Part shown: positions 1-64,000 of the stretch, piece by piece
How the letters are laid out: each line of letters opens with the position of its first letter
Position numbering within the stretch: the first letter of the stretch is position 1
Origin: an uncultured Pseudomonadota bacterium
GTDB lineage: Bacteria > Oederibacteriota > Muellerivitia > Muellerivitales > Muellerivitaceae
Direction: 5' to 3'
DNA: 64,000 nt
NCBI GenBank assembly: GCA_963843375.1
Contig: CAWJKT010000009.1
Location: 64,001 to 128,000, forward strand
Notes under the pieces: model-generated
Told to the model about the DNA's origin: nothing
What the model saw: the letters and a program-made list of their open reading frames with translations, nothing else
Database searches by the model: none
Position numbers and translations under genes: made by a program

Positions 1-1213
<1,213 letters not shown>

Positions 1214-1291
1214 GGATAGCGGGATATTGAATAGGCTGACAATTTATACCTCTATCCGTAATAAAGAGGGGTAACACATGAGGAGACAATC

Positions 1292-2944
1292 GTGAAAGTT
1301 AATACATTGGCAGGAAAGCCAGCCGAGGTATCGATGCTGGTCGATGTGCCCAAACTGGTTACAGCCTACTATACGGATATACCGGACCCTTCGGTTCCTC
1401 CCCAACGGGTGGCATTCGGAACCTCTGGACACCGCGGTTCGGCATTCGACAAGGCTTTCAATGAATGGCATATCCTCGCCATCACCCAAGCCATCTGTCT
1501 CTATCGAAAACAACAGGGAACGGATGGACCGTTGTTTTTGGGTATTGACACTCACGCTTTATCAATTCCGGCTCAGGCCAGTGCTCTCGAGGTGCTGGCG
1601 GCCAATGGGGTCGAGGTGATGATCGCTGAAGGAAACGAATATACGCCGACCCCCGTTATCTCCCACGCCATCTTGACCTATAACCACGGGCGAAAAAATG
1701 GACTGGCTGACGGCATTGTGATTACGCCTTCGCACAATCCTCCGAAGGACGGAGGGTTTAAATATAATCCGACCAACGGCGGACCGGCAGACAAGGCCGC
1801 CACCGATTGGATAGAGAAGAAAGCAAATGAGTTTCTGGAATCGAAACTGAACGGTGTGAAGCGTATTTCACTCGCCACAGCCATTAGTGCTTCCACAACT
1901 CACCGGCATGATTATCTCGGCGTTTATATCGCTGATCTGGGCCACGTGGTGGATATGGAAGCTATTCGCGGATCCAAGCTCCGGTTGGGCGTAGATCCCT
2001 TGGGCGGAGCGGGAGTTCATTATTGGGGACGAATTGCCGAGCGCTATGGCTTAAATCTCACCGTGGTGAATGAAGTGGTCGATCCGACCTTTCGTTTCAT
2101 GACGGTGGATTGGGACGGCCAAATCCGCATGGATCCTTCCTCGGTCTATGCGATGCAGCGGTTGATCGGGATGAAGGATCAGTTCGACCTTTCTTTCGCC
2201 TGCGACACCGATCATGACCGGCATGGAATCGTGACCCGGAGCACCGGTTTGCTGCCGCCCAACCACTATTTGTCGGTTGCAATCTCCTATCTTTTTCAAA
2301 ATAGACCCCATTGGCGCAATGAAGCGGCTGTCGGCAAAACGGTGGTAAGCAGCCAGATGATTGACCGGGTGACCGCCAAACTGGGCCGGAAACTTTATGA
2401 AGTGCCGGTGGGGTTTAAGTGGTTTGTGGACGGTTTGTTCGACGGTTCGCTAGGTTTTGGCGGCGAAGAAAGCGCGGGGGCTTCCTTTGTCCGTCTGGAT
2501 GGAAGCGTTTGGACGACCGACAAGGATGGGATTGTTCCGGCTTTGCTTTCAGCGGAGATTACAGCCCGAATGGGCCGCGATCCAGGTGAGATCTACCAGG
2601 GACTGACCAGGGAATTCGGCGATCCGGTCTATGACCGCGTTGAGGCACTGGCGACACCAGATCAGAAAAAACGGTTATCCAAGCTCTCACCCCAACAAAT
2701 AAAAATGACTGATTTGGCCGGTGAAAAAATAAAAACCATTCTTACGGTCGCACCGGGCAACCATGCGCCCATCGGCGGTTTAAAAGCAATTACGAAAAGC
2801 GCGTGGTTCGCGGCCCGTCCCTCCGGCACGGAGAATATTTACAAGATCTACGCGGAAAGTTTCCAGGGAGAGGATCATCTTCGCCGTGTTCTGGCGGAAG
2901 CCCAGGCGATAGTTGACGGTGTTTTGGCGGTTTCTAAACCATAA
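1292..2944 (+). CDS. pgm: Phosphoglucomutase (glucose-1,6-bisphosphate dependent)
   Basis: FGTSGHRG, active-site TPSHNP, metal loop DTDHDR, GEESAG, RPSGTE; RBS GAGGAG before GTG. Confidence 0.96.
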   Translation: MKVNTLAGKPAEVSMLVDVPKLVTAYYTDIPDPSVPPQRVAFGTSGHRGSAFDKAFNEWHILAITQAICLYRKQQGTDGPLFLGIDTHALSIPAQASALEVLAANGVEVMIAEGNEYTPTPVISHAILTYNHGRKNGLADGIVITPSHNPPKDGGFKYNPTNGGPADKAATDWIEKKANEFLESKLNGVKRISLATAISASTTHRHDYLGVYIADLGHVVDMEAIRGSKLRLGVDPLGGAGVHYWGRIAERYGLNLTVVNEVVDPTFRFMTVDWDGQIRMDPSSVYAMQRLIGMKDQFDLSFACDTDHDRHGIVTRSTGLLPPNHYLSVAISYLFQNRPHWRNEAAVGKTVVSSQMIDRVTAKLGRKLYEVPVGFKWFVDGLFDGSLGFGGEESAGASFVRLDGSVWTTDKDGIVPALLSAEITARMGRDPGEIYQGLTREFGDPVYDRVEALATPDQKKRLSKLSPQQIKMTDLAGEKIKTILTVAPGNHAPIGGLKAITKSAWFAARPSGTENIYKIYAESFQGEDHLRRVLAEAQAIVDGVLAVSKP

Positions 2945-4276
2945 TCAGGGATGCCAAGAGCCGTAATGTTCCCGAATTATCCCCCGGGGCAGGCTTAAAA
3001 CTATAATTAGCAGACCGGTAATCACTCCGTTCCAACAGGACATCGGATTGGCCGCATTTAATAAACAAGATCCAAAGATAACCCACGCGCCCAGCAACAG
3101 GTTGAAATGCCTACCTGTCCGAACGACTTCGGACATGACCATAACGGATGTGGCGATGATCAAAGCACCGGCGACATGATCGCTGTTGGCGGCCGCAGCG
3201 GTTGTGGGCCAAACGGCGGGTAAAACCATCAGCCAGACGCCTAAAAGCGTGCTCACAGCGAGAGTCCAGGTAACACTGACGCCCCTGATCATCCAGGTTA
3301 TAGGGTGGACAGGCGCGCCATGGGCCAGCGCCCGTGATTCCTGGTTCTTTCCGCTTTCCCCTGATTCTCCGGCGAGGAACGTCCCCCAGAATGGTTTTCC
3401 CTGGCGGAGGCTGAGGCGCATGAATTGAACCATCGCGAAAACTTCATCGACCGCGAAGGTGATCATCAGAAGCATTGCTGTCGCGATCACGAGACAAAGG
3501 GTGCACCAATGACCCACCACGATCGGCTGAAGGATTACTAACGTCATACTGACCAGACCCAAAGGCACCACGAGAATGAAAAAGAAAAGGACTACAAAGG
3601 GCATCGTGCGCCAGCGGGCCGCACCACCCGTACATCCGATAAGCATCTCCAGGGTATAGGCAAAGGCGCCCAGCCCAGCGTCCGAGACAGGAATCATTTG
3701 GGAAACTTTGGAGGTGAGGACCAGACGGGTGCCGTCCCCGAAGAAAGGATCCCAGACACTGGAGATATAACCGAGCTGATAGGAGGCAAGATACCGCGAA
3801 ATAAACCAGCCGATGAACGCGAGGTAAATAACGGGGACTCTTTGACGCCAGCCGGAGGGATTAAAGCTCCAGCCGGGGGGAATCCCAGGATCCGGTCGCA
3901 TCGTTTCCGGGGTAATACCGGGAATCGTGGGTATTAATAAAAAGAGGACAATGGCGGTTAGTCCGACAAAGGTGTCATTGATCATCATGACGGGCTGGGG
4001 GGCCCAAAAGAGCAGAGGGGCCAGTTGCAGCCAGATACCTACGAAGCCCACGCCCCAAAGTCCGATAGACTCCATTTTGGGAATAAGGGCGACTGCGGCA
4101 AAGAAAATGAGCCACGCTCCGCTAAGGATATCGCTGTTAAGCATTTTCCCGGGCGGATAGCGGAGAGCAAAAGGACCGCTGACCAGCCATAGTCCCAGGG
4201 CCATTACGGTTAAATTAATCCATAGACGGGCTGCGCGGGTGGGAACGATCTTCCGTATGCGCCCCCGGCGGCTCAC
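2945..4276 (-). CDS. Vitamin K epoxide reductase-family membrane protein with SPW-type repeats
   Basis: Multi-TM; PPGWSFNPSGWRQR, VLTSKVS, SDAGLGA, CxxC (WCTLC); repeated GxWL..P motifs at both ends. Confidence 0.75.
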   Translation of the reverse strand: MSRRGRIRKIVPTRAARLWINLTVMALGLWLVSGPFALRYPPGKMLNSDILSGAWLIFFAAVALIPKMESIGLWGVGFVGIWLQLAPLLFWAPQPVMMINDTFVGLTAIVLFLLIPTIPGITPETMRPDPGIPPGWSFNPSGWRQRVPVIYLAFIGWFISRYLASYQLGYISSVWDPFFGDGTRLVLTSKVSQMIPVSDAGLGAFAYTLEMLIGCTGGAARWRTMPFVVLFFFILVVPLGLVSMTLVILQPIVVGHWCTLCLVIATAMLLMITFAVDEVFAMVQFMRLSLRQGKPFWGTFLAGESGESGKNQESRALAHGAPVHPITWMIRGVSVTWTLAVSTLLGVWLMVLPAVWPTTAAAANSDHVAGALIIATSVMVMSEVVRTGRHFNLLLGAWVIFGSCLLNAANPMSCWNGVITGLLIIVLSLPRGIIREHYGSWHP

Positions 4277-4434
4277 AGGGGTTCACTGTCCCATGCTTCG
4301 CTTGATGAGTCTTTGGATAGGGGCAAGCCGCATTGAGCGCAGGAACCAGGTTTTTCTTTTAGTGTTTCGGGATGGATTGGACAGTAATAATTGGATTCTG
4401 AGTCGTCCGAGGAATCCTGTATCTTAGCGGGCAT
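4273..4434 (-). CDS. 53-aa heavy-metal-binding-domain microprotein (not in ORF track)
   Basis: Manual translation MPAKIQDSSDDSESNYYCPIHPETLKEKPGSCAQCGLPLSKDSSSEAWDSEPL; matches YxCPxHP..PGxCxxCG; overlaps both neighbours (GTGA coupling). Confidence 0.8.
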   Translation of the reverse strand: MPAKIQDSSDDSESNYYCPIHPETLKEKPGSCAQCGLPLSKDSSSEAWDSEPL

Positions 4435-5536
4435 GGAGTTCTTTTGGGGCAGGTTGAGCAGTTTTTTTGAGCCTGGAAGGGAGGTTCAGTTTATTGGCGT
4501 AGTACCAGGCGGCGGGATCGTTTTTGAGCGAAGCCGTCATTTTGGGAAGTGTGCGGCGCAGGGAATGCTTAGGCTTCCAGCCGATCAGTTTTTGGGCGCG
4601 GCGGATATTCAGGGTGTAATTATCGTCCGCCAAATCGATCATCCAGGGCTTGATAAAGTGATCAACTCCCGGCACGAGATTTTCCAGCCATGCGCCGGTT
4701 TTCGCGACGAATTTTGGAATTTTCCTGGTCTCCCAGTCTTTGCCGTAAAGAAGCAGTCCGAAAGCGTCCTGGAGTGTCTGGTAGCTTAACGTTTCGGATT
4801 CGCCTAGAAGGATGGTGGTTTCTTTTGGCAAAAGATTCCGCTTTTCGACCACTTTCATAATGGTATCCACCAAATCCTCGAGATGGATAAAGGACTGGCC
4901 GTGGGTTACATCCCCGGGGAAAAGATGACCGAGGAACTTTTGTTCATAGATGCGTTGAACTTGGTGCGCGATGGGAATGGAGTGGCACTCGTCGTTATAA
5001 ACTCCCGCGATACGCAGGATGACGGCGGGAATTTTGCCGTGTTTTTGATGGATAAGTTTTTCGGTTTCAACTTTTGATTTCGGATAGTCCCATTTGGGCT
5101 CCAAAGGCCAGTCTTCCTTCATGCGTTCATTCGGCTGGTTGGGAGCATAAACGAGCATCGAGCTGGAGAATACGAACTGCCCGACCTGAAACCGTTGAAG
5201 CTCATGGAGCACACGTTCCGTACCGCGCACCGTGAGATCCTCGTACAAGGGGCTTGGTTTGCCAGAAAAATCGTAAAAAGCGGCCAAATGAATAACCGAA
5301 GCGATCTTTTTACCATAGCCCACCTGCACGCGGTCAAACGCCTGGCGGACCCTCTTGTCATTGGTCAAATCCACCTGGACGCATTCCGCCATCGGCAGCG
5401 GATGGGAAGGAGATGTTTCACGGTCAAAACCTATAACCCGGAAATGATCAGCCAATCGTTCTACCAATGATGTGCCTATAAGTCCGTTGGCGCCTGTGAC
5501 GATAACCACCCTTTTGCGCGATTCTGTGTTTGTCAT
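4424..5536 (-). CDS. NAD-dependent epimerase/dehydratase (extended SDR)
   Basis: TGANGLIG Rossmann motif, HLAA, SSS, YPKSK catalytic motif. Confidence 0.88.
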   Translation of the reverse strand: MTNTESRKRVVIVTGANGLIGTSLVERLADHFRVIGFDRETSPSHPLPMAECVQVDLTNDKRVRQAFDRVQVGYGKKIASVIHLAAFYDFSGKPSPLYEDLTVRGTERVLHELQRFQVGQFVFSSSMLVYAPNQPNERMKEDWPLEPKWDYPKSKVETEKLIHQKHGKIPAVILRIAGVYNDECHSIPIAHQVQRIYEQKFLGHLFPGDVTHGQSFIHLEDLVDTIMKVVEKRNLLPKETTILLGESETLSYQTLQDAFGLLLYGKDWETRKIPKFVAKTGAWLENLVPGVDHFIKPWMIDLADDNYTLNIRRAQKLIGWKPKHSLRRTLPKMTASLKNDPAAWYYANKLNLPSRLKKTAQPAPKELHAR

Positions 5537-5573
5537 GTGATGCCTTTCGAATGGCTTTTGTGGTTGGGTTCTT

Positions 5574-5891
5574 TTAATGGTTCTTCAGTTCGACCGAGTT
5601 GGGAGGAGCTGGGGTTTGACCGTAGGTTCCTAATCGGCCATTTCTGTCGTTATGGTAGATATAAAAAGCGATCATTCCCAAAAGAAGGAGGCCACCCAGA
5701 AAGGTTCGCACGTAAACGTTTTGGTGGAAAGGGGAGGGTGTGTCGGGATCGGCCAATGCTTTTTCAAATTGGTCTTCCCGCTTTTGTTCCGGCGTCAACG
5801 ATGGGTTTACCGGTGGTGGTTGTTCTGCCGGCGCCCCAATGGGTTCTCCTGGTCTTACCTCCGGTTTAAATTCATTGTGCACAGTCAGCAT
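5574..5891 (-). CDS. Small single-TM hypothetical protein
   Basis: 105 aa, AGGAG RBS, one hydrophobic segment, Pro-rich flanks. Confidence 0.6.
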   Translation of the reverse strand: MLTVHNEFKPEVRPGEPIGAPAEQPPPVNPSLTPEQKREDQFEKALADPDTPSPFHQNVYVRTFLGGLLLLGMIAFYIYHNDRNGRLGTYGQTPAPPNSVELKNH

Positions 5892-5951
5892 TGATCGTCT
5901 CCTTTTAATTCCTGGAAATTGTCCTCGGGCAAATTTGCCTCTGGGCTTGTT

Positions 5952-6098
5952 TTACCATTCTTCTTTTGAACTATCCTTCACCAAGGTAAATCCGCATCGG
6001 GTGCAAGCTCCGGGCTTGTCCTTAATGATTTCTGGATGGATGGGGCAGTAATAACCGGAGTTATCATCGTTTTTTGAAATTTGAACTTTGATAGTCAT
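5952..6098 (-). CDS. 48-aa heavy-metal-binding-domain microprotein (not in ORF track; alternative start 6104)
   Basis: Manual translation MTIKVQISKNDDNSGYYCPIHPEIIKDKPGACTRCGFTLVKDSSKEEW; paralogue of 4273-4434. Confidence 0.8.
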   Translation of the reverse strand: MTIKVQISKNDDNSGYYCPIHPEIIKDKPGACTRCGFTLVKDSSKEEW

Positions 6099-6126
6099 AA
6101 CCATATCCAACCTATAAATTCGATTT

Positions 6127-6537
6127 TCATTGTCGACCGAACTGGGGAAACCAAAAAAAATGGCTCGCTATCAGCATGGTTAGGCAAAAGATCAATATCC
6201 AAAAGTAGACATCCAGGTCCGCTTTTTGATTTTCAGTCGCCTTCGACTTCTTTTTAAATTTGTAAAAGATAGGCGCACGGCGTGGGCTGACCGAAGTGAG
6301 TAGTACCGCTGCAAAAAATCCTCCAAAAACAATGGGTATCCAGCTAATGCCCATCCAGAGCGGGCCGTAAGGCTTAAGCCAGACCGCAGCGGTCCAGGCG
6401 AAAAGGACCACGACCAATAAAAAGGACAGGAAACTTCCCCACGGGCCCTTGGTACCAAACGTTCGGGAAAAGGTATAAACGATGATTACTCCAACGAGAA
6501 TTGTCACGAAAAAATCAGTAAAAATCATGTAAGACAC
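6127..6537 (-). CDS. 4-TM hypothetical membrane protein, paralogue 1
   Basis: FGTKGPWGS, WLKPYGPLWMGISWIPI, LLTSVSPR shared with 6559-6966. Confidence 0.8.
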   Translation of the reverse strand: MSYMIFTDFFVTILVGVIIVYTFSRTFGTKGPWGSFLSFLLVVVLFAWTAAVWLKPYGPLWMGISWIPIVFGGFFAAVLLTSVSPRRAPIFYKFKKKSKATENQKADLDVYFWILIFCLTMLIASHFFWFPQFGRQ

Positions 6538-6558
6538 CCTAGAGCCAGAGATTTGAAC

Positions 6559-6966
6559 TCAATACCAACCGAGTTGGGGATACCAGTAATAATGGCTGAA
6601 TGCTAAAAATACTAAAACCATGATGAGTATCCAAAAGAAGGCGTCCGCGGCAGTTTTTCGTTCTTCCGCAGACACGGTTTCTTCTTTCAAATTCACCGGT
6701 ACGGGAGGACGTGTTTTACGGGGGCTGACCGAGGTAAGCAAAAAGGCGACCAAAAAGCCCACAAAGATAATGGGGATCCAGCCAACGCCGAACCACACCG
6801 GACCGTAAGGTCTTAGCCAGACACCGGCGACCCAGGCGAAAAGGGAAACCACAATAAAAAACCAAATCAGACTTCCCCAAGGACCTTTGGTTCCAAATGC
6901 GAGGGAAAGTAAAAAGACAATCAGTGAACCGATAATGAAAGCGGCGAATAGGTCTGCGAGGAACAT
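6559..6966 (-). CDS. 4-TM hypothetical membrane protein, paralogue 2
   Basis: Same motifs as 6127-6537; AAGGAG RBS. Confidence 0.82.
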   Translation of the reverse strand: MFLADLFAAFIIGSLIVFLLSLAFGTKGPWGSLIWFFIVVSLFAWVAGVWLRPYGPVWFGVGWIPIIFVGFLVAFLLTSVSPRKTRPPVPVNLKEETVSAEERKTAADAFFWILIMVLVFLAFSHYYWYPQLGWY

Positions 6967-7026
6967 GAGAGACTCCTTTTGAGTTTTGACGGAACGGGTG
7001 GGACCATACTTTTTTAAGAAAAATTC

Positions 7027-7058
7027 AAAAGGGAACTGCGGTGAGGCAGAACCCTTTT
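7027..7058 (-). terminator. Probable intrinsic terminator after 7071-7844
   Basis: Imperfect hairpin GGGTTCTGC/GCAGTTCCC followed by T-run on minus strand. Confidence 0.6.
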
Positions 7059-7070
7059 GGCTCTATGCGG

Positions 7071-7844
7071 TTAATTCCAGTAATATTGAACGTAGCTGGG
7101 ATCGTCGTAATAGTAAAAGTATTGTTTGTTCTCTTGGATGAAGGTTGAATTCGAATCCAACGAAGTGTTAAAGGCGGTAAATTGGTCTTTCGTCAGTTTA
7201 TCCGAACCGTTGGTTTTGAAATCTGCCGTCATTTGGTCCTCGACCGACTTCAAAGCCGTGCCGCAATTTTTGGCTTGGTCGCTGTTCAGGGTATTGTTGG
7301 TTAAACCCTGTTGAATCCGTTCGCGCTGGTTTTTAATCCGTTCCTTCAACTCATATATCCTCGGATGGGTTTCTTCCATCGCGGATACGGATGGGGTAGG
7401 CGCTCCGACAACCGGATAGGAGTCATAGTAATAATCGTAGTTCGGACCGTAATCGACATAGGGACCGTAGTAGTAGAAATACTGTTTATCCTCGTGGATG
7501 GCCGCAGAATTCGCGTCGAGGGACGTGTTGTAAGCGTCATAGGTGTCTTTCGACATTATTTTCTTCGAGCCATTGGCTTTACATTCATCCTTCATCTTGC
7601 CCTGTACGGTGTTCAAAACCGCGCGGCAAGCATCGGCGTCGGACACGGACAGTGTACCGTCGTTTAAACCCTGCTTGATACGAGCAATCTGGTTTCTGAT
7701 GCGGTCCTTCAACTGGACAATTCTCGGATGTGCCAGTTTCTTTTCGGACACATGTTTAACGACCGGTGTAGCGTCTTGGGCGGATGCAAAGCCCAGGCTT
7801 CCAACGGCAAAAACCGCACCTATCAGCAATGCTTTCTTTAACAT
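7071..7844 (-). CDS. Secreted protein with two ~90-aa helical repeats and Tyr-rich ends, paralogue 1
   Basis: Signal peptide (MLKKALL...ASAQD); repeat HPRI..LK.RI.NQ..RI.QGL...NGS...NTSLD.NS..I.E.KQYFYYY twice. Confidence 0.85.
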   Translation of the reverse strand: MLKKALLIGAVFAVGSLGFASAQDATPVVKHVSEKKLAHPRIVQLKDRIRNQIARIKQGLNDGTLSVSDADACRAVLNTVQGKMKDECKANGSKKIMSKDTYDAYNTSLDANSAAIHEDKQYFYYYGPYVDYGPNYDYYYDSYPVVGAPTPSVSAMEETHPRIYELKERIKNQRERIQQGLTNNTLNSDQAKNCGTALKSVEDQMTADFKTNGSDKLTKDQFTAFNTSLDSNSTFIQENKQYFYYYDDPSYVQYYWN

Positions 7845-7900
7845 AAAAATCCTTTAACCATTTTTAGAATCCCGCCCTTACGAGGCAGGAGAGTTATTAA

Positions 7901-7916
7901 AGCAAGGAGCATGCCC
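7901..7916 (-). promoter_or_regulatory. sigma54 (-24/-12) promoter for 7071-7844
   Basis: GGGCATGCTCCTTGCT, GG-N10-GC; conserved in second copy. Confidence 0.72.
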
Positions 7917-8130
7917 CTGGTGTTTTACCGGCAAATAGAAAGATTTATGGGAAAACACCTGTTTTTAAACTGCCTTGGAAAAGATTCCGGAATGTACGAA
8001 AGGTTTTTCGATCAAAGTGATAATTTGATCGTTCATTTTGATAAGTATTTCTAATTGGTCCTCCAATTAGAAATCGCTTACTTGTTGATGTAGGCGAAAC
8101 TGCATTGCGAATTTCAATCAATTTGCTCAA

Positions 8131-8146
8131 GGGTATGGAACTTGCT
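8131..8146 (+). promoter_or_regulatory. sigma54-like promoter for 8196-8447
   Basis: GGGTATGGAACTTGCT, GG-N10-GC; conserved in second copy. Confidence 0.6.
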
Positions 8147-8195
8147 CTTTTACTTTCGGCAAAGAAAAATGGATACTTGAAAGCTAGGCAAAAGT

Positions 8196-8447
8196 ATGGC
8201 CGATATTCTGAATCAACAAGAAAATGTACGAATTCAGGAAGAGAAAACGAGAAAATCTGATTGGGCTCAATGGCTTCACGTCTATCGTTGGGGTGTTTTG
8301 ATCGTGGCAGTTCTATTCCTGGTCGCCCTCGTTACCTATTTGCTGACCGGTAATTTGACCTGGCGCCCGCATGGTCAATGGCATTGGGCGAAAGAAACGA
8401 AGGATAAAAATGGAACTGAATTGCCCCCAGTCACCAGTGCCCCTTAA
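8196..8447 (+). CDS. Small single-TM hypothetical protein
   Basis: 83 aa with one TM helix, downstream of sigma54-like motif. Confidence 0.65.
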   Translation: MADILNQQENVRIQEEKTRKSDWAQWLHVYRWGVLIVAVLFLVALVTYLLTGNLTWRPHGQWHWAKETKDKNGTELPPVTSAP

Positions 8448-8640
8448 AGAAATTTAATAAAATGTTTAACTTCGAATTTTGTGGCTAAACCATTTAGAAA
8501 CAACAATTTTAAATTTTCGCAACAGATAGTTTTGTGTCCAACCATCTTAAATTGGTATATAGAATTATCATTCGTTCGATTCGGATGACTGCGGCTATGG
8601 CAACATTTGCCTTATGGTATTGAAATCAATGCCAGCCGAG

Positions 8641-9399
8641 TTATTGAATGTAGTTGTGATCGTTGTAGTAATAGAAATAAATTCTGCTCTCCTGGATAAC
8701 GGTTGAGTTTGCATCCAGCATGGCGTTAATCCCGGCAGTTTGGTCCTTCGTCAGATGATGGGAGCCATTGGTCCTAAAATCCACGTTCATCTGATCCCTG
8801 GCCGCGTCCAAAACTGCGTCGCAATGTTTGGCCTGATCACTGGACAAGGAATTGGTGGTTAAATACTGCTGAATCCGGGCGCGCTGAGCCTTCAGACGGT
8901 CTTTCAGTTCAAAGATTCTAGGACCTGTCTTTGCCGACGGGCTGAAAATATTTGGAGTCGGGGCTTGAGCCTTCGGATACTGGTCATCGTAATAATCACC
9001 GGAGTCGTCTAAGGGGCCGTAACTGTAGAAGTACTGTTTTTGCTCCTTAATAAAGCCGGAATTCCTGTCCAGCGATGCGTTGTAAGATTCGTAGGATTCC
9101 TTCGAAATTGTTTTCTTCCCGCCGTTGGCCGCACGCTCAGCTTTTATCTGGTTTTCCACGTTGTCCAGAAGCGTACGGCAAGTTTCAGCTTGGGGAGCAG
9201 TCAGGATACCGGCGGCTAAATCCTGATCAATCCGGGCACGTTGATTTTGAATGCGGTCCTTCAGATAGATAATTCGCATGCGAACCAATTTTTTGGTGGA
9301 AATTGGCTTAGTGACGGCCGGGGTGACATCCTGGGCGCGGACAAGGCCCGTGCTTCCCGCAGCAAAAATAGTGGCTATCAACAACGCTTTCTTGAACAT
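8641..9399 (-). CDS. Secreted two-repeat helical protein, paralogue 2
   Basis: Start reassigned to MFKKALL (ATG 9399) by homology to 7071-7844; same double repeat. Confidence 0.85.
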   Translation of the reverse strand: MFKKALLIATIFAAGSTGLVRAQDVTPAVTKPISTKKLVRMRIIYLKDRIQNQRARIDQDLAAGILTAPQAETCRTLLDNVENQIKAERAANGGKKTISKESYESYNASLDRNSGFIKEQKQYFYSYGPLDDSGDYYDDQYPKAQAPTPNIFSPSAKTGPRIFELKDRLKAQRARIQQYLTTNSLSSDQAKHCDAVLDAARDQMNVDFRTNGSHHLTKDQTAGINAMLDANSTVIQESRIYFYYYNDHNYIQ

Positions 9400-9699
9400 G
9401 AAAAATCCTTTAACGGTTTTTTGAATCCCGCTCTTATGGGAAAGATGAGTTATTAAAGCAAGGAGCATGCCTTTGGTGATTTACTGGAGAACAGAAACAT
9501 TTATGGGAAAACACCTGTTTTTAAACTGTCTTGGAAAAGGTTCCAATTGCGCGAAGGGGTTTCGATCAAAGTGATAATTTGATCGTTCATTTTGATAATT
9601 ATTTCCAATTGGTTGTTCAGTTAAAAATCATATTGTTATCGAGTTAGCAAACGTATTGCGCAAATTACAATCGATTCGCAGCAGGGTATAGAACTTGCT
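9400..9699. repeat. Duplicated divergent intergenic region, copy 2, with sigma54 motifs at 9457-9472 (-) and 9684-9699 (+)
   Basis: AGGCATGCTCCTTGCT and GGGTATAGAACTTGCT; central inverted repeat CGATCAAA-N7-TTTGATCG at 9563-9585. Confidence 0.9.
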
Positions 9700-9790
9700 T
9701 TGAATAGTTGAGTCGGAACAATTTTTATTTAAGCCGATGGGATTACAAACTTGCCAATTGACGTTCAATCCCTGGATCAAGAAGGTCTTT

Positions 9791-10084
9791 ATGTATGACC
9801 CGGCGAATTTTTTTAAGTTGATTTGGATTTTAATCTTCGGCGGAGTCGCCGGATGGATCGTCAACAGCTGGGGCAAAGGGTCGGGTCTGGGTCTTTTCTG
9901 GGACATCGCCGGCGGCATTCTGGGCGGGCTTCTGGGAGGCTCATTCGCCTATTACTACAACGTCGACGCCGATGGTTTCGGGGCCGTCATCGGGGTCGGG
10001 TTTTTGGGATCGGTTATTTTCCTTACCCTCCTATGGCTTTTATCGCTTTACCGCAGGACCGCTAAACGTAAAAGAAAAATTTAA
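9791..10084 (+). CDS. GlsB/YeaQ/YmgE (transglycosylase-associated) membrane protein
   Basis: LIFGGVAGWI...GLFWDIAGGILGGLLGG...GFLGSVIFL pattern. Confidence 0.75.
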   Translation: MYDPANFFKLIWILIFGGVAGWIVNSWGKGSGLGLFWDIAGGILGGLLGGSFAYYYNVDADGFGAVIGVGFLGSVIFLTLLWLLSLYRRTAKRKRKI

Positions 10085-10111
10085 TCCGCTAAATAACGAG
10101 AGGAAACAAAA

Positions 10112-11035
10112 ATGAGAAACAGCAGCTCTTTTTCAGCGTTGATCTTCTGTGTCATCCTGGGGATTGGCGCGCTATTGGCTTTCGCGGCCTATGGAAACTC
10201 CGATCACCTGGCCAGCATCCTCATCGGATCAGCCGCCTTTTTGGCCGCCTGTTTCGTTTCCATTGCGATTAAAGTCGCGAACCAGTGGGAAAAAGTTGTT
10301 GTGTTGCGGTTGGGAAAGTTTCACGTACTCGCGGGACCAGGATTGTTTTTTCTTATTCCGGTGATCGACGAGATCGCTTACTGGATCGACACACGGGTGA
10401 TCACCGCCACGTTCAAGGCGGAAAAGACCCTGACCAAAGATACGGTGCCGGTCGATGTGGACGCGGTGCTGTTCTGGAAAGTTTTAGATCCCAAGAAGGC
10501 GGCGCTGGATGTGGCCGACTATAAAACCGCCATCAGCTGGGCTTCCCAAACGGCCTTGAGGGATGTGATCGGCAAGACCATGCTCTCCGACATGCTCGAA
10601 GGCAGGGAAAAGATCAGCAAGGAATTGCAGAGAATTATTGATGAACGCACCGAACCCTGGGGCGTGAACGTGATCTCGGTGGAAGTCAAAGATGTGCTCA
10701 TTCCCTCCGCGCTGGAAGACGCGATGTCCATGCAGGCCCAGGCGGAGCGTGAACGCCAGGCCCGGGTGATTTTGGGCGATTCGGAACGCCAGGTGGCCGA
10801 GAAATTCGGGGAAGCGGCCAAGACCTATATCAACAATCCGGTCGCGCTTCATTTGCGGGCCATGAACATGCTTTATGAGGGTTTGAAGGAAAACTCCACC
10901 ATCGTCATTGTGCCCAGCACGGCGGTGGAATCCATGCAGCTCGGAAGCATGGCCGGTTTGACGGCGCTGACCATGGGCATCGGCCAGGAAAAGGCGAACC
11001 AAGCGAAGGTTATCGAACCTCCGAAACAGGAATGA
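10112..11035 (+). CDS. SPFH/band-7 (slipin/stomatin-like) protein
   Basis: VVLRLGK, GPGLFFLIPVID, LTKDTVPVDVDAV, PWGV, QAQAERERQA. Confidence 0.92.
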   Translation: MRNSSSFSALIFCVILGIGALLAFAAYGNSDHLASILIGSAAFLAACFVSIAIKVANQWEKVVVLRLGKFHVLAGPGLFFLIPVIDEIAYWIDTRVITATFKAEKTLTKDTVPVDVDAVLFWKVLDPKKAALDVADYKTAISWASQTALRDVIGKTMLSDMLEGREKISKELQRIIDERTEPWGVNVISVEVKDVLIPSALEDAMSMQAQAERERQARVILGDSERQVAEKFGEAAKTYINNPVALHLRAMNMLYEGLKENSTIVIVPSTAVESMQLGSMAGLTALTMGIGQEKANQAKVIEPPKQE

Positions 11036-11142
11036 CTTTAATCCAAAAGATATGAGCAGTTACCTGACTGCTTGCGGATATCGACTTATTTAACTGAAAA
11101 CGGGCTAGGCTTTTTTTTATCGGTGATGAGTTGAGATGGAGT

Positions 11143-13341
11143 ATGGCAAAAGGAAAAACATCGATGACTCAACTCAAGGCAAGGAAAACTAGGATTTCTG
11201 AAAAAAAGCCGAGCGCGAAGTCAGGCAAGAAGAGCGGTTTGAAATTGACGTTCCCGGCTTTGCAGGCTAAGAATCTTGATTTGGAACAGCTGGAACAATT
11301 AGCCATCAACACGGTTCGTTTCCTGTCCGTGGACGCGGTTCAAAAGGCCAATAGCGGCCATCCGGGTCTGCCAATGGGCGCCGCGCCGATGGCCTATGTA
11401 TTGTGGACCAGGTTTCTCCGTCATCATCCAGCCAACCCTCATTGGCTAAACCGGGACAGGTTTGTTCTGTCAGCCGGACATGGTTCGATATTGTTGTATA
11501 GCCTGCTGCATTTGACGGGCTACGACCTTCCGCTGGAACAACTTAAACAATTCCGTCAATGGGGCAGCAAAACTCCAGGACATCCGGAGCGGGGATTGAC
11601 GCCAGGAGTAGAGACGACTACGGGTCCGCTGGGACAGGGATTCGCCAATAGCGTGGGTTTCGCTATCGCGGAAAAATATCATGCGTCTCTTTACAACCGG
11701 CCGGGACACGAAATTATCAATCATTACACTTACGCGCTTGTCAGCGACGGGGATTTGATGGAAGGGGTATCATCCGAGGCCGCGTCCCTCGCCGGCCATT
11801 TAAAACTCGGAAAACTAATCTGCCTCTACGACGACAATCACATAACCCTTTCCGCCGCAACCAACATTACTTTCACAGAGAACTGCGCGAAACGTTTTGA
11901 AGCTTATGGATGGCATACGCGGACGGTCGAGAATGGAAATGATCTTGAAGAGATCGACCGGGCTATACGCGAGGCGCAAGCGACAGGGGACCGCCCTTGG
12001 CTGATTCTGGTGCGCACTCATATCGGATATGGCTCTCCGCATAAACAGGATACATTTGAGGCGCATGGTTCGCCGCTCGGCGTGGAAGAAGTGAAATTCA
12101 CGAAACAGGCGATGGGTTGGCCGATTGAGCCTCCTTTCCTCATTCCCGACGAAGCGCTCGCGTTATTCCGTATCGCGCTGAAAAAAGGAAAAGAATACGA
12201 AACCGAATGGAATATGAGCTTTTCGGCATACGTAAAATCTTTCCCGGACCTCTCCAAAAAATTTCAACAGCAGATGGCCGGTGAACTGCGGAACGGCTGG
12301 GACAAAGAAGTTCCCATCTTTCCCGCCGATCCGAAGGGCATGGCCACCCGCGCCGCGTCGGGCAAGGTGTTGAACGTGCTCTGCCTGAAACTTTCCGCGC
12401 TCTTCGGCGGCTCCGCGGATCTGGATCCCTCAACTGATACGGCACTTAAAGCGATGGGGGATTTCGAAAATCCAAACGATGAGACTGGAAATTTACAAGG
12501 TTCGATCGGGGGAGGCTGGAGTTATGGCGGACATAACCTCCATTTTGGAATCCGGGAGCACGCCATGGGATCAATCGCGAACGGGTTAGGGGTATATGGC
12601 GGCATCATTCCTTTCACGGCGACTTTTTTAACTTTTTCGGATTATATGCGGCCGTCGATTCGGTTGGCCGCGCTCATGAAACAGAGAGTCATATTCGTCT
12701 TTACCCACGACAGTATTGCTCTGGGTGAAGATGGACCGACGCACCAACCCATTGAACAATTAGCCTCGTTGCGCGCCGTTCCAAATTTACTGGTCATTCG
12801 ACCCGCAGACGCCAACGAAACCGCCGAGGCATGGCGTATGGCCATTGAGACAAAAAATCAGCCCATTGCGCTTATTTTGACCCGGCAGAACGTGCCAACG
12901 CTTGACCGTACCCGTTTTGCGGCGGCGGATGGTTTGCGGCGCGGTGCTTATGTACTGGCAGACGCGCCCAACGGCAAACCCGACATTATTCTTATTGCGA
13001 CCGGATCGGAAGTGGGCTTAATCGTCGAGGCATCGCAAAAACTAATCGAGAAAAAGATCACTGTTCGTCTTGTATCAATGCCGTGTTGGGAATTATTCGA
13101 TGTCCAGTCCCAGAATTACCGGAACAGTGTTCTGCCGCCGTTGGTTCACGCAAGGCTGGCGGTTGAAGCGGGCGCCACACAAGGCTGGCGTAAATATGTG
13201 GGGGATAAGGGTGATGTGATTGGGATAGATCGATTCGGCGCGTCCGCTCCGGGAAAAACAGTGATGAAGGAATACGGTTTTACTGTAGATAACGTTTGTG
13301 ATCGCGCCAGGAAGTTAATCGGTGGGAAAAATCCGAATTGA
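11143..13341 (+). CDS. tkt: Transketolase (Lys-rich N-terminal extension; start uncertain)
   Basis: [43 protein letters not shown]. Confidence 0.96.
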
Positions 13342-13363
13342 TCCAAAACACCAAAAGGAGATT

Positions 13364-14782
13364 ATGGCCATGAAACACGAATTGCAGGTAGGGGATTATG
13401 TGGAGTGGAAATCCGAAGGCGCTCGGGCCAAAGGGGCGATTCTGAAGAAAATCAGCGCTCCACTGAAGTTTAAAACCTACACCGTTCACGCCTCGAAGGC
13501 TGAACCCCAGTATTTCATCAAGAGGGACAAAACCGGCCTGGTGGTTCTGCATAAAGGCACGGCTCTTAAATGGATTGGCGAAAAGGAAGGTGAGATCCGA
13601 AACCGGCCGGCCCTAACGCGGGCGGCAAAACCGAAAAAAAATAAGATTGAAAAACAAAAAGTGAAGAGGAATCGCCTGCGCGAACTGGAGGTTTTTGGTC
13701 AAAGCGTCTGGATGGATTTTATCCAGCGAAAGATGATTATTTCGGGAGAATTAAAAAGCCTCATTGAGACGGATGGATTGAGCGGAGTGACTTCCAATCC
13801 CTCTATTTTTGAAAAAGCGATCGCTGAAAGTACGGATTATGACAGCGCCATACGAGCCCTGGCGCTAAAGGGTAAAACCGTCGAGCAAATCTATATGGCG
13901 CTCACGGTAGAAGACATCCAACATGCGGCCGATCTTTTTCGTCCTCTTTACGACCGTCTCAATGGAGAGGATGGATTTGTGAGCCTGGAAGTTTCACCGC
14001 TCCTGGCGCATGACACCACTGGAACGATTGCCGAGGCGCGGCGGTTATGGACAGCTGTCGGCCGACCCAATGTATTAATCAAAGTGCCCGGAACCAAGGA
14101 AGGTTTACCGGCGATCAAGCAGCTTATTGGCGAGGGAATCAATGTGAACGTTACTTTGCTTTTTGGTCTGTCCCGGTACCGAGAAGTGGCGGAGGCTTAT
14201 GTCGCGGGGCTTGAAACCCGCGTCGCGCAGGGCAAATCCCTGAAAGGGGTGGCTTCGGTAGCCAGTTTTTTCCTGAGCCGCATCGATTCACTGATCGATC
14301 CGATGCTTAAGAAGGTGAAGGAACAGGACAAATCAAAGACGGATCTGGTTGATCAACTGCTGGGACAGGTGGCGATTCTCAGCGCCAAAACCGCCTATCT
14401 GATTTATAAAGAAATTTTTGATCGGGAACAATTCGTTAAACTTCAAACTCAAGGCGCGCAAAATCAACGACTGTTATGGGCCAGCACGAGCACCAAGAAT
14501 CCCGATTACAGCGACCTGAAGTATGTAGATGGCCTTATAGGAACGGAAACGATCAACACCATTCCACTGGAGACGCTTGCCGCCTATAGGGATCATGGCG
14601 ATCCCGCTTATCGGTTGGGTCAGGATGAATTGAGGGCGCACGAAACACTCAAGCTTTTACCTGAAGTTGGAATTGACCTGGATAAGGCGACTCAGCAACT
14701 CGAAGATGAAGGCGTCGAGAAGTTTACCAAGTCATTTGATGATTTGATGAAAGCGCTGAAGAAGAAACGGGCTAAACACTAA
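13364..14782 (+). CDS. tal: Transaldolase with in-frame N-terminal DUF2945/Hva1 Tudor-like domain
   Basis: GVTSNPSIF, SLEVSP, IKVPGT (Schiff-base Lys), NVTLLF, SVASFFLSRID, LWAST; N-terminus VGDYVEWKSE...HASKAEPQYFIKRDKTG. Confidence 0.9.
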   Translation: MAMKHELQVGDYVEWKSEGARAKGAILKKISAPLKFKTYTVHASKAEPQYFIKRDKTGLVVLHKGTALKWIGEKEGEIRNRPALTRAAKPKKNKIEKQKVKRNRLRELEVFGQSVWMDFIQRKMIISGELKSLIETDGLSGVTSNPSIFEKAIAESTDYDSAIRALALKGKTVEQIYMALTVEDIQHAADLFRPLYDRLNGEDGFVSLEVSPLLAHDTTGTIAEARRLWTAVGRPNVLIKVPGTKEGLPAIKQLIGEGINVNVTLLFGLSRYREVAEAYVAGLETRVAQGKSLKGVASVASFFLSRIDSLIDPMLKKVKEQDKSKTDLVDQLLGQVAILSAKTAYLIYKEIFDREQFVKLQTQGAQNQRLLWASTSTKNPDYSDLKYVDGLIGTETINTIPLETLAAYRDHGDPAYRLGQDELRAHETLKLLPEVGIDLDKATQQLEDEGVEKFTKSFDDLMKALKKKRAKH

Positions 14783-14815
14783 ACCAAACTCAAGCTGAAA
14801 ACGGCGGAGGATGAA

Positions 14816-16231
14816 ATGAAGACGCAACAATACGAAATCGGTATGGTCGGACTGGGGGTGATGGGCCGCAACCTGCTGCTGAACATGGCCGACAAAGGTT
14901 TTTCGGCGGCGGGTTACGACAAAGACAATGCCAAAGTCGAGACGTTGTGGAAAGAATCGGATAAACGCGACATTTATGGCGGCGAGGACATCCATAGTTT
15001 TATCGCGCTGCTTAAAAAGCCACGCGCCATCATGATGCTGGTGCCGGCTGGAGCCCCTGTGGACTCGGTCATAAAGGATTTGCTGCCACATCTGGGCAAG
15101 GGTGATCTGATCATCGACGCGGGCAATTCCCATTTCAAAGATACAGACCTGCGTACTAGTGCCCTGGCGGCAAAGGGGATTCAATTCCTCGGTATGGGTG
15201 TGTCGGGCGGGGAAGAAGGCGCTCGTCACGGGCCGAGCATCATGCCAGGCGGGACTAAAGAAGCTTATGAGCGGGTTCGTCTTGTTCTGGAGGCCGCCAG
15301 CGCGAAAGTTAACGACGAACCCTGTGTCACCTGGCTGGGCCCCGGCTCGGCGGGACATTACGTGAAGATGGTCCACAACGGCATTGAATACGGCATGATG
15401 CAGTTAATCTCCGAAACCTACGACCTGATGAAACGAGGCTTGGGCCTCAACGATGATGAAATACATGAGGCCTTTACGTTATGGAACCAGGGTGAACTGA
15501 ACGGCTACCTGGTGGAAATCACCGGACAAATCTTTTCCAAGCAGGACGAGAAAACCGGAAAAAGACTGATAGATGAAATTCTTGATGTGGCCAAGCAGAA
15601 CGGCACGGGTTTATGGACTTCGCAAAGCGCCTTGGAGCTGAAAGTGCCCACTCCCACCATCGATCTGGCGGTTGCTATGCGGGACCTGTCGGTGCTGGTG
15701 AAGGAAAGGGAGCAGGCTGAAAAATTCTATCCCCGGCCCCCACGAAATCTGAATTGCGACCGGAAAATTTTTCTCTTGTTATTGGGGCGCGCACTGTTTA
15801 CGGGAATGATAGTGACTTACGCCCAGGGTTTCGCCCTTTTGGCGGTGGCTTCCGAAAAATACCAATATCACCTCAATCTGGAAGCGATAGCCCGTATCTG
15901 GCGGGGCGGCTGTATTATTCGCGCCGCTTTACTGGAAGATATCCTCGCGGCGTTTCATACAAAGCATGATCTGACAAATTTGCTTCTGGATCCCAACCTG
16001 TCTCGAAAAGTAATGGATCATCAGGTTGATTTGCGCAAGGCCTGTGGTTTGTCCATTGAGTCAGGTGTGCCGGCTCCGGGGTTGATGGCTTCCCTGGGTT
16101 ACCTGGACGCCTTTCGCAGTACCTGGCTGCCGGACAATCTGATCCAGGCCCAGCGAGACTATTTTGGCTCCCACACCTATGAGCGCATTGACGCCAAGGG
16201 AACTTTTCACACTGAATGGGAGCAAAAATGA
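14816..16231 (+). CDS. gnd: 6-phosphogluconate dehydrogenase, NADP-dependent
   Basis: GLGVMG, VSGGEEGA, YVKMVHNGIEY, WRGGCIIR, QAQRDYFGSH. Confidence 0.96.
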   Translation: MKTQQYEIGMVGLGVMGRNLLLNMADKGFSAAGYDKDNAKVETLWKESDKRDIYGGEDIHSFIALLKKPRAIMMLVPAGAPVDSVIKDLLPHLGKGDLIIDAGNSHFKDTDLRTSALAAKGIQFLGMGVSGGEEGARHGPSIMPGGTKEAYERVRLVLEAASAKVNDEPCVTWLGPGSAGHYVKMVHNGIEYGMMQLISETYDLMKRGLGLNDDEIHEAFTLWNQGELNGYLVEITGQIFSKQDEKTGKRLIDEILDVAKQNGTGLWTSQSALELKVPTPTIDLAVAMRDLSVLVKEREQAEKFYPRPPRNLNCDRKIFLLLLGRALFTGMIVTYAQGFALLAVASEKYQYHLNLEAIARIWRGGCIIRAALLEDILAAFHTKHDLTNLLLDPNLSRKVMDHQVDLRKACGLSIESGVPAPGLMASLGYLDAFRSTWLPDNLIQAQRDYFGSHTYERIDAKGTFHTEWEQK

Positions 16232-17798
16232 AAACATTAAAAAAAAATAACCAGCCGGAGCCTATGGTTTTCGTTATTTTTGGGGGATCGGGTGATTTGA
16301 CATGGCGTAAATTAATGCCGTCTCTTTTCGATCTGCACCGGGACGGACGGATGCCGAATAAGTTTGCGATTATCGCGGTGGGGCGATCCACTTTTTCCGA
16401 CACGCAGTTACGCAAACATTTTTTAGACGGAGTCAATCGTTTCTCGCCCAAAGGAAAAGCGAAAAGCGGCGACTGGGCACGCTTCGCCCGAAACGTCACC
16501 TACCAACAGGGGAATTATGACGATCCGGCGACCTATATAGGTTTGGGTAAAATCTGCGACAAGCTGGACAAGGATTGGAAAAGGAAAGCTGGACGTATTT
16601 TTCACATGGCTACTCCCCCCAAGTTGTTTGGAGTCATTCCTAAAATGCTCGCGGACGCGGGTCTGAATCGGGACCGAGCGCATGATCATATCGTAGTGGA
16701 AAAACCTTTCGGTGATGACCTGGAATCCGCGCGGAAGTTGAATCGGATTTTGTTGGATAATTTCAAAGAGTCACAAATTTTCCGCATCGACCATTATTTG
16801 GGCAAGGAAACTGTGAGAAATATACTGGCGTTCCGTTTCGCAAACCCGCTTTTTGAACCGATTTGGAACAGGCGTTATGTGGACTACATTACTATTACGG
16901 TAGCCGAGCAGGTAGGCGTGGGAGACAGGGGGGGTATTACGATAAGTCGGGAGCCTTGCGGGACATGATGCAGAATCACCTTATGCAATTGCTCTGTCTA
17001 GTCGCTATGGAACCGATGGTTTCTTTCGACCCGGATGAGATTCGGAACAAGAAAGTAGATGTGCTTCATTCCGTCATGCCGATTTTGCGCGATTCGGTTC
17101 ACCAATGCGCCGTTCGAGGCCAGTATGGAAACGGCAAAGTGAAAGGGAATAAAATCCGCGGATACCGGCATGAAGAGGGCGTTTCGCCACACTCGAAAAC
17201 GGAAACCTTTGCGGCTTTAAAACTATTTGTCGATAACTGGCGCTGGAAGGGGGTTCCGTTTTATCTACGCACCGGCAAACAACTGAACCGACAGGTCTCG
17301 GAAATTATGATTCAATTTCGCGAAGTGCCGTATGAGTCGTTTCCGGACGAAGCTAAACGTAATTGGCATTCATCCCGCCTTATTTTGTCGATACAGCCGG
17401 AACAAGCCATTGTGATGGGTTTTCAGGCGAAGTACCCCGGACCCAAAATGCTTTTGCGTCCTGTGGAAATGAGATTTAATTATAAGGATAGTTTCGGGAT
17501 ACCATCACCCGATGCCTACGAAACATTGATTTGGGATGTGATGAAACATGATCAAACTTTGTTCATGCGTGATGATCAAGTCGAGGCGGCGTGGACAATT
17601 CTGAAACCAATACTAGAAGTATGGGGAAAATTTAATCCGAAAAATTTTCCGAATTATCCTGCGGGAAGCTGGGGACCGAAAGCCGCAGATGAACTTCTTG
17701 CTCGGGAAGGTCACTCTTGGGGGGTTCAAGAAGTGAAAAAATCAAACTCATTTGTTTCAAAGGGTCGGTCAATGGATTGGAGTCCGGATTGTCCTTGA
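16228..17798 (+). pseudogene. zwf: Glucose-6-phosphate 1-dehydrogenase, split by one frameshift in a G7 run (~16928-16934); possibly a sequencing error
   Basis: GGSGDL, EKPFG, RIDHYLGKE in one frame; GYYD..GALRDMMQNH, RWKGVPFYLRTGK in the next. Confidence 0.9.
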
Positions 17799-18397
17799 AA
17801 ATAGTTCTTCAAGCCGCAGGTTGCTGGCTGTTTTTCTTATCTGCTTCGCTGTGCTCGGCAAGCGGTGACGCGCCAGTATCGGTTGTTTTGACCGAGCGGG
17901 ATTCATACACGCTCAACGCTCAATTCATCGTGCCGGTGCCCCCTCAGAACGCGTGGAACGTTCTGACGGATTACGATCATCTGTCCCAGTTCGTTCACAG
18001 CATGAAGGGCCATATTCGAAGTGAAAAAGGCGACGATTTACTGGTGAACCAGGTTGCCACGGGCGGCTTTCTGTTTTTTACGGTGTCGGTGTCCGCCCTC
18101 TTACTCATTCATGAAGAACCTATTCACGATATTCTTTTTACTGATACCACTGGCAAGGATTTTAAGAGCTACAGCGGGTCATGGAATCTTCTTCCGATAC
18201 CGCAAGGCACGCAAATTACTTATCAATTAAAGGCTGAAAAAAACAAAAACACCCCGGGTTTTGTGACTGGAAAAATTCTTCAAAGTACCACCCGAGATCT
18301 TTTGAATGAATTGCGCATGGAAATGGAACGCCGGAAAGTCATCATTCAGAAAGACGCGAGTTTTCCGACGAAAATCGTTAATCGAGTCACAGATTGA
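17795..18397 (+). CDS. SRPBCC/polyketide-cyclase (START-like) protein with signal peptide
   Basis: AWNVLTDYDHLSQFV, DFKSYSGSW; TTG start overlaps zwf stop. Confidence 0.72.
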   Translation: MKIVLQAAGCWLFFLSASLCSASGDAPVSVVLTERDSYTLNAQFIVPVPPQNAWNVLTDYDHLSQFVHSMKGHIRSEKGDDLLVNQVATGGFLFFTVSVSALLLIHEEPIHDILFTDTTGKDFKSYSGSWNLLPIPQGTQITYQLKAEKNKNTPGFVTGKILQSTTRDLLNELRMEMERRKVIIQKDASFPTKIVNRVTD

Positions 18398-18889
18398 AAA
18401 AAATATGACTCGGTTTTAAAAACAATTATTGATTTTGTTTTGGCTTGTCATGTGATTTATGAGCATTTTCAAAAGAAGTTTTAATGTGTTGTGTGCCGAA
18501 GCCGTTACACTTCATCTGAGTGTAACGGGGATTGATGGTTGCAGTTAGGTTTTACACTTTGCTCGGTGTGTAACAAGCTATCGACGATAGGGTGTAATGG
18601 ATAAAGAAAAAAATTGAACCCAATTACGGGATTAAAAAGGATCGATACTTGTTCCAACCGCCTCAAAACTTCAGGCTTACTATCAAAATGATAGTCGCGG
18701 CTTCTATTTGATATTGTGAATCGTTATGCCAGTATTTTAACAACGGAAAAAATCATCGCGGAATTGGATTTCAAAAGCGGATGAGGCGTAAGATGCGGAA
18801 TTATAAAATTTATCGGATTAAGGAATCGTCCTGCGGATTAAGAAAACGGCACATAACCTTCCCGACGTGATCCGGCGGCGTATGACTCT

Positions 18890-19825
18890 ATGAATCATTT
18901 CTTAAACTCTGTTTTTTACTCAGAGTCTCCCCAGGCAAGCGCTATTTCGGACTTGTTTATCATCGTCTTAATTGTCTGCGCGATTATCTTTTTGATCGTG
19001 ACCGCGATGGTCAGTGTCAGCCTGATTCGTTTCCGCCATCAGCTTGGAAGCACGGACCCTCGGCCCCGTTATGGCAATTGGAAACTAGAGACCACCTGGA
19101 CGGTCATCCCCTTTCTTGTACTGATTTGGCTTCTGACTCTCACCGCGAGAGGAATGAAACAGTCCGATCCGGCTCCGGACAGAAAGCCCGACCTTCTGGT
19201 CATCAGCCATCAATGGTGGTGGGAAGCGCGTTATCCCCAAACCGGGGTGGTTACGGCCAACGAAATCCACATTCCGGTGGGGGTCACCTGGCTGCTGACG
19301 CTGGAATCGGCGGACGTTATTCATGATTTCTGGGTGCCCCGATTAGGGCCCAAAATGGATGTGGTGCCGGGTCATCCGAACCATCTTTGGCTGGAAGCGG
19401 ACAAACCGGGGATTTATCTGGGAACCTGCTCCGAATTTTGCGGCGCCCAGCATGCTCAAATGCATTTTTTGGTGTTTGCCCAGACCGCCGCCGAATTTGA
19501 GGTCTGGCAGAAACAACAGGAAAAGCCCGTGGCTCATTTGTTGTCCGAATCCTCTAAAAAAGGCTCCAAGTTGTTTCAGCAACTCACCTGTATCAATTGC
19601 CATACGATTAACGGCACCAACGCGAAGGGACAAGCGGCCCCGGACCTGACCCACTTCGCCAGCCGGCAGACTTTAGGCGCGGTGATCCTTCCCAATACGC
19701 CGGAAAATTTAGCGCTGTGGCTGAAAAATCCGCAGGCTGTTAAACCCGCTATTCTGATGCCGAATTTAAAACTGACCGACGCCCAGGTCGGCAACTTGAC
19801 GGATTACCTGGAGTCGCTCCAATGA
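18890..19825 (+). CDS. coxB: Cytochrome c oxidase subunit II with fused cytochrome c (caa3 type)
   Basis: QWWW, DVIHDFW, CuA CSEFCGAQHAQM, heme motif CINCH. Confidence 0.95.
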   Translation: MNHFLNSVFYSESPQASAISDLFIIVLIVCAIIFLIVTAMVSVSLIRFRHQLGSTDPRPRYGNWKLETTWTVIPFLVLIWLLTLTARGMKQSDPAPDRKPDLLVISHQWWWEARYPQTGVVTANEIHIPVGVTWLLTLESADVIHDFWVPRLGPKMDVVPGHPNHLWLEADKPGIYLGTCSEFCGAQHAQMHFLVFAQTAAEFEVWQKQQEKPVAHLLSESSKKGSKLFQQLTCINCHTINGTNAKGQAAPDLTHFASRQTLGAVILPNTPENLALWLKNPQAVKPAILMPNLKLTDAQVGNLTDYLESLQ

Positions 19826-22053
19826 ATGAAACCGCCGCCAATCCGCTCTCGGTCGAAATCTTTCACGCGAAAAAAGCGGGACAGGGTCTTTTCAGTTGGA
19901 TCGCCACGGTGGATCACAAACGGATCGGCATTCTTTATTTGCTGACCGCTTTTTTCTTTTTCGGTGTGGGAGGCCTGGAAGCTTTGGTTATGCGCCTGCA
20001 ATTGGCCAAACCCAACAACCATCTTTTGTCCCCGGACGCCTATGACCAGCTTTTCACCATGCATGGAACCACCATGATCTTTTTGGTGGTGATGCCCACC
20101 CTGATCGGTTTCGCCAATTATTTTGTGCCTCTCATGATCGGCGCCAGGGACATGGCCTTTCCCCGGCTGAACGCGATGGGCTACTGGTTTTTTCCCTTCG
20201 GGGGTCTGCTTTTGCATTTCAGCCTTCTGGCGGGGGGCGCGCCTTCGGTGGGATGGTTCAGCTACGCGCCTTTAAGCGAGACGCCTTTCGCTTCCAGTCC
20301 CGGCGTGGATTACTGGATATTGGCCCTGTTCGCTTTGGGCATCGGTTCCATCGCCACCTCCATCAACCTGATCGCTACGGTGTTGGCTTTGCGCGCGCCC
20401 GGCCTGTCCATTCGCCGTCTGCCCCTGTTTGTTTGGATGGTGTTCGTCAATTCCTTCCTGTTGATCATGGCTATGCCCGCGCTAAATGCCGCCATCATCA
20501 TGCTGTTCATCGACCGCCAATTGAACGCCCACTTTTTTCTGCCCTCCCAAGGGGGGTCGGCCATTCTCTGGCAGCATTTCTTTTGGACTTTTGGCCATCC
20601 GGAGGTTTACATCATGGTCCTGCCGGCTTTCGGAATTATCTCAGAAGTCATTCCGGTTTTTTCCCGCAAGCCCATCTTCGGCTACGAATTCGTGGCCGGC
20701 TCCACGGTGGCCATCGCCCTGCTGAGCTTCGGAGTCTGGGCCCACCATATGTTCGCGGTGGGGTTGGGACAGCCCATGGATATTTTCTTCGCGGCCACCA
20801 GCATGATGATCGCGGTTCCCACGGGAGTGAAGGTTTTCAACTGGAGCGCCACCCTTTGGGGCGGCTCCATTCGCCTGACCACCTCGATGCTTTTCGCGGT
20901 GGCTTTTCTATTGCAGTTCACCATGGGGGGGTTGAGCGGAGTTACTTTCGCGGTGGTGCCAGTGGACTGGCAGGTGACGGATACCTATTATCTGGTCGCC
21001 CATTTCCATTACGTTCTTTTTGGCGGGTCACTTTTCGGCGTATTCGCGGGCATTTATTACTGGTTTCCGAAGATGACGGGGCGGCTTTTATCCGAATCCA
21101 TCGGAAAAGTTCACTTTTGGTTGACCGTCATCGGTTTCAATATGGCCTTTTTCGTTCAGCATTTCCTGGGACTGATGGGCATGACCCGGCGGGTTTATAC
21201 CTACCCGGATTTTCCCGGATGGGGACTGCTCAACATGATTTCCACGATTGGGGCTTTCATCCTGGGTTTTTCGGTTCTGGTATTGGTATGGAACATGTTT
21301 GTCAGTCTGAGGCGGGGCATGGCCGCGGGGGATAATCCTTGGAACGCCTGGACCCTTGAATGGGCCGCGTCATCCCCCCCGGCGGAAAATAATTTTGACC
21401 AGCTGCCGCCCATCCATGGGCGGCGGCCCCTTTGGGACCTGGCCCATCCCGAAAGCCCGGATGAGTCCGAGGCTTTCAAGGAGGGATCGATAGAGAAGCC
21501 GAAAGACAAAAATAAAATCGGAATGATGTGCTTTATCGCCTCTGAGGCGTTTTTCTTCGTCATGCTTTTGATCGCTTATATTTTTTATAACTTCTCGCAG
21601 CATCCGAATCCCGGATCCGAACTATTGAATCCCGTGAAAACCGGAATTTTCACCTTTTGTCTTTTGGCCAGCAGTTTGACTTATTGGCTGGCAGAGAAAA
21701 AACTGGAATCGAAAAACCACAACGGTTTCCTCGCCTGGTTGGCCGCCACGCTGGTCCTGGGCGGGGTCTTTCTAACGGGCCAGGCTATGGAATATTGGGA
21801 ACTTTTCCAGAAGGGTTTGACCGTCGGCGGGAATCTTTTCAGCGCTTCCTTTTTTATGGTGACCGGCCTGCACGGACTTCATGTGCTCATCGGGCTCATC
21901 GGCCTTCTGGTTGTCCTGGCCATGGCCTTGGCGGGTTATTTTAAAACGGGGAAAACCGGAGCGGTCAAGACCATCGGTCTCTACTGGCATTTCGTGGATG
22001 CGGTCTGGATCGCGGTCTTCACGAGTATTTATCTGGTGGGGGTGCGGACATGA
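19822..22053 (+). CDS. ctaD: A1-type heme-copper oxidase subunit I fused to subunit III
   Basis: DHKRIG, FGHPEVY, WAHHM, VAHFHY; C-terminal ASEAFFF, TGLHGLHV, YWHFVD. Confidence 0.94.
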   Translation: MNETAANPLSVEIFHAKKAGQGLFSWIATVDHKRIGILYLLTAFFFFGVGGLEALVMRLQLAKPNNHLLSPDAYDQLFTMHGTTMIFLVVMPTLIGFANYFVPLMIGARDMAFPRLNAMGYWFFPFGGLLLHFSLLAGGAPSVGWFSYAPLSETPFASSPGVDYWILALFALGIGSIATSINLIATVLALRAPGLSIRRLPLFVWMVFVNSFLLIMAMPALNAAIIMLFIDRQLNAHFFLPSQGGSAILWQHFFWTFGHPEVYIMVLPAFGIISEVIPVFSRKPIFGYEFVAGSTVAIALLSFGVWAHHMFAVGLGQPMDIFFAATSMMIAVPTGVKVFNWSATLWGGSIRLTTSMLFAVAFLLQFTMGGLSGVTFAVVPVDWQVTDTYYLVAHFHYVLFGGSLFGVFAGIYYWFPKMTGRLLSESIGKVHFWLTVIGFNMAFFVQHFLGLMGMTRRVYTYPDFPGWGLLNMISTIGAFILGFSVLVLVWNMFVSLRRGMAAGDNPWNAWTLEWAASSPPAENNFDQLPPIHGRRPLWDLAHPESPDESEAFKEGSIEKPKDKNKIGMMCFIASEAFFFVMLLIAYIFYNFSQHPNPGSELLNPVKTGIFTFCLLASSLTYWLAEKKLESKNHNGFLAWLAATLVLGGVFLTGQAMEYWELFQKGLTVGGNLFSASFFMVTGLHGLHVLIGLIGLLVVLAMALAGYFKTGKTGAVKTIGLYWHFVDAVWIAVFTSIYLVGVRT

Positions 22054-22859
22054 CCACTCGACAATTGCTTTTATCCACATGGGACTGGGATCCTTTACTG
22101 ATTGCCGGCTGTATCGCGGCCCTGTTTTTCTACGCCATTATTTGCCGGTTAAAATTCTCAAGAAAATCCGTTTTTTTTATCATAGGTGTTGTTCTTTTCT
22201 TTTTGGCCTTGGGTTCCCCGATCAATTTCCTGTCCAAGGGCATTCTGTTTAGCGCCCACATGCTTCAACACCTGATGTTGGTGTTGATGGTGCCTCCACT
22301 GATCCTATTAGGATTGCCGAACACCCGAAATCATCGCGATATCCTGTCGTATGTTCCTTGGGTGAAACATCCCCTCGTCGCCTGGCTTTCGGGTGTGGGA
22401 GCCATGTGGTTTTGGCATGTTCCGGCTTTCTGTGACGCCGCCGCGTCCAACGAATTGATCCATGCCGTCCAAACTTTTACACTTTTATTCCTGGGTATGC
22501 TTTTCTGGCGGCCCATCGTTGGTCCCAGAGTTGAGGAACGGCTTTCTCCACTGATTGGTATTCTTTATCTTTTCAGCGCTTGTATCGGCTGTTCGCTCCT
22601 GGGAATCTGGATTACCTTTGCGCCCGTCAGTGTTTGTCCGGTTTTCATGAGTCCCACAGCTTCCCCGGGAATTCTTGCGATGATCCGTGACGATTGGGGA
22701 CTGACGCCCGCCATGGACCAGCAAATCGGCGGTCTTTTGATGTGGGTTCCCCCTTGTTTTGTTTACCTCGGTGCAATTCTGGTTCTTTTGAGCCGTTTCT
22801 ACCGCCTACCGAGGAAAGCCGTTCCTTTCCCACCGAAAAAAGGAGCAAGAAATGAGTAA
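22050..22859 (+). CDS. ctaG: caa3 assembly factor (CtaG family)
   Basis: FSAHMLQHL, WFWHVP, DQQIGGLLMWVP. Confidence 0.88.
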   Translation: MTTRQLLLSTWDWDPLLIAGCIAALFFYAIICRLKFSRKSVFFIIGVVLFFLALGSPINFLSKGILFSAHMLQHLMLVLMVPPLILLGLPNTRNHRDILSYVPWVKHPLVAWLSGVGAMWFWHVPAFCDAAASNELIHAVQTFTLLFLGMLFWRPIVGPRVEERLSPLIGILYLFSACIGCSLLGIWITFAPVSVCPVFMSPTASPGILAMIRDDWGLTPAMDQQIGGLLMWVPPCFVYLGAILVLLSRFYRLPRKAVPFPPKKGARNE

Positions 22860-23073
22860 AAAAAGGACTGCCGGATCAACCTCTTTGCGTCCCGGCTGGA
22901 CCCACGTTCCGGACGAAAAAATTCCGCGGCCGACCTTTTGGCCCGCCGCGCTGGCCCTGGGCACGGTTCTTCTGCTTTGGGGTTTGGTGACTTCTTTCAT
23001 TATCACGACGGTGGGCTTCGTCCTTTTATTCTTGTCCATCGCCGGTTGGCTGGAGGAAATGCGCCATGAATGA
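22852..23073 (+). CDS. Small 2-TM protein, probable oxidase subunit IV-like
   Basis: IPRPTFWP...GWLEE; overlaps both neighbours. Confidence 0.65.
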   Translation: MSKKRTAGSTSLRPGWTHVPDEKIPRPTFWPAALALGTVLLLWGLVTSFIITTVGFVLLFLSIAGWLEEMRHE

Positions 23074-23572
23074 AAAAAATCATCCCAAGATGATCGGAGA
23101 AGCGAAAAAAATTTCCCGGCGGAATTTTTTTGAAAAGCTGATCTTCGTTCTCGGGGGTTTGATGACGGCGGCGGTCGGTCTGCCCATGGTCGGTTTTATT
23201 TTCAAGCCTCTCTTTAAATCCCTGCCACCGGTCTGGCGGTCCGTGGGTCCGGCGAATTCCTTTAAGATCGGCGAGACTGTCGCGGTGACTTTCCTTCAGG
23301 CTTCGCCTCTGCCCTGGGCGGGAGTTACGGCTAAAACTGCCGCTTGGCTGAGGAGGGAAAGCGCGGACAGTTTCACGGCCTTTTCCATCAGTTGTACCCA
23401 TCTGGGTTGTCCGGTGCGCTGGCGGCCCGAAGCACAGTTGTTCATGTGTCCCTGTCATGGCGGCATCTACTATAAAGACGGCGAGGTGGCTGCTGGGCCG
23501 CCGCCTCTTCCTTTGCCGCGTTATCCAGTAAGGGTCGTTAAAGACCAGGTTGAAATTTTAGTGACGCTCTAG
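23066..23572 (+). CDS. Rieske 2Fe-2S subunit
   Basis: Tat-like SRRNFF plus TM; CTHLGC and CPCHGG. Confidence 0.93.
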   Translation: MNEKNHPKMIGEAKKISRRNFFEKLIFVLGGLMTAAVGLPMVGFIFKPLFKSLPPVWRSVGPANSFKIGETVAVTFLQASPLPWAGVTAKTAAWLRRESADSFTAFSISCTHLGCPVRWRPEAQLFMCPCHGGIYYKDGEVAAGPPPLPLPRYPVRVVKDQVEILVTL

Positions 23573-23580
23573 GGGAAAAA

Positions 23581-24987
23581 TTGTTCAAAATCATTTTTAA
23601 AAAAATATATCAATGGCTAGAAGATCGCACAGGCCTTTTTAGCGTGGTTGGAAAAATGGCCAGCCATCCGGTGCCTTCCGGCGCCCGGTGGTGGTACGTG
23701 TTTGGCAGCGCGACCCTGTGCGCTTTTCTCATCCAGGTGGCCAGCGGAATCGCCCTGGCTCTTTACTATATCCCTTCGGCGGACGAGGCTTACCTCACCC
23801 TTCAATCCATCACCCACGATACGGCTTTTGGCAGTTTTGCCCGAGCTCTTCATTACTACGGCGCCTCCGCGATGGTGTTGATGGTGGGCATCCATATGGC
23901 CCAAGTGTTCCTGCAGGGGTCCTACAAGTTTCCACGGGAAATGAACTGGCTGACCGGAATCCTGCTGCTGGGGTTCACCCTGCTGATGGGATTCACGGGG
24001 CAAATCCTGCGCTGGGACCAGAATGCCGTCTGGACGGCGGTGGTAGCCGCAAAGCAGGCGGGCCGCGCTCCCTTCATCGGAGGCTTTCTATCGACGCTGA
24101 TACTGGGCGGTCCCGAGGTAGGCGGTTCTACCCTCAGCCGGCTTTTCGTAGTTCATGTTTTTCTTATTCCGGCTTTGGTATTCGCTTTCGTGGGACTTCA
24201 TTTACTGTTGGTCCTGCGCCACGGTATTTCAGAGCCCCCGAAGCCTGGAAAAAGGGTGAACCCGAAAACTTACCGGAAGGAATATGAGGCTTCACTGAAA
24301 AAGGACAGTGTTCCTTTTTGGCCCGACGCGATCTGGCGGGACATGGTTTTCGCAGCGGTGATGGTTTTTGGAATCATTCTCCTGGCTCTTATTTTTGGGC
24401 CGCCCGAACTGGGGCATCCTCCCGATCCCAGCCTGATCGACGCAAATCCCCGGCCCGACTGGTACTTAATGTGGTATTTCGCGGTGCTGGCCCTTTTGCC
24501 GCACGGCATTGAAAGTTTTTTCATGGTTTTCGCGCCGCTTCTGGCGGTGGTTCTTTTGATTTTGCTTCCTTTTATTTCCAACCACGGGGAGCGCAGTCCC
24601 AGCCGCCGCCCCTGGGCGGTAGCGGTAGTCGTTATGGTCGTCGTGATGATCGGGGCCTTTTGGTGGGCCGGTGTTAAATCCGACTGGTCGCCTAATTTCA
24701 ATCCAAAACCTTTATCCGCCGAAGTTATTGACGCCACCAGCGGCCCTATTTTGGCGGGAGCACGTCTTTTTGAGGTCAAGGGCTGTCTCAACTGCCATCT
24801 GATTCAAGGGGATGGAGGCCGTCGGGGTCCGGATTTATCCACGATTGGAGACAAACTCTCAGCAGACCAGATGATTCTACGTATTTCCAATGGCGCGCCC
24901 AATATGCCCTCTTACGCTTCCAACCTCACACCTATAGAAATGAATGAGCTGGTGACTTTTTTACAGTCACGCGTTAAAAAACCATAG
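23581..24987 (+). CDS. Cytochrome b with fused C-terminal cytochrome c
   Basis: RALHYYGA..H, PRE.NW..G, H..H helix, PDWY Qo motif, CLNCH. Confidence 0.92.
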   Translation: MFKIIFKKIYQWLEDRTGLFSVVGKMASHPVPSGARWWYVFGSATLCAFLIQVASGIALALYYIPSADEAYLTLQSITHDTAFGSFARALHYYGASAMVLMVGIHMAQVFLQGSYKFPREMNWLTGILLLGFTLLMGFTGQILRWDQNAVWTAVVAAKQAGRAPFIGGFLSTLILGGPEVGGSTLSRLFVVHVFLIPALVFAFVGLHLLLVLRHGISEPPKPGKRVNPKTYRKEYEASLKKDSVPFWPDAIWRDMVFAAVMVFGIILLALIFGPPELGHPPDPSLIDANPRPDWYLMWYFAVLALLPHGIESFFMVFAPLLAVVLLILLPFISNHGERSPSRRPWAVAVVVMVVVMIGAFWWAGVKSDWSPNFNPKPLSAEVIDATSGPILAGARLFEVKGCLNCHLIQGDGGRRGPDLSTIGDKLSADQMILRISNGAPNMPSYASNLTPIEMNELVTFLQSRVKKP

Positions 24988-25489
24988 GTCAATACACATC
25001 GGACTAAGTGTTACAGGATTTTTCTCCCAGTGGGGCTTCTTATTTCTTAGCGTTGCTCTCGGTTCTGAAACCTATTCGGATTAACTCTACTTTTGATCTA
25101 ACTTTCTAGTCCGTTACGTTTTTCCTTTCTTTTGCGTTTGTGTTGATAATAGGAGTTGAACAATATCGCCGAGTGGCCCTATGTAAATCTTATCCCGGGA
25201 GGTTTAGTTGGATTTCTAAAATTTGACAAAATTCATGGATTTCCAGGTTATGATCTTGAATTAGAGAAAAAAACTTTGAAAAAGTTCAAAGCGTAAAATT
25301 TTGATAGACACGGATAAGACACTCGTGCAAAATCAGTCTCCCTTTGGGAAGAGTGGGTTATAAAAGCCAGTTGGTTAGAGGTTTTTTTCCGTTAATTTGC
25401 GAGTTCTTCAAAATTGACTTACCGCCATAGGCGGCAGGTCAATTGGCTTGAAATGGCTTAAAATAAAACGGAAAAAATCGAGAAGCTAG

Positions 25490-25534
25490 CTTGTAAGCGG
25501 CAGGTCACCGGTCCGATTCCGGTCGCCAGCTCCA
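25490..25534 (+). tRNA. 3' half only of tRNA-Thr(TGT); probable att core of an integrative element
   Basis: CTTGTAA anticodon loop, GCGGC, AGGTC, T-arm ACCGG-TCCGATT-CCGGT, CGCCAGC-T-CCA; no matching 5' half upstream. Confidence 0.85.
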
Positions 25535-25567
25535 TTTTTTAAAAAATATGTTCCCAGCATGTTTTAA

Positions 25568-25613
25568 AAGCCTTTGCCTGTAAGGATTTTAGTGATCTTA
25601 CAGGCAAAGGCTT
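25568..25613 (+). terminator. 17-bp perfect inverted repeat after tRNA fragment, terminator-like
   Basis: AAGCCTTTGCCTGTAAG / CTTACAGGCAAAGGCTT followed by T-run. Confidence 0.65.
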
Positions 25614-25801
25614 ACTTTTTTGAAATGATCATCAAAGATCATCAGTGCTCCTAAAAATTCATAAAAAATCAAAACATAAGACTCCTATAAGACACCGAAG
25701 ATTTATTCATATTCCGATGGATATGACCTTGTCAACTTTAGTGACAGGAGTTAAAAGTAACAGGGTTTTAGTATTCCAAATGCAACCCTGGAAACCACGC
25801 C

Positions 25802-27678
25802 ATGAATTTCGGAAACTTTTTTAAAGCGATTGAGAAACACACTCCCCCAATATTGGTCGGTTTAGGGGTCTATTCAGGCTTTAAATTCACGCTTGAGGCC
25901 TTTGGGGTTATTGGTCTTTCTTTGACACCTTTTGACACTTTTGCGGCCCTTTCCGTGGGTTTTCTCTACATGTTTGAGAAGCATGTCCGTATTGACCATC
26001 TTTTAGCTTTTGCCCCCGCCGTTATAGCTCTTTCCTTTTGCCATGACTTTTTTGGGGTATTCCTGGGAAATGATGGATTTACCGGGGATGTGGTAATGGG
26101 GCTTTCCGTACTGATCGGCTTTTGTATTTACTTCATTCACTTCTTCATGCGCAAAACCTATGGAACACCAAGGGGAATCACCTGTAACCGAAGGAGGGAA
26201 ATTTTCCCTCTATTTGGACGCGGAGAACAAATATTTCATTCCAGACGAATTACTCAAATACCACACGGAGGTTATTGGATCTTCAGGGATGGGGAAAACC
26301 AATATCTTCAACTACATGATCGAGCAGGGAATTAAGAACGGAATTGGAATGTTCGTGTTCGATGCAAAATCCAATTACAACAAAACTATTCCCTATTACG
26401 CTTCCAAACACGGGCGACTTACTGATTTAAAATATTTCGATCTTGCTGATGTAAAACGGAGCCAGACCTATAACCCTGATTTCAAGGACAAACCGGATGA
26501 AGTTTTTAACGGTCTCATGAAGTCGATTTTTTATGGCCCGGTAACCCAGGAATTTTATCGTGACCAGGCCAGTGACGTTTTGAGCAACTTGACCAACCTT
26601 CTTTTCTTGGAGTTCAAGCACGTTACCCGGATGGATTATCAGAACCTTATATCCAACGAAATCAGGTCTTTTGCGACGATCAAAGCTTTGGCACGGAAGA
26701 CACGAAGAACACGGTTTCGGGAAAATACTTCCTGGAAAAATGGGTCAAAATGTCCGAGAAGGATAGGGAGCTGAACCTTTCAGGACTCACCAGCAAACTT
26801 GCAAGGTTCACCAGTCGGGAATGGTCCCCCCTTATCAATACCTTAAACCCAGATATCAAGATGAAGGATGTGGTTGAGAAACAACAGATATTCCTATTTG
26901 GAACATCTTCCCTGGTGAACCAGGAAGATTCCAAACCGGTCATTATTTCGGCCCTTATTGATCTTGGCGGGGGTTATAGGGCGGAGGCTTATTGAGAAGC
27001 CCGAAAGGCCCTTTTTTGTCTTTTTGGACGAGTTCTATACCGCCGCTTATCCGGGCCTCAATGACCTTATTTCCTTAGGGCGGGAAGCCAATGTTTGCTT
27101 CTTCCTTGCCCACCACAGCCTGGGCCAGTTGGGGGCGGTCAGCCAGGAATTCAAGGACGATATTCTTACTAACACCAACCACAAAATCGTCATGAATATC
27201 ACGGAGAAAGATACGGTCGATTTCTTTGCCTCGATATTCGGGACCAAAGTCACCAAGAAGGATGTTTATTCCTATGACACCCGTATTTCTCAACCTAAGG
27301 GAAGGACCGAGAAACAGGATGAGGAGTTCATCATTCATCCCAATTATTTAAGGGGAATGAAACGCGGGGAAGCGGTCTGCCGGATCGTTTATGTTTCTGG
27401 CCCCAAGGTATTCAAGATGAAATTGAAAGAAGTCAAACCGCCGCCTAGGGGATTTGATTATGTGGGTTGTGTTCCGATTCGAAATAACCATTTGAAAACA
27501 AATGATTCGAACAAAATTGAAGTTCCGGATTAGCGAGACGCCATCCAAAACAACCCCTCCAAAAAAAGAAGCAAAAGCCCCGGCCAAAAGTAAGCCTGTG
27601 GAGGTTGATCAACCCGACACGGAATTTATATCCAATGGAGAAAATTATAAAAAGACAAAGAAAGGAGAAGCGCATTGA
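25802..27678 (+). pseudogene. Type IV coupling protein (TraD/VirD4-like), about four frameshifts
   Basis: N-terminal TMs, Walker A GSSGMGKT, VFDAK, YNP, Walker B FLDEF, GREA, ILTNT across successive frames; reconstructed end overlaps next TTG. Confidence 0.78.
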
Positions 27679-28487
27679 AGGCAATGATGGAAATAACGGA
27701 TTTGGAAACCGAACATCTGGTCTGGATTCATTCCAATAAATTCACGACTCCCGAATTATTCCACAAAAAATTCATGCCTAATCAGAGTTCCAGAAACGCC
27801 TACAAAATCCTAAAAAAATACGTAAACCCTGAAAGAGAACTTTTACATGTTCTGAAAACACCGGTGGGGAACAGTAATCTTTTCTTCTTAACCGCAGGGG
27901 CGTTGAGAAGTTTGGATGAAAACAACAAGATTTTGGTTAGGAGCAATAAATACCCGGTCAAAATCAACAACCACGAGAAAGAGCACGACCTAATGGTACA
28001 GACGGCTCGAATAAGATTCGAGTCATTGGAGGAACTGAAGGATATTTTTTGGGTTTCAGACTTTGAGATGAGATCAGGAATTACACCTTCCATTAAAGCT
28101 GAATACCTGGAAGGGAAGTTGAATAAGGAAAGGTGGCGTTCCAATGGGGCTAACCCCAATCCAAAAGGAAGAAGAACCCCGGATGGTTATTTTGAGGCTG
28201 ATATTGAAGGACCGAAGAATTTCGTTTTGCCTTTGAGCTTGAGAACCACCATTACAACGACGTAATCCTTCAAAGAATGACGGAGAATTTAAGAGGATGG
28301 TTTTCCTCGTGCCCTCAAGCTAATTGTATCCGCAACTCCAGGAAATGCGGTTCGAATGATCCGATCTCTTCAATCAAGGATTAAACCTGAGGAACAAAAC
28401 CAATGGTTTGTTTCCGATTTTGAAAGGGTGACTACCAAGCCATTCAAAAAATGCTGGCACCAATTGAATCATCCATTGGTGGATTAG
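27675..28487 (+). pseudogene. Replication-relaxation-family protein, about two frameshifts
   Basis: wHTH-like N-terminus, EHDL, W.SDFE.R, RTPDGYF; AFELE continues in shifted frame; coupled to T4CP. Confidence 0.62.
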
Positions 28488-28511
28488 TGAAATTTAAGGA
28501 AAAATGACCAC

Positions 28512-28540
28512 TTGAAAAAGTGTCAACCATAGATGACAAT
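28512..28540 (+). promoter_or_regulatory. sigma70 promoter with overlapping TA operator
   Basis: TTGAAA-N17-GACAAT; palindrome TGTCA-N8-TGACA at 28521-28538. Confidence 0.6.
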
Positions 28541-28555
28541 AGATAGGAGAGGTAA

Positions 28556-28906
28556 TTGGAAACAACGCCTTTTGAATTAAAGGATTATGAAACTCCTGAT
28601 GGCCGATGCCCTTACCAGGAATGGTATTCAGAGTTGGTCAAAAAGGACTTAAGGTCGGCAGTTGCTTTGGAAAAAAGGATTAGGCGGTTGGAGCAAGGTC
28701 TGCTGGGAGACTACAAAGAAATCGAAGAGGGGATTCTTGAACTGAGAATCCATTTAGGTCAGGGGTTTCGACTCTATGTCAGAAAAATTGGCAAGACCAT
28801 GATGCTTTTACTTGTTGGTGGGGAAAAGGGCAACCAAGAGCAGGACATCCGTAATGCCTTTAAATATTGGTATGAATTTAAAAGCCGAAATAAAGGAGTA
28901 AAGTGA
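28556..28906 (+). CDS. RelE/ParE-family addiction module killer protein
   Basis: RIRRLEQG.LGD.K....GI.ELRIH.GQG.RLY, LLLVGG.K..QE.DI. Confidence 0.88.
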   Translation: METTPFELKDYETPDGRCPYQEWYSELVKKDLRSAVALEKRIRRLEQGLLGDYKEIEEGILELRIHLGQGFRLYVRKIGKTMMLLLVGGEKGNQEQDIRNAFKYWYEFKSRNKGVK

Positions 28907-29205
28907 TGAAAGGATTAAGGGATCATAAATCCGCAATCGTTGAGCGGTTAAAAAACGATGAACGTTTTAGAAAAGCGTATTTGAGCGAAGCGCTAAATGA
29001 AGATGAACCAGCTGTTGTTCTATCCATGCTCCGCGACATTGTGGATGCGACCAGGGGATTTACAAAACTAGCAAAAGAAACAGGTTTGGCCAGGCAAAGT
29101 CTTTACAAGGTCTTGTCAGATAAAGGGAATCCGGAATTTGGTAGTGTTTGGAAGATTGTCCGCATATTGCGAAAAAAGAATCAAACTTTGGTTTACGCTC
29201 GATAA
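28903..29205 (+). CDS. Addiction module antidote protein (HTH)
   Basis: YL..AL, LAKETGLARQSLYKVLS..GNP.F. Confidence 0.88.
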   Translation: MMKGLRDHKSAIVERLKNDERFRKAYLSEALNEDEPAVVLSMLRDIVDATRGFTKLAKETGLARQSLYKVLSDKGNPEFGSVWKIVRILRKKNQTLVYAR

Positions 29206-29305
29206 ACGTCCATTTCTCCACGTTAAATCCAATAAGTTCAAATTTAAGTAATTTCCCAGGATATTGTTAACCGGGTTAAAATTGTTTAGTTATACGGTAT
29301 TTAGG

Positions 29306-29333
29306 TGTCCACGACGGGGACCCATCCTGGACA
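29306..29333 (+). repeat. 28-bp palindromic site, copy 1
   Basis: TGTCCACGACGGG GA CCCATCCTGGACA. Confidence 0.92.
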
Positions 29334-29434
29334 ACTAAATGTTATGTTCGAAATGTTGAAGGTTGGAAACCAAACCAAGAGATCGTCGCGCCAGCCCGCA
29401 ATCCGACCCTTTTTTTCTGAACCTGGGAGAAAAC

Positions 29435-30583
29435 ATGAATAAAACAAAAGTTCTAGTGGTGGGTGGGGGCCTCGTCGGCCTCTCCATCGCTTGGCACCTC
29501 AAAAAACGCGGTGCATGGCCAGTAGTTCTGGATCGTCACGAGCTCGCGCAAGAAGCATCCGCCGCTGGTGCGGGGATGTTGCCCCTCCACAGTGTGGCAT
29601 TCGATACCCCGGAACTCTATGAACTAAGCCGTTTGTCCTACCGCCTGTATCCGTCCTGGGTGAAGGAACTTAAGCGCGCTTCGGGGTTGGACCCCGAATG
29701 GGAGAAGTCGGGATCGATGGGGCTTTTGTTTTCCGCGACGGAAGAAAAGAACGCACGGATGCTTTCCAAACGTTTGGTGGAGTTGGATATGGAGGTTTTG
29801 TGGTTGAGCGGCAAGGAAGCCCGCCGCAAGGAACCCGCATTGCCGAAAGATGTCCGCAAGGCCATGTATCTACCCGAAACCACCCAGATCCGCCCATCCG
29901 CCATGTGTGCGGTGGTGGTGGAAGCGGTGCGGCGCACCGGGGTTTCCATCCATTCCAACGAGCCGGTGAAATCGCTAGTGGTGCGTGGTGGCCGGGTCCA
30001 AGGCGTTAAAACCGCTAACCGAACAATAAAGGCCGACGCCGTAGTATTGGCTACCGGGGCTTGGGCGCCGGAACTGTTAAGCCCGCTTGGAATCGATTTG
30101 CCGGTGTATCCCCTTCGGGGACAGGTACTGCTTCTTCAAGGTCCTCCCTCCGGGATCAAACACATCCTTTTCGCGACCGGCTACTACATGGTGCCGCGCC
30201 GGGGCGGTGAATTGTACGTCGGCAGTACCTTGGAAAAAGCCGGGTTTGAAAGGGCCGTGACGCCTGAGGGTATTGCGACCCTGGCGACTGCGGCCAGGCG
30301 GATGGCGCCGGCTTTGTCGCCGCTGCGGGTTTCGGGTTATTTCTCCGGTTTTCGCCCCGGTTCGGTGGATGGGCATCCTTTCCTGGGTGCGGTTCCGGGC
30401 ACGGATGGACTTTATATTGCGGCGGGCCACCACACGCATGGGCATCTGCTGGCGGCCGCTACTGGTTACTTGATGACGCAATTAATACTGGATGGGAAGC
30501 CGGAAATGGATCTCTTGCCATTTGTCGTGGGCCGCAAGCCCCATGTACTTCAACCGCCCTGGTGGATGAAACTTTCACAATGA
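29435..30583 (+). CDS. thiO: Glycine oxidase ThiO-like FAD oxidoreductase
   Basis: VVGGGLVG, AS.AGAGML, ATGAW, P.RGQ, GSTLE, GFRP, AAGH. Confidence 0.78.
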   Translation: MNKTKVLVVGGGLVGLSIAWHLKKRGAWPVVLDRHELAQEASAAGAGMLPLHSVAFDTPELYELSRLSYRLYPSWVKELKRASGLDPEWEKSGSMGLLFSATEEKNARMLSKRLVELDMEVLWLSGKEARRKEPALPKDVRKAMYLPETTQIRPSAMCAVVVEAVRRTGVSIHSNEPVKSLVVRGGRVQGVKTANRTIKADAVVLATGAWAPELLSPLGIDLPVYPLRGQVLLLQGPPSGIKHILFATGYYMVPRRGGELYVGSTLEKAGFERAVTPEGIATLATAARRMAPALSPLRVSGYFSGFRPGSVDGHPFLGAVPGTDGLYIAAGHHTHGHLLAAATGYLMTQLILDGKPEMDLLPFVVGRKPHVLQPPWWMKLSQ

Positions 30584-30593
30584 AGAAGAGTTT

Positions 30594-30621
30594 TGTCCAA
30601 TACACGGACCCGTCGTGGACA
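30594..30621 (+). repeat. 28-bp palindromic site, copy 2
   Basis: TGTCCAATACACG GA CCCGTCGTGGACA. Confidence 0.88.
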
Positions 30622-30668
30622 AGGTTAAAAGGCTTACAAGGGGCATCTTTGAAATGGCAGGTTAAGAG

Positions 30669-31466
30669 GTGTTTATGAAGAATCTTGGTAAAGAATTATT
30701 GGTAATAGTGGGCCTGATAGCCGCCTTTATGATTTCAGAAAATTTGTTGGGCCGGATTCTCTTTCATTTTTCGCTTATTTCTATCGCTACCGACCAATTT
30801 GATATTCATTGGAATAATCTTTGGCTTCATAGTTGCTGGTCGACGATCGGCTTGATCTCAACGGTTTGCTATGCCTCATGGCTATTGAAGCTGAACCTCT
30901 GGAAAACAGTTCAGTTTCTGGGCGTTAAAGCTTTTAACTCCCAACAAGTGCTCGTAGGGGTTTTAGCCGCTTTGCCAATATTGGCTGTTCACTGGATATC
31001 CCTTCAATTTTATTCTCAGCCGGGAGTTGGGTTACGTTCAAACTGGGCACCTTATCTAGCTTATACAATTATCGGTGCCGGCTTTTTTGAGGAATTAACC
31101 TTTAGGGGTATGTTTTTTCAGTATTTTCGAAAAAACCATTCTTTCATGGTGGCTGCAACCCTTTCCGGAATTTTTTGGAGTTTGATGCATCTGTACATGT
31201 CCTCTCAGCTGGGAGACATTTGGGTCTCAATGGTTTTGGCTTTCGTGCTAGCTTTTCCGGCGGCTTATTTATTTGAAAAAGGCGGTATGGTGGTTTGGGG
31301 TTGGATGATCGTGCATTTAAGTGTCGACTCGACGCAACTTTTTATAAATCCGAATGGTTCTAGTTACTCGGATCAATGGATTCTGGGTCTCGTCGCGCTG
31401 ATAGTATCCGTGATTATCACCTTTCCTTTAGCGAATTGGATTTTGAAACCGGCTAAATTCAAATAA
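30669..31466 (+). CDS. CPBP (CAAX/Abi) intramembrane metalloprotease
   Basis: EELTFRG, FWSLMH, VH..VD; multi-TM. Confidence 0.85.
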   Translation: MFMKNLGKELLVIVGLIAAFMISENLLGRILFHFSLISIATDQFDIHWNNLWLHSCWSTIGLISTVCYASWLLKLNLWKTVQFLGVKAFNSQQVLVGVLAALPILAVHWISLQFYSQPGVGLRSNWAPYLAYTIIGAGFFEELTFRGMFFQYFRKNHSFMVAATLSGIFWSLMHLYMSSQLGDIWVSMVLAFVLAFPAAYLFEKGGMVVWGWMIVHLSVDSTQLFINPNGSSYSDQWILGLVALIVSVIITFPLANWILKPAKFK

Positions 31467-31470
31467 AGAT

Positions 31471-31498
31471 TGTCCACGACGGGGACCCGCGTTGGACA
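31471..31498 (+). repeat. 28-bp palindromic site, copy 3
   Basis: TGTCCACGACGGG GA CCCGCGTTGGACA. Confidence 0.92.
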
Positions 31499-31595
31499 AT
31501 AAAAATCCCTTTTAAACCTAATCCTTCTATTGCGCTTCGGACGAAGCGCAGCGGGTATTAACCCTTTTCTTTTTTTGACACGTTGGCAATTTTAC

Positions 31596-31624
31596 TTGAC
31601 CTATTACGCACCTCGTAATAGCAT
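31596..31624 (+). promoter_or_regulatory. higBA promoter/operator
   Basis: TTGACC-N17-TAGCAT with CTATTACG-N5-CGTAATAG palindrome; predicted start site falls at about the ATG (leaderless). Confidence 0.68.
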
Positions 31625-31629
31625 GGCTT

Positions 31630-31908
31630 ATGATTCGAACTTTTCGAGATAAAGAGGTTGAAGCCCTTTTTCTGGACAATGTTGTTCCGCGTTTTAGGAA
31701 TATTGAACGTGTTGCCCGGAGGAAACTTCTCTACTTGAACGCCGCGAAAAGACTCGAGGATTTACGGATGCCGCCGGGCAATCAGTTGGAGGCGCTGAAA
31801 GGTGATCGGAAAGGCCAGCACAGCATCCGCGTCAACGACCAATGGAGAATTTGTTTTACCTGGCACGAAGGTGAAGCGGTAAATGTTGAAATAGTCGACT
31901 ATCACTGA
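31630..31908 (+). CDS. higB: HigB toxin
   Basis: DLRMPPGNQLEALKGDRKGQHSIRVNDQWRICF, VEIVDYH. Confidence 0.93.
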   Translation: MIRTFRDKEVEALFLDNVVPRFRNIERVARRKLLYLNAAKRLEDLRMPPGNQLEALKGDRKGQHSIRVNDQWRICFTWHEGEAVNVEIVDYH

Positions 31909-31914
31909 GGTGAC

Positions 31915-32223
31915 ATGATGAACACAAAAGCAAAAAAAATGGACCCGATCCATCCTGGGGAAGTGCTTTTAGAGGAATTTATGAAACCGATGGGTATCAG
32001 CATCAATCAGCTGGCCCGCGACATCATCGTTCCGCCCAACCGTATCAGCGGCATCGTCAACGCGGGCCGCGCGATTACGGCTGACACCGCTTTGCGTCTG
32101 GGGAAGTATTTCGGTGTTTCGCCCGAAACCTGGCTCGCTCTTCAATCGGATTACGACCTTCGCCTCGCCCAGCGCGCCGGTTGGGTAAAGATGGAACCGC
32201 GCATACATGCCCATACGGCTTAA
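31915..32223 (+). CDS. higA: HigA antitoxin
   Basis: PIHPGEVLLEEF, RAITADTALRL..YFG.S...WL.LQ..YDL. Confidence 0.93.
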   Translation: MMNTKAKKMDPIHPGEVLLEEFMKPMGISINQLARDIIVPPNRISGIVNAGRAITADTALRLGKYFGVSPETWLALQSDYDLRLAQRAGWVKMEPRIHAHTA

Positions 32224-32274
32224 CAGCTTGTTAAGCTTAACCCTGGTCCGGGTACACTTTGAAGTGTTTCGGGT

Positions 32275-32302
32275 TGTCCACGACGGGGACCCTTCGTAGC
32301 AG
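32275..32302 (+). repeat. 28-bp palindromic site, copy 4 (right end degenerate)
   Basis: TGTCCACGACGGG GA CCCTTCGTAGCAG. Confidence 0.88.
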
Positions 32303-32345
32303 TTAAAGCCCCTTTTGAGTCCAGGTTTAACCAAAGTGATATCAA

Positions 32346-32885
32346 ATGAAACCTATCGAAACCCAACGTCTTGTGCTTCGCCAGTGGAACCCTTCGGATC
32401 GGGAAGCCTTTTACAAAATGAATTCCGACCCCGTCGTGATGGAATATATGCCAAAAATCCTTACCCGTGAGGAAAGCGACGGGCTGATGGCCCGGATTGA
32501 AGAACATTTTGATAAACACCATTTCGGCCTTTGCGCGGTCGAGGAGAAAGAAACCGGAGCCTTAGTCGGCTTCATGGGCCTTTCCGTTCCCCGTTTTGAG
32601 TCCCACTTCACTCCCTGCGTTGAAATTGGGTGGCGGCTGGATAAGGCTTTTTGGGGGAAGGGCTACGCGACGGAGGCCGCTGTGGCCACGTTGGCGGCTG
32701 GGTTCAATCTATTTGGCCTGGAAGAAATCGTCTCTTTCACGTCACCTTTGAATCAACGCTCCATTTCGGTGATGAAACGATTAAAAATGACAAGTAATCC
32801 TTGGGACGATTTCGAGCATCCGGCGCTTCCGGAAGGGCATCCCTTGCGAAAACATGTCCTTTATAGGATTACCAGATCGGTATGA
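32346..32885 (+). CDS. GNAT acetyltransferase (RimJ/RimL family)
   Basis: ETQRLVLRQW, VEIGWRL...FWGKGYATEAA, N.RS..VM.RL. Confidence 0.92.
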   Translation: MKPIETQRLVLRQWNPSDREAFYKMNSDPVVMEYMPKILTREESDGLMARIEEHFDKHHFGLCAVEEKETGALVGFMGLSVPRFESHFTPCVEIGWRLDKAFWGKGYATEAAVATLAAGFNLFGLEEIVSFTSPLNQRSISVMKRLKMTSNPWDDFEHPALPEGHPLRKHVLYRITRSV

Positions 32886-32893
32886 TTATTACC

Positions 32894-32921
32894 TGTCCAC
32901 GACGGGGACCCTTCGTGGACT
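32894..32921 (+). repeat. 28-bp palindromic site, copy 5
   Basis: TGTCCACGACGGG GA CCCTTCGTGGACT. Confidence 0.92.
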
Positions 32922-33105
32922 AAAAAGTCGGATATTATCCAGTGAAAAGCATTTCCCCAAAACAATTCCCGCCTCCATTTCGTTGAACCCGTTCCCATAA
33001 GTTGAAAAAATCCTTTATTTTCGGGCCTTGACGAAAAAAACGAGGGTTCCTAATTGTATTTCCACTAAAGGTGTTGTTTTCAAAAAACAGTAAGGAGGAA
33101 TAACC

Positions 33106-33552
33106 ATGAATGGTTCTGGTCTTTTACCCCAAGGTTTTAAGATGGACAAAAGTCAATGGGGCCGCCTTTTGGACGATGTTTTGGAAATGCGGCCCGGGTT
33201 TAACCTTCAAGGATTTGGGACCGGCTGGGTGCCGCCCTTTGACGTGGAGGAGAACCAGGATGAGTACCGGTTTTACGCCGAAATGCCGGGCATGAAACAG
33301 GAGGATATCAAGCTTTCTTTGGCGGAAAACATCTTGACGGTTTCGGGCGAGAAAAAACCGCCGTATGACACCGAAAAAAGGAATTTCCACAGGTTGGAAA
33401 GATCCTACGGTACATTCCAGCGAAGTTTTTCCCTCCCCCACCTTATAGACACCAACAAAATCAAAGCTACCGTCAAGGATGGAATCCTGGAGATTATCGT
33501 TCCCAAGAGTGCGGAATCGAAACCCCGAGCAATCGCTGTAACCGCTGGATAA
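33106..33552 (+). CDS. Hsp20/alpha-crystallin small heat-shock protein
   Basis: EMPG, LTVSGEK, ERSYGTFQRSFSLP, KDGILEI..PK. Confidence 0.94.
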   Translation: MNGSGLLPQGFKMDKSQWGRLLDDVLEMRPGFNLQGFGTGWVPPFDVEENQDEYRFYAEMPGMKQEDIKLSLAENILTVSGEKKPPYDTEKRNFHRLERSYGTFQRSFSLPHLIDTNKIKATVKDGILEIIVPKSAESKPRAIAVTAG

Positions 33553-33561
33553 TCAAGGGTG

Positions 33562-33600
33562 AGGCAGGGCATTGCGGTGCCCTGCCTTCCTTTCTGTTTA
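33562..33600 (+). terminator. Intrinsic terminator after hsp20
   Basis: AGGCAGGGCA/TGCCCTGCCT hairpin with pyrimidine/T-rich tail. Confidence 0.65.
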
Positions 33601-33623
33601 AATTTCTGGTTCAAGGAGGAATT

Positions 33624-33812
33624 ATGAACCTTCTTCGATCAACTGAATTAACACGACGCTTTCTGCAACACCGGCGCTTGAGCCGCCTTCGGGACTTTAT
33701 TTCTCATCCCCGGAAGAAACTCTCCAAAAAAGACGGCAAGGATGAGGATATTCCTAAAAATCCCTTTAGCGGGAACCCGCCTTTCGGCGGAATTCCCGCT
33801 TTGGCGTTTTAA
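33624..33812 (+). CDS. Small basic hypothetical protein
   Basis: 62 aa with strong AAGGAGG RBS; no recognised motif. Confidence 0.45.
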   Translation: MNLLRSTELTRRFLQHRRLSRLRDFISHPRKKLSKKDGKDEDIPKNPFSGNPPFGGIPALAF

Positions 33813-33829
33813 CCCACGGTGGTTCGCGA

Positions 33830-34721
33830 ATGTGGCGTTGGATTGATCAATTTTCCATTCAAAAGCTGATTTCCTCTTCCATCTCCAAGAGGCTTGTCGT
33901 CTTTATTTCGCTTTCTTTCCTCCTTCTGATCGATCTCTTGGATTATTTGATTGGCGGATTGCTGCATCTCACGGTCTTTCTCTTGGCACCTGTAGCCTTT
34001 GTCACCTGGAACATCGGCATTCAAAGCGGCCTGTTGTTTTCGGTCCTTTGCGCCAGTTACTTGATGGTGGATTACGCCCTCCATCCTTTGATGTTTCCTC
34101 ATCCCTGGGTCGTATTGTGGGACGACGACCGTCATGACCATTTATTTCTCTGTTATTTGCCTCATTTTGACTTCCCTGAAGAGTGAGATGGACAAGGCCT
34201 TACAAAAGTCCAAAACCGACGCTCTGACGGGACTCATGAATTCGGCGGCTTTTTATGAAATCGCCGAACAAGAAAGGGAACGTTCCAACCGTTACCACCA
34301 TCCCTTCACCCTTTGTTTCCTGGACTTGGACAACTTCAAGAAGGTGAATGATATCTATGGGCACCTGATGGGGGACAAACTGCTCAAAAAGGTATCGTTG
34401 ATCCTACAAGGCCAGGTGCGATCTAGCGACCGCGTCGCCCGGCTGGGCGGGGACGAATTCGTTGTCCTGTTCCCAGAAACTGGGCCGGAGGCCGCTGAAA
34501 GATTGAGCTCGCAATTGCACCAAGCCATTAACACGTGTTTAAAAGAGGAGTTTCCTCTGGTGACCCTCAGTATGGGAGTGGTGACCTATTACGATGTGCC
34601 CGAAAAAATCGACGAGATTGTTCATGCCGCCGACCTTTTGATGTATGAGGCGAAAAAATCCGGTAAAAATTCACTCCGTTGTCAGACGGTCGGCTTGTCG
34701 GCAGAAGCGGCGCGGGAATGA
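33830..34721 (+). pseudogene. Membrane-anchored GGDEF diguanylate cyclase, one frameshift near 34120
   Basis: TM N-terminus in one frame; TDALTGL.N, DLDNFK.VND.YGH..GD, RLGGDEF in the next; removing one G from TGGG joins them. Confidence 0.82.
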
Positions 34722-34855
34722 ATTTTGCAAAAGCGAAAATGAATGCCGGAAAAATAAACTCTTGATTTTTTTAAAAAAGGTTCCTAATAAAATTTTTAAA
34801 AGTTGGCTGAACAATGAATGGTTAAATTTTTAAAAAGAAGAAAAGGAGGCCTGTC

Positions 34856-35815
34856 ATGAAACGTATATTGATCGAGACAACCGTAGTTGCCGCTGTAGCT
34901 GTTGGGCTAGCTTTCGCGTTACCTTCGCTGACCAATCTAACTTATGGCGGTACCTCGCCGACTCCCGCCGCCCAATCCAACGAAAAGTCTGGCGTGAGCC
35001 AAAAGGTCGGGAACGGTCAAAATCCACAGGGGCAAGTCGCTGACAAAAGGAAGCAAATTACTTCCGAGGCCATGGCCGCTATTGAGGAAACCAGGAGCGC
35101 CTTGAAATGCCTGGATGAAAATAAGAAGGACGAGGCCCTTCATGCCCTTGAGCTGGCCACCGGAAAATTGGACTTGATCCTGGCCCGGGACCCCAATCTG
35201 GCCCTGGCTCCAACCCGCGTGAGCGAAGCGACCTATGATGTTTACGCCGATATTGACAAGGTAAAGACCGCTCGCGGGGACGCGGAGGCCTTTTTGGTGG
35301 CTGGGAAAGTCCCGGAAGCCCGCCAGATTCTGGACGCCCTTCGCAGTGAGACGGTCATCAGCGTCTCGAATATTCCTCTGGCGACTTATCCCGATGCCAT
35401 CAAAAAAGCCGTCAAATTCATAGACGATGAAAAAATGGAAGACGCGAAGGATACGCTCCAAACGGCTTTGGATACGCTGGTCGTGACCGATACGATCATC
35501 CCCCTCCCAGTAGTTACAGCCCAGGATATTTTGAAAGACGCGAAACAATTGTCGGAGAATGACAGCCGCTCTGCGGATGATAATAAAAAACTGAGCGAAC
35601 TGCTGGCTGAAGCCCGTTCAAAATTGGAATTCGCCCAAGCCCTCGGATACGGTACCAAAAAAGATTTTAAGGACTTATACGGTGAGCTGGATGTGATTAA
35701 GGAAAAAACTGATTTTGGCAAGTCGGGAAAAGGGTTTTTTGACGATGTGGAGGCTTCTCTCAAGAAGCTGTTCGAAACCTTACAACCCATTAACCATTTT
35801 TCCTCTAAGGGATGA
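34856..35815 (+). CDS. YfdX-family periplasmic protein
   Basis: Signal peptide; ATGKLDLILARDP.L, A..L...L.SE, IPLATYP.AIK.A, IIPLP. Confidence 0.8.
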   Translation: MKRILIETTVVAAVAVGLAFALPSLTNLTYGGTSPTPAAQSNEKSGVSQKVGNGQNPQGQVADKRKQITSEAMAAIEETRSALKCLDENKKDEALHALELATGKLDLILARDPNLALAPTRVSEATYDVYADIDKVKTARGDAEAFLVAGKVPEARQILDALRSETVISVSNIPLATYPDAIKKAVKFIDDEKMEDAKDTLQTALDTLVVTDTIIPLPVVTAQDILKDAKQLSENDSRSADDNKKLSELLAEARSKLEFAQALGYGTKKDFKDLYGELDVIKEKTDFGKSGKGFFDDVEASLKKLFETLQPINHFSSKG

Positions 35816-35881
35816 TCTGATACAAATTGGAAAGGGGGTGGGATATGAATTGAGTATAGGCATAACACAACTTAATGATTG

Positions 35882-35919
35882 AAACTCCAGCGCTTTTAGC
35901 GCTGGAGTTTTTTATTTTT
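35882..35919 (+). terminator. Intrinsic terminator
   Basis: AAACTCCAGCGCT/AGCGCTGGAGTTT plus T-run. Confidence 0.85.
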
Positions 35920-36012
35920 TAAGGTCTAAGTTTAGAAAACGAATCAAAGATATAATTGAAAACCGTTGTCCACTTCGGGGAGCCGTCATGGACAAGATCG
36001 GAAAGGGGAACT

Positions 36013-36267
36013 ATGAAGAAATCTGTAACGCAGCGCCTGAATAAAAAAATGGTCACACAGGCTGGTGGTCCGAATACAGGGATTGAATTCTTAAAAATCC
36101 CCAAGCCCGCGCAAAGAGCCCTTCTCAACAACGGCATCCATAATATTGCCGATCTTTCAAAAAGAACGATTGAAGAGGTAAAAGAGTTTCATGGGATCGG
36201 GCCTTCGGCCTTTCCGATTTTGAAACAAGCGCTTCAAAAGAACGGGCTGACTTTTAAAGAGTCTTAA
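36013..36267 (+). CDS. Small helix-hairpin-helix (RNAP alpha-CTD-like) protein
   Basis: PAQRAL..NGI..IADLS..T..EV...HGIGP. Confidence 0.75.
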   Translation: MKKSVTQRLNKKMVTQAGGPNTGIEFLKIPKPAQRALLNNGIHNIADLSKRTIEEVKEFHGIGPSAFPILKQALQKNGLTFKES

Positions 36268-36296
36268 TAACCTGCTGTTTTAAACTCGATGGAAGT

Positions 36297-36324
36297 TGTC
36301 CACGATGGGGACCCATCGTGGACA
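36297..36324 (+). repeat. 28-bp palindromic site, copy 6 (perfect 13-2-13)
   Basis: TGTCCACGATGGG GA CCCATCGTGGACA. Confidence 0.93.
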
Positions 36325-36346
36325 GCCAAAAAAGAAAGGTGATCGA

Positions 36347-36532
36347 GTGAATATAAAAGGATTTAAATATTCCATTGTAGACTTCTTCCAAAATATCCTT
36401 TTTGTTGGTTTGCTTGCCATAATTTCAATTGTTTATGTCAAGGAGGCCCTTGGCCTAGATCACCATGGAAGAATCTCTAATGGAATTCTTTGGCTGGTAA
36501 TGCCCTTACCCCAAAGTTCGATCCAAATTTAA
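36347..36532 (+). CDS. Small AT-rich membrane ORF, possibly truncated
   Basis: GTG with AAGGTGA RBS just after repeat copy 6; hydrophobic segments. Confidence 0.35.
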   Translation: MNIKGFKYSIVDFFQNILFVGLLAIISIVYVKEALGLDHHGRISNGILWLVMPLPQSSIQI

Positions 36533-36870
36533 GTTAGTTAAGGCCCGACTTTTCAGCCATTGCTTTCATCGGAGTCTTGCCACACAAACTGTTGTGACAC
36601 CCGCGCCGTCCAGTGGTCCCTCGCCACGTTGATCGGGCTAAAAAATCTTCTCCTGCATAATCCTCAAAGCCTTGGGTGTTTAATAAAAGAACATTGTGCT
36701 TTTATCGACTGAAACCCGGCGTTTTTGTCCCGATTTGTTGAAAAAACCGGAAACCGCTTCGCAAACCGATCCTAAACGGGAAATGAACATTTCGATTCTT
36801 TTCAAAGCTTCGGTTTTGTTCATGCTGGGCATCCTATCGTTTGCGACTGGATTTCAAAATAACCAACTGG

Positions 36871-36912
36871 GTGACTTAAGTCACGGCGTTAAAAAGGTCT
36901 GTGCCATAAACT
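36871..36912 (+). promoter_or_regulatory. Crp/Fnr-type site with class II promoter
   Basis: Perfect palindrome GTGACTTAAGTCAC; TAAACT at the -10 position expected for a site centred at -41.5. Confidence 0.75.
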
Positions 36913-36949
36913 GGAACCATCGTTGAAGATTATCAAGGAGGAACTAGTC

Positions 36950-37774
36950 ATGGGTAATACGGTCCAATTGGATGTCAGGAATATAATGCCGCGAGAGCGA
37001 CACCCGAAGATTTTCGATATGTTCGACAAATTAAAGGAAGGAGAGTCCTTTGAACTGGTCAATGACCATGACCCTAAACCCCTTTATTACCAGTTCGTGC
37101 ACGAGCGGCCCAACCAGTTCAAGTGGGAATACCAAGAAGAAGGCCCCGAAGTTTGGAAAGTATCTATCCTCAAAACGTCCAATTTTTCCAAGGCAGAAGT
37201 CTCCCCCCAAACCGAAGTTAAACCCAAATGGGCAGCTTCTCTCGACTCGTCCCATGAAGTCTTGTTAGATGTTCGGCCCATGATTGAAAAAGGAGAAGAA
37301 CCCTTTCAGGCCATCATGAAGGCGGTCAAAGGCCTTGGGGATGGCCAATATCTCCGATTGGTCAACTCTTTTGAGCCCGTACCTCTTTACGCAGTATTGG
37401 GCAAGCAGGGATTTGAGATTTTCGCCGAAACAAAAGACGGTATCTGGAATATTTATTTCAAAAAACCTTCTGGTAAAGGTTCGGTCCCACCGGCTGGGGT
37501 GAAAACCGATTCCCCTTCGGATGACCTCTTTGACCGGATGGTGGTTCGCAAGCCACGGGTGGAAGTGGATGTTCGGGGGCTTATGCCGCCCGAACCCATG
37601 ATCCGGATTTTCGAGGAGTTGAACTCTCTCCCTCCGGGTGGAGTGATTTTTGTGCATCATCACCGGGAGCCGGTGATGTTGTACGACAAATTAAGGGAAA
37701 GAGGTTATGAGGGCGTAACCCGCAAGTTGGGAGACTCGGACTACAAGGTCCTCATCTGGAAAAAGGAAGGATGA
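36950..37774 (+). CDS. Triple DUF2249-domain protein
   Basis: Three repeats: LDVR..PRERHP.IF...NDHDPKPLYY; LDVRP....GEEPF...NSFEPVPLY; VDVRGLMPPEPM...HHREP..LY. Confidence 0.85.
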   Translation: MGNTVQLDVRNIMPRERHPKIFDMFDKLKEGESFELVNDHDPKPLYYQFVHERPNQFKWEYQEEGPEVWKVSILKTSNFSKAEVSPQTEVKPKWAASLDSSHEVLLDVRPMIEKGEEPFQAIMKAVKGLGDGQYLRLVNSFEPVPLYAVLGKQGFEIFAETKDGIWNIYFKKPSGKGSVPPAGVKTDSPSDDLFDRMVVRKPRVEVDVRGLMPPEPMIRIFEELNSLPPGGVIFVHHHREPVMLYDKLRERGYEGVTRKLGDSDYKVLIWKKEG

Positions 37775-39120
37775 CCATGGAAGACTCCGCTGTTCTTAAA
37801 ACCCAGTTGCCACCACCGGTGCCTTCGGCATCAACGACCATGCCTTCTTTTCAAATGGCACCGTCCTTCCGGTTGGTGGGGTTGTACCTGAGTACAGGCA
37901 TCACTATTTTCATAGTCCTTTGCCTACTTTTGGCGGTTTATTCCTCCGAATTAAAGGGTGAATTTTTTCAGGGGCGGCTCTTAGGTCTCACCCACCTGAC
38001 GGTGCTGGGCTGGGTATCTATGGTCATTTTCGGAGCCTTGTTCCAGCTGGTACCTGTGGTTTTCGAGGCACCTCTGTTCAGCGAACCCCTAGCCTTCATC
38101 CAATATGCCTTGTTCCTGCCGGGTCTTTTGGGAATGGTCCTGAGCTTCTGGAATTTCAAATTGGGGATTCCACTTCTTGTTTCGGCGGCTTTGACGGCCT
38201 CGGGCTTTTTACTTTTCATCATCAACGTAGGCGTCACACTGGCCCGCGCTAAAAGCCGTTCCCTAACCGGTCTTTTCATCGGTACTGGGCTTTTTTACTT
38301 GGCCCTGACCGCCACATTAGGATTTCTCTTGGCCTTGAACCTAGCCTATCCCTATATCGTACGCCGCGACCACTTGGACCTTTTGAAGATCCACGCCCAT
38401 TGGGGGCTGGCCGGATGGATCGGCATGATCATCATGGGCGTGGCGTTGAAACTCATCCCCATGTTCAGCCTAGCCCACGGCTTTTCCACCACGCCAGCCA
38501 AATGGGCCTACGGGCTTTTCAACGCGGGGCTCCTGGGACTGGCCCTGGGCTGGTGGATCAACCCGGAGGGATGGATAGTAAAAATCGGGGGCGCCCTGCT
38601 CGCCTTGGGGGTGGCTTTTTATCTTTACCAGGTATATTTCATCCATCGATCCCGCTTGAGGCGCATGCCCGACGTGGGGATGCGGTACTCGCTTCTGGCA
38701 TTCTCGCTACTTTCCGTGGCGGCGGGAATAGGGCTCGGCCTTCTTTTTTTTAACTTTCAGGATGGATGGCGGGATGGAGCGGTCCTCACTTATGCTTCGG
38801 TTCTACTGTTGGGGGCCTTCTCGCTCCTGATTGTGGGCCAGCTTTACAAGATCGTTCCTTTCCTCGTCTGGTTTCACACCTACTCCAGCCAAGTAGGACT
38901 AAAGCCGGTCCCGCTCCTGAAAGACCTATACAGCGAAAAAGTGGGGAACCGCCAATTCTGGCTGATGAGCGTGAGCCTGCCCTTTCTTTGGGCTGGAATT
39001 TTTTTTAATCAGGACTCCCTGAGGCTGGCCGGATCTATCGGCCTGGTTTTATCGGCCGTCTTCTTCGGCTGGAACATGTTCAACCTTTTCCGTAGGGGGT
39101 TTTCCCATGGCAACAGCTGA
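37771..39120 (+). CDS. ~12-TM membrane protein with conserved His, function unknown
   Basis: LTHLTVLGW..G.L.QLVP, HAHWGLAGW..G...KLIP, GQLYKIVPFLVW. Confidence 0.75.
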   Translation: MTMEDSAVLKTQLPPPVPSASTTMPSFQMAPSFRLVGLYLSTGITIFIVLCLLLAVYSSELKGEFFQGRLLGLTHLTVLGWVSMVIFGALFQLVPVVFEAPLFSEPLAFIQYALFLPGLLGMVLSFWNFKLGIPLLVSAALTASGFLLFIINVGVTLARAKSRSLTGLFIGTGLFYLALTATLGFLLALNLAYPYIVRRDHLDLLKIHAHWGLAGWIGMIIMGVALKLIPMFSLAHGFSTTPAKWAYGLFNAGLLGLALGWWINPEGWIVKIGGALLALGVAFYLYQVYFIHRSRLRRMPDVGMRYSLLAFSLLSVAAGIGLGLLFFNFQDGWRDGAVLTYASVLLLGAFSLLIVGQLYKIVPFLVWFHTYSSQVGLKPVPLLKDLYSEKVGNRQFWLMSVSLPFLWAGIFFNQDSLRLAGSIGLVLSAVFFGWNMFNLFRRGFSHGNS

Positions 39121-39403
39121 GGAAATCCGCCAGGCCCTTACCTGGGTCATTGACCCCGAAATCGGTCTCAACATTGTCGATTTAGGCCTCGTCTACAACA
39201 TCGAGATTGAGGAAAAAAAAGCCGTTATTACCATGACGCTGACTACCCAAGGCTGTCCCATGCACGACAGCATGAAGGTGGCCGTAGAGAACGTGGTCAA
39301 ACGCCTGGAACCGGACAAGGAAGCGGAAATCCGGGTGGTATGGGACCCGCCTTGGACACCGGAAATGATGACTCCGGGTGCCAGGAACTACTTGGGTGTG
39401 TAG
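39107..39403 (+). CDS. DUF59 metal-sulfur cluster assembly factor (SufT-like)
   Basis: VIDPEIGLNIVDLGLVY, MTLTTQGCP, VWDPPWTPEMM. Confidence 0.92.
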   Translation: MATAEEIRQALTWVIDPEIGLNIVDLGLVYNIEIEEKKAVITMTLTTQGCPMHDSMKVAVENVVKRLEPDKEAEIRVVWDPPWTPEMMTPGARNYLGV

Positions 39404-39449
39404 GGCTCCGCAATGGGGTGAATATCTCTTAGGAATGAGGAAAGTTTTC

Positions 39450-40895
39450 ATGAATGAACCGATGATTATTCAAGGAGGCATGGGGATCGCTGTTTCCAAT
39501 TGGAAACTGGCTAGGGCCGTAGCCCTATTAGGCCAATTGGGAGTTGTCTCCGGGACGGCATTAGAAAATGTCATGGCCCGCCGGCTTCAATTGGGGGACC
39601 CGGATGGTGCCATGCGCTGGGCCTTAGAACGTTTTCCAGGTAAAGGCATCGCCCAAAGGATACTAAAGCGATATTTTATCGATGGCGGCAAAGCAGATGG
39701 GGTTCCCTTTAAAAACGCCCCCATGTTCTCCCTCAATCCGCCCCAGGAACTCCTGGAGCTGACCGTCGCGGCTAATTTCGCGGAGGTTTTTTTGGCTAAG
39801 GAAAACCACAAGGGGTTGGTGGGCATCAATTATCTTGAAAAAGTTCAGTTTCCCACCCTGCCATCCCTCTTCGGGGCGCTCCTGGCAGGCGTGGATTATG
39901 TCCTCATGGGCGCCGGAATCCCAAGGGCGATCCCGGCCATATTGGACAAACTGGTTTCACACCAGGAAGTAAAGTTGAAAATCAACGTGCATGGAGCCGC
40001 GTCCGGGGACGATTTTCACGCAACCTTTAATCCAAAGGACATAATAGTTTCCCCTCCGGTTAAATTAAAACGCCCCAAATTCATCGCCATTGTATCCTCC
40101 GAGGTGTTAGCGATGACCCTGGCCAAAAAATCCACGGGACGAGTGGACGGGTTCGTCATCGAGGACCCCACGGCGGGTGGGCATAACGCCCCACCAAGGG
40201 GATTGCTTCAGCTGAACGACAAGGGCGAACCCATTTACGGTTCTAAAGACAAAGTGGATCTGGCGACATTCCGCAAGCTGGGATTGCCTTACTGGCTGGC
40301 CGGTTCTTGCGCGGACCCGAAAAAATTAAAAGAGGCGCTGACCCAAGGCGCGGCGGGCATCCAGGTGGGAACGGTTTTCGCCTATTGCGAGGAATCCGGA
40401 TTGGATGAAAGCATTAAGAGAAAGGTATTTGAAAAAGCCTTAAGGGGGAAGGCGGAAGTTTTTACCGATCCCGTGGCATCACCTACGGGTTTTCCTTTCA
40501 AAGTTGTCCGACTGGAAGGCACCTTGTCCGAGGTGGAGGAGTATGCGGCCCGGCCCCGGATTTGCGACTTAGGTTACTTGCGTATAGCTTATAAAAGAAA
40601 AGACGGTTCGGTTGGTTACCGCTGTCCAGGGGAACCGGTGGAGAGCTACCTGCAAAAAGAAGGAAAAAAAGAGGACACAAAAGGAAAAAAATGCGTTTGC
40701 AACGGACTTTTTGCGGGAATTGGATTGGCACAGGAACAAAAGGACGGGTATAAGGAAAAACCACTGGTGACCTCGGGGGACGATTTGTCGCGTATTACGG
40801 CATTCTTAAAAGGGAAGAAGCTTTCCTACAGCGCGGCAGATGTGATTGAGTATCTTTTGAATTCTTCAGAATTTTCGTTGCCTCACGTTGTTTAA
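39450..40895 (+). CDS. Nitronate monooxygenase-family flavoprotein
   Basis: IIQGGMG, LMGAGIP, E.P.AGGHNAPPRG, GIQVGT, SPTGFPFKV. Confidence 0.82.
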   Translation: MNEPMIIQGGMGIAVSNWKLARAVALLGQLGVVSGTALENVMARRLQLGDPDGAMRWALERFPGKGIAQRILKRYFIDGGKADGVPFKNAPMFSLNPPQELLELTVAANFAEVFLAKENHKGLVGINYLEKVQFPTLPSLFGALLAGVDYVLMGAGIPRAIPAILDKLVSHQEVKLKINVHGAASGDDFHATFNPKDIIVSPPVKLKRPKFIAIVSSEVLAMTLAKKSTGRVDGFVIEDPTAGGHNAPPRGLLQLNDKGEPIYGSKDKVDLATFRKLGLPYWLAGSCADPKKLKEALTQGAAGIQVGTVFAYCEESGLDESIKRKVFEKALRGKAEVFTDPVASPTGFPFKVVRLEGTLSEVEEYAARPRICDLGYLRIAYKRKDGSVGYRCPGEPVESYLQKEGKKEDTKGKKCVCNGLFAGIGLAQEQKDGYKEKPLVTSGDDLSRITAFLKGKKLSYSAADVIEYLLNSSEFSLPHVV

Positions 40896-41023
40896 GCTGA
40901 ATCGGGAAAGCGAATTGTGCGGTGATCACTGTTTCTTGGGCCGGTTGCTGTCCCTTACGCACCGCCAACTCGGTATTGCGTATGAAGATTTATCTAAAAA
41001 AACTAATGAAAGCGGGGTGCAAG

Positions 41024-41467
41024 ATGAAACGCGAGAAATTTCTTTGGCCATTGAGCCAATCCCATCACGACGCATTGTTATTGACAAGGAAAATAAGGGA
41101 AAGCTTTTCTGGTCCGAAACATGATGATAAAAATAAATTCTTTCAAGAACTTTCAGTTGAAGCAAACAAGTTTTTCAAGGATGAGCTAATTCAACACTTT
41201 TGGGATGAAGAAAGAATATTAGGTCTTTTTGAGTTGAGGATGGGAAACGGCGATCCTGACGTTGAAAAGATTAGAAAAGACCACCGCTTTCTGGAGTCGC
41301 TCCTGTCTCATAACACCCAAGAAAGCCTTCTTGATTTCGCTGAAACGCTTACTTCCCATGTCCGTTTCGAGGAGGATTTATTTTTCGGACGGATCGAGAA
41401 AGTCTTTAATGAGTTGGATAAGAAACTCGCGGGGGAAATTCTCAAACACCAGCCCACTTTATCGTGA
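41024..41467 (+). CDS. Hemerythrin-like protein, paralogue 1
   Basis: MKREKFLWPLSQSHH, HFWDEE, DH, HVRFEE. Confidence 0.8.
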   Translation: MKREKFLWPLSQSHHDALLLTRKIRESFSGPKHDDKNKFFQELSVEANKFFKDELIQHFWDEERILGLFELRMGNGDPDVEKIRKDHRFLESLLSHNTQESLLDFAETLTSHVRFEEDLFFGRIEKVFNELDKKLAGEILKHQPTLS

Positions 41468-41508
41468 TCTGGACCTGGTTTCTGGACAGGTAGTGTCATA
41501 AAGAGGCG

Positions 41509-42600
41509 TTAATTTTCACCAGAAAAAACCTTCTTGTGAAGGTATTTTCCCTTGAGTATTGCCAGGATTGTATTGATGAAAAAGATTAAAAGGGCTAATG
41601 CGTTGAGAAGCGCGCCCCAGCGGCGCAGGGGGACCGACTCCAGCATATCTCCGCCTACCCTGGTTATCAGGGAGGCTTGTAACAAAACCCAGTGCGCGTA
41701 AAAAAACGGATGAAAAGGCACGGGGGTTTTCAGAACGCGCGGCAACAGAAGAGGAGCGTGGCTGAATACCATGAAAAAAACAAAACCCAAAAATAGCGCG
41801 TGAAGAAAGGCGTCGTAAGCGAAACCCGAATCAGTCGGCGCGGCCCACAAGCCCACGAGAGAACAAACGATTAGCCAGAGGTAGGCTGACAGCAGGCAAA
41901 ACTTTGCATAAATTTTCCATTCGCCTAATTTTTGATTTTTCCAGCCGTTATCAAAAATCAACAGAAGCAACGCCAACGACAAGTAACCTAAGGACGCCGT
42001 TCGAATGCCGACAGCCGGATAAAAGGGCTGCCATACCGCGCCAAGAACCAGCGAACCGACTGCCAGGGTGAGGATCAGGGACTGAGCGGAGGACGGTTTC
42101 CAATGAACAGCCTCCAGTCTTTCTGAGGCGATGGTCAGTACAAACAACAGCTGCCAACCGGTCATCACATGGGGAATGGATTCTCCCCGCCACCAAAAGT
42201 AGTTGGCCCACGCCCATCCGCACCCGCCCGCAAGCGCCAAAGCGGCGATGTAAAAGGGTTGTTTTTTGAAAAAACCGATAGAGACAATCAAATAACCCGA
42301 GCTAGCCAGCAAAAATAAAAGCGCGCCCCATTTTTCAGGTCCGCCTAAAAGAAGCGTCCAGGCGCCCAGCGCAGTTGCCAGGGGCACCATCAGGCCGGCT
42401 TTGGATTTGAGACCATTGGCGCGGGCTAGCCCGATGATCGTTCCGAAAAAACCGTTCACCATCAGGGGACCGTGAAAGGAAATCCAGTTGGCCTCGGGGA
42501 TCGGCAGGGCCCATTGCAGCCGCAATAATCCGCCCCACACGGCGAAAAGAAGGGTCAATAAGGCAGACAGAGCCAAAGGAATCCGTTTGAGAAAGGTCAT
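41509..42600 (-). CDS. NnrS-like membrane protein
   Basis: HGPLMVNGFFGTII, LTIASERLE, YDAFLHALFLGFVFFMVFSHAP. Confidence 0.62.
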   Translation of the reverse strand: MTFLKRIPLALSALLTLLFAVWGGLLRLQWALPIPEANWISFHGPLMVNGFFGTIIGLARANGLKSKAGLMVPLATALGAWTLLLGGPEKWGALLFLLASSGYLIVSIGFFKKQPFYIAALALAGGCGWAWANYFWWRGESIPHVMTGWQLLFVLTIASERLEAVHWKPSSAQSLILTLAVGSLVLGAVWQPFYPAVGIRTASLGYLSLALLLLIFDNGWKNQKLGEWKIYAKFCLLSAYLWLIVCSLVGLWAAPTDSGFAYDAFLHALFLGFVFFMVFSHAPLLLPRVLKTPVPFHPFFYAHWVLLQASLITRVGGDMLESVPLRRWGALLNALALLIFFINTILAILKGKYLHKKVFSGEN

Positions 42601-42651
42601 TGGGGGCAACTCCGGACAAGATGTGGATTGACTAGACTAAAACGACGATCT

Positions 42652-42685
42652 AAAAAAAATAGCCGAGTCTTTAAAAACCCGGCTA
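42652..42685 (-). terminator. Intrinsic terminator after 42717-43493
   Basis: TAGCCGGGT/ACTCGGCTA hairpin plus T8 on minus strand. Confidence 0.75.
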
Positions 42686-42716
42686 ACGGATGTCAGTCAA
42701 CACACTTAAACTAACT

Positions 42717-43493
42717 TTATTTGGCGCTAAAGGTAAAGTTGACCGTCTGGGTTTCCCCGTCCTTGATAGTGACGGTCTGGTCGGAAGTGCCGTATTTTTC
42801 ATGCCACGCTTCCAACGTATAGGTTCCTGCGGGAAGCTCGCTGATCTTAAATGTCCCGTCGGTTCCGGTGACGTTGTAAAAAGGGTTGCTCACCACGCCG
42901 ACATAACAATGCATCCAGCCGTGGACATCGCATTTTACAGGGACCATAATTTCAGGTTTTGAGAAAACTTTTTCGGATACCATGTCCTGAACGGGCTGCC
43001 CCAAGTTGAAAGCATCATTAATCGCAGCCATGAAATGCACGTTGTGCATGGTTGCGTCGGAGTTGAGGATTTCAAATTTTTGCCCCGCCTGAACACCAAT
43101 CACGTGGGGATTGTACATACAGCCTTTTTGCTGAAGTGTAACCGGCGTGCCCGGGACGGGATAATTTCCGGCGCCGCTTTTTACGTAAATGAACACGTTT
43201 TGCAGGGTGCCGTCCGGATTTTGAAGGACAGTCTGGTCCGTGACGCTGGTGGAGTGCTGGGCTTTACATATCGGATCAGCCGACATGTCAATTTTAGCCG
43301 AGGCAGGGGCTTTGCCGTTCAAGATGACTTTGCCCGATAAGACCGCCGTTCCTTTTACCGCCGAGGAGGCGGCGGATCCAGCGGATTTATTGATCGCCGC
43401 GGCTAAATCATCGTCATCGCTTTTTTGGCCGCATCCCGCCGCCAGAAAAGCTCCGGCGAGAATGATTCCTAAGTATTTCCATGAATTTTTCAT
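42717..43493 (-). CDS. Lipoprotein with cupredoxin-like and carboxypeptidase-regulatory-like domains
   Basis: Lipobox LAAGC; QKGCMYNPHV, HNVH, CDVHGWM, LPAGTYTLEAWHE. Confidence 0.8.
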   Translation of the reverse strand: MKNSWKYLGIILAGAFLAAGCGQKSDDDDLAAAINKSAGSAASSAVKGTAVLSGKVILNGKAPASAKIDMSADPICKAQHSTSVTDQTVLQNPDGTLQNVFIYVKSGAGNYPVPGTPVTLQQKGCMYNPHVIGVQAGQKFEILNSDATMHNVHFMAAINDAFNLGQPVQDMVSEKVFSKPEIMVPVKCDVHGWMHCYVGVVSNPFYNVTGTDGTFKISELPAGTYTLEAWHEKYGTSDQTVTIKDGETQTVNFTFSAK

Positions 43494-43590
43494 TTTTTTC
43501 TCCTTGTGAAAGATAAATTTAAGATGATAAAAGGGCCTTTTTTAAGAGGCTTGTTTAAACGATTTAGGTGCCTGTTATCCTCCTTCGATC

Positions 43591-44637
43591 TTAGAAAGTT
43601 TCTTCAACTTGCAATGTTTCGCTAGTGGTATTCAGGATGTCGCTTGTGCCAATAAACGACAGGTCAAAGGACACGCGGGTTTTATCCCCGGACCAAAAAT
43701 TGACTCCCGCACCCAGGCTATTGGCGATTCCCGGAACGCCTAAATTGTTGACCACTCCCGAATTGGCGTTATTCATGGTCTCAAACCAAACCAGCGGCTC
43801 AAACCAGGAAATCGGTTTGATGGATAACTGGGCGTCGAAACCGCTGGCGTTGTTCGGGGCCAAGATCATTTCCGTCCTGAAATCCAAGGATTCGATCATC
43901 AACCGGCCATAAGCGTCAAACCAGTCTTGTAACGAGGTGAAAGTGTAAGCGGCGGTTTGCCCGCCTTTGCCGTAGTAATTCGAAATACCCAAAATGAAAT
44001 GGGTGTCTTTCCATTCGGCCCTGGCGGTGAAGTCAATCGTGTTATTGGGATCGGCCGTCACATTGGGACCATCGCCCTGAATCGCGTCTACCTGAACAGT
44101 CAAAGCGTCGATTTGTTCTTTCACTTCCAGGCCTAAATCCCAGGCTTTGGCCGTGGCGTTTCCGGGAATCAAGGCGTCCGTTATGTTGTACGTCGTGCGC
44201 TTTAACTGCTGGGGCAGCAGGTATCGGTTATCGCCGAAAGCATATTTGAATTGTCCGGCCATAACCGACAATCCGTTGATATAGCCGAATTTATGGACAC
44301 CGTAAGCATCCAATAGAGTGAAAGTCCCGATCGCGTAATCCGGCATGATCGCCAAGCTGTTTTCCGAATCCAACACGATAACGCCTCTCACTCGGACATG
44401 CGCCAGGGACAAGGCCTCCGCGTTCCCGTTGTTTGTCCAGTTATCCTGTGCTTGGATCACGCCACTCCAAACTACTGCGGGTTGCGTGGGATTCAGAGTA
44501 GGTGTTGCGGTTTCTGTCGCCTGCGCGTTGTCCGAATCATCGGCCGCGTTGGCCTGCATAAAATGAGCCATACCTAACAGCATTATTCCCGCGATCATCG
44601 ATTTTAGAATCCATTTTTCCTTATTTGAAATATTCAT
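43591..44637 (-). CDS. Putative outer-membrane porin/beta-barrel
   Basis: Signal peptide, LLDAY, AGQFK, amphipathic strands, terminal Phe. Confidence 0.6.
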   Translation of the reverse strand: MNISNKEKWILKSMIAGIMLLGMAHFMQANAADDSDNAQATETATPTLNPTQPAVVWSGVIQAQDNWTNNGNAEALSLAHVRVRGVIVLDSENSLAIMPDYAIGTFTLLDAYGVHKFGYINGLSVMAGQFKYAFGDNRYLLPQQLKRTTYNITDALIPGNATAKAWDLGLEVKEQIDALTVQVDAIQGDGPNVTADPNNTIDFTARAEWKDTHFILGISNYYGKGGQTAAYTFTSLQDWFDAYGRLMIESLDFRTEMILAPNNASGFDAQLSIKPISWFEPLVWFETMNNANSGVVNNLGVPGIANSLGAGVNFWSGDKTRVSFDLSFIGTSDILNTTSETLQVEETF

Positions 44638-44677
44638 ACGATAAATTTCCTTGCGTTTTAATTTCGTAGCTAAACTT

Positions 44678-44707
44678 AAAAATAAAAGCGGGCTCTTTCG
44701 AGCCCGC
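44678..44707 (-). terminator. Intrinsic terminator after nirK
   Basis: GCGGGCTC-GAAA-GAGCCCGC plus TTTTATTTTT. Confidence 0.75.
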
Positions 44708-44717
44708 CGGTTCAAAA

Positions 44718-45773
44718 TCAGGGATGGATTTTGCATCCCGCGCAAGCTTTGGCGTTCGGATCGGCGAAGAAAATGTCGTCCCGGGGTTTGCCGGTGACTT
44801 GCAGGAATCCCACCGCGCCTTTCTCGATGCGGAAAATGGCGTGGTCCACAATGGTGAAGGTTCCTGGCACTGGCAGCTTGATTTCAACGGCAACCGCGCC
44901 TCCGCAGGGTACGGTCGTGGTTTGGATGCCTTCCTCGGGCGGGCTCGACATACCGCCTTCGCGGTAAACCTTGTCGAAGATGGTGCCTATCACATGGAAC
45001 GAGCAGATTTTATTGGGGCCGATGTCGCCGAAATAAATCCTGACCGTTTCTCCGGTTTTGGCTTTAAGCGCCCCATCTCCAATCAGGGAGCCGGTTCTGC
45101 CGTTGAACATCACGTAAGTCGGATTTTCCGCCAGACCCAGAGCGTGTGAATATTCCAAAAGGTTTGGATTCTTTTTGGATTGAACGGCGTAAAGCTCGCT
45201 CTGCATGACGTAGTATTCGTGATCCACTTTGGGGAGACCGCCTTTGGGCTCGACCAGGATAAGGCCATACATGCCGTTGGCGATGTGATCCATCACCGGC
45301 GGGGCCGCGCAATGGTAAACATAAATGCCGGGGTAAAGCAGTTTGAACCGCGACATGGGATGATCGCCCGGCATAACGGTTGTGCAGGTGGCGCCTCCCC
45401 CGGGACCGCTGACGCAATGCATATCGATGTTGTGCGGTTTACCGCTGGGGTCCGAATTGGTCATATGAATTTCAAGATAGTCGCCCACACGGGCGCGGAC
45501 AAAAGGTCCGGGAACATGGCCGTTGAAGGTCCAAAACTCGTATTTTTTGTCCCCGTCCACCGGAAGAACCACTCGTTCAGCAGTCAGGCAAACTTTGACG
45601 GTGGCTGGCAGTATCCGATTTATAGGAGGGGGAACTTCAGGGGCATAGGTCTCAATCGCGTCCTCTTGCAAAAGAGTTGTCTGTTGATTGCCGCAACCTG
45701 CGAATGAGAAAACAAGGAGTAATGACAAACAACCTAAAAGAACCGGATTCCGTGCGAAGATCAACTTTTTCAT
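44718..45773 (-). CDS. nirK: Copper-containing nitrite reductase, lipoprotein type
   Basis: Lipobox FAGC; WTFNG.VPGP, HNIDMH, YHCAAPPVMDHIANGM, SFHVIG, VDH. Confidence 0.93.
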   Translation of the reverse strand: MKKLIFARNPVLLGCLSLLLVFSFAGCGNQQTTLLQEDAIETYAPEVPPPINRILPATVKVCLTAERVVLPVDGDKKYEFWTFNGHVPGPFVRARVGDYLEIHMTNSDPSGKPHNIDMHCVSGPGGGATCTTVMPGDHPMSRFKLLYPGIYVYHCAAPPVMDHIANGMYGLILVEPKGGLPKVDHEYYVMQSELYAVQSKKNPNLLEYSHALGLAENPTYVMFNGRTGSLIGDGALKAKTGETVRIYFGDIGPNKICSFHVIGTIFDKVYREGGMSSPPEEGIQTTTVPCGGAVAVEIKLPVPGTFTIVDHAIFRIEKGAVGFLQVTGKPRDDIFFADPNAKACAGCKIHP

Positions 45774-45805
45774 GATGGAGTTCCTTTCCAATCGACCTTG
45801 ATTAT

Positions 45806-45821
45806 AGCAAGTGCGGTGCCA
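45806..45821 (-). promoter_or_regulatory. sigma54 promoter for nirK
   Basis: TGGCACCGCACTTGCT, consensus match ~32 nt upstream of ATG 45773. Confidence 0.8.
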
Positions 45822-46047
45822 AAGGTGATTGGCTGAAAAAACAGGCGTTTTCGTGAAATGAAAGGGGACGAATGAAAGATTTAAGGAGTACCTGCTATGG
45901 CACCCGCGCCATAGGTGGAGGGCGGAATGTTTTAAACTCCTTCGACCTAGTTTGATTGAGACGGATGCCCGTGATTTATCGTGCTTCATAACAGCCTCCT
46001 TTTTGATCCTGCGATCATTAGGATGCGCTGTTGAAAAGTTAAAGGCT

Positions 46048-46061
46048 GTGACTTATGTCAC
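46048..46061. promoter_or_regulatory. Crp/Fnr-type site upstream of nirK
   Basis: GTGACTTATGTCAC (TGTGA-N6-TCAC). Confidence 0.7.
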
Positions 46062-46161
46062 GAATTGAACAAAATGACGAATTATCCGAGGATGTTTTTA
46101 CGATTATTGATTTGAGGATGGGCTTGGTGATCCGATCAAGCCGCCGAGCATTTTAAAACGT

Positions 46162-46842
46162 CTACTTTCCCGTGTAATCCGCGAGACCCTGGGCATCCAA
46201 TAGGGACACCTCGTGTTTACCATCGGTTGATATCAACCCCGCCTGTTCCAGTTTGGCGAAAGAGCGGGAAACCACTTCGCGGACCGACCCCAATCGGGAA
46301 GCGAGAATCACGTACGAGGGAACGGTTATCTTTTTGGTTTTTTTCTCTTTAAATTCAGCGATGAGAAACGCGGCCAATCGTTGATCCACTTCTCGCAGGG
46401 AAAGAGACTCGACCAGAGCGGCGGTTTTGCGCAGGCGTTCAGCCAAAAGCTTTAAGGCGGACAGGGCGATGGCAGGGTATTTCAAGCAGAGTTTTTTAAT
46501 ATCCGTTTTCGAAATGAAAAGCACTTCGCTGGTTTCTTCGGCCATCGCAGTGGAAGGATAGGGTTTGTCGTCAAAAACCGGGACTTCCGCGATGGTGGTT
46601 CCCATCTTTTCCACGTGAATAATTTGTTCCCGTCCCTCTTCATTGGCGCGAAAAGCCCGCAACGAACCGCTGGCGATCACGTAAAGGCCGCGAGACTCCT
46701 CACCGGCGGTAAAAAGAATTTCTCCTTTTTTCAACCTGTGTTCAACGCAGGTTTCGGCCACGCTATTTAATTCTTTGTCGGTTAAACGTCCGAACATTTC
46801 GGTTTTTTTCAGAGCCTCAATTTTTTTCATGACGGCCATCAT
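46162..46842 (-). CDS. Crp/Fnr-family regulator (HcpR/DNR-like; start uncertain)
   Basis: cNMP-binding-like domain (GREQII, AEVPVFD, YP.TA.A); HTH LGSVREVVSR; no FNR Cys cluster. Confidence 0.9.
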   Translation of the reverse strand: MMAVMKKIEALKKTEMFGRLTDKELNSVAETCVEHRLKKGEILFTAGEESRGLYVIASGSLRAFRANEEGREQIIHVEKMGTTIAEVPVFDDKPYPSTAMAEETSEVLFISKTDIKKLCLKYPAIALSALKLLAERLRKTAALVESLSLREVDQRLAAFLIAEFKEKKTKKITVPSYVILASRLGSVREVVSRSFAKLEQAGLISTDGKHEVSLLDAQGLADYTGK

Positions 46843-46879
46843 ATCTTTCGTGGCTGGATACTTCAAGATAACCAACTGT

Positions 46880-46921
46880 GTGATTTAAGTCACGGCGAAG
46901 CGAAACCGCTTACGGTAAGTT
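46880..46921 (+). promoter_or_regulatory. Crp/Fnr-type site with class II promoter for ric
   Basis: GTGATTTAAGTCAC; TAAGTT at the same distance as at 36871. Confidence 0.75.
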
Positions 46922-46954
46922 GGATTCGTCAGAGAAACACAAAAGGGGGCGGTT

Positions 46955-47711
46955 ATGCAAACTATAGAAAAGAAAGAAAACATCAAAATCGAAGCTACTC
47001 AATGGGTGGGGAAAATTGCTGTCTGCGATGCCAAGTTCCATACAATTGTTTGAGAAGTTAAAAATTGATTATTGCTGTGGCGGGAACCGCGCCCTTCAGG
47101 AAGCTTGTCAACTGGCCGGTGTGTCTTTGTCGGAAACCCTTTCGGCATTGAAAAAGTTGCAAACCGAAAACAGGACCATGGACACGACCGATTGGCCAAA
47201 CAAAACTATGACCGAACTGATCAACCACATTCTGGACAAACATCACGCTTATACCCGGGAGCAATTGGCCCGGTTAAAGAAATTGTCGGCCAAAGTGAAA
47301 GCCGTCCACGGCGCTCATCAGCCCGAATTAGACCGGGTGGATAAAATTGTCCAACTCATGGCCGAAGAGATGGATGGCCATATGGGCAAGGAAGAAGAAC
47401 AGGTATTTCCTTATCTCAAGGCGGTGGAGACGGCTGGCGGCAAAAAAGACGGCATTGCCGATCCTTTTTTGCGCGAGTCAGAGGATACCCATCCCCTGCG
47501 GATTCTCATGTGGGAACACGGCATGACCGGCGAGGAGTTTGTGGAATTGAATCAGCTGACGAATAACTTTGAGCCTCCCGAGGACGCCTGCAATTCTTAT
47601 CGGGGGCTTTATCACGGCTTAAAAGAACTGGAACAGGATTTACACCAGCACGTTCATTTGGAGAACAACATCCTTTTTTCCAAGGCCGAAGCGGCAGGAA
47701 TTTTAGATTAG
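46955..47711 (+). pseudogene. ric: Iron-sulfur cluster repair di-iron protein (Ric/YtfE/ScdA); frameshift at GGGGAAAA ~47008-47015, possibly a sequencing error
   Basis: IDYCCGG, HH.Y.R, VHG, HM.KEE..FP, EH, P.DAC, H.HLENNILF; RBS and ATG at 46955 are out of frame by one base. Confidence 0.85.
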
Positions 47712-47804
47712 TTTTAAAAGCCTGTGACACCGCGCATCTTTTTTCCATCCAACGCGCGGCGCGCAATCACTAAAGCGATGGATTAATTGAAAGAGGAGGA
47801 ATCT

Positions 47805-48263
47805 ATGAAAAGGGAAAAATTCTTGTGGCCCATAACCCATGCCCACCATTTCGGGCTGATGACCGCCAAAACAATTCAACGGTTGCTAAACCAAAAACCA
47901 TCCAAGAAGGAACTGGAAGATTTGAGGCGCAAGGCCGAAAAATTCTTCAAGTCGGACTTGGAAGCCCACATCGGCGTGGAAGAAAAAATGTTGGACCAAC
48001 TGGCTTACCACAAAGGCACAAATGATCCGTTGCTGGTCCGATCCAGGCAGGAACACAAGGAGTTGCACCAACTTCTGAAAACGAAGGATTTAAAATCCCT
48101 GAAATTATTTGCTGAAAAGCTCATCCAGCATATTTATTTCGAGGAAGATAAATTATTTCCCGAAATCGAGGACCAGTTCACACAGGAGGAAAAAGAGTGG
48201 GTGGAGACTGAAATTCAATTCAACATCCACGATTGGCCCAAAATACCCGCGTTTAAAAATTGA
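47805..48263 (+). CDS. Hemerythrin-like protein, paralogue 2
   Basis: MKREKFLWPITHAHH, HIGVEE, EH, HIYFEE..LFP. Confidence 0.82.
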   Translation: MKREKFLWPITHAHHFGLMTAKTIQRLLNQKPSKKELEDLRRKAEKFFKSDLEAHIGVEEKMLDQLAYHKGTNDPLLVRSRQEHKELHQLLKTKDLKSLKLFAEKLIQHIYFEEDKLFPEIEDQFTQEEKEWVETEIQFNIHDWPKIPAFKN

Positions 48264-48272
48264 GGAAGCTTT

Positions 48273-48620
48273 ATGCAACCAGAAATCCCATCCAAACATA
48301 AAGGCCTTTCCGGTGCCGAAGTCGTGAAGGCCGCTGAGCTAGTGAATTACCAGGACGGCTCTATTGTCAGCCGGGAAATTGTCAAGAAGTCGACCGGAAA
48401 CGTGACTCTGTTTGCTTTTGATGAAGGGCAGGGCTTGAGTGAGCATACAGCCCCGTTCGACGCGCTCGTGCAGGCGATCGAAGGCGAGGCGGAAATCAGC
48501 ATCGCTGGCAAGCTCTATCACCTGCATTCCGGCGAGATGATCCTGATGCCCGCGCAAAAACCGCACGCACTTAAGGCGTTGAAGCGTTTCAAGATGATCC
48601 TCACGATGATCCGATCTTAA
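48273..48620 (+). CDS. Cupin-domain protein
   Basis: TLFAFDEGQGLSEHTAPFDA, MPA..PHAL.A. Confidence 0.88.
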   Translation: MQPEIPSKHKGLSGAEVVKAAELVNYQDGSIVSREIVKKSTGNVTLFAFDEGQGLSEHTAPFDALVQAIEGEAEISIAGKLYHLHSGEMILMPAQKPHALKALKRFKMILTMIRS

Positions 48621-48645
48621 GCCTTAACCAAGGGAGGTAAAGACC

Positions 48646-49311
48646 ATGCGCCAAATACTCATTGTTCATAGTTCCGTAGATGAGCGTTTTGAGGTATTTT
48701 TCTCAAAGGTATTTCGGGAGGCGGCGGTTAAAACGGTTTGGGAAACCTATAAGGGCCTCGCGGGAGGGCCTGCCGCGAAAGATAAAATCCAAAGAGAAAT
48801 CCTAGAGTCAGACGCCTTGTTTTTCGTCCTCAGCAAGGATGAGGAAGTTTTCGCGCAAGCCAAGGACTGGTTCCCGTGGGCTACCATCCTGGCTAAGGAA
48901 AAGGATATTTGGGTTTTTGAGCATTGCGAGGACTTGAAACGGGTTCCTGTTTTGATTCTCAACCTTGGGCACTATGTAGCTTGTTACATTAGCAATGCCT
49001 GGTGCGATTACGTCACGAAGATCGTCGAAACCTACGAAAAACCCAAAGTCGCTGGGACAGTCTTGCCCGAGGCCTTATTCAAAAAGCTGACTCCGGTGGA
49101 AGAAGATTCATTCTTTGATCCCTTCAATGGGTTCGCCTTATTCGACGATTCGACTGCCAGGGCTACCGGCTTGAAGGCCGTTTGCCCGGCCTGTTCCGCA
49201 GCCTACGACCTGCATGTTCCCACCGAAATGAAGGTCATCAGGTGCCCTTCCTGCGGCCATATTTCTGGAATCCAACAACCGTCTAAGGTACCCGTGCCTG
49301 CAAAAGGATAA
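48646..49311 (+). CDS. Hypothetical protein: TIR-like N-terminus and C-terminal Zn ribbon
   Basis: ILIVHSSVD...I...I.ESDALFFVLS; CPAC...CPSCG. Confidence 0.55.
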   Translation: MRQILIVHSSVDERFEVFFSKVFREAAVKTVWETYKGLAGGPAAKDKIQREILESDALFFVLSKDEEVFAQAKDWFPWATILAKEKDIWVFEHCEDLKRVPVLILNLGHYVACYISNAWCDYVTKIVETYEKPKVAGTVLPEALFKKLTPVEEDSFFDPFNGFALFDDSTARATGLKAVCPACSAAYDLHVPTEMKVIRCPSCGHISGIQQPSKVPVPAKG

Positions 49312-49362
49312 GTGGGTTTTTCCAAAAAACAGCTATAACATCGAAAAGATCAGGTTGAAACC

Positions 49363-49390
49363 TGTCCACGACGGGGACCCTTCGTGGACA
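49363..49390 (+). repeat. 28-bp palindromic site, copy 7
   Basis: TGTCCACGACGGG GA CCCTTCGTGGACA. Confidence 0.93.
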
Positions 49391-49467
49391 AAGAAAAAAC
49401 ACCGATTGGTTATTTAATGTTTGGAATACGGTAGTTACAAACAGTGGTTCTTAAAAGGATTTTTTTA

Positions 49468-49851
49468 ATGAAAAGTAATTGGTTTTATATTTTTAATATT
49501 CTTAACTTCTTAATTTTTCCAGTGATTATTCCTTCGCTAGGTATCTATTTTGTCCAGAAGAAAAAAAGTATTTTTAAATTTACTGGAAATAAGTTTTTGA
49601 TTTTATGTTTTCTGATATTTTTTGTGTGGGCGTATTTCAAATTAACGAATGCGGACTCTCCGTATTTTGTAGGAACCTCCATGAGAGCATATTTTCAAGA
49701 ATCAACGTTATTGTTTGGACCTTTAGTTTTTTTCTATATCGGGGTTTATTCATTTTTTGAAAATAAATTGTGGCTCAAAGTCGCTGGTGGTTTAGTGGCA
49801 TTGTTCAGTTTATTAGTTTTCTTGGCGTTTTCTTTGATGGGCACCCCGTGA
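49468..49851 (+). CDS. AT-rich 4-TM hypothetical protein, alone between repeat copies 7 and 8
   Basis: Hydrophobic ORF, visibly more AT-rich than its flanks. Confidence 0.65.
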   Translation: MKSNWFYIFNILNFLIFPVIIPSLGIYFVQKKKSIFKFTGNKFLILCFLIFFVWAYFKLTNADSPYFVGTSMRAYFQESTLLFGPLVFFYIGVYSFFENKLWLKVAGGLVALFSLLVFLAFSLMGTP

Positions 49852-49874
49852 ATGGATTGAGGTTACAAAACCTT

Positions 49875-49902
49875 TGTCCACGATGGGGACCCGTCGTGGA
49901 CA
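49875..49902 (+). repeat. 28-bp palindromic site, copy 8
   Basis: TGTCCACGATGGG GA CCCGTCGTGGACA. Confidence 0.93.
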
Positions 49903-50084
49903 ACCCTTTTCCTCTCGACTTACCCGATTTTACTCTTTTTGATCGCTCTCATTTTGATAAATCTGCCAGTGGGGGAATCTTGAATAATAAATAGTTTCGA
50001 ATTCGGCAGGTTTAATTTTCAAACCAGGCTATAGTGACATAAAGTCCACGCAGAAGAAGTTGGCCTCGTTCGGGTTGAGGAATA

Positions 50085-51308
50085 ATGAAGGAGTTGGCGA
50101 TGAATCCGTCTGAACCCCGCATTTTGACCATCAATGGCGGCTCATCAAGTATCAAGTTCGACCTATTTGAGATTGGCGACCCTTTAAGCCGGATTCTGGC
50201 GGGCAGGATTGACCGGATTGGATTGCAGGATGCCACCTTGTGGGTCAAGGGACCGGCCACTTTGGACAATTTTACTCGACCAGTTAAGACGCCCGATCAC
50301 AAATCGGCGGTAGGCGTACTAATGGATTGGATAGGAGAACGCGGCGGTCGTGACGCCTTGGCGGCAGTAGGACACAGGGTAGTGCATGGAGGACCGAATT
50401 ATAGCGACCCGAAAATAATCACAAAAGAAATGATCGAGGAATTACGGCAACTCACGACTTTCGATCCTGAACACTTACCGGAAGAGATCATGTTGATTGA
50501 GGCTTTTCATCGCCAGTTTCCCGACTTGCCCCAAGTGGCCTGTTTCGACACGGCTTTCCATAAAAATTTGCCGCGCGTGGCCCGGATGTTGCCGATTCCG
50601 CGCCGGTACGAGGCAAAGGGGGTGCGCCGATATGGATTTCACGGGTTGTCATATTCGTACCTCATGGGGGAGTTGGCCCGTTTGGCCGGGGCGGAGGCGG
50701 CTCAAGGACGGATCATCCTCGCCCACCTTGGCAATGGCGCGAGTCTGGCGGCGGTCCTGGAAGGAAAGTCCCTGGACACAAGTATGAGTTTTACACCCGC
50801 AGCCGGTGTGCCGATGGGCACACGTTCCGGGGATATTGATCCCGGATTGTTTGGATACCTGGCGAGCGAAGAGGGACTCGACGCAAAAGGATTCAATGAA
50901 ATGGTTAATTTCGAGTCCGGGCTCGTCGGGGTTTCAGAAACCAGTTCGGACATGAGCGATTTGTTGAAAAGCGAAAAGACGGACCAGCGGGCGTCGGAGG
51001 CCGTAACGTTATTTTGCTACCAGGTCAAGAAATGGATCGGCGCTTTCGCGGCGGCGTTAGGCGGCCTGGACACGCTGGTATTCTCCGCTGGTATCGGCGA
51101 AAACGCGCCCACGGTCCGGGCCCGGATTTGCGATGGACTGGAATTTCTGGGGATTGAACTTGAGGAAAAACGGAACACGGCGAACGAGGGAGTGATATCC
51201 CGAGACAAAAGCAGGGTTAGCGTCCGCGTCATTCGCACGGACGAGGAATTCATGATCGCCAAAATGGTTTGCCGCCTTCTCGACATCGGCCGAAAAAGGG
51301 GGATTTAA
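50085..51308 (+). CDS. ackA: Acetate/propionate kinase
   Basis: [48 protein letters not shown]. Confidence 0.93.
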
Positions 51309-51309
51309 A

Positions 51310-53675
51310 ATGGGGACCGAAACACTTTCACCTGAACTGCTCCGCAAAATGGATGCCTATTGGCGCGCCGCGAACTATCTGTCGGTCGGCCAGATATACC
51401 TTTATGACAATCCGTTGCTGAAGGAGCCCTTGAAGCTGTCCCACGTTAAGCCCTTGGTGGTCGGGCATTGGGGCACGACCCCCGGCCAGAACTTCATCTA
51501 CGTTCACCTGAACCGGATCATCAAAAAGTATGACTTGGATATGTTTTATGTCGCCGGTCCCGGCCACGGCGGGCCGGCCCTGGTTGCCAATACTTACCTC
51601 GAAGGCACCTATAGCGAGGTTTACTCCAACATCAGCCGGAACGAAGAGGGCTTAAAAAAACTTTTCACGCAATTTTCATTTCCTGGCGGGATTTCCAGCC
51701 ATGTCGCCCCGACGACGCCGGGATCGATCCATGAGGGGGGCGAGTTGGGGTACTCGCTCAGCCATGCATTCGGGGCCGCCTTCGATAATCCAGGCCTCAT
51801 CGTTGCCTGTGTTATCGGGGATGGCGAGGCGGAAACCGGACCCTTGGCGACCGCTTGGCAGTCCAACAAATTCCTCAACCCCATTTCCGATGGGGCCGTC
51901 TTGCCAATTCTTCATCTCAACGGCTACAAGATTTCCAACCCCACCGTCCTGGCCCGGATCGAACCGGAAGAATTGGAAAAATTCTTACGGGGGTGCGGCT
52001 GGACGCCTTATTTCGTGGAGGGAGATGACCCGGAAAAGATGCATCAACTGATGGCGGCTACCCTCGAACAAGTGGTCGAGGAAATCCGGCAGATCCAAAA
52101 GAACGCGCGGGGCAATAACGATACCACCCGGCCCCGCTGGCCGATGATCGTCCTCAGGTCGCCAAAGGGGTGGACGGGACCGAAGACCGTGGATGGTCTC
52201 CAAGTGGAGGGCACGTTCCGGGCGCACCAGGTTCCGCTCCTGGTGGATTCGGAGCATCCCGATCATCTCCACGAATTGGAAAGCTGGATGAAGAGCTATA
52301 AGCCGGAAGAACTTTTCGACAAAAATGGATGTCTCGTGCCGGAATTGGCCGAGTTGTCACCCAAGGGCGACCGGCGGATGGGCGCCAATCCCCACGCTAA
52401 TGGGGGGTTACTGCTTCGAGACCTGCGGATGCCGGATTTCCGTGTCTATGACGTGAAGGTGCCGTCACCTGGAGCCGTTAACGGCCAGGATACGATGGTG
52501 CTTGGAAAGTTTCTTCGGGATGTGGCCAAGATAAATATGGATCAAAACAATTTCCGTATCTTTGGCCCCGATGAAACCCTCTCGAACCTTCTGGGTGCGG
52601 TCTTTGAGGAAACCAACCGTCAGTGGGATGCCCGAACCGAAAAGAACGATGAATTTCTCTCGCCCGCCGGGCGGGTGCTGGACTCGATGCTGAGCGAGCA
52701 CCAGTCGGAGGGCTGGCTGGAGGGTTATCTGCTCACGGGGCGGCACGGACTTTTCAATTGTTACGAGGCATTCATACATATTATCGATTCGATGTTCAAC
52801 CAGCACGCCAAGTGGTTGAAGATCACCGCTGAATTGCCCTGGCGGAGGAAGATCGCGTCGTTGAACTACCTTCTGGCCTCCCACGTCTGGCAACAGGATC
52901 ACAATGGTTTCACCCACCAGGACCCCGGCTTCCTCGACCATGTGGTGAACAAGAAGGCCGATATCGTTCGCGTTTACCTTCCGCCCGACGCCAACTGCCT
53001 CCTTTCGGTTTTTGACCACTGCCTGCGGAGCCGTCACTATGTGAACGTGGTGGTCGCGGGGAAACACGCTCTTCCCCAATGGCTGGACATGGACGCCGCG
53101 GAAAAGCACTGCACGGAAGGTATCGGCATATGGCAATGGGCTAGCAACGACCAAGGTGCCGAGCCCGATGTGGTCCTAGCTTGCTGTGGGGACACACCTA
53201 CCTTGGAAACCCTTGCCGCCGTTTCCATCCTTCGCCAACATTTGCCCGAATTGAAAATCCGGATGATCAATGTGGTCGATCTGATGAGATTACAGCCGCA
53301 AACCGAGCACCCACATGGGCTGAATGATACGAATTTCGATTCGCTTTTCACCAAGGATAAACCCGTCGTCTTCGCCTTCCATGGATACCCCTGGCTGATC
53401 CACCGGTTGACCTACCGCAGGACCAACCGGAATATCCACGTCCGGGGCTATGTGGAGGAGGGCGCAATCACCACGGCTTTTGACATGAGGGTGTTGAACA
53501 AATTGGACAGGTTCCACCTAGTACAAGACGTTGTGGACCGCCTACCAAAGCTGGGAACGAGAGGGGCTTACATCAAGCAGATGGTCAAGGACAAACTCGT
53601 CGAGCACAAGCTTTACATCGATAAACAAGGCCAAGACATGCCCGAAATCCGCAAATGGAAGTGGAGCGTCACTCA

Positions 53676-53679
<4 letters not shown>
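51310..53679 (+). CDS. xfp: Phosphoketolase
   Basis: [42 protein letters not shown]. Confidence 0.96.
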
Positions 53680-56726
<3,047 letters not shown>

Positions 56727-56734
<8 letters not shown>

Positions 56735-57056
56735 AAAACCCGAAACCGAACAGGGGAAAGATACGACAGGGTTCAGCCGGGAGGTCGGCGAGAAGGCGGT
56801 ACGCAAGATCAGGGCCCAACGGAATCCGGTCAAGGGCGTCTGGTTTGGTTTGGGAATGATGGGGCTAATCGGCTGGTCGGTGGTGGTGCCGACCCTCCTT
56901 GGCGCGGCACTTGGCCTATGGTTGGACAAACGGCATCCGGGCGGGCATTCCTGGACGTTGGCCCTCATGGCGGCGGGACTCGCGATTGGATGCATGAACG
57001 CCTGGCATTGGGTGGCCCAACAGGACAAGGAAATGGGGGAGGACCAAAATGACTGA
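56727..57056 (+). CDS. atpQ: AtpQ (AtpZ/AtpI-family) N-ATPase accessory protein
   Basis: GLIGWSVVVPTLLG..LG.WLD. Confidence 0.85.
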
Positions 57057-57369
57057 TTTTTTAAAAATGGGGATGGCTTTGGCGGGTGGCGTCTTGATAG
57101 GCGGAATATTTTTTGGCGGCCTCTGGTGGACGGTTCAGAAAGGGGTTTCGATCAAACGGCCCGCCCTTTGGTTCCTCGGCAGCCTGTTGTTAAGGATGGG
57201 GATCACCTTGGGTGGCTTCTATTTCATCGCTCACGGACATTGGGAGAGGCTCCTGGTATGCCTGCTGGGGTTTTTAATTGGCCGCTATATCGTGACGCGG
57301 CTTACGGGTGGGGTGGAAAAACCGAAAATCCTGGCACAGGGGGTCGGCCATGCGCCTTACTCCAGATGA
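57049..57369 (+). CDS. atpR: AtpR N-ATPase subunit
   Basis: FFGGLWWTV, SLLLR, GFL.GR. Confidence 0.85.
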   Translation: MTDFLKMGMALAGGVLIGGIFFGGLWWTVQKGVSIKRPALWFLGSLLLRMGITLGGFYFIAHGHWERLLVCLLGFLIGRYIVTRLTGGVEKPKILAQGVGHAPYSR

Positions 57370-58147
57370 GATGATCTTTTGGCATCATGGTTTTCTCAAA
57401 CTCAACGGAACCATTGTTTTCACTTGGGGGCTCATGTTTATCCTGACGGTGGGTTCCAAGATCCTCACCCATAAGCTTTCGACGGGGCCGGACCGTTCCC
57501 GGTGGCAAAACCTGCTTGAAATTGTCGTTACCGCCATCGAAAAGCAAATCCAAGAGGTGGGTTTGAGCCGGCCCGAGAAATATATTGGCTTCCTTGGCAC
57601 CCTTTTTCTTTTTGTCGCCGCAGCCAGCCTTTGCACGGTCATCCCCGGCTACGAGCCCCCCACCGGATCGCTTTCGACCACAGCCGCGCTCGCCTTGTGC
57701 GTGTTCGTGGCCGTGCCTTTCTTCGGAATCGAGGATCAAGGGTTGGGAAACTACCTCAAGTCCTACATGAAGCCCACCTTCATCATGCTGCCTTTCAACA
57801 TCATCAGCGAACTTTCGCGCACCTTGGCCCTGGCTGTCCGTTTGTTCGGCAACATGATGAGCGGGGCGATGATTATAGCCATCCTGCTCACGATCACGCC
57901 GTTTGTTTTCCCGATCATCATGATGGTCCTCGGCCTTCTCACCGGAATGGTTCAGGCCTATATCTTCAGCATCCTGGCAGGGGTTTATATCGCGGCGGCG
58001 ACAAGGGTTCGAAAGCCCAAGCCTGAAACGGATTCAAAACCGGAAGGCAAGGGTGGGGCGAAGGCCGGGATAAAAGCCGACCCGAAACCTGGGACCGAAA
58101 CCGAAAAGGAGGTCGTGGCCGATCATTTGCCCGTTTTGAATCATTGA
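57350..58147 (+). CDS. atpB: N-ATPase a subunit
   Basis: SELSRTLALAVRLFGN, VQAYIF.IL...Y. Confidence 0.93.
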   Translation: MRLTPDEMIFWHHGFLKLNGTIVFTWGLMFILTVGSKILTHKLSTGPDRSRWQNLLEIVVTAIEKQIQEVGLSRPEKYIGFLGTLFLFVAAASLCTVIPGYEPPTGSLSTTAALALCVFVAVPFFGIEDQGLGNYLKSYMKPTFIMLPFNIISELSRTLALAVRLFGNMMSGAMIIAILLTITPFVFPIIMMVLGLLTGMVQAYIFSILAGVYIAAATRVRKPKPETDSKPEGKGGAKAGIKADPKPGTETEKEVVADHLPVLNH

Positions 58148-58179
58148 AGAAAAAAACATAGTAAATAAAAGGAGGACGC

Positions 58180-58461
58180 ATGGACAGCTTAACGATTATC
58201 GCGGTGGCATCGATTGTCATCGCGGGGATAACCACCGGTTTCGGGACGATGGGGCCCGCCCTGGCGGAAGGGAGGGCGGTCGCGACGGCCTTGACTTCAC
58301 TGGCCCAACAGCCGGATGCCTCCGCCACCATCACCCGGACTTTGTTCGTGGGACTGGCGATGATCGAGTCCACTGCCATCTATTGTTTCGTGGTCTCGAT
58401 GATTCTCATCTTCGCCAACCCCTTCTGGAACCACGCCATTGCCCAAGTGGCGGGAAAGTAA
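58180..58461 (+). CDS. atpE: N-ATPase c subunit
   Basis: PALAEG, QQPD, MIESTAIY. Confidence 0.95.
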   Translation: MDSLTIIAVASIVIAGITTGFGTMGPALAEGRAVATALTSLAQQPDASATITRTLFVGLAMIESTAIYCFVVSMILIFANPFWNHAIAQVAGK

Positions 58462-58465
58462 ACCC

Positions 58466-59611
58466 ATGCTCATCGATTGGTTCACTGTCATCGCCCAGGC
58501 GCTCAACTTCCTCATTTTGGTGTGGCTGATGAAGCGCTTTTTATATAAGCCCATCCTCAACGCCATCAATGAGCGGGAAAAGAGGATCGCCGCCGAACTC
58601 GCGGAGGCGGACAAGAAGAAGTCCGAAGCCCAAAAGGAGGGCGACGATTTCAAGCGCAAAAATGAGGAATTTGATCGGCAACGAGCCATGCTATTGAACC
58701 AGGTAACGGTCGAGGCCCAGGCTGAACGCCAACGGCTTCTCGTGGAGGCGCGAAGGGCCGCCGAGGATTTGAGTTATAAACGGCTGGAAGCCCTGAAGGC
58801 GGAAGAACATAACCTGCACCAGGCCATCCGGCGTCGGACGGGCAAGGAAGTATTCTCCATCGCGCGAAAGACGCTATCTGATCTCGCTGGTACGGGTTTG
58901 GAGGAGCGAATGGCTGACCTGTTTATCAACCGTTTGCGGAAGATGGAAGGCCAGGCGAAAGCCGACCTTGCCGGGGCCCTTCGGACGGCTCCTGAACCCG
59001 CGCTGGTTCGAAGCGCTTTTGACTTACCCATGGAGCAGCGAGCTTCCATCCAAAAGGCGCTGAACGAGACTTTTTCATCCGAGATTCGCGTTCGTTTCGA
59101 AGCCGCCCCGGAATTGATCAACGGTATTGAACTCACTACAAATGGACAAAAGCTTGCATGGAGCATCGAGGATTACCTGGTGTCGATGGAAAAGGGTGTT
59201 GAGGAGATCCTGAAAGAGAAGGATAAAACCGCGAGCAAGGCATCGTCCGATTTGACGCCACGGATCGCCAAGCGCGCTTACGAACTGTACGAGATGCATG
59301 GTCGCAAAAACGATTCGGCGATCCAGGACTGGAGTCAGGCGGAGAGGGAGGTTCGGAAGACGGGTATCAAAGCCGAACCTAAGCCGGAAGCTAAAGTCGA
59401 ACCTAAAGTTGAGCTCAAAGCACCGCCAAAGCCCGAGGCCAAAGCCGAGATCAAACCTGAAGAAGAGGTAGCGCTTAAGCCTAAAGCCGAAGTAACCCCT
59501 AAACCTGAAATAAAAAATGGACCAAAAACAGAAGTTAAAGCCGAGCCTGGGCCGGAAGTCAAAGTGGAACCCAAGCCGGAAAAAGTCAGTCCGGGAACAA
59601 AGAGCGCATGA
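58466..59611 (+). CDS. atpF: N-ATPase b/delta-like subunit with C-terminal DUF2934-like motif and P/K/E repeats
   Basis: IDWFT..AQ..NF.IL..L.KRFLYKP; GIEL...[22 protein letters not shown]......DW.QAE. Confidence 0.9.
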
Positions 59612-61302
59612 ACATGGAAACCGAAAACCTTGAAAGTGTTTTTGAAATCGCGTTTGCCGGAATAGGCCAAACGCTGGAAGCGACCAAGCCTCAACTGATG
59701 CCACGAGAGGTTGGAACGATCATGAGTGTCGGAACCGGTATTGCCAAGGTTTCGGGTCTTCCGGGAGTGGGATTTGAGGAATTGATCGAGTTTCCGGGCG
59801 ACGTGCTCGGAATCGCCTTTAACGTCGACGAGAACGAAATCGGCGTAGTCCTGCTCGGGGAATACTGGCATTTGCGGGCGGGGGATGAAGTCCGGCGGAC
59901 GGGCCGGGTCATGGATGTGGCCGTGGGCGAGGGATTGCTGGGCAGGGTCATTGATCCGCTGGGACGCCCCCTTGATGAAAACGGACCGGTGGCCTCCAGC
60001 GGGCGCCTGCCCGTCGAACGCCCCGCCGCGCCCATCATGGACCGGGCACCAGTCACGGTCCCGCTCCAGACTGGCCTCAAGGTCATCGACGCGCTTATCC
60101 CCATCGGGCGGGGCCAAAGGGAGTTGATCCTCGGCGACCGGCGGACGGGGAAGACAGCCATCGCCATCGATACCATCCTCAACCAGCGGGACCAGAATGT
60201 ATTGTGCGTTTATTGTTTCATCGGCCAGCGGGCATCCGCCGTCGCGAAGGCGGTGGCGACCTTGCGGGAAAAAGGCGCGATGGATTACACCGTGGTCGTC
60301 GTGACGGAGGGTAACGATCCTCCAGGCCTCACTTACCTCGCCCCCTACGCCGCCACCAGCATCGCGGAGTCCTTCATGGAATCGGGCCGGGATGTTTTGA
60401 TCGTTTACGATGACCTTACCCATCACGCGCGCGCCTACCGCGAACTCTCCCTCCTGCTGAACCGTCCGCCAGGCCGGGAAGCCTTTCCGGGCGACATCTT
60501 TTATATCCATTCGCGGATGCTCGAACGGACGACGCATTTGGGAAAGGAACTCGGGGGAGGTTCCCTTACCGCGCTCCCCATCATCGAGACCCAGGCCCAG
60601 GATATTTCCGCCTATATTCCCACGAACCTGATTTCCATAACGGATGGGCAGATTTACCTCTCGCCCTCGCTGTTTGAATTGGGAGTACTGCCCGCGGTCG
60701 ATGTGGGGAAATCCGTTTCAAGGGTTGGGGGAAAGGCGCAACGCGAGGCCTACCGGGTGGTGGCGGGAGACCTCAAGCTTGCCTATGCGCAATTCGAGGA
60801 ACTTGAGACTTTTTCCAGGTTCGGCGCAAGCCTGGATGAAAACACCCACAAAGCCATTGAGCATGGACGACGGATACGATCCTGCCTGAAACAGCCGGAA
60901 GGGGCCCCGGTGTCGGTTCCCGCGCAGATTGCCGTCCTGTTGGCGTTGGGGGAGAAACTCTTCGACCTAATCCCATTGGACCGAATGAAGGACGCCGAGA
61001 GATCCCTGCTTGAAGCCTCGGCGAAACTGCCGGGGGAGGTTCGAGGGAGATTGGAGTCCTCCGAAAAATTGAGCGGCAAGGACCGTGAAATGATTATCCA
61101 AACCGCCCGCGATTCGCTTGCCCCCTTCCAAGCCAAATCCGAGCCAAAGACGGCAGTCAATACGGAAACCCCAGTCAAGCCCCGGTCGGGGTCCAAGCCG
61201 GAAGCCAAGACGGAGATAAAGCCGAAACCCGAACCTTTGATCCAGCCGGAAAACAAAACGGAGGCAAAAGAAGGCCCGGACCCGAGGTTAAATCGTGAGT
61301 AA
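59608..61302 (+). CDS. atpA: N-ATPase alpha subunit
   Basis: [37 protein letters not shown]. Confidence 0.95.
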
Positions 61303-62188
61303 CACAACCGCCAGCCTTCGTCGAAAGATCGCCGGTGCCGGGGATCTTCAATCCGTCGTCCGAACAATGAAGGCCGTGGCCGCGTCCAGTATCGGGCAAT
61401 ACGAGAATTCGGTTCTAGCCCTGGCCGACTACTATCATGCCGTTGAACTGGGTTTGGGTGTTTGCTTCAGGGCAAGCGGGCCGGTTTCCGATGTCGAGGT
61501 AAGGAACGGGAAACAAAAAGTGGGAGGCATTGGGGCGGTCGTTTTCGGCTCGGACCAGGGCCTGGTGGGTCAATTTAACGAAGTGGTTGCAGATTTCGCC
61601 GTAAAAACCCTTTCGGCATTTCCATCCAAAGCCGAGGTCTGGGCTGTCGGGGAACGTGTTTACGCGCGGCTTACGGAAGCGGGCCTGCCGTTGATGGGGG
61701 TATTAACCGTGCCGAATTCCGTCAAGGCCATAACACCGCTCGTCGGGCAGATCCTCATGGAAAGCGAGGCGCGCCGGGACAAGGGTGAAATCAGCGAACT
61801 CCACCTTTTCTACAATCGCCCGACATCCGGGGCCGTTTACGCGCCCGTGACCCAGCGGCTTCTGCCACTGGACGAAAACTGGAGACGCAAGCTTGCCGGC
61901 CTCGCCTGGCCGACGGGATTCCTGCCCGAGGTCATGGGCGTGGGCGCCGAGACTTTACGGGCGTTCCTGAACGGATACCTTTTCGTTTCCCTCTTTCGGG
62001 CCTGCGCCGAATCCCTAGCCAGCGAGAACGCCAGCCGCCTGGCGGCGATGCAACGCGCGGATAAAAACATCGACGATTTGTTGGAGGAACTCAACGTTAA
62101 TTTCCATCGGTTGCGCCAAAGCGGAATAGATGAGGAACTTTTCGACGTCATCTCTGGATTCGAGGCCTTGAACGGCAAGGGGAAATGA
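61295..62188 (+). CDS. atpG: N-ATPase gamma subunit
   Basis: [34 protein letters not shown]. Confidence 0.93.
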
Positions 62189-62229
62189 TGGTTGTCGAAT
62201 AAACTTATAACCGGCCAAGTTTAGGAAGT

Positions 62230-62257
62230 TGTCCACACTGGGGACCCGCATTGGAAA
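62230..62257 (+). repeat. 28-bp palindromic site, copy 9 (degenerate)
   Basis: TGTCCACACTGGG GA CCCGCATTGGAAA. Confidence 0.8.
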
Positions 62258-62269
62258 GGGAAGTGTTTT

Positions 62270-63028
62270 TTACTTGTCTTTCTTTTCTTCAGGCCCCCAA
62301 GTCCAATAAAGCCCCAAATAGCCGACGGTTTGGTCGTCGCCGACGATGGAATGACCGCCTGAAAAGAGCAGGCTGAAATCTTTCGAGAAGTTGAATTGAC
62401 CGCCAATGTTCACCAATAGAAAGCCCTGATCAGCAGTCGTGTCAGACCCCTGAGCGAAAAGCTCACCGCCTAACGTCAACTGATCGCTCAAATCTCTTTG
62501 TAACAACCAGCCGCCAAAGGGGTAGTTGCGCATACCAGCCGCCGCGTTTAAGGCGTAACCGCCTCCGCCATAGGTGGTCCAGGGTCCCCAGCTTTTTTGT
62601 ATCCACAGGGGTAGCTTGTACCAGGTCAGTCCATTGCCTAATCCTTGGGCAGAGTTGCCAGTTGAGACTTCTGCCAGGGGAAAGATACCCATTTGAAAAT
62701 CGTTATCGCCTTCCTTCACAAACCGAAATTTGACGCCCAACTCAGTGTCGCCCAGTCCGTAGGCGGAAGGCCCGCTGATAGGGGAAAAATAATTCAGAGA
62801 AGCGATGACGTGAAGTTGCACGTCCGGTAGGGCACCCCAGTTGAACTCAACGGCGGGGGCTTGAACCATAACGTTTCCGCTAAAACGGTCCAGGGTTTGA
62901 AACTCGTAAAATTCAAAATGGTTGAGATCGACCGGTTCCGGATCATCCGTTAAAAAGGGAGGTCCTGCCCAGGCGGGAAGCGTCGTCAACATTAGTAGAG
63001 CGGCTAAAGGCACAGGCCATTTTTTCAT
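62270..63028 (-). CDS. Putative outer-membrane beta-barrel/transporter
   Basis: Signal peptide, GPPFLTDDPEP, GLGDTELGVKFRF, aromatic amphipathic strands. Confidence 0.7.
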   Translation of the reverse strand: MKKWPVPLAALLMLTTLPAWAGPPFLTDDPEPVDLNHFEFYEFQTLDRFSGNVMVQAPAVEFNWGALPDVQLHVIASLNYFSPISGPSAYGLGDTELGVKFRFVKEGDNDFQMGIFPLAEVSTGNSAQGLGNGLTWYKLPLWIQKSWGPWTTYGGGGYALNAAAGMRNYPFGGWLLQRDLSDQLTLGGELFAQGSDTTADQGFLLVNIGGQFNFSKDFSLLFSGGHSIVGDDQTVGYLGLYWTWGPEEKKDK

Positions 63029-63041
63029 TCGTTGCCCCCCT

Positions 63042-64000
63042 TTAAACTATTCCCAGGCCTGTCAAAACTCCCGCCAGAATAACAACCAGCCAGGGCGGCA
63101 CCCGCCAAAAGACCAATGAAATAAAAGCCACAGCCGCCAGACAAAAGTCGACGGCGTTCAGAATAGCACTGGTCCAAACCGGATTATAGAAGGCGGCCAG
63201 TAAAAGGCCGACGACCGCCGAGTTAATCCCCATCATGGCTTTTTGCATTCCGTTGTAATGTCTGAGACGTTCCCAAAAGGGCATGATTCCAATGACGAGA
63301 AAGAAGGACGGCAAAGATATAGCGACCAGCGCGATGACGCCGCCTACCCAGCCGGTAGGAACTTGATTAGAAACCGCGCCCAGGTAGGCGGCGAAAGTAA
63401 ATAATGGGCCGGGCAGGGCTTGGGCCGCGCCATAACCTGCCAGAAAAGTATCGTTGGAAACCCAACCCCTCGGCACAACCTGGGATTGAAGTAAGGGCAG
63501 TACCACGTGCCCGCCACCAAATACTAAAGAACCTGTCCGGTAAAAACTATCAAACAGTTGAACCGCGTAATTGCCCGAATCCAACGCGAAAACAGGAAGA
63601 AAGAAAAGCAGAATAAAGAAAAGGGAAAGCAAAATGAAACCGGTTATCCGGTTATTTTGGGTGGGAATGAAACCTTTGGTTGTGATAGGGAGTGCGGGAA
63701 GGCAGGCCCAGCCAAAACAACCGCCCGCCACAATGACGCCGATGGGAGCGAGAGGATTGGGAATAAAAGCCACTAACGCGGCGGCGCAAACCGTTAAAGT
63801 CGCGCGAAGTTTATCAGGGCTCAAATTTTTACCCATGGCCCAAAGGGCCTGGGCCAACACCGCCACGGCGACTAATTTAAGGCCGTGCAACCAGTGGTTT
63901 CCCAGTTGAGAGCCGAAGAGTGGCAGGCTATAAGCGAAGAGAATCATCGCCATGGCCGAGGGTAAGGTGAAACCCAGCCAGGCTAAAAAGGCTCCGAAAA
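63042..64000 (-). CDS. chrA: Chromate efflux transporter (5'-truncated by window edge)
   Basis: AWLGFTLPS, GLKLVAVAV, GSLVFGGGHVVLPLL, GYGAAQA.PGPLFTFAAYLG. Confidence 0.92.
   Translation of the reverse strand, partial: FGAFLAWLGFTLPSAMAMILFAYSLPLFGSQLGNHWLHGLKLVAVAVLAQALWAMGKNLSPDKLRATLTVCAAALVAFIPNPLAPIGVIVAGGCFGWACLPALPITTKGFIPTQNNRITGFILLSLFFILLFFLPVFALDSGNYAVQLFDSFYRTGSLVFGGGHVVLPLLQSQVVPRGWVSNDTFLAGYGAAQALPGPLFTFAAYLGAVSNQVPTGWVGGVIALVAISLPSFFLVIGIMPFWERLRHYNGMQKAMMGINSAVVGLLLAAFYNPVWTSAILNAVDFCLAAVAFISLVFWRVPPWLVVILAGVLTGLGIV

Follow-up and report, generated by a model that had tools for sequence, protein, structure and literature searches.

The 64,000-nt window analysed here, from the FCPU426 genome of an uncultured soil bacterium (G000), carries an array of ten co-oriented 28-bp sites between 29306 and 62257. 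The array reaches past the window and ends at a terminal site that adjoins a convergent gene for a 281-aa serine recombinase without a zinc-ribbon domain. We read the sites as the crossover sites of a cassette-shuffling system with this short serine recombinase as its enzyme, and put the probability of that whole statement at about 0.6. That the sites are recombination joints of mobile cassettes is highly probable in itself; the case for the short recombinase as the enzyme is slightly better than even. By analogy, the system looks like an integron made of different parts.

The window was scanned for TGTCCA-N6-GGACCC-N4-TGGACA with at most three mismatches. There are nine matches, compared with a chance expectation of 0.03 (mean of 100 shuffles), and the + strand is best for every one, in agreement with the single orientation claimed in the sequence-only reading. 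Six sites match perfectly (29306, 30594, 31471, 36297, 49363, and 49875) and three have one mismatch (32894, 35967, and 62230); a degenerate site at 32275, with four mismatches, brings the total to ten. Eight of the nine gapless sites listed in that reading stand at zero or one mismatch, the ninth being the degenerate one, and the site at 35967 had been overlooked. In the ORF tables, each of the ten sites does follow a + strand stop codon, but at 4–151 nt rather than the 4–100 nt given before. Left of 29306, the window holds no site at four or fewer mismatches.

Sites and cassettes lie on the + strand, apart from one 13-kb module with genes on both strands, and Pfam agrees with the module contents as read earlier. 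Site 1 (29306–29333; rare right arm ATCC) is the left edge of the array and is preceded by a HigA-like antitoxin gene. The first cassette (29334–30593) encodes an FAD-dependent, DAO/thiO-like oxidase of 406 aa; G042 has both this cassette and the right arm of site 1 in common with the window, the cassette being 88% identical from site to site on contig C8, there directly after higBA. Site 2 (30594–30621) has an unusual left inner arm, ATACAC. The following cassette, for a CPBP/Rce1-like membrane protease of 265 aa (30622–31470), is missing between higBA and thiO in G042. Contigs of runs X5 and X7 diverge from the window sequence from 31499 on, that is, after site 3 (31471–31498). The HigB toxin–HTH antitoxin cassette (31499–32274) occurs at 91–92% identity in G023 (C6) and G042 (C8), in different contexts. 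Degenerate site 4 (32275–32302) keeps the left arm and core and has lost the outer right arm. The GNAT acetyltransferase cassette (32303–32893; 179 aa) is 92% identical on G043 contig C137, from right behind one site into the next.

Homology to G023 starts at site 5 (32894–32921). The 3.1-kb cassette with Hsp20, GGDEF, and YfdX genes (32922–35966) is 96% identical over 3,102 nt, exactly site to site, on contig C60 of that genome, which belongs to another genus; it is also present on a 3,222-nt contig of run X1, whose ends are unlike the window. Site 6 (35967–35994) is followed by a small cassette without a Pfam match (35995–36296), which is 86% identical on G045 contig C3 and ends there at a site. 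Site 7 (36297–36324) has perfect arms. The 13-kb module (36325–49362) contains DUF2249/TusA, NMO-like, hemerythrin/ScdA, multicopper-oxidase (nirK-like), Crp regulator, and cupin genes; its bounding sites stay on the + strand although the genes at 41509–46875 are on the − strand. Between sites 8 (49363–49390) and 9 (49875–49902) lies one 135-aa gene without a Pfam match (49391–49874). The 12.3-kb module (49903–62229) comprises acetate kinase, phosphoketolase, class-I aldolase, and an N-ATPase operon. A second ack-xfp-fba set, 70–76% identical, lies outside any array (C9:46006–58345). Site 10 (62230–62257) has the rare right arm GCAT-TGGAAA, which together with its downstream flank is 99% identical to a metagenome contig with another upstream cassette. 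Any DNA between two direct sites would act as one cassette, the sizes ranging from 0.3 kb (one gene) to 13 kb (an operon block).

The motif keeps to arrays, six of which contain 66 of the 74 sites in the genome; 65 of the 74 come after an ORF of the same orientation, the median distance past the stop being 43 nt. It is also family-specific: 20 of 24 other family genomes carry it, as does the single sister-family genome, and all 15 genomes that represent the remaining families of the phylum lack it. The reversed-pattern control gives no match.

The window cassettes recur in other genera at 86–96% identity, with homology stopping at the sites and gene order shuffled. In a comparison of 509 junctions, the flanks become no more similar than random sequence at the site edges (positions 0 and 29). 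Among unique junction pairs sharing one flank, 61 share the upstream flank only and 113 the downstream flank only. Of the 14 downstream-shared families, 9 have an identical right-arm N4 (p = 1e-5 for a random rate of 0.13), as do 5 of the 19 upstream-shared families, indicating that the right arm moves together with the cassette downstream of it. Where genomes or samples differ, the breaks fall at the sites, and the earlier inference that these are direct-repeat recombination sites by which modules are gained and lost is supported, with every runnable test favourable.

A 516-nt contig of run X1 matches 28824–29323 with two mismatches and then runs into 16 letters equal to 62248–62263, a 16-mer unique in the genome. 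It therefore represents a joint between the left part of site 29306 and the right arm of site 62230. Because these two sites differ at positions 8–10 and 19–22, the crossover maps to positions 11–18. Exchange would occur within this conserved core (GGGGACCC), around the asymmetric central GA, so that the left arm would be kept by the upstream cassette and the right arm (N4 and TGGACA) by the downstream one. Two observations count against our explanation. A few pairs whose upstream flanks are nearly identical (upstream-shared families 3, 7, and 19) disagree at position 9 of the left inner arm, which one fixed central crossover does not explain; and no circle, nor any excision product with both partners, is seen.

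The central GA, taken to be invariant before, is present in 151 of 160 sites when the search uses the outer arms alone and is thus free of ascertainment. The 13-bp inverted arms ascribed to all sites are true of only some. Among 312 distinct sites, the inner part of the left arm is conserved (CGACGG in 169), the four inner bases of the right arm vary (GTCG in just 96), and the two do not covary: mirrored positions pair as often as expected, and there are 59 perfect inner arms, compared with 55 ± 4.5 in permutations. The lack of covariation indicates that the 28-bp site is not a hairpin element. Conserved in sequence without structural covariation, the sites are probably used as duplex DNA.

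These properties bear on the idea that no dedicated enzyme exists and that the sites are REP- or terminator-like palindromes, between which homologous or microhomology recombination exchanges modules after DNA uptake. Perfect copies of the site do fold strongly (z −6.4 for site 7, and −4.4), stretches of 28-bp identity can support RecA-type exchange, and many site-bearing genomes are without the candidate enzyme. However, hairpin pairing is under no selection, and two of five window sites fold no better than shuffles (30594, z −0.9; 62230, z +1.25). The sequence that follows the site is rich in A rather than T, so that the site is no intrinsic terminator for co-oriented genes. G018 (99% complete, 85 sites) has no Y1/RAYT-type genes, and site-less genomes do have them; the REP-like hairpin family allowed for in the sequence-only reading thus fails on arm covariation, folding, and RAYT distribution. 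In addition, orientation is set only by the 2-bp centre, and of 50 metagenome loci with at least two sites, 49 show a single orientation, which homologous exchange alone would not enforce, and the conservation of the site across at least 16 genera implies a protein reader. We therefore consider exchange without an enzyme improbable.

A search for an adjacent serine or tyrosine recombinase finds the serine recombinase at the array end, just outside the window (G000:C9:137163–138005, 9.2 kb beyond the window end). In all ten evaluable loci, genes or remnants (four in G042, the others in G000, G001, G022, G045, G018, and G046), a site lies just past the 3′ end of the convergent gene, and sites occur on that side only; the terminal site is 8–36 bp from the gene, at the distal array end. 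Of the parts of large serine recombinases, the protein keeps the catalytic domain and the "recombinase domain" and lacks the zinc-ribbon and coiled-coil part. The short form is conserved in length (19 protein clusters, 275–283 aa, 69–98% identity), is separated by an identity gap from its next relatives (61% or less), and stops at the point at which its long relatives, 56% identical, enter the zinc ribbon. In the phylum, represented by 99 genomes, it is limited to the site-bearing family. The best NCBIfam matches of the G000 protein are CcrB, CcrA, and XisF, all far below cut-off. In a published account, a large serine integrase uses its zinc-ribbon domain to read positions 16–24 of a 25-bp half-site, and attP/attB selectivity is set by the coiled coil (PMC3783163). 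An enzyme without either would fit 13-bp half-sites and identical partner sites. This short recombinase at the distal array end is the most likely enzyme, and we infer that it would cut at the central GA and act on any pair of sites.

The distribution of the gene counts against this assignment. The short recombinase or a remnant is present in just 7 of 31 family genomes, and no Resolvase-domain gene is found in five site-rich, nearly complete ones: G010 (99% complete, 27 sites), G005 (98%, 38 sites), G021 (90%, 39 sites), G023 (89%, 41 sites), and G016 (89%, 19 sites). Nor is there a homologue among the 422 ORFs of 385 kb of metagenome sequence that surrounds 250 sites; the lone serine recombinase there is of another type, whose G018 homologues have no sites nearby. 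Arrays without the gene may be served in trans or be relics. Alternatively, the sites may be true cassette sites worked by another enzyme, a recombinase on an unbinned plasmid or phage or one of an unrecognised family, the short recombinase serving as integrase for an integrative or conjugative element which targets the sites as group II introns do. Besides the many site-bearing genomes without the gene, ArdC-like genes of conjugative elements and PRiA4-like genes lie beyond the recombinase in three loci, the former suggesting that the recombinase could belong to an integrative element merely targeting the sites; other mobile elements, group II introns, do home to them, following 19 of the 509 junctions and splitting the terminal site in G000. 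Against this stand the lack of a second bounding site beyond the recombinase (within 3–10 kb in ten loci, and about 100 kb in G000), of any tyrosine recombinase in the 385 kb, and of the commonest site form in the viral contigs scanned; the integrases of G010 are only one Xer-like gene and tRNA-island integrases. We regard another enzyme as unlikely, though the most serious competitor to the short serine recombinase.

The 28-bp length and a possible 11-6-11 reading also fit dif-like (pdif-type) sites at which the Xer recombinase of the host would act; as in dif, one arm is conserved and the other variable, and a single Xer-like gene is core in the family (30 of 31 genomes). However, this gene has its own perfect AT-rich 11-6-11 palindrome, of unrelated sequence, at its 5′ end in G000, G013, and G021. 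The palindrome is single-copy in each of the six of 31 genomes where it is found, which tells against the Xer/pdif geometry suggested before, and Xer is equally present in four site-less genomes. Acinetobacter plasmid pdif modules are likewise gene modules bounded by 28-bp sites and exchanged between replicons, but their sites alternate in orientation, whereas the cassette sites all point one way and have a dedicated recombinase candidate. Xer-driven exchange is thus very improbable.

Least probable of all is an ordinary integron or attC cluster. Its layout fits: as in integrons, sedentary chromosomal integrons, and CALINs (IntI, attI, attC), diverse and mostly small cassettes, including toxin–antitoxin pairs, acetyltransferases, and small unknown genes, form co-oriented arrays with a site closely behind each ORF; one recombinase-linked array accompanies several recombinase-less ones per genome, the last bases of each site go with the next cassette, and group II introns home to the sites. 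However, no integron-type integrase is found; the 13 scanned tyrosine recombinases of G000 reach best integron-integrase model scores far below cut-off, and the integrases of G001 and G010 are only Xer-like and tRNA-island types. The sites, 28 bp long and conserved in sequence rather than structure, are the opposite of attC and have no Rfam match. Furthermore, the candidate enzyme is a serine rather than a tyrosine recombinase, its gene is convergent and at the distal (3′) end of the array, instead of upstream and divergent, and cassettes can be 12–13-kb operon blocks.

The cassette system with its candidate serine recombinase also resembles SCC/SCCmec (Ccr large serine recombinases) and tandem CIME/IME accretion, in its chemistry and in tandem units parted by direct repeats of an attachment site. 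It differs in that the recombinase lacks the zinc-ribbon and coiled-coil domains, the sites, near-palindromic, are all of one kind and not hybrids derived from attB and attP, arrays occupy six or more unrelated loci per genome rather than one conserved target gene, and units are mostly single genes without a recombinase of their own. Small serine recombinases act at crossover sites (res site I of Tn3/γδ resolvase, hix/gix) with 12–13-bp inverted half-sites and a 2-bp asymmetric centre that sets polarity, a geometry that the present sites would share. Unlike those sites, which resolve cointegrates or flip a switch, the present ones bound exchangeable cassettes and have no accessory sites or enhancer, and the candidate enzyme has, as its DNA-binding part, the recombinase domain known from large serine recombinases in place of a small helix-turn-helix.

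A pattern search for the 28-bp site (TGTCCA-N6-GGACCC-N4-TGGACA) at up to three mismatches returns nine matches in the window (29306, 30594, 31471, 32894, 35967, 36297, 49363, 49875, and 62230), against a chance expectation of 0.03 in dinucleotide-preserving shuffles. All matches are best on the + strand, consistent with the co-orientation noted in the sequence-only reading. Eight of the nine sites named in that reading are recovered, but the one at 32275 is degenerate (it is found at four mismatches only, the left arm and core being kept and the outer right arm lost), and the site at 35967 had been overlooked. Every window site follows a stop codon on the + strand, as claimed, although the distance is 4–151 nt rather than 4–100 nt. 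The search also confirms that there are no sites left of 29306 in the window, and Pfam agrees with the contents given for the modules.

The assembly of the source genome (G000; 4.05 Mb, 32 contigs, 80% complete), of which the window is C9:64001–128000, contains 74 sites after curation, 66 of which lie no more than 15 kb from a neighbouring site. The motif is thus confined to islands in G000 and not scattered, in line with the cassette proposal. The clustered sites form six arrays at unrelated loci: C6 7.5–63 kb, C6 254–271 kb, C9 93–137 kb (the array of the window), C9 242–271 kb, C10 142–145 kb, and C18 48–60 kb. The array at C9 242–271 kb is denser, lies within a polysaccharide-synthesis locus, and carries VapBC/PIN, MazF, HicB, BrnA, GNAT, Sel1, SDR, TetR, and ArsR genes. 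A co-oriented ORF precedes 65 of the 74 sites, with a median stop-to-site distance of 43 nt (at most 100 nt in 46 of the 65). Sixteen of the 74 overlap an ORF in crude longest-ORF calls, which we tentatively attribute to start codons called too far upstream.

Of the 24 other family genomes, 20 contain the motif with at most one mismatch (G007, G017, G019, and G024 are the members without sites). It is also present once in the sole sister-family genome and is absent from all 15 genomes of eight other families of the phylum. A reversed-pattern control gives zero matches in all genomes searched. Among 50 metagenome loci with at least two sites, 49 have a single orientation and one is mixed. GC skew on C6 and C9 agrees with array orientation, and gene orientation agrees equally, so that the skew has no discriminating value. 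One perfect site, at G000:C9:261806 (L004:5806 in the excerpted locus), is inverted, with TC at its centre, inside an otherwise uniform + array; the genes beside it keep their orientation.

In a logo of 312 distinct sites, in which positions 1–6, 13–18, and 23–28 are fixed by the search pattern itself, the palindrome gains a further base at either end (position 0 is T in 221, and position 29 is A or G in 296), and the left inner arm is conserved (CGACGG in 169, CGGCGG in 50). The 13-bp inverted arms read from the window hold for some sites only, as the four inner bases on the right vary (GTCG 96, GGAT 31, GGAG 22, GCAT 21, TTCG 19, and ATCG 19 of the 312). The asymmetric GA centre is kept: a centre-blind search with the outer arms only finds it in 151 of 160 sites, the rest being mostly AA.

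Pairing between the mirrored positions 7–10 and 19–22 (183, 152, 149, and 200 observed; 181, 147, 136, and 182 expected) does not exceed independence, and perfect inner arms number 59 against 55 ± 4.5 in 2,000 permutations. Folding of five window sites is good for three (z −3.0 to −6.4) and not for two (z −0.9 and +1.25). The DNA that follows the site is rich in A rather than T, and Rfam has no match to the site. The conserved sequence, the arms without covariation, and the inconsistent folding indicate that the site is, judged from its sequence features, a conserved sequence recognised by a protein and polar at its centre, not a structure-selected hairpin.

These properties bear on a REP-like hairpin family, which the sequence-only reading had kept as an alternative. 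REP/BIME elements are dispersed genome-wide, conserve a hairpin, and with RAYT have a Y1 transposase wherever the repeats are, whereas the sites here are clustered (66 of 74) without covariation and the transposase domain (PF01797) is absent from site-rich G018 (85 sites). PF01797 is also absent from G000, G023, and G020, and present in site-less G007, G017, and G024. Y1/HUH transposases are therefore rejected as the enzyme, since their distribution does not track the sites, and the hairpin-family alternative is not borne out. A ~318-aa Y1-transposase-like family, with up to 16–20 matches per genome (e.g., in G012, G042, and G005), is likewise unrelated to site distribution.

A 7.2-kb stretch of the window served as query against the 31 family genomes, and nucleotide alignments were then made. 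In G023, which belongs to a different genus, the Hsp20-GGDEF-YfdX cassette has a 3,102-nt match of 96% identity that begins and ends at sites, and the DNA outside is unrelated. G042 has the thiO cassette at 88% identity, directly after higBA (the window order is thiO-CPBP-higBA). The GNAT cassette has a counterpart of 92% identity in G043, and a small cassette at 35995–36296 has one of 86% identity in G045.

To these we add 509 pooled junctions from G000, 123 non-redundant metagenome loci (143 minus overlapping ones), 300-bp contig loci, and the loci of five relatives. Junction pairs share the adjacent upstream flank in 114 cases and the adjacent downstream flank in 173, with only 38 sharing both; after removal of duplicates, the upstream flank alone is common to 61 pairs and the downstream flank alone to 113. 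Per-position identity is ~0.7–0.8 in the shared flank and falls to random (~0.27) exactly at the opposite edge of the site, so that differences between genomes break at the sites, as the proposal of modular gain and loss predicted. The 422 ORFs around metagenome sites fall into 356 clusters, indicating that the cargo is extremely diverse, and no neighbour gene among them recurs around the metagenome arrays. There are no within-genome cassette duplicates of note, and the commonest form of the site is absent from the viral contigs scanned.

Contigs of four public soil/peat sequencing runs from four studies (X1, X5, X7, and X8) match single cassettes at 90–99% identity and then diverge from the window at sites; stretches of the window without contig cover in these runs carry no information. 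In particular, a 516-nt contig of X1 matches 28824–29323 with two mismatches and continues with 16 letters equal to 62248–62263, a string unique in the G000 genome. This pattern indicates that the left part of site 29306 is joined to the rare right arm of 62230, with 33 kb omitted. Further X1 contigs hold cassettes, indicating that both forms are present in the sample; X1 may be the sample of origin. Most other read-derived joints have sides of only 21–32 nt, that is, one site matching another, and are discounted. A loose end of an X5 contig at 36314 is rejected as a deletion joint, as the contig matches the window in the site alone. Neither a cassette circle nor a reciprocal product is seen. 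With cassettes reshuffled across genera and the 33-kb omission in X1, the gain and loss of modules at direct-repeat sites is upheld: the sites are very probably the recombination joints of mobile cassettes, and the whole is a genuine cassette system of the integron type that extends across the family.

Families of junction pairs, from which intron-followed junctions were dropped and in which the shared flank had to reach the site (at most one mismatch in 12 nt), bear on where exchange happens. Among downstream-shared families, 9 of 14 have an identical right-arm N4 versus 0.13 at random (p = 1e-5); among upstream-shared ones, 5 of 19 do (p = 0.09). In downstream-shared families 7, 11, 14, and 15, the rare right arms ATCC, GCAT-TGGAAA, GTAG, and TTCG stay with the downstream cassette while the left arm differs. 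The left arm is identical in 11 of 19 upstream-shared and 7 of 14 downstream-shared families versus 0.44 at random, its diversity being too low for this comparison; position 9 differs in three upstream-shared families despite flanks that are 96–100% identical, a difference that a single fixed crossover at the centre does not account for. Sites 29306 and 62230 differ at positions 8–10 and 19–22, which places the X1 exchange within positions 11–18, and comparative mapping places exchanges in general left of position 19. These positions agree with exchange within the invariant core that surrounds GA, and the linked recombinase is predicted to cut and exchange at this central dinucleotide.

The sequence-only reading proposed to look for an adjacent serine or tyrosine recombinase, and a serine recombinase lies just beyond the window at the array end. 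It is one of two PF00239 matches in G000 (C9:137163–138005, − strand) and comprises 281 aa with Resolvase and Recombinase domains (PF00239 and PF07508; Pfam 4.1e-21 and 2.5e-15, respectively). The catalytic motif YVRVSS is invariant in seven of seven aligned sequences. A further site lies between the last obvious one (C9:134162) and the gene; a group II intron divides it into an 11-base left-arm part (L002:7155–7165, in the locus just past the window) and a 17-base remainder (L002:9107–9123), the latter 36 bp from the recombinase stop codon.

Homologues of this short recombinase, intact or remnant, occur in 7 of 31 family genomes. In all ten evaluable loci, i.e., those with DNA available past the 3' end of the gene (G000, G001, G022, G045, G018, G046, and four of G042; three further fragments at contig ends are left out), a site lies within ~40 bp of the gene end with its right arm toward the gene, and the array is on the 3' side of the gene only, with no site on the other side. 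Four long relatives (507–570 aa, 45–57% identical) have no sites within ~4 kb. In many cases the right arm of the terminal site is of a special kind (..AAGGAACA), with a small conserved palindrome after it. Inside the C6 array, the site at G000:C6:48654 (L007:8654) has a terminal-type right arm (..AGAAGGAACA), and past it lie the same small palindrome and gene-end-like sequence as at the terminal sites beside the recombinase in relatives; this resemblance suggests that C6:48654 is left over from a recombinase platform that has since been lost.

In a set of 99 genomes from the phylum, only the site-bearing family has the short form. In a large protein collection it makes up 19 clusters of 275–283 aa at 69–98% identity, followed by a gap to at most 61%. 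The zinc-ribbon domain PF13408 is absent from all 19 clusters and present in the long form, and in the alignment the short form stops exactly where the zinc ribbon of 56%-identical long relatives starts. For a large serine integrase, the portion of PMC3783163 drawn on here assigns positions 16–24 of the 25-bp attP half-site to the zinc-ribbon domain, positions ~9–11 to the recombinase domain, and attP/attB selectivity to the coiled coil. As far as those domain roles carry over, an enzyme without the zinc-ribbon module would need only ~13 bp per half-site and could pair identical sites, which would match the 13-2-13 site used in every pairing. The balance of evidence tips slightly toward this zinc-ribbon-less serine recombinase as the enzyme.

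In most site-bearing genomes no copy of it is found, including G010 (99% complete) and G005 (98%). Arrays in these genomes could be relics or could be acted on in trans from unbinned elements; alternatively, a different enzyme may be at work. The recombinase could also be the integrase of a conjugative-type element that targets the sites; ArdC-like genes beyond it in three loci and TraG/HerA-like fragments left of the window's array suggest such a setting.

As for another enzyme, tyrosine recombinases give 14 matches in G000, of which 13 were scanned as proteins. None of the 13 reaches the integron-integrase or XerC/XerD cut-offs (NCBIfam integron-integrase scores 28–85 bits versus 265 and 435), and none adjoins an array. 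The 422 ORFs around 250 metagenome sites (385 kb) include no tyrosine recombinase and one serine recombinase, of an unrelated small type. This small resolvase, by the last site of metagenome contig L193, is rejected, its 79%-identical homologues in G018 having no sites nearby. Also rejected is a 516-aa integrase after the C18 array, which lies at a tRNA-Ser, where the shared 134 bp is an intron fragment.

The ~370-aa tRNA-island integrases (eight paralogues in G000) are rejected as well: they are accompanied by an excisionase-like gene, and their att sites, which are tRNA fragments, bear no relation to the motif. Their copy number tracks site number only loosely. The att sites are repeats of a tRNA 3'-half fragment, as at window 25480–25535 and L001:12345–12400 (G000:C9:32345–32400). 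The 5.8 kb after the integrase at C9:31181–32290 is 98% identical to a contig of G023. Four homologues in three genomes (G043:C127, G016:C42, G045:C2:210334–211437, and G043:C129) match at full length and share two in-frame TGA codons, and the one in G045 adjoins a thiO homologue outside a cassette context.

A single Xer-like core gene is present in 30 of 31 genomes, site-less ones included. In G000, G013, and G021, a perfect AT-rich 11-6-11 palindrome lies at its 5' end (G000:C10:182387–182414; gene C10:182366–183469), and in G042, G012, and G022 the palindrome is away from the gene start. Six of the 31 family genomes yield it (at most two mismatches), each with one copy only, which suggests, at the level of sequence, a one-recombinase Xer/dif system in the family. 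The palindrome is unrelated in sequence to the cassette site. Since the Xer-like gene has its own single-copy dif-like site, it is rejected as the cassette enzyme and the cassette site is not a dif mimic; pdif modules, in contrast, have a site resembling the host dif. The Xer/pdif geometry suggested from the window is thus not supported, whereas the statement that the site is neither dif nor attC stands, given the lack of arm covariation and of an Rfam match.

Group II introns home to the 28-bp sites. The terminal-site intron (L002:7166–9106; G000:C9:135166–137106) splits its site between positions 11 and 12, starts with GTGCG, matches Rfam RF02003 and RF00029 (D1–D4 and domain V/VI), and encodes a 458-aa reverse transcriptase. 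A second intron family starts 2 nt past the site (CGTGCCAG...) at 19 of the 509 junctions; its 134-bp fragments lie at G000 C9:252486 and C18:59734. Introns also lie at 1313–2416 and from 2445 onward in L175, a locus of G045:C3, where an IS110-family transposase (PF01548 + PF02371; L175:3299–4444) sits inside an intron after a cassette site. Integron attC sites are targets of group II introns, too.

Integrons are the textbook gene-capture platform, which depends on a single specialised tyrosine recombinase and on sites that are folded single strands, and a co-oriented array of exchangeable cassettes is present here as well. However, no IntI-type tyrosine integrase is found by the arrays. In attC the sequence is variable and the folded structure is conserved, whereas here the sequence is conserved, the arms do not covary, two of five sites do not fold, and Rfam gives no match. 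Integrons rarely move large operon blocks; the cassette system here does. Large serine recombinases such as Ccr and phage integrases share the catalytic and recombinase domains with the candidate but have a zinc ribbon with a coiled-coil insert, which the candidate lacks. SCC-type islands use one conserved chromosomal attB, in contrast to six arrays at unrelated loci in G000.

We give a probability of about 0.5 to the reading that a 'serine integron' has evolved here independently. In it, a large serine recombinase would have shed the zinc-ribbon and coiled-coil directionality module and so would recombine any two identical 28-bp duplex sites. It would build and reshuffle several arrays per genome across a family of the uncultured phylum FCPU426, and capture would extend from single genes to metabolic operons (NO/nitrite handling, phosphoketolase with N-ATPase). 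Group II introns would have co-adapted to the sites, as to attC. A literature search at the level of listings and abstracts, outside subscription journals, yields no account of a cassette system in FCPU426 or of serine-recombinase arrays on short palindromic sites. If this reading is true, gene capture in cassette arrays is a convergent solution and not a one-off, and the sites offer a handle on accessory-gene movement in an abundant, uncultured peat and soil lineage. The recombinase would be very compact (~280 aa), with a short symmetric site, testable in E. coli, and maybe a useful tool. For the ack-xfp-fba genes at window 50085–54704, a second copy is present outside any array (G000:C9:46006–58345; 70–76% nucleotide identity), indicating that the cassette-borne set is an extra copy.
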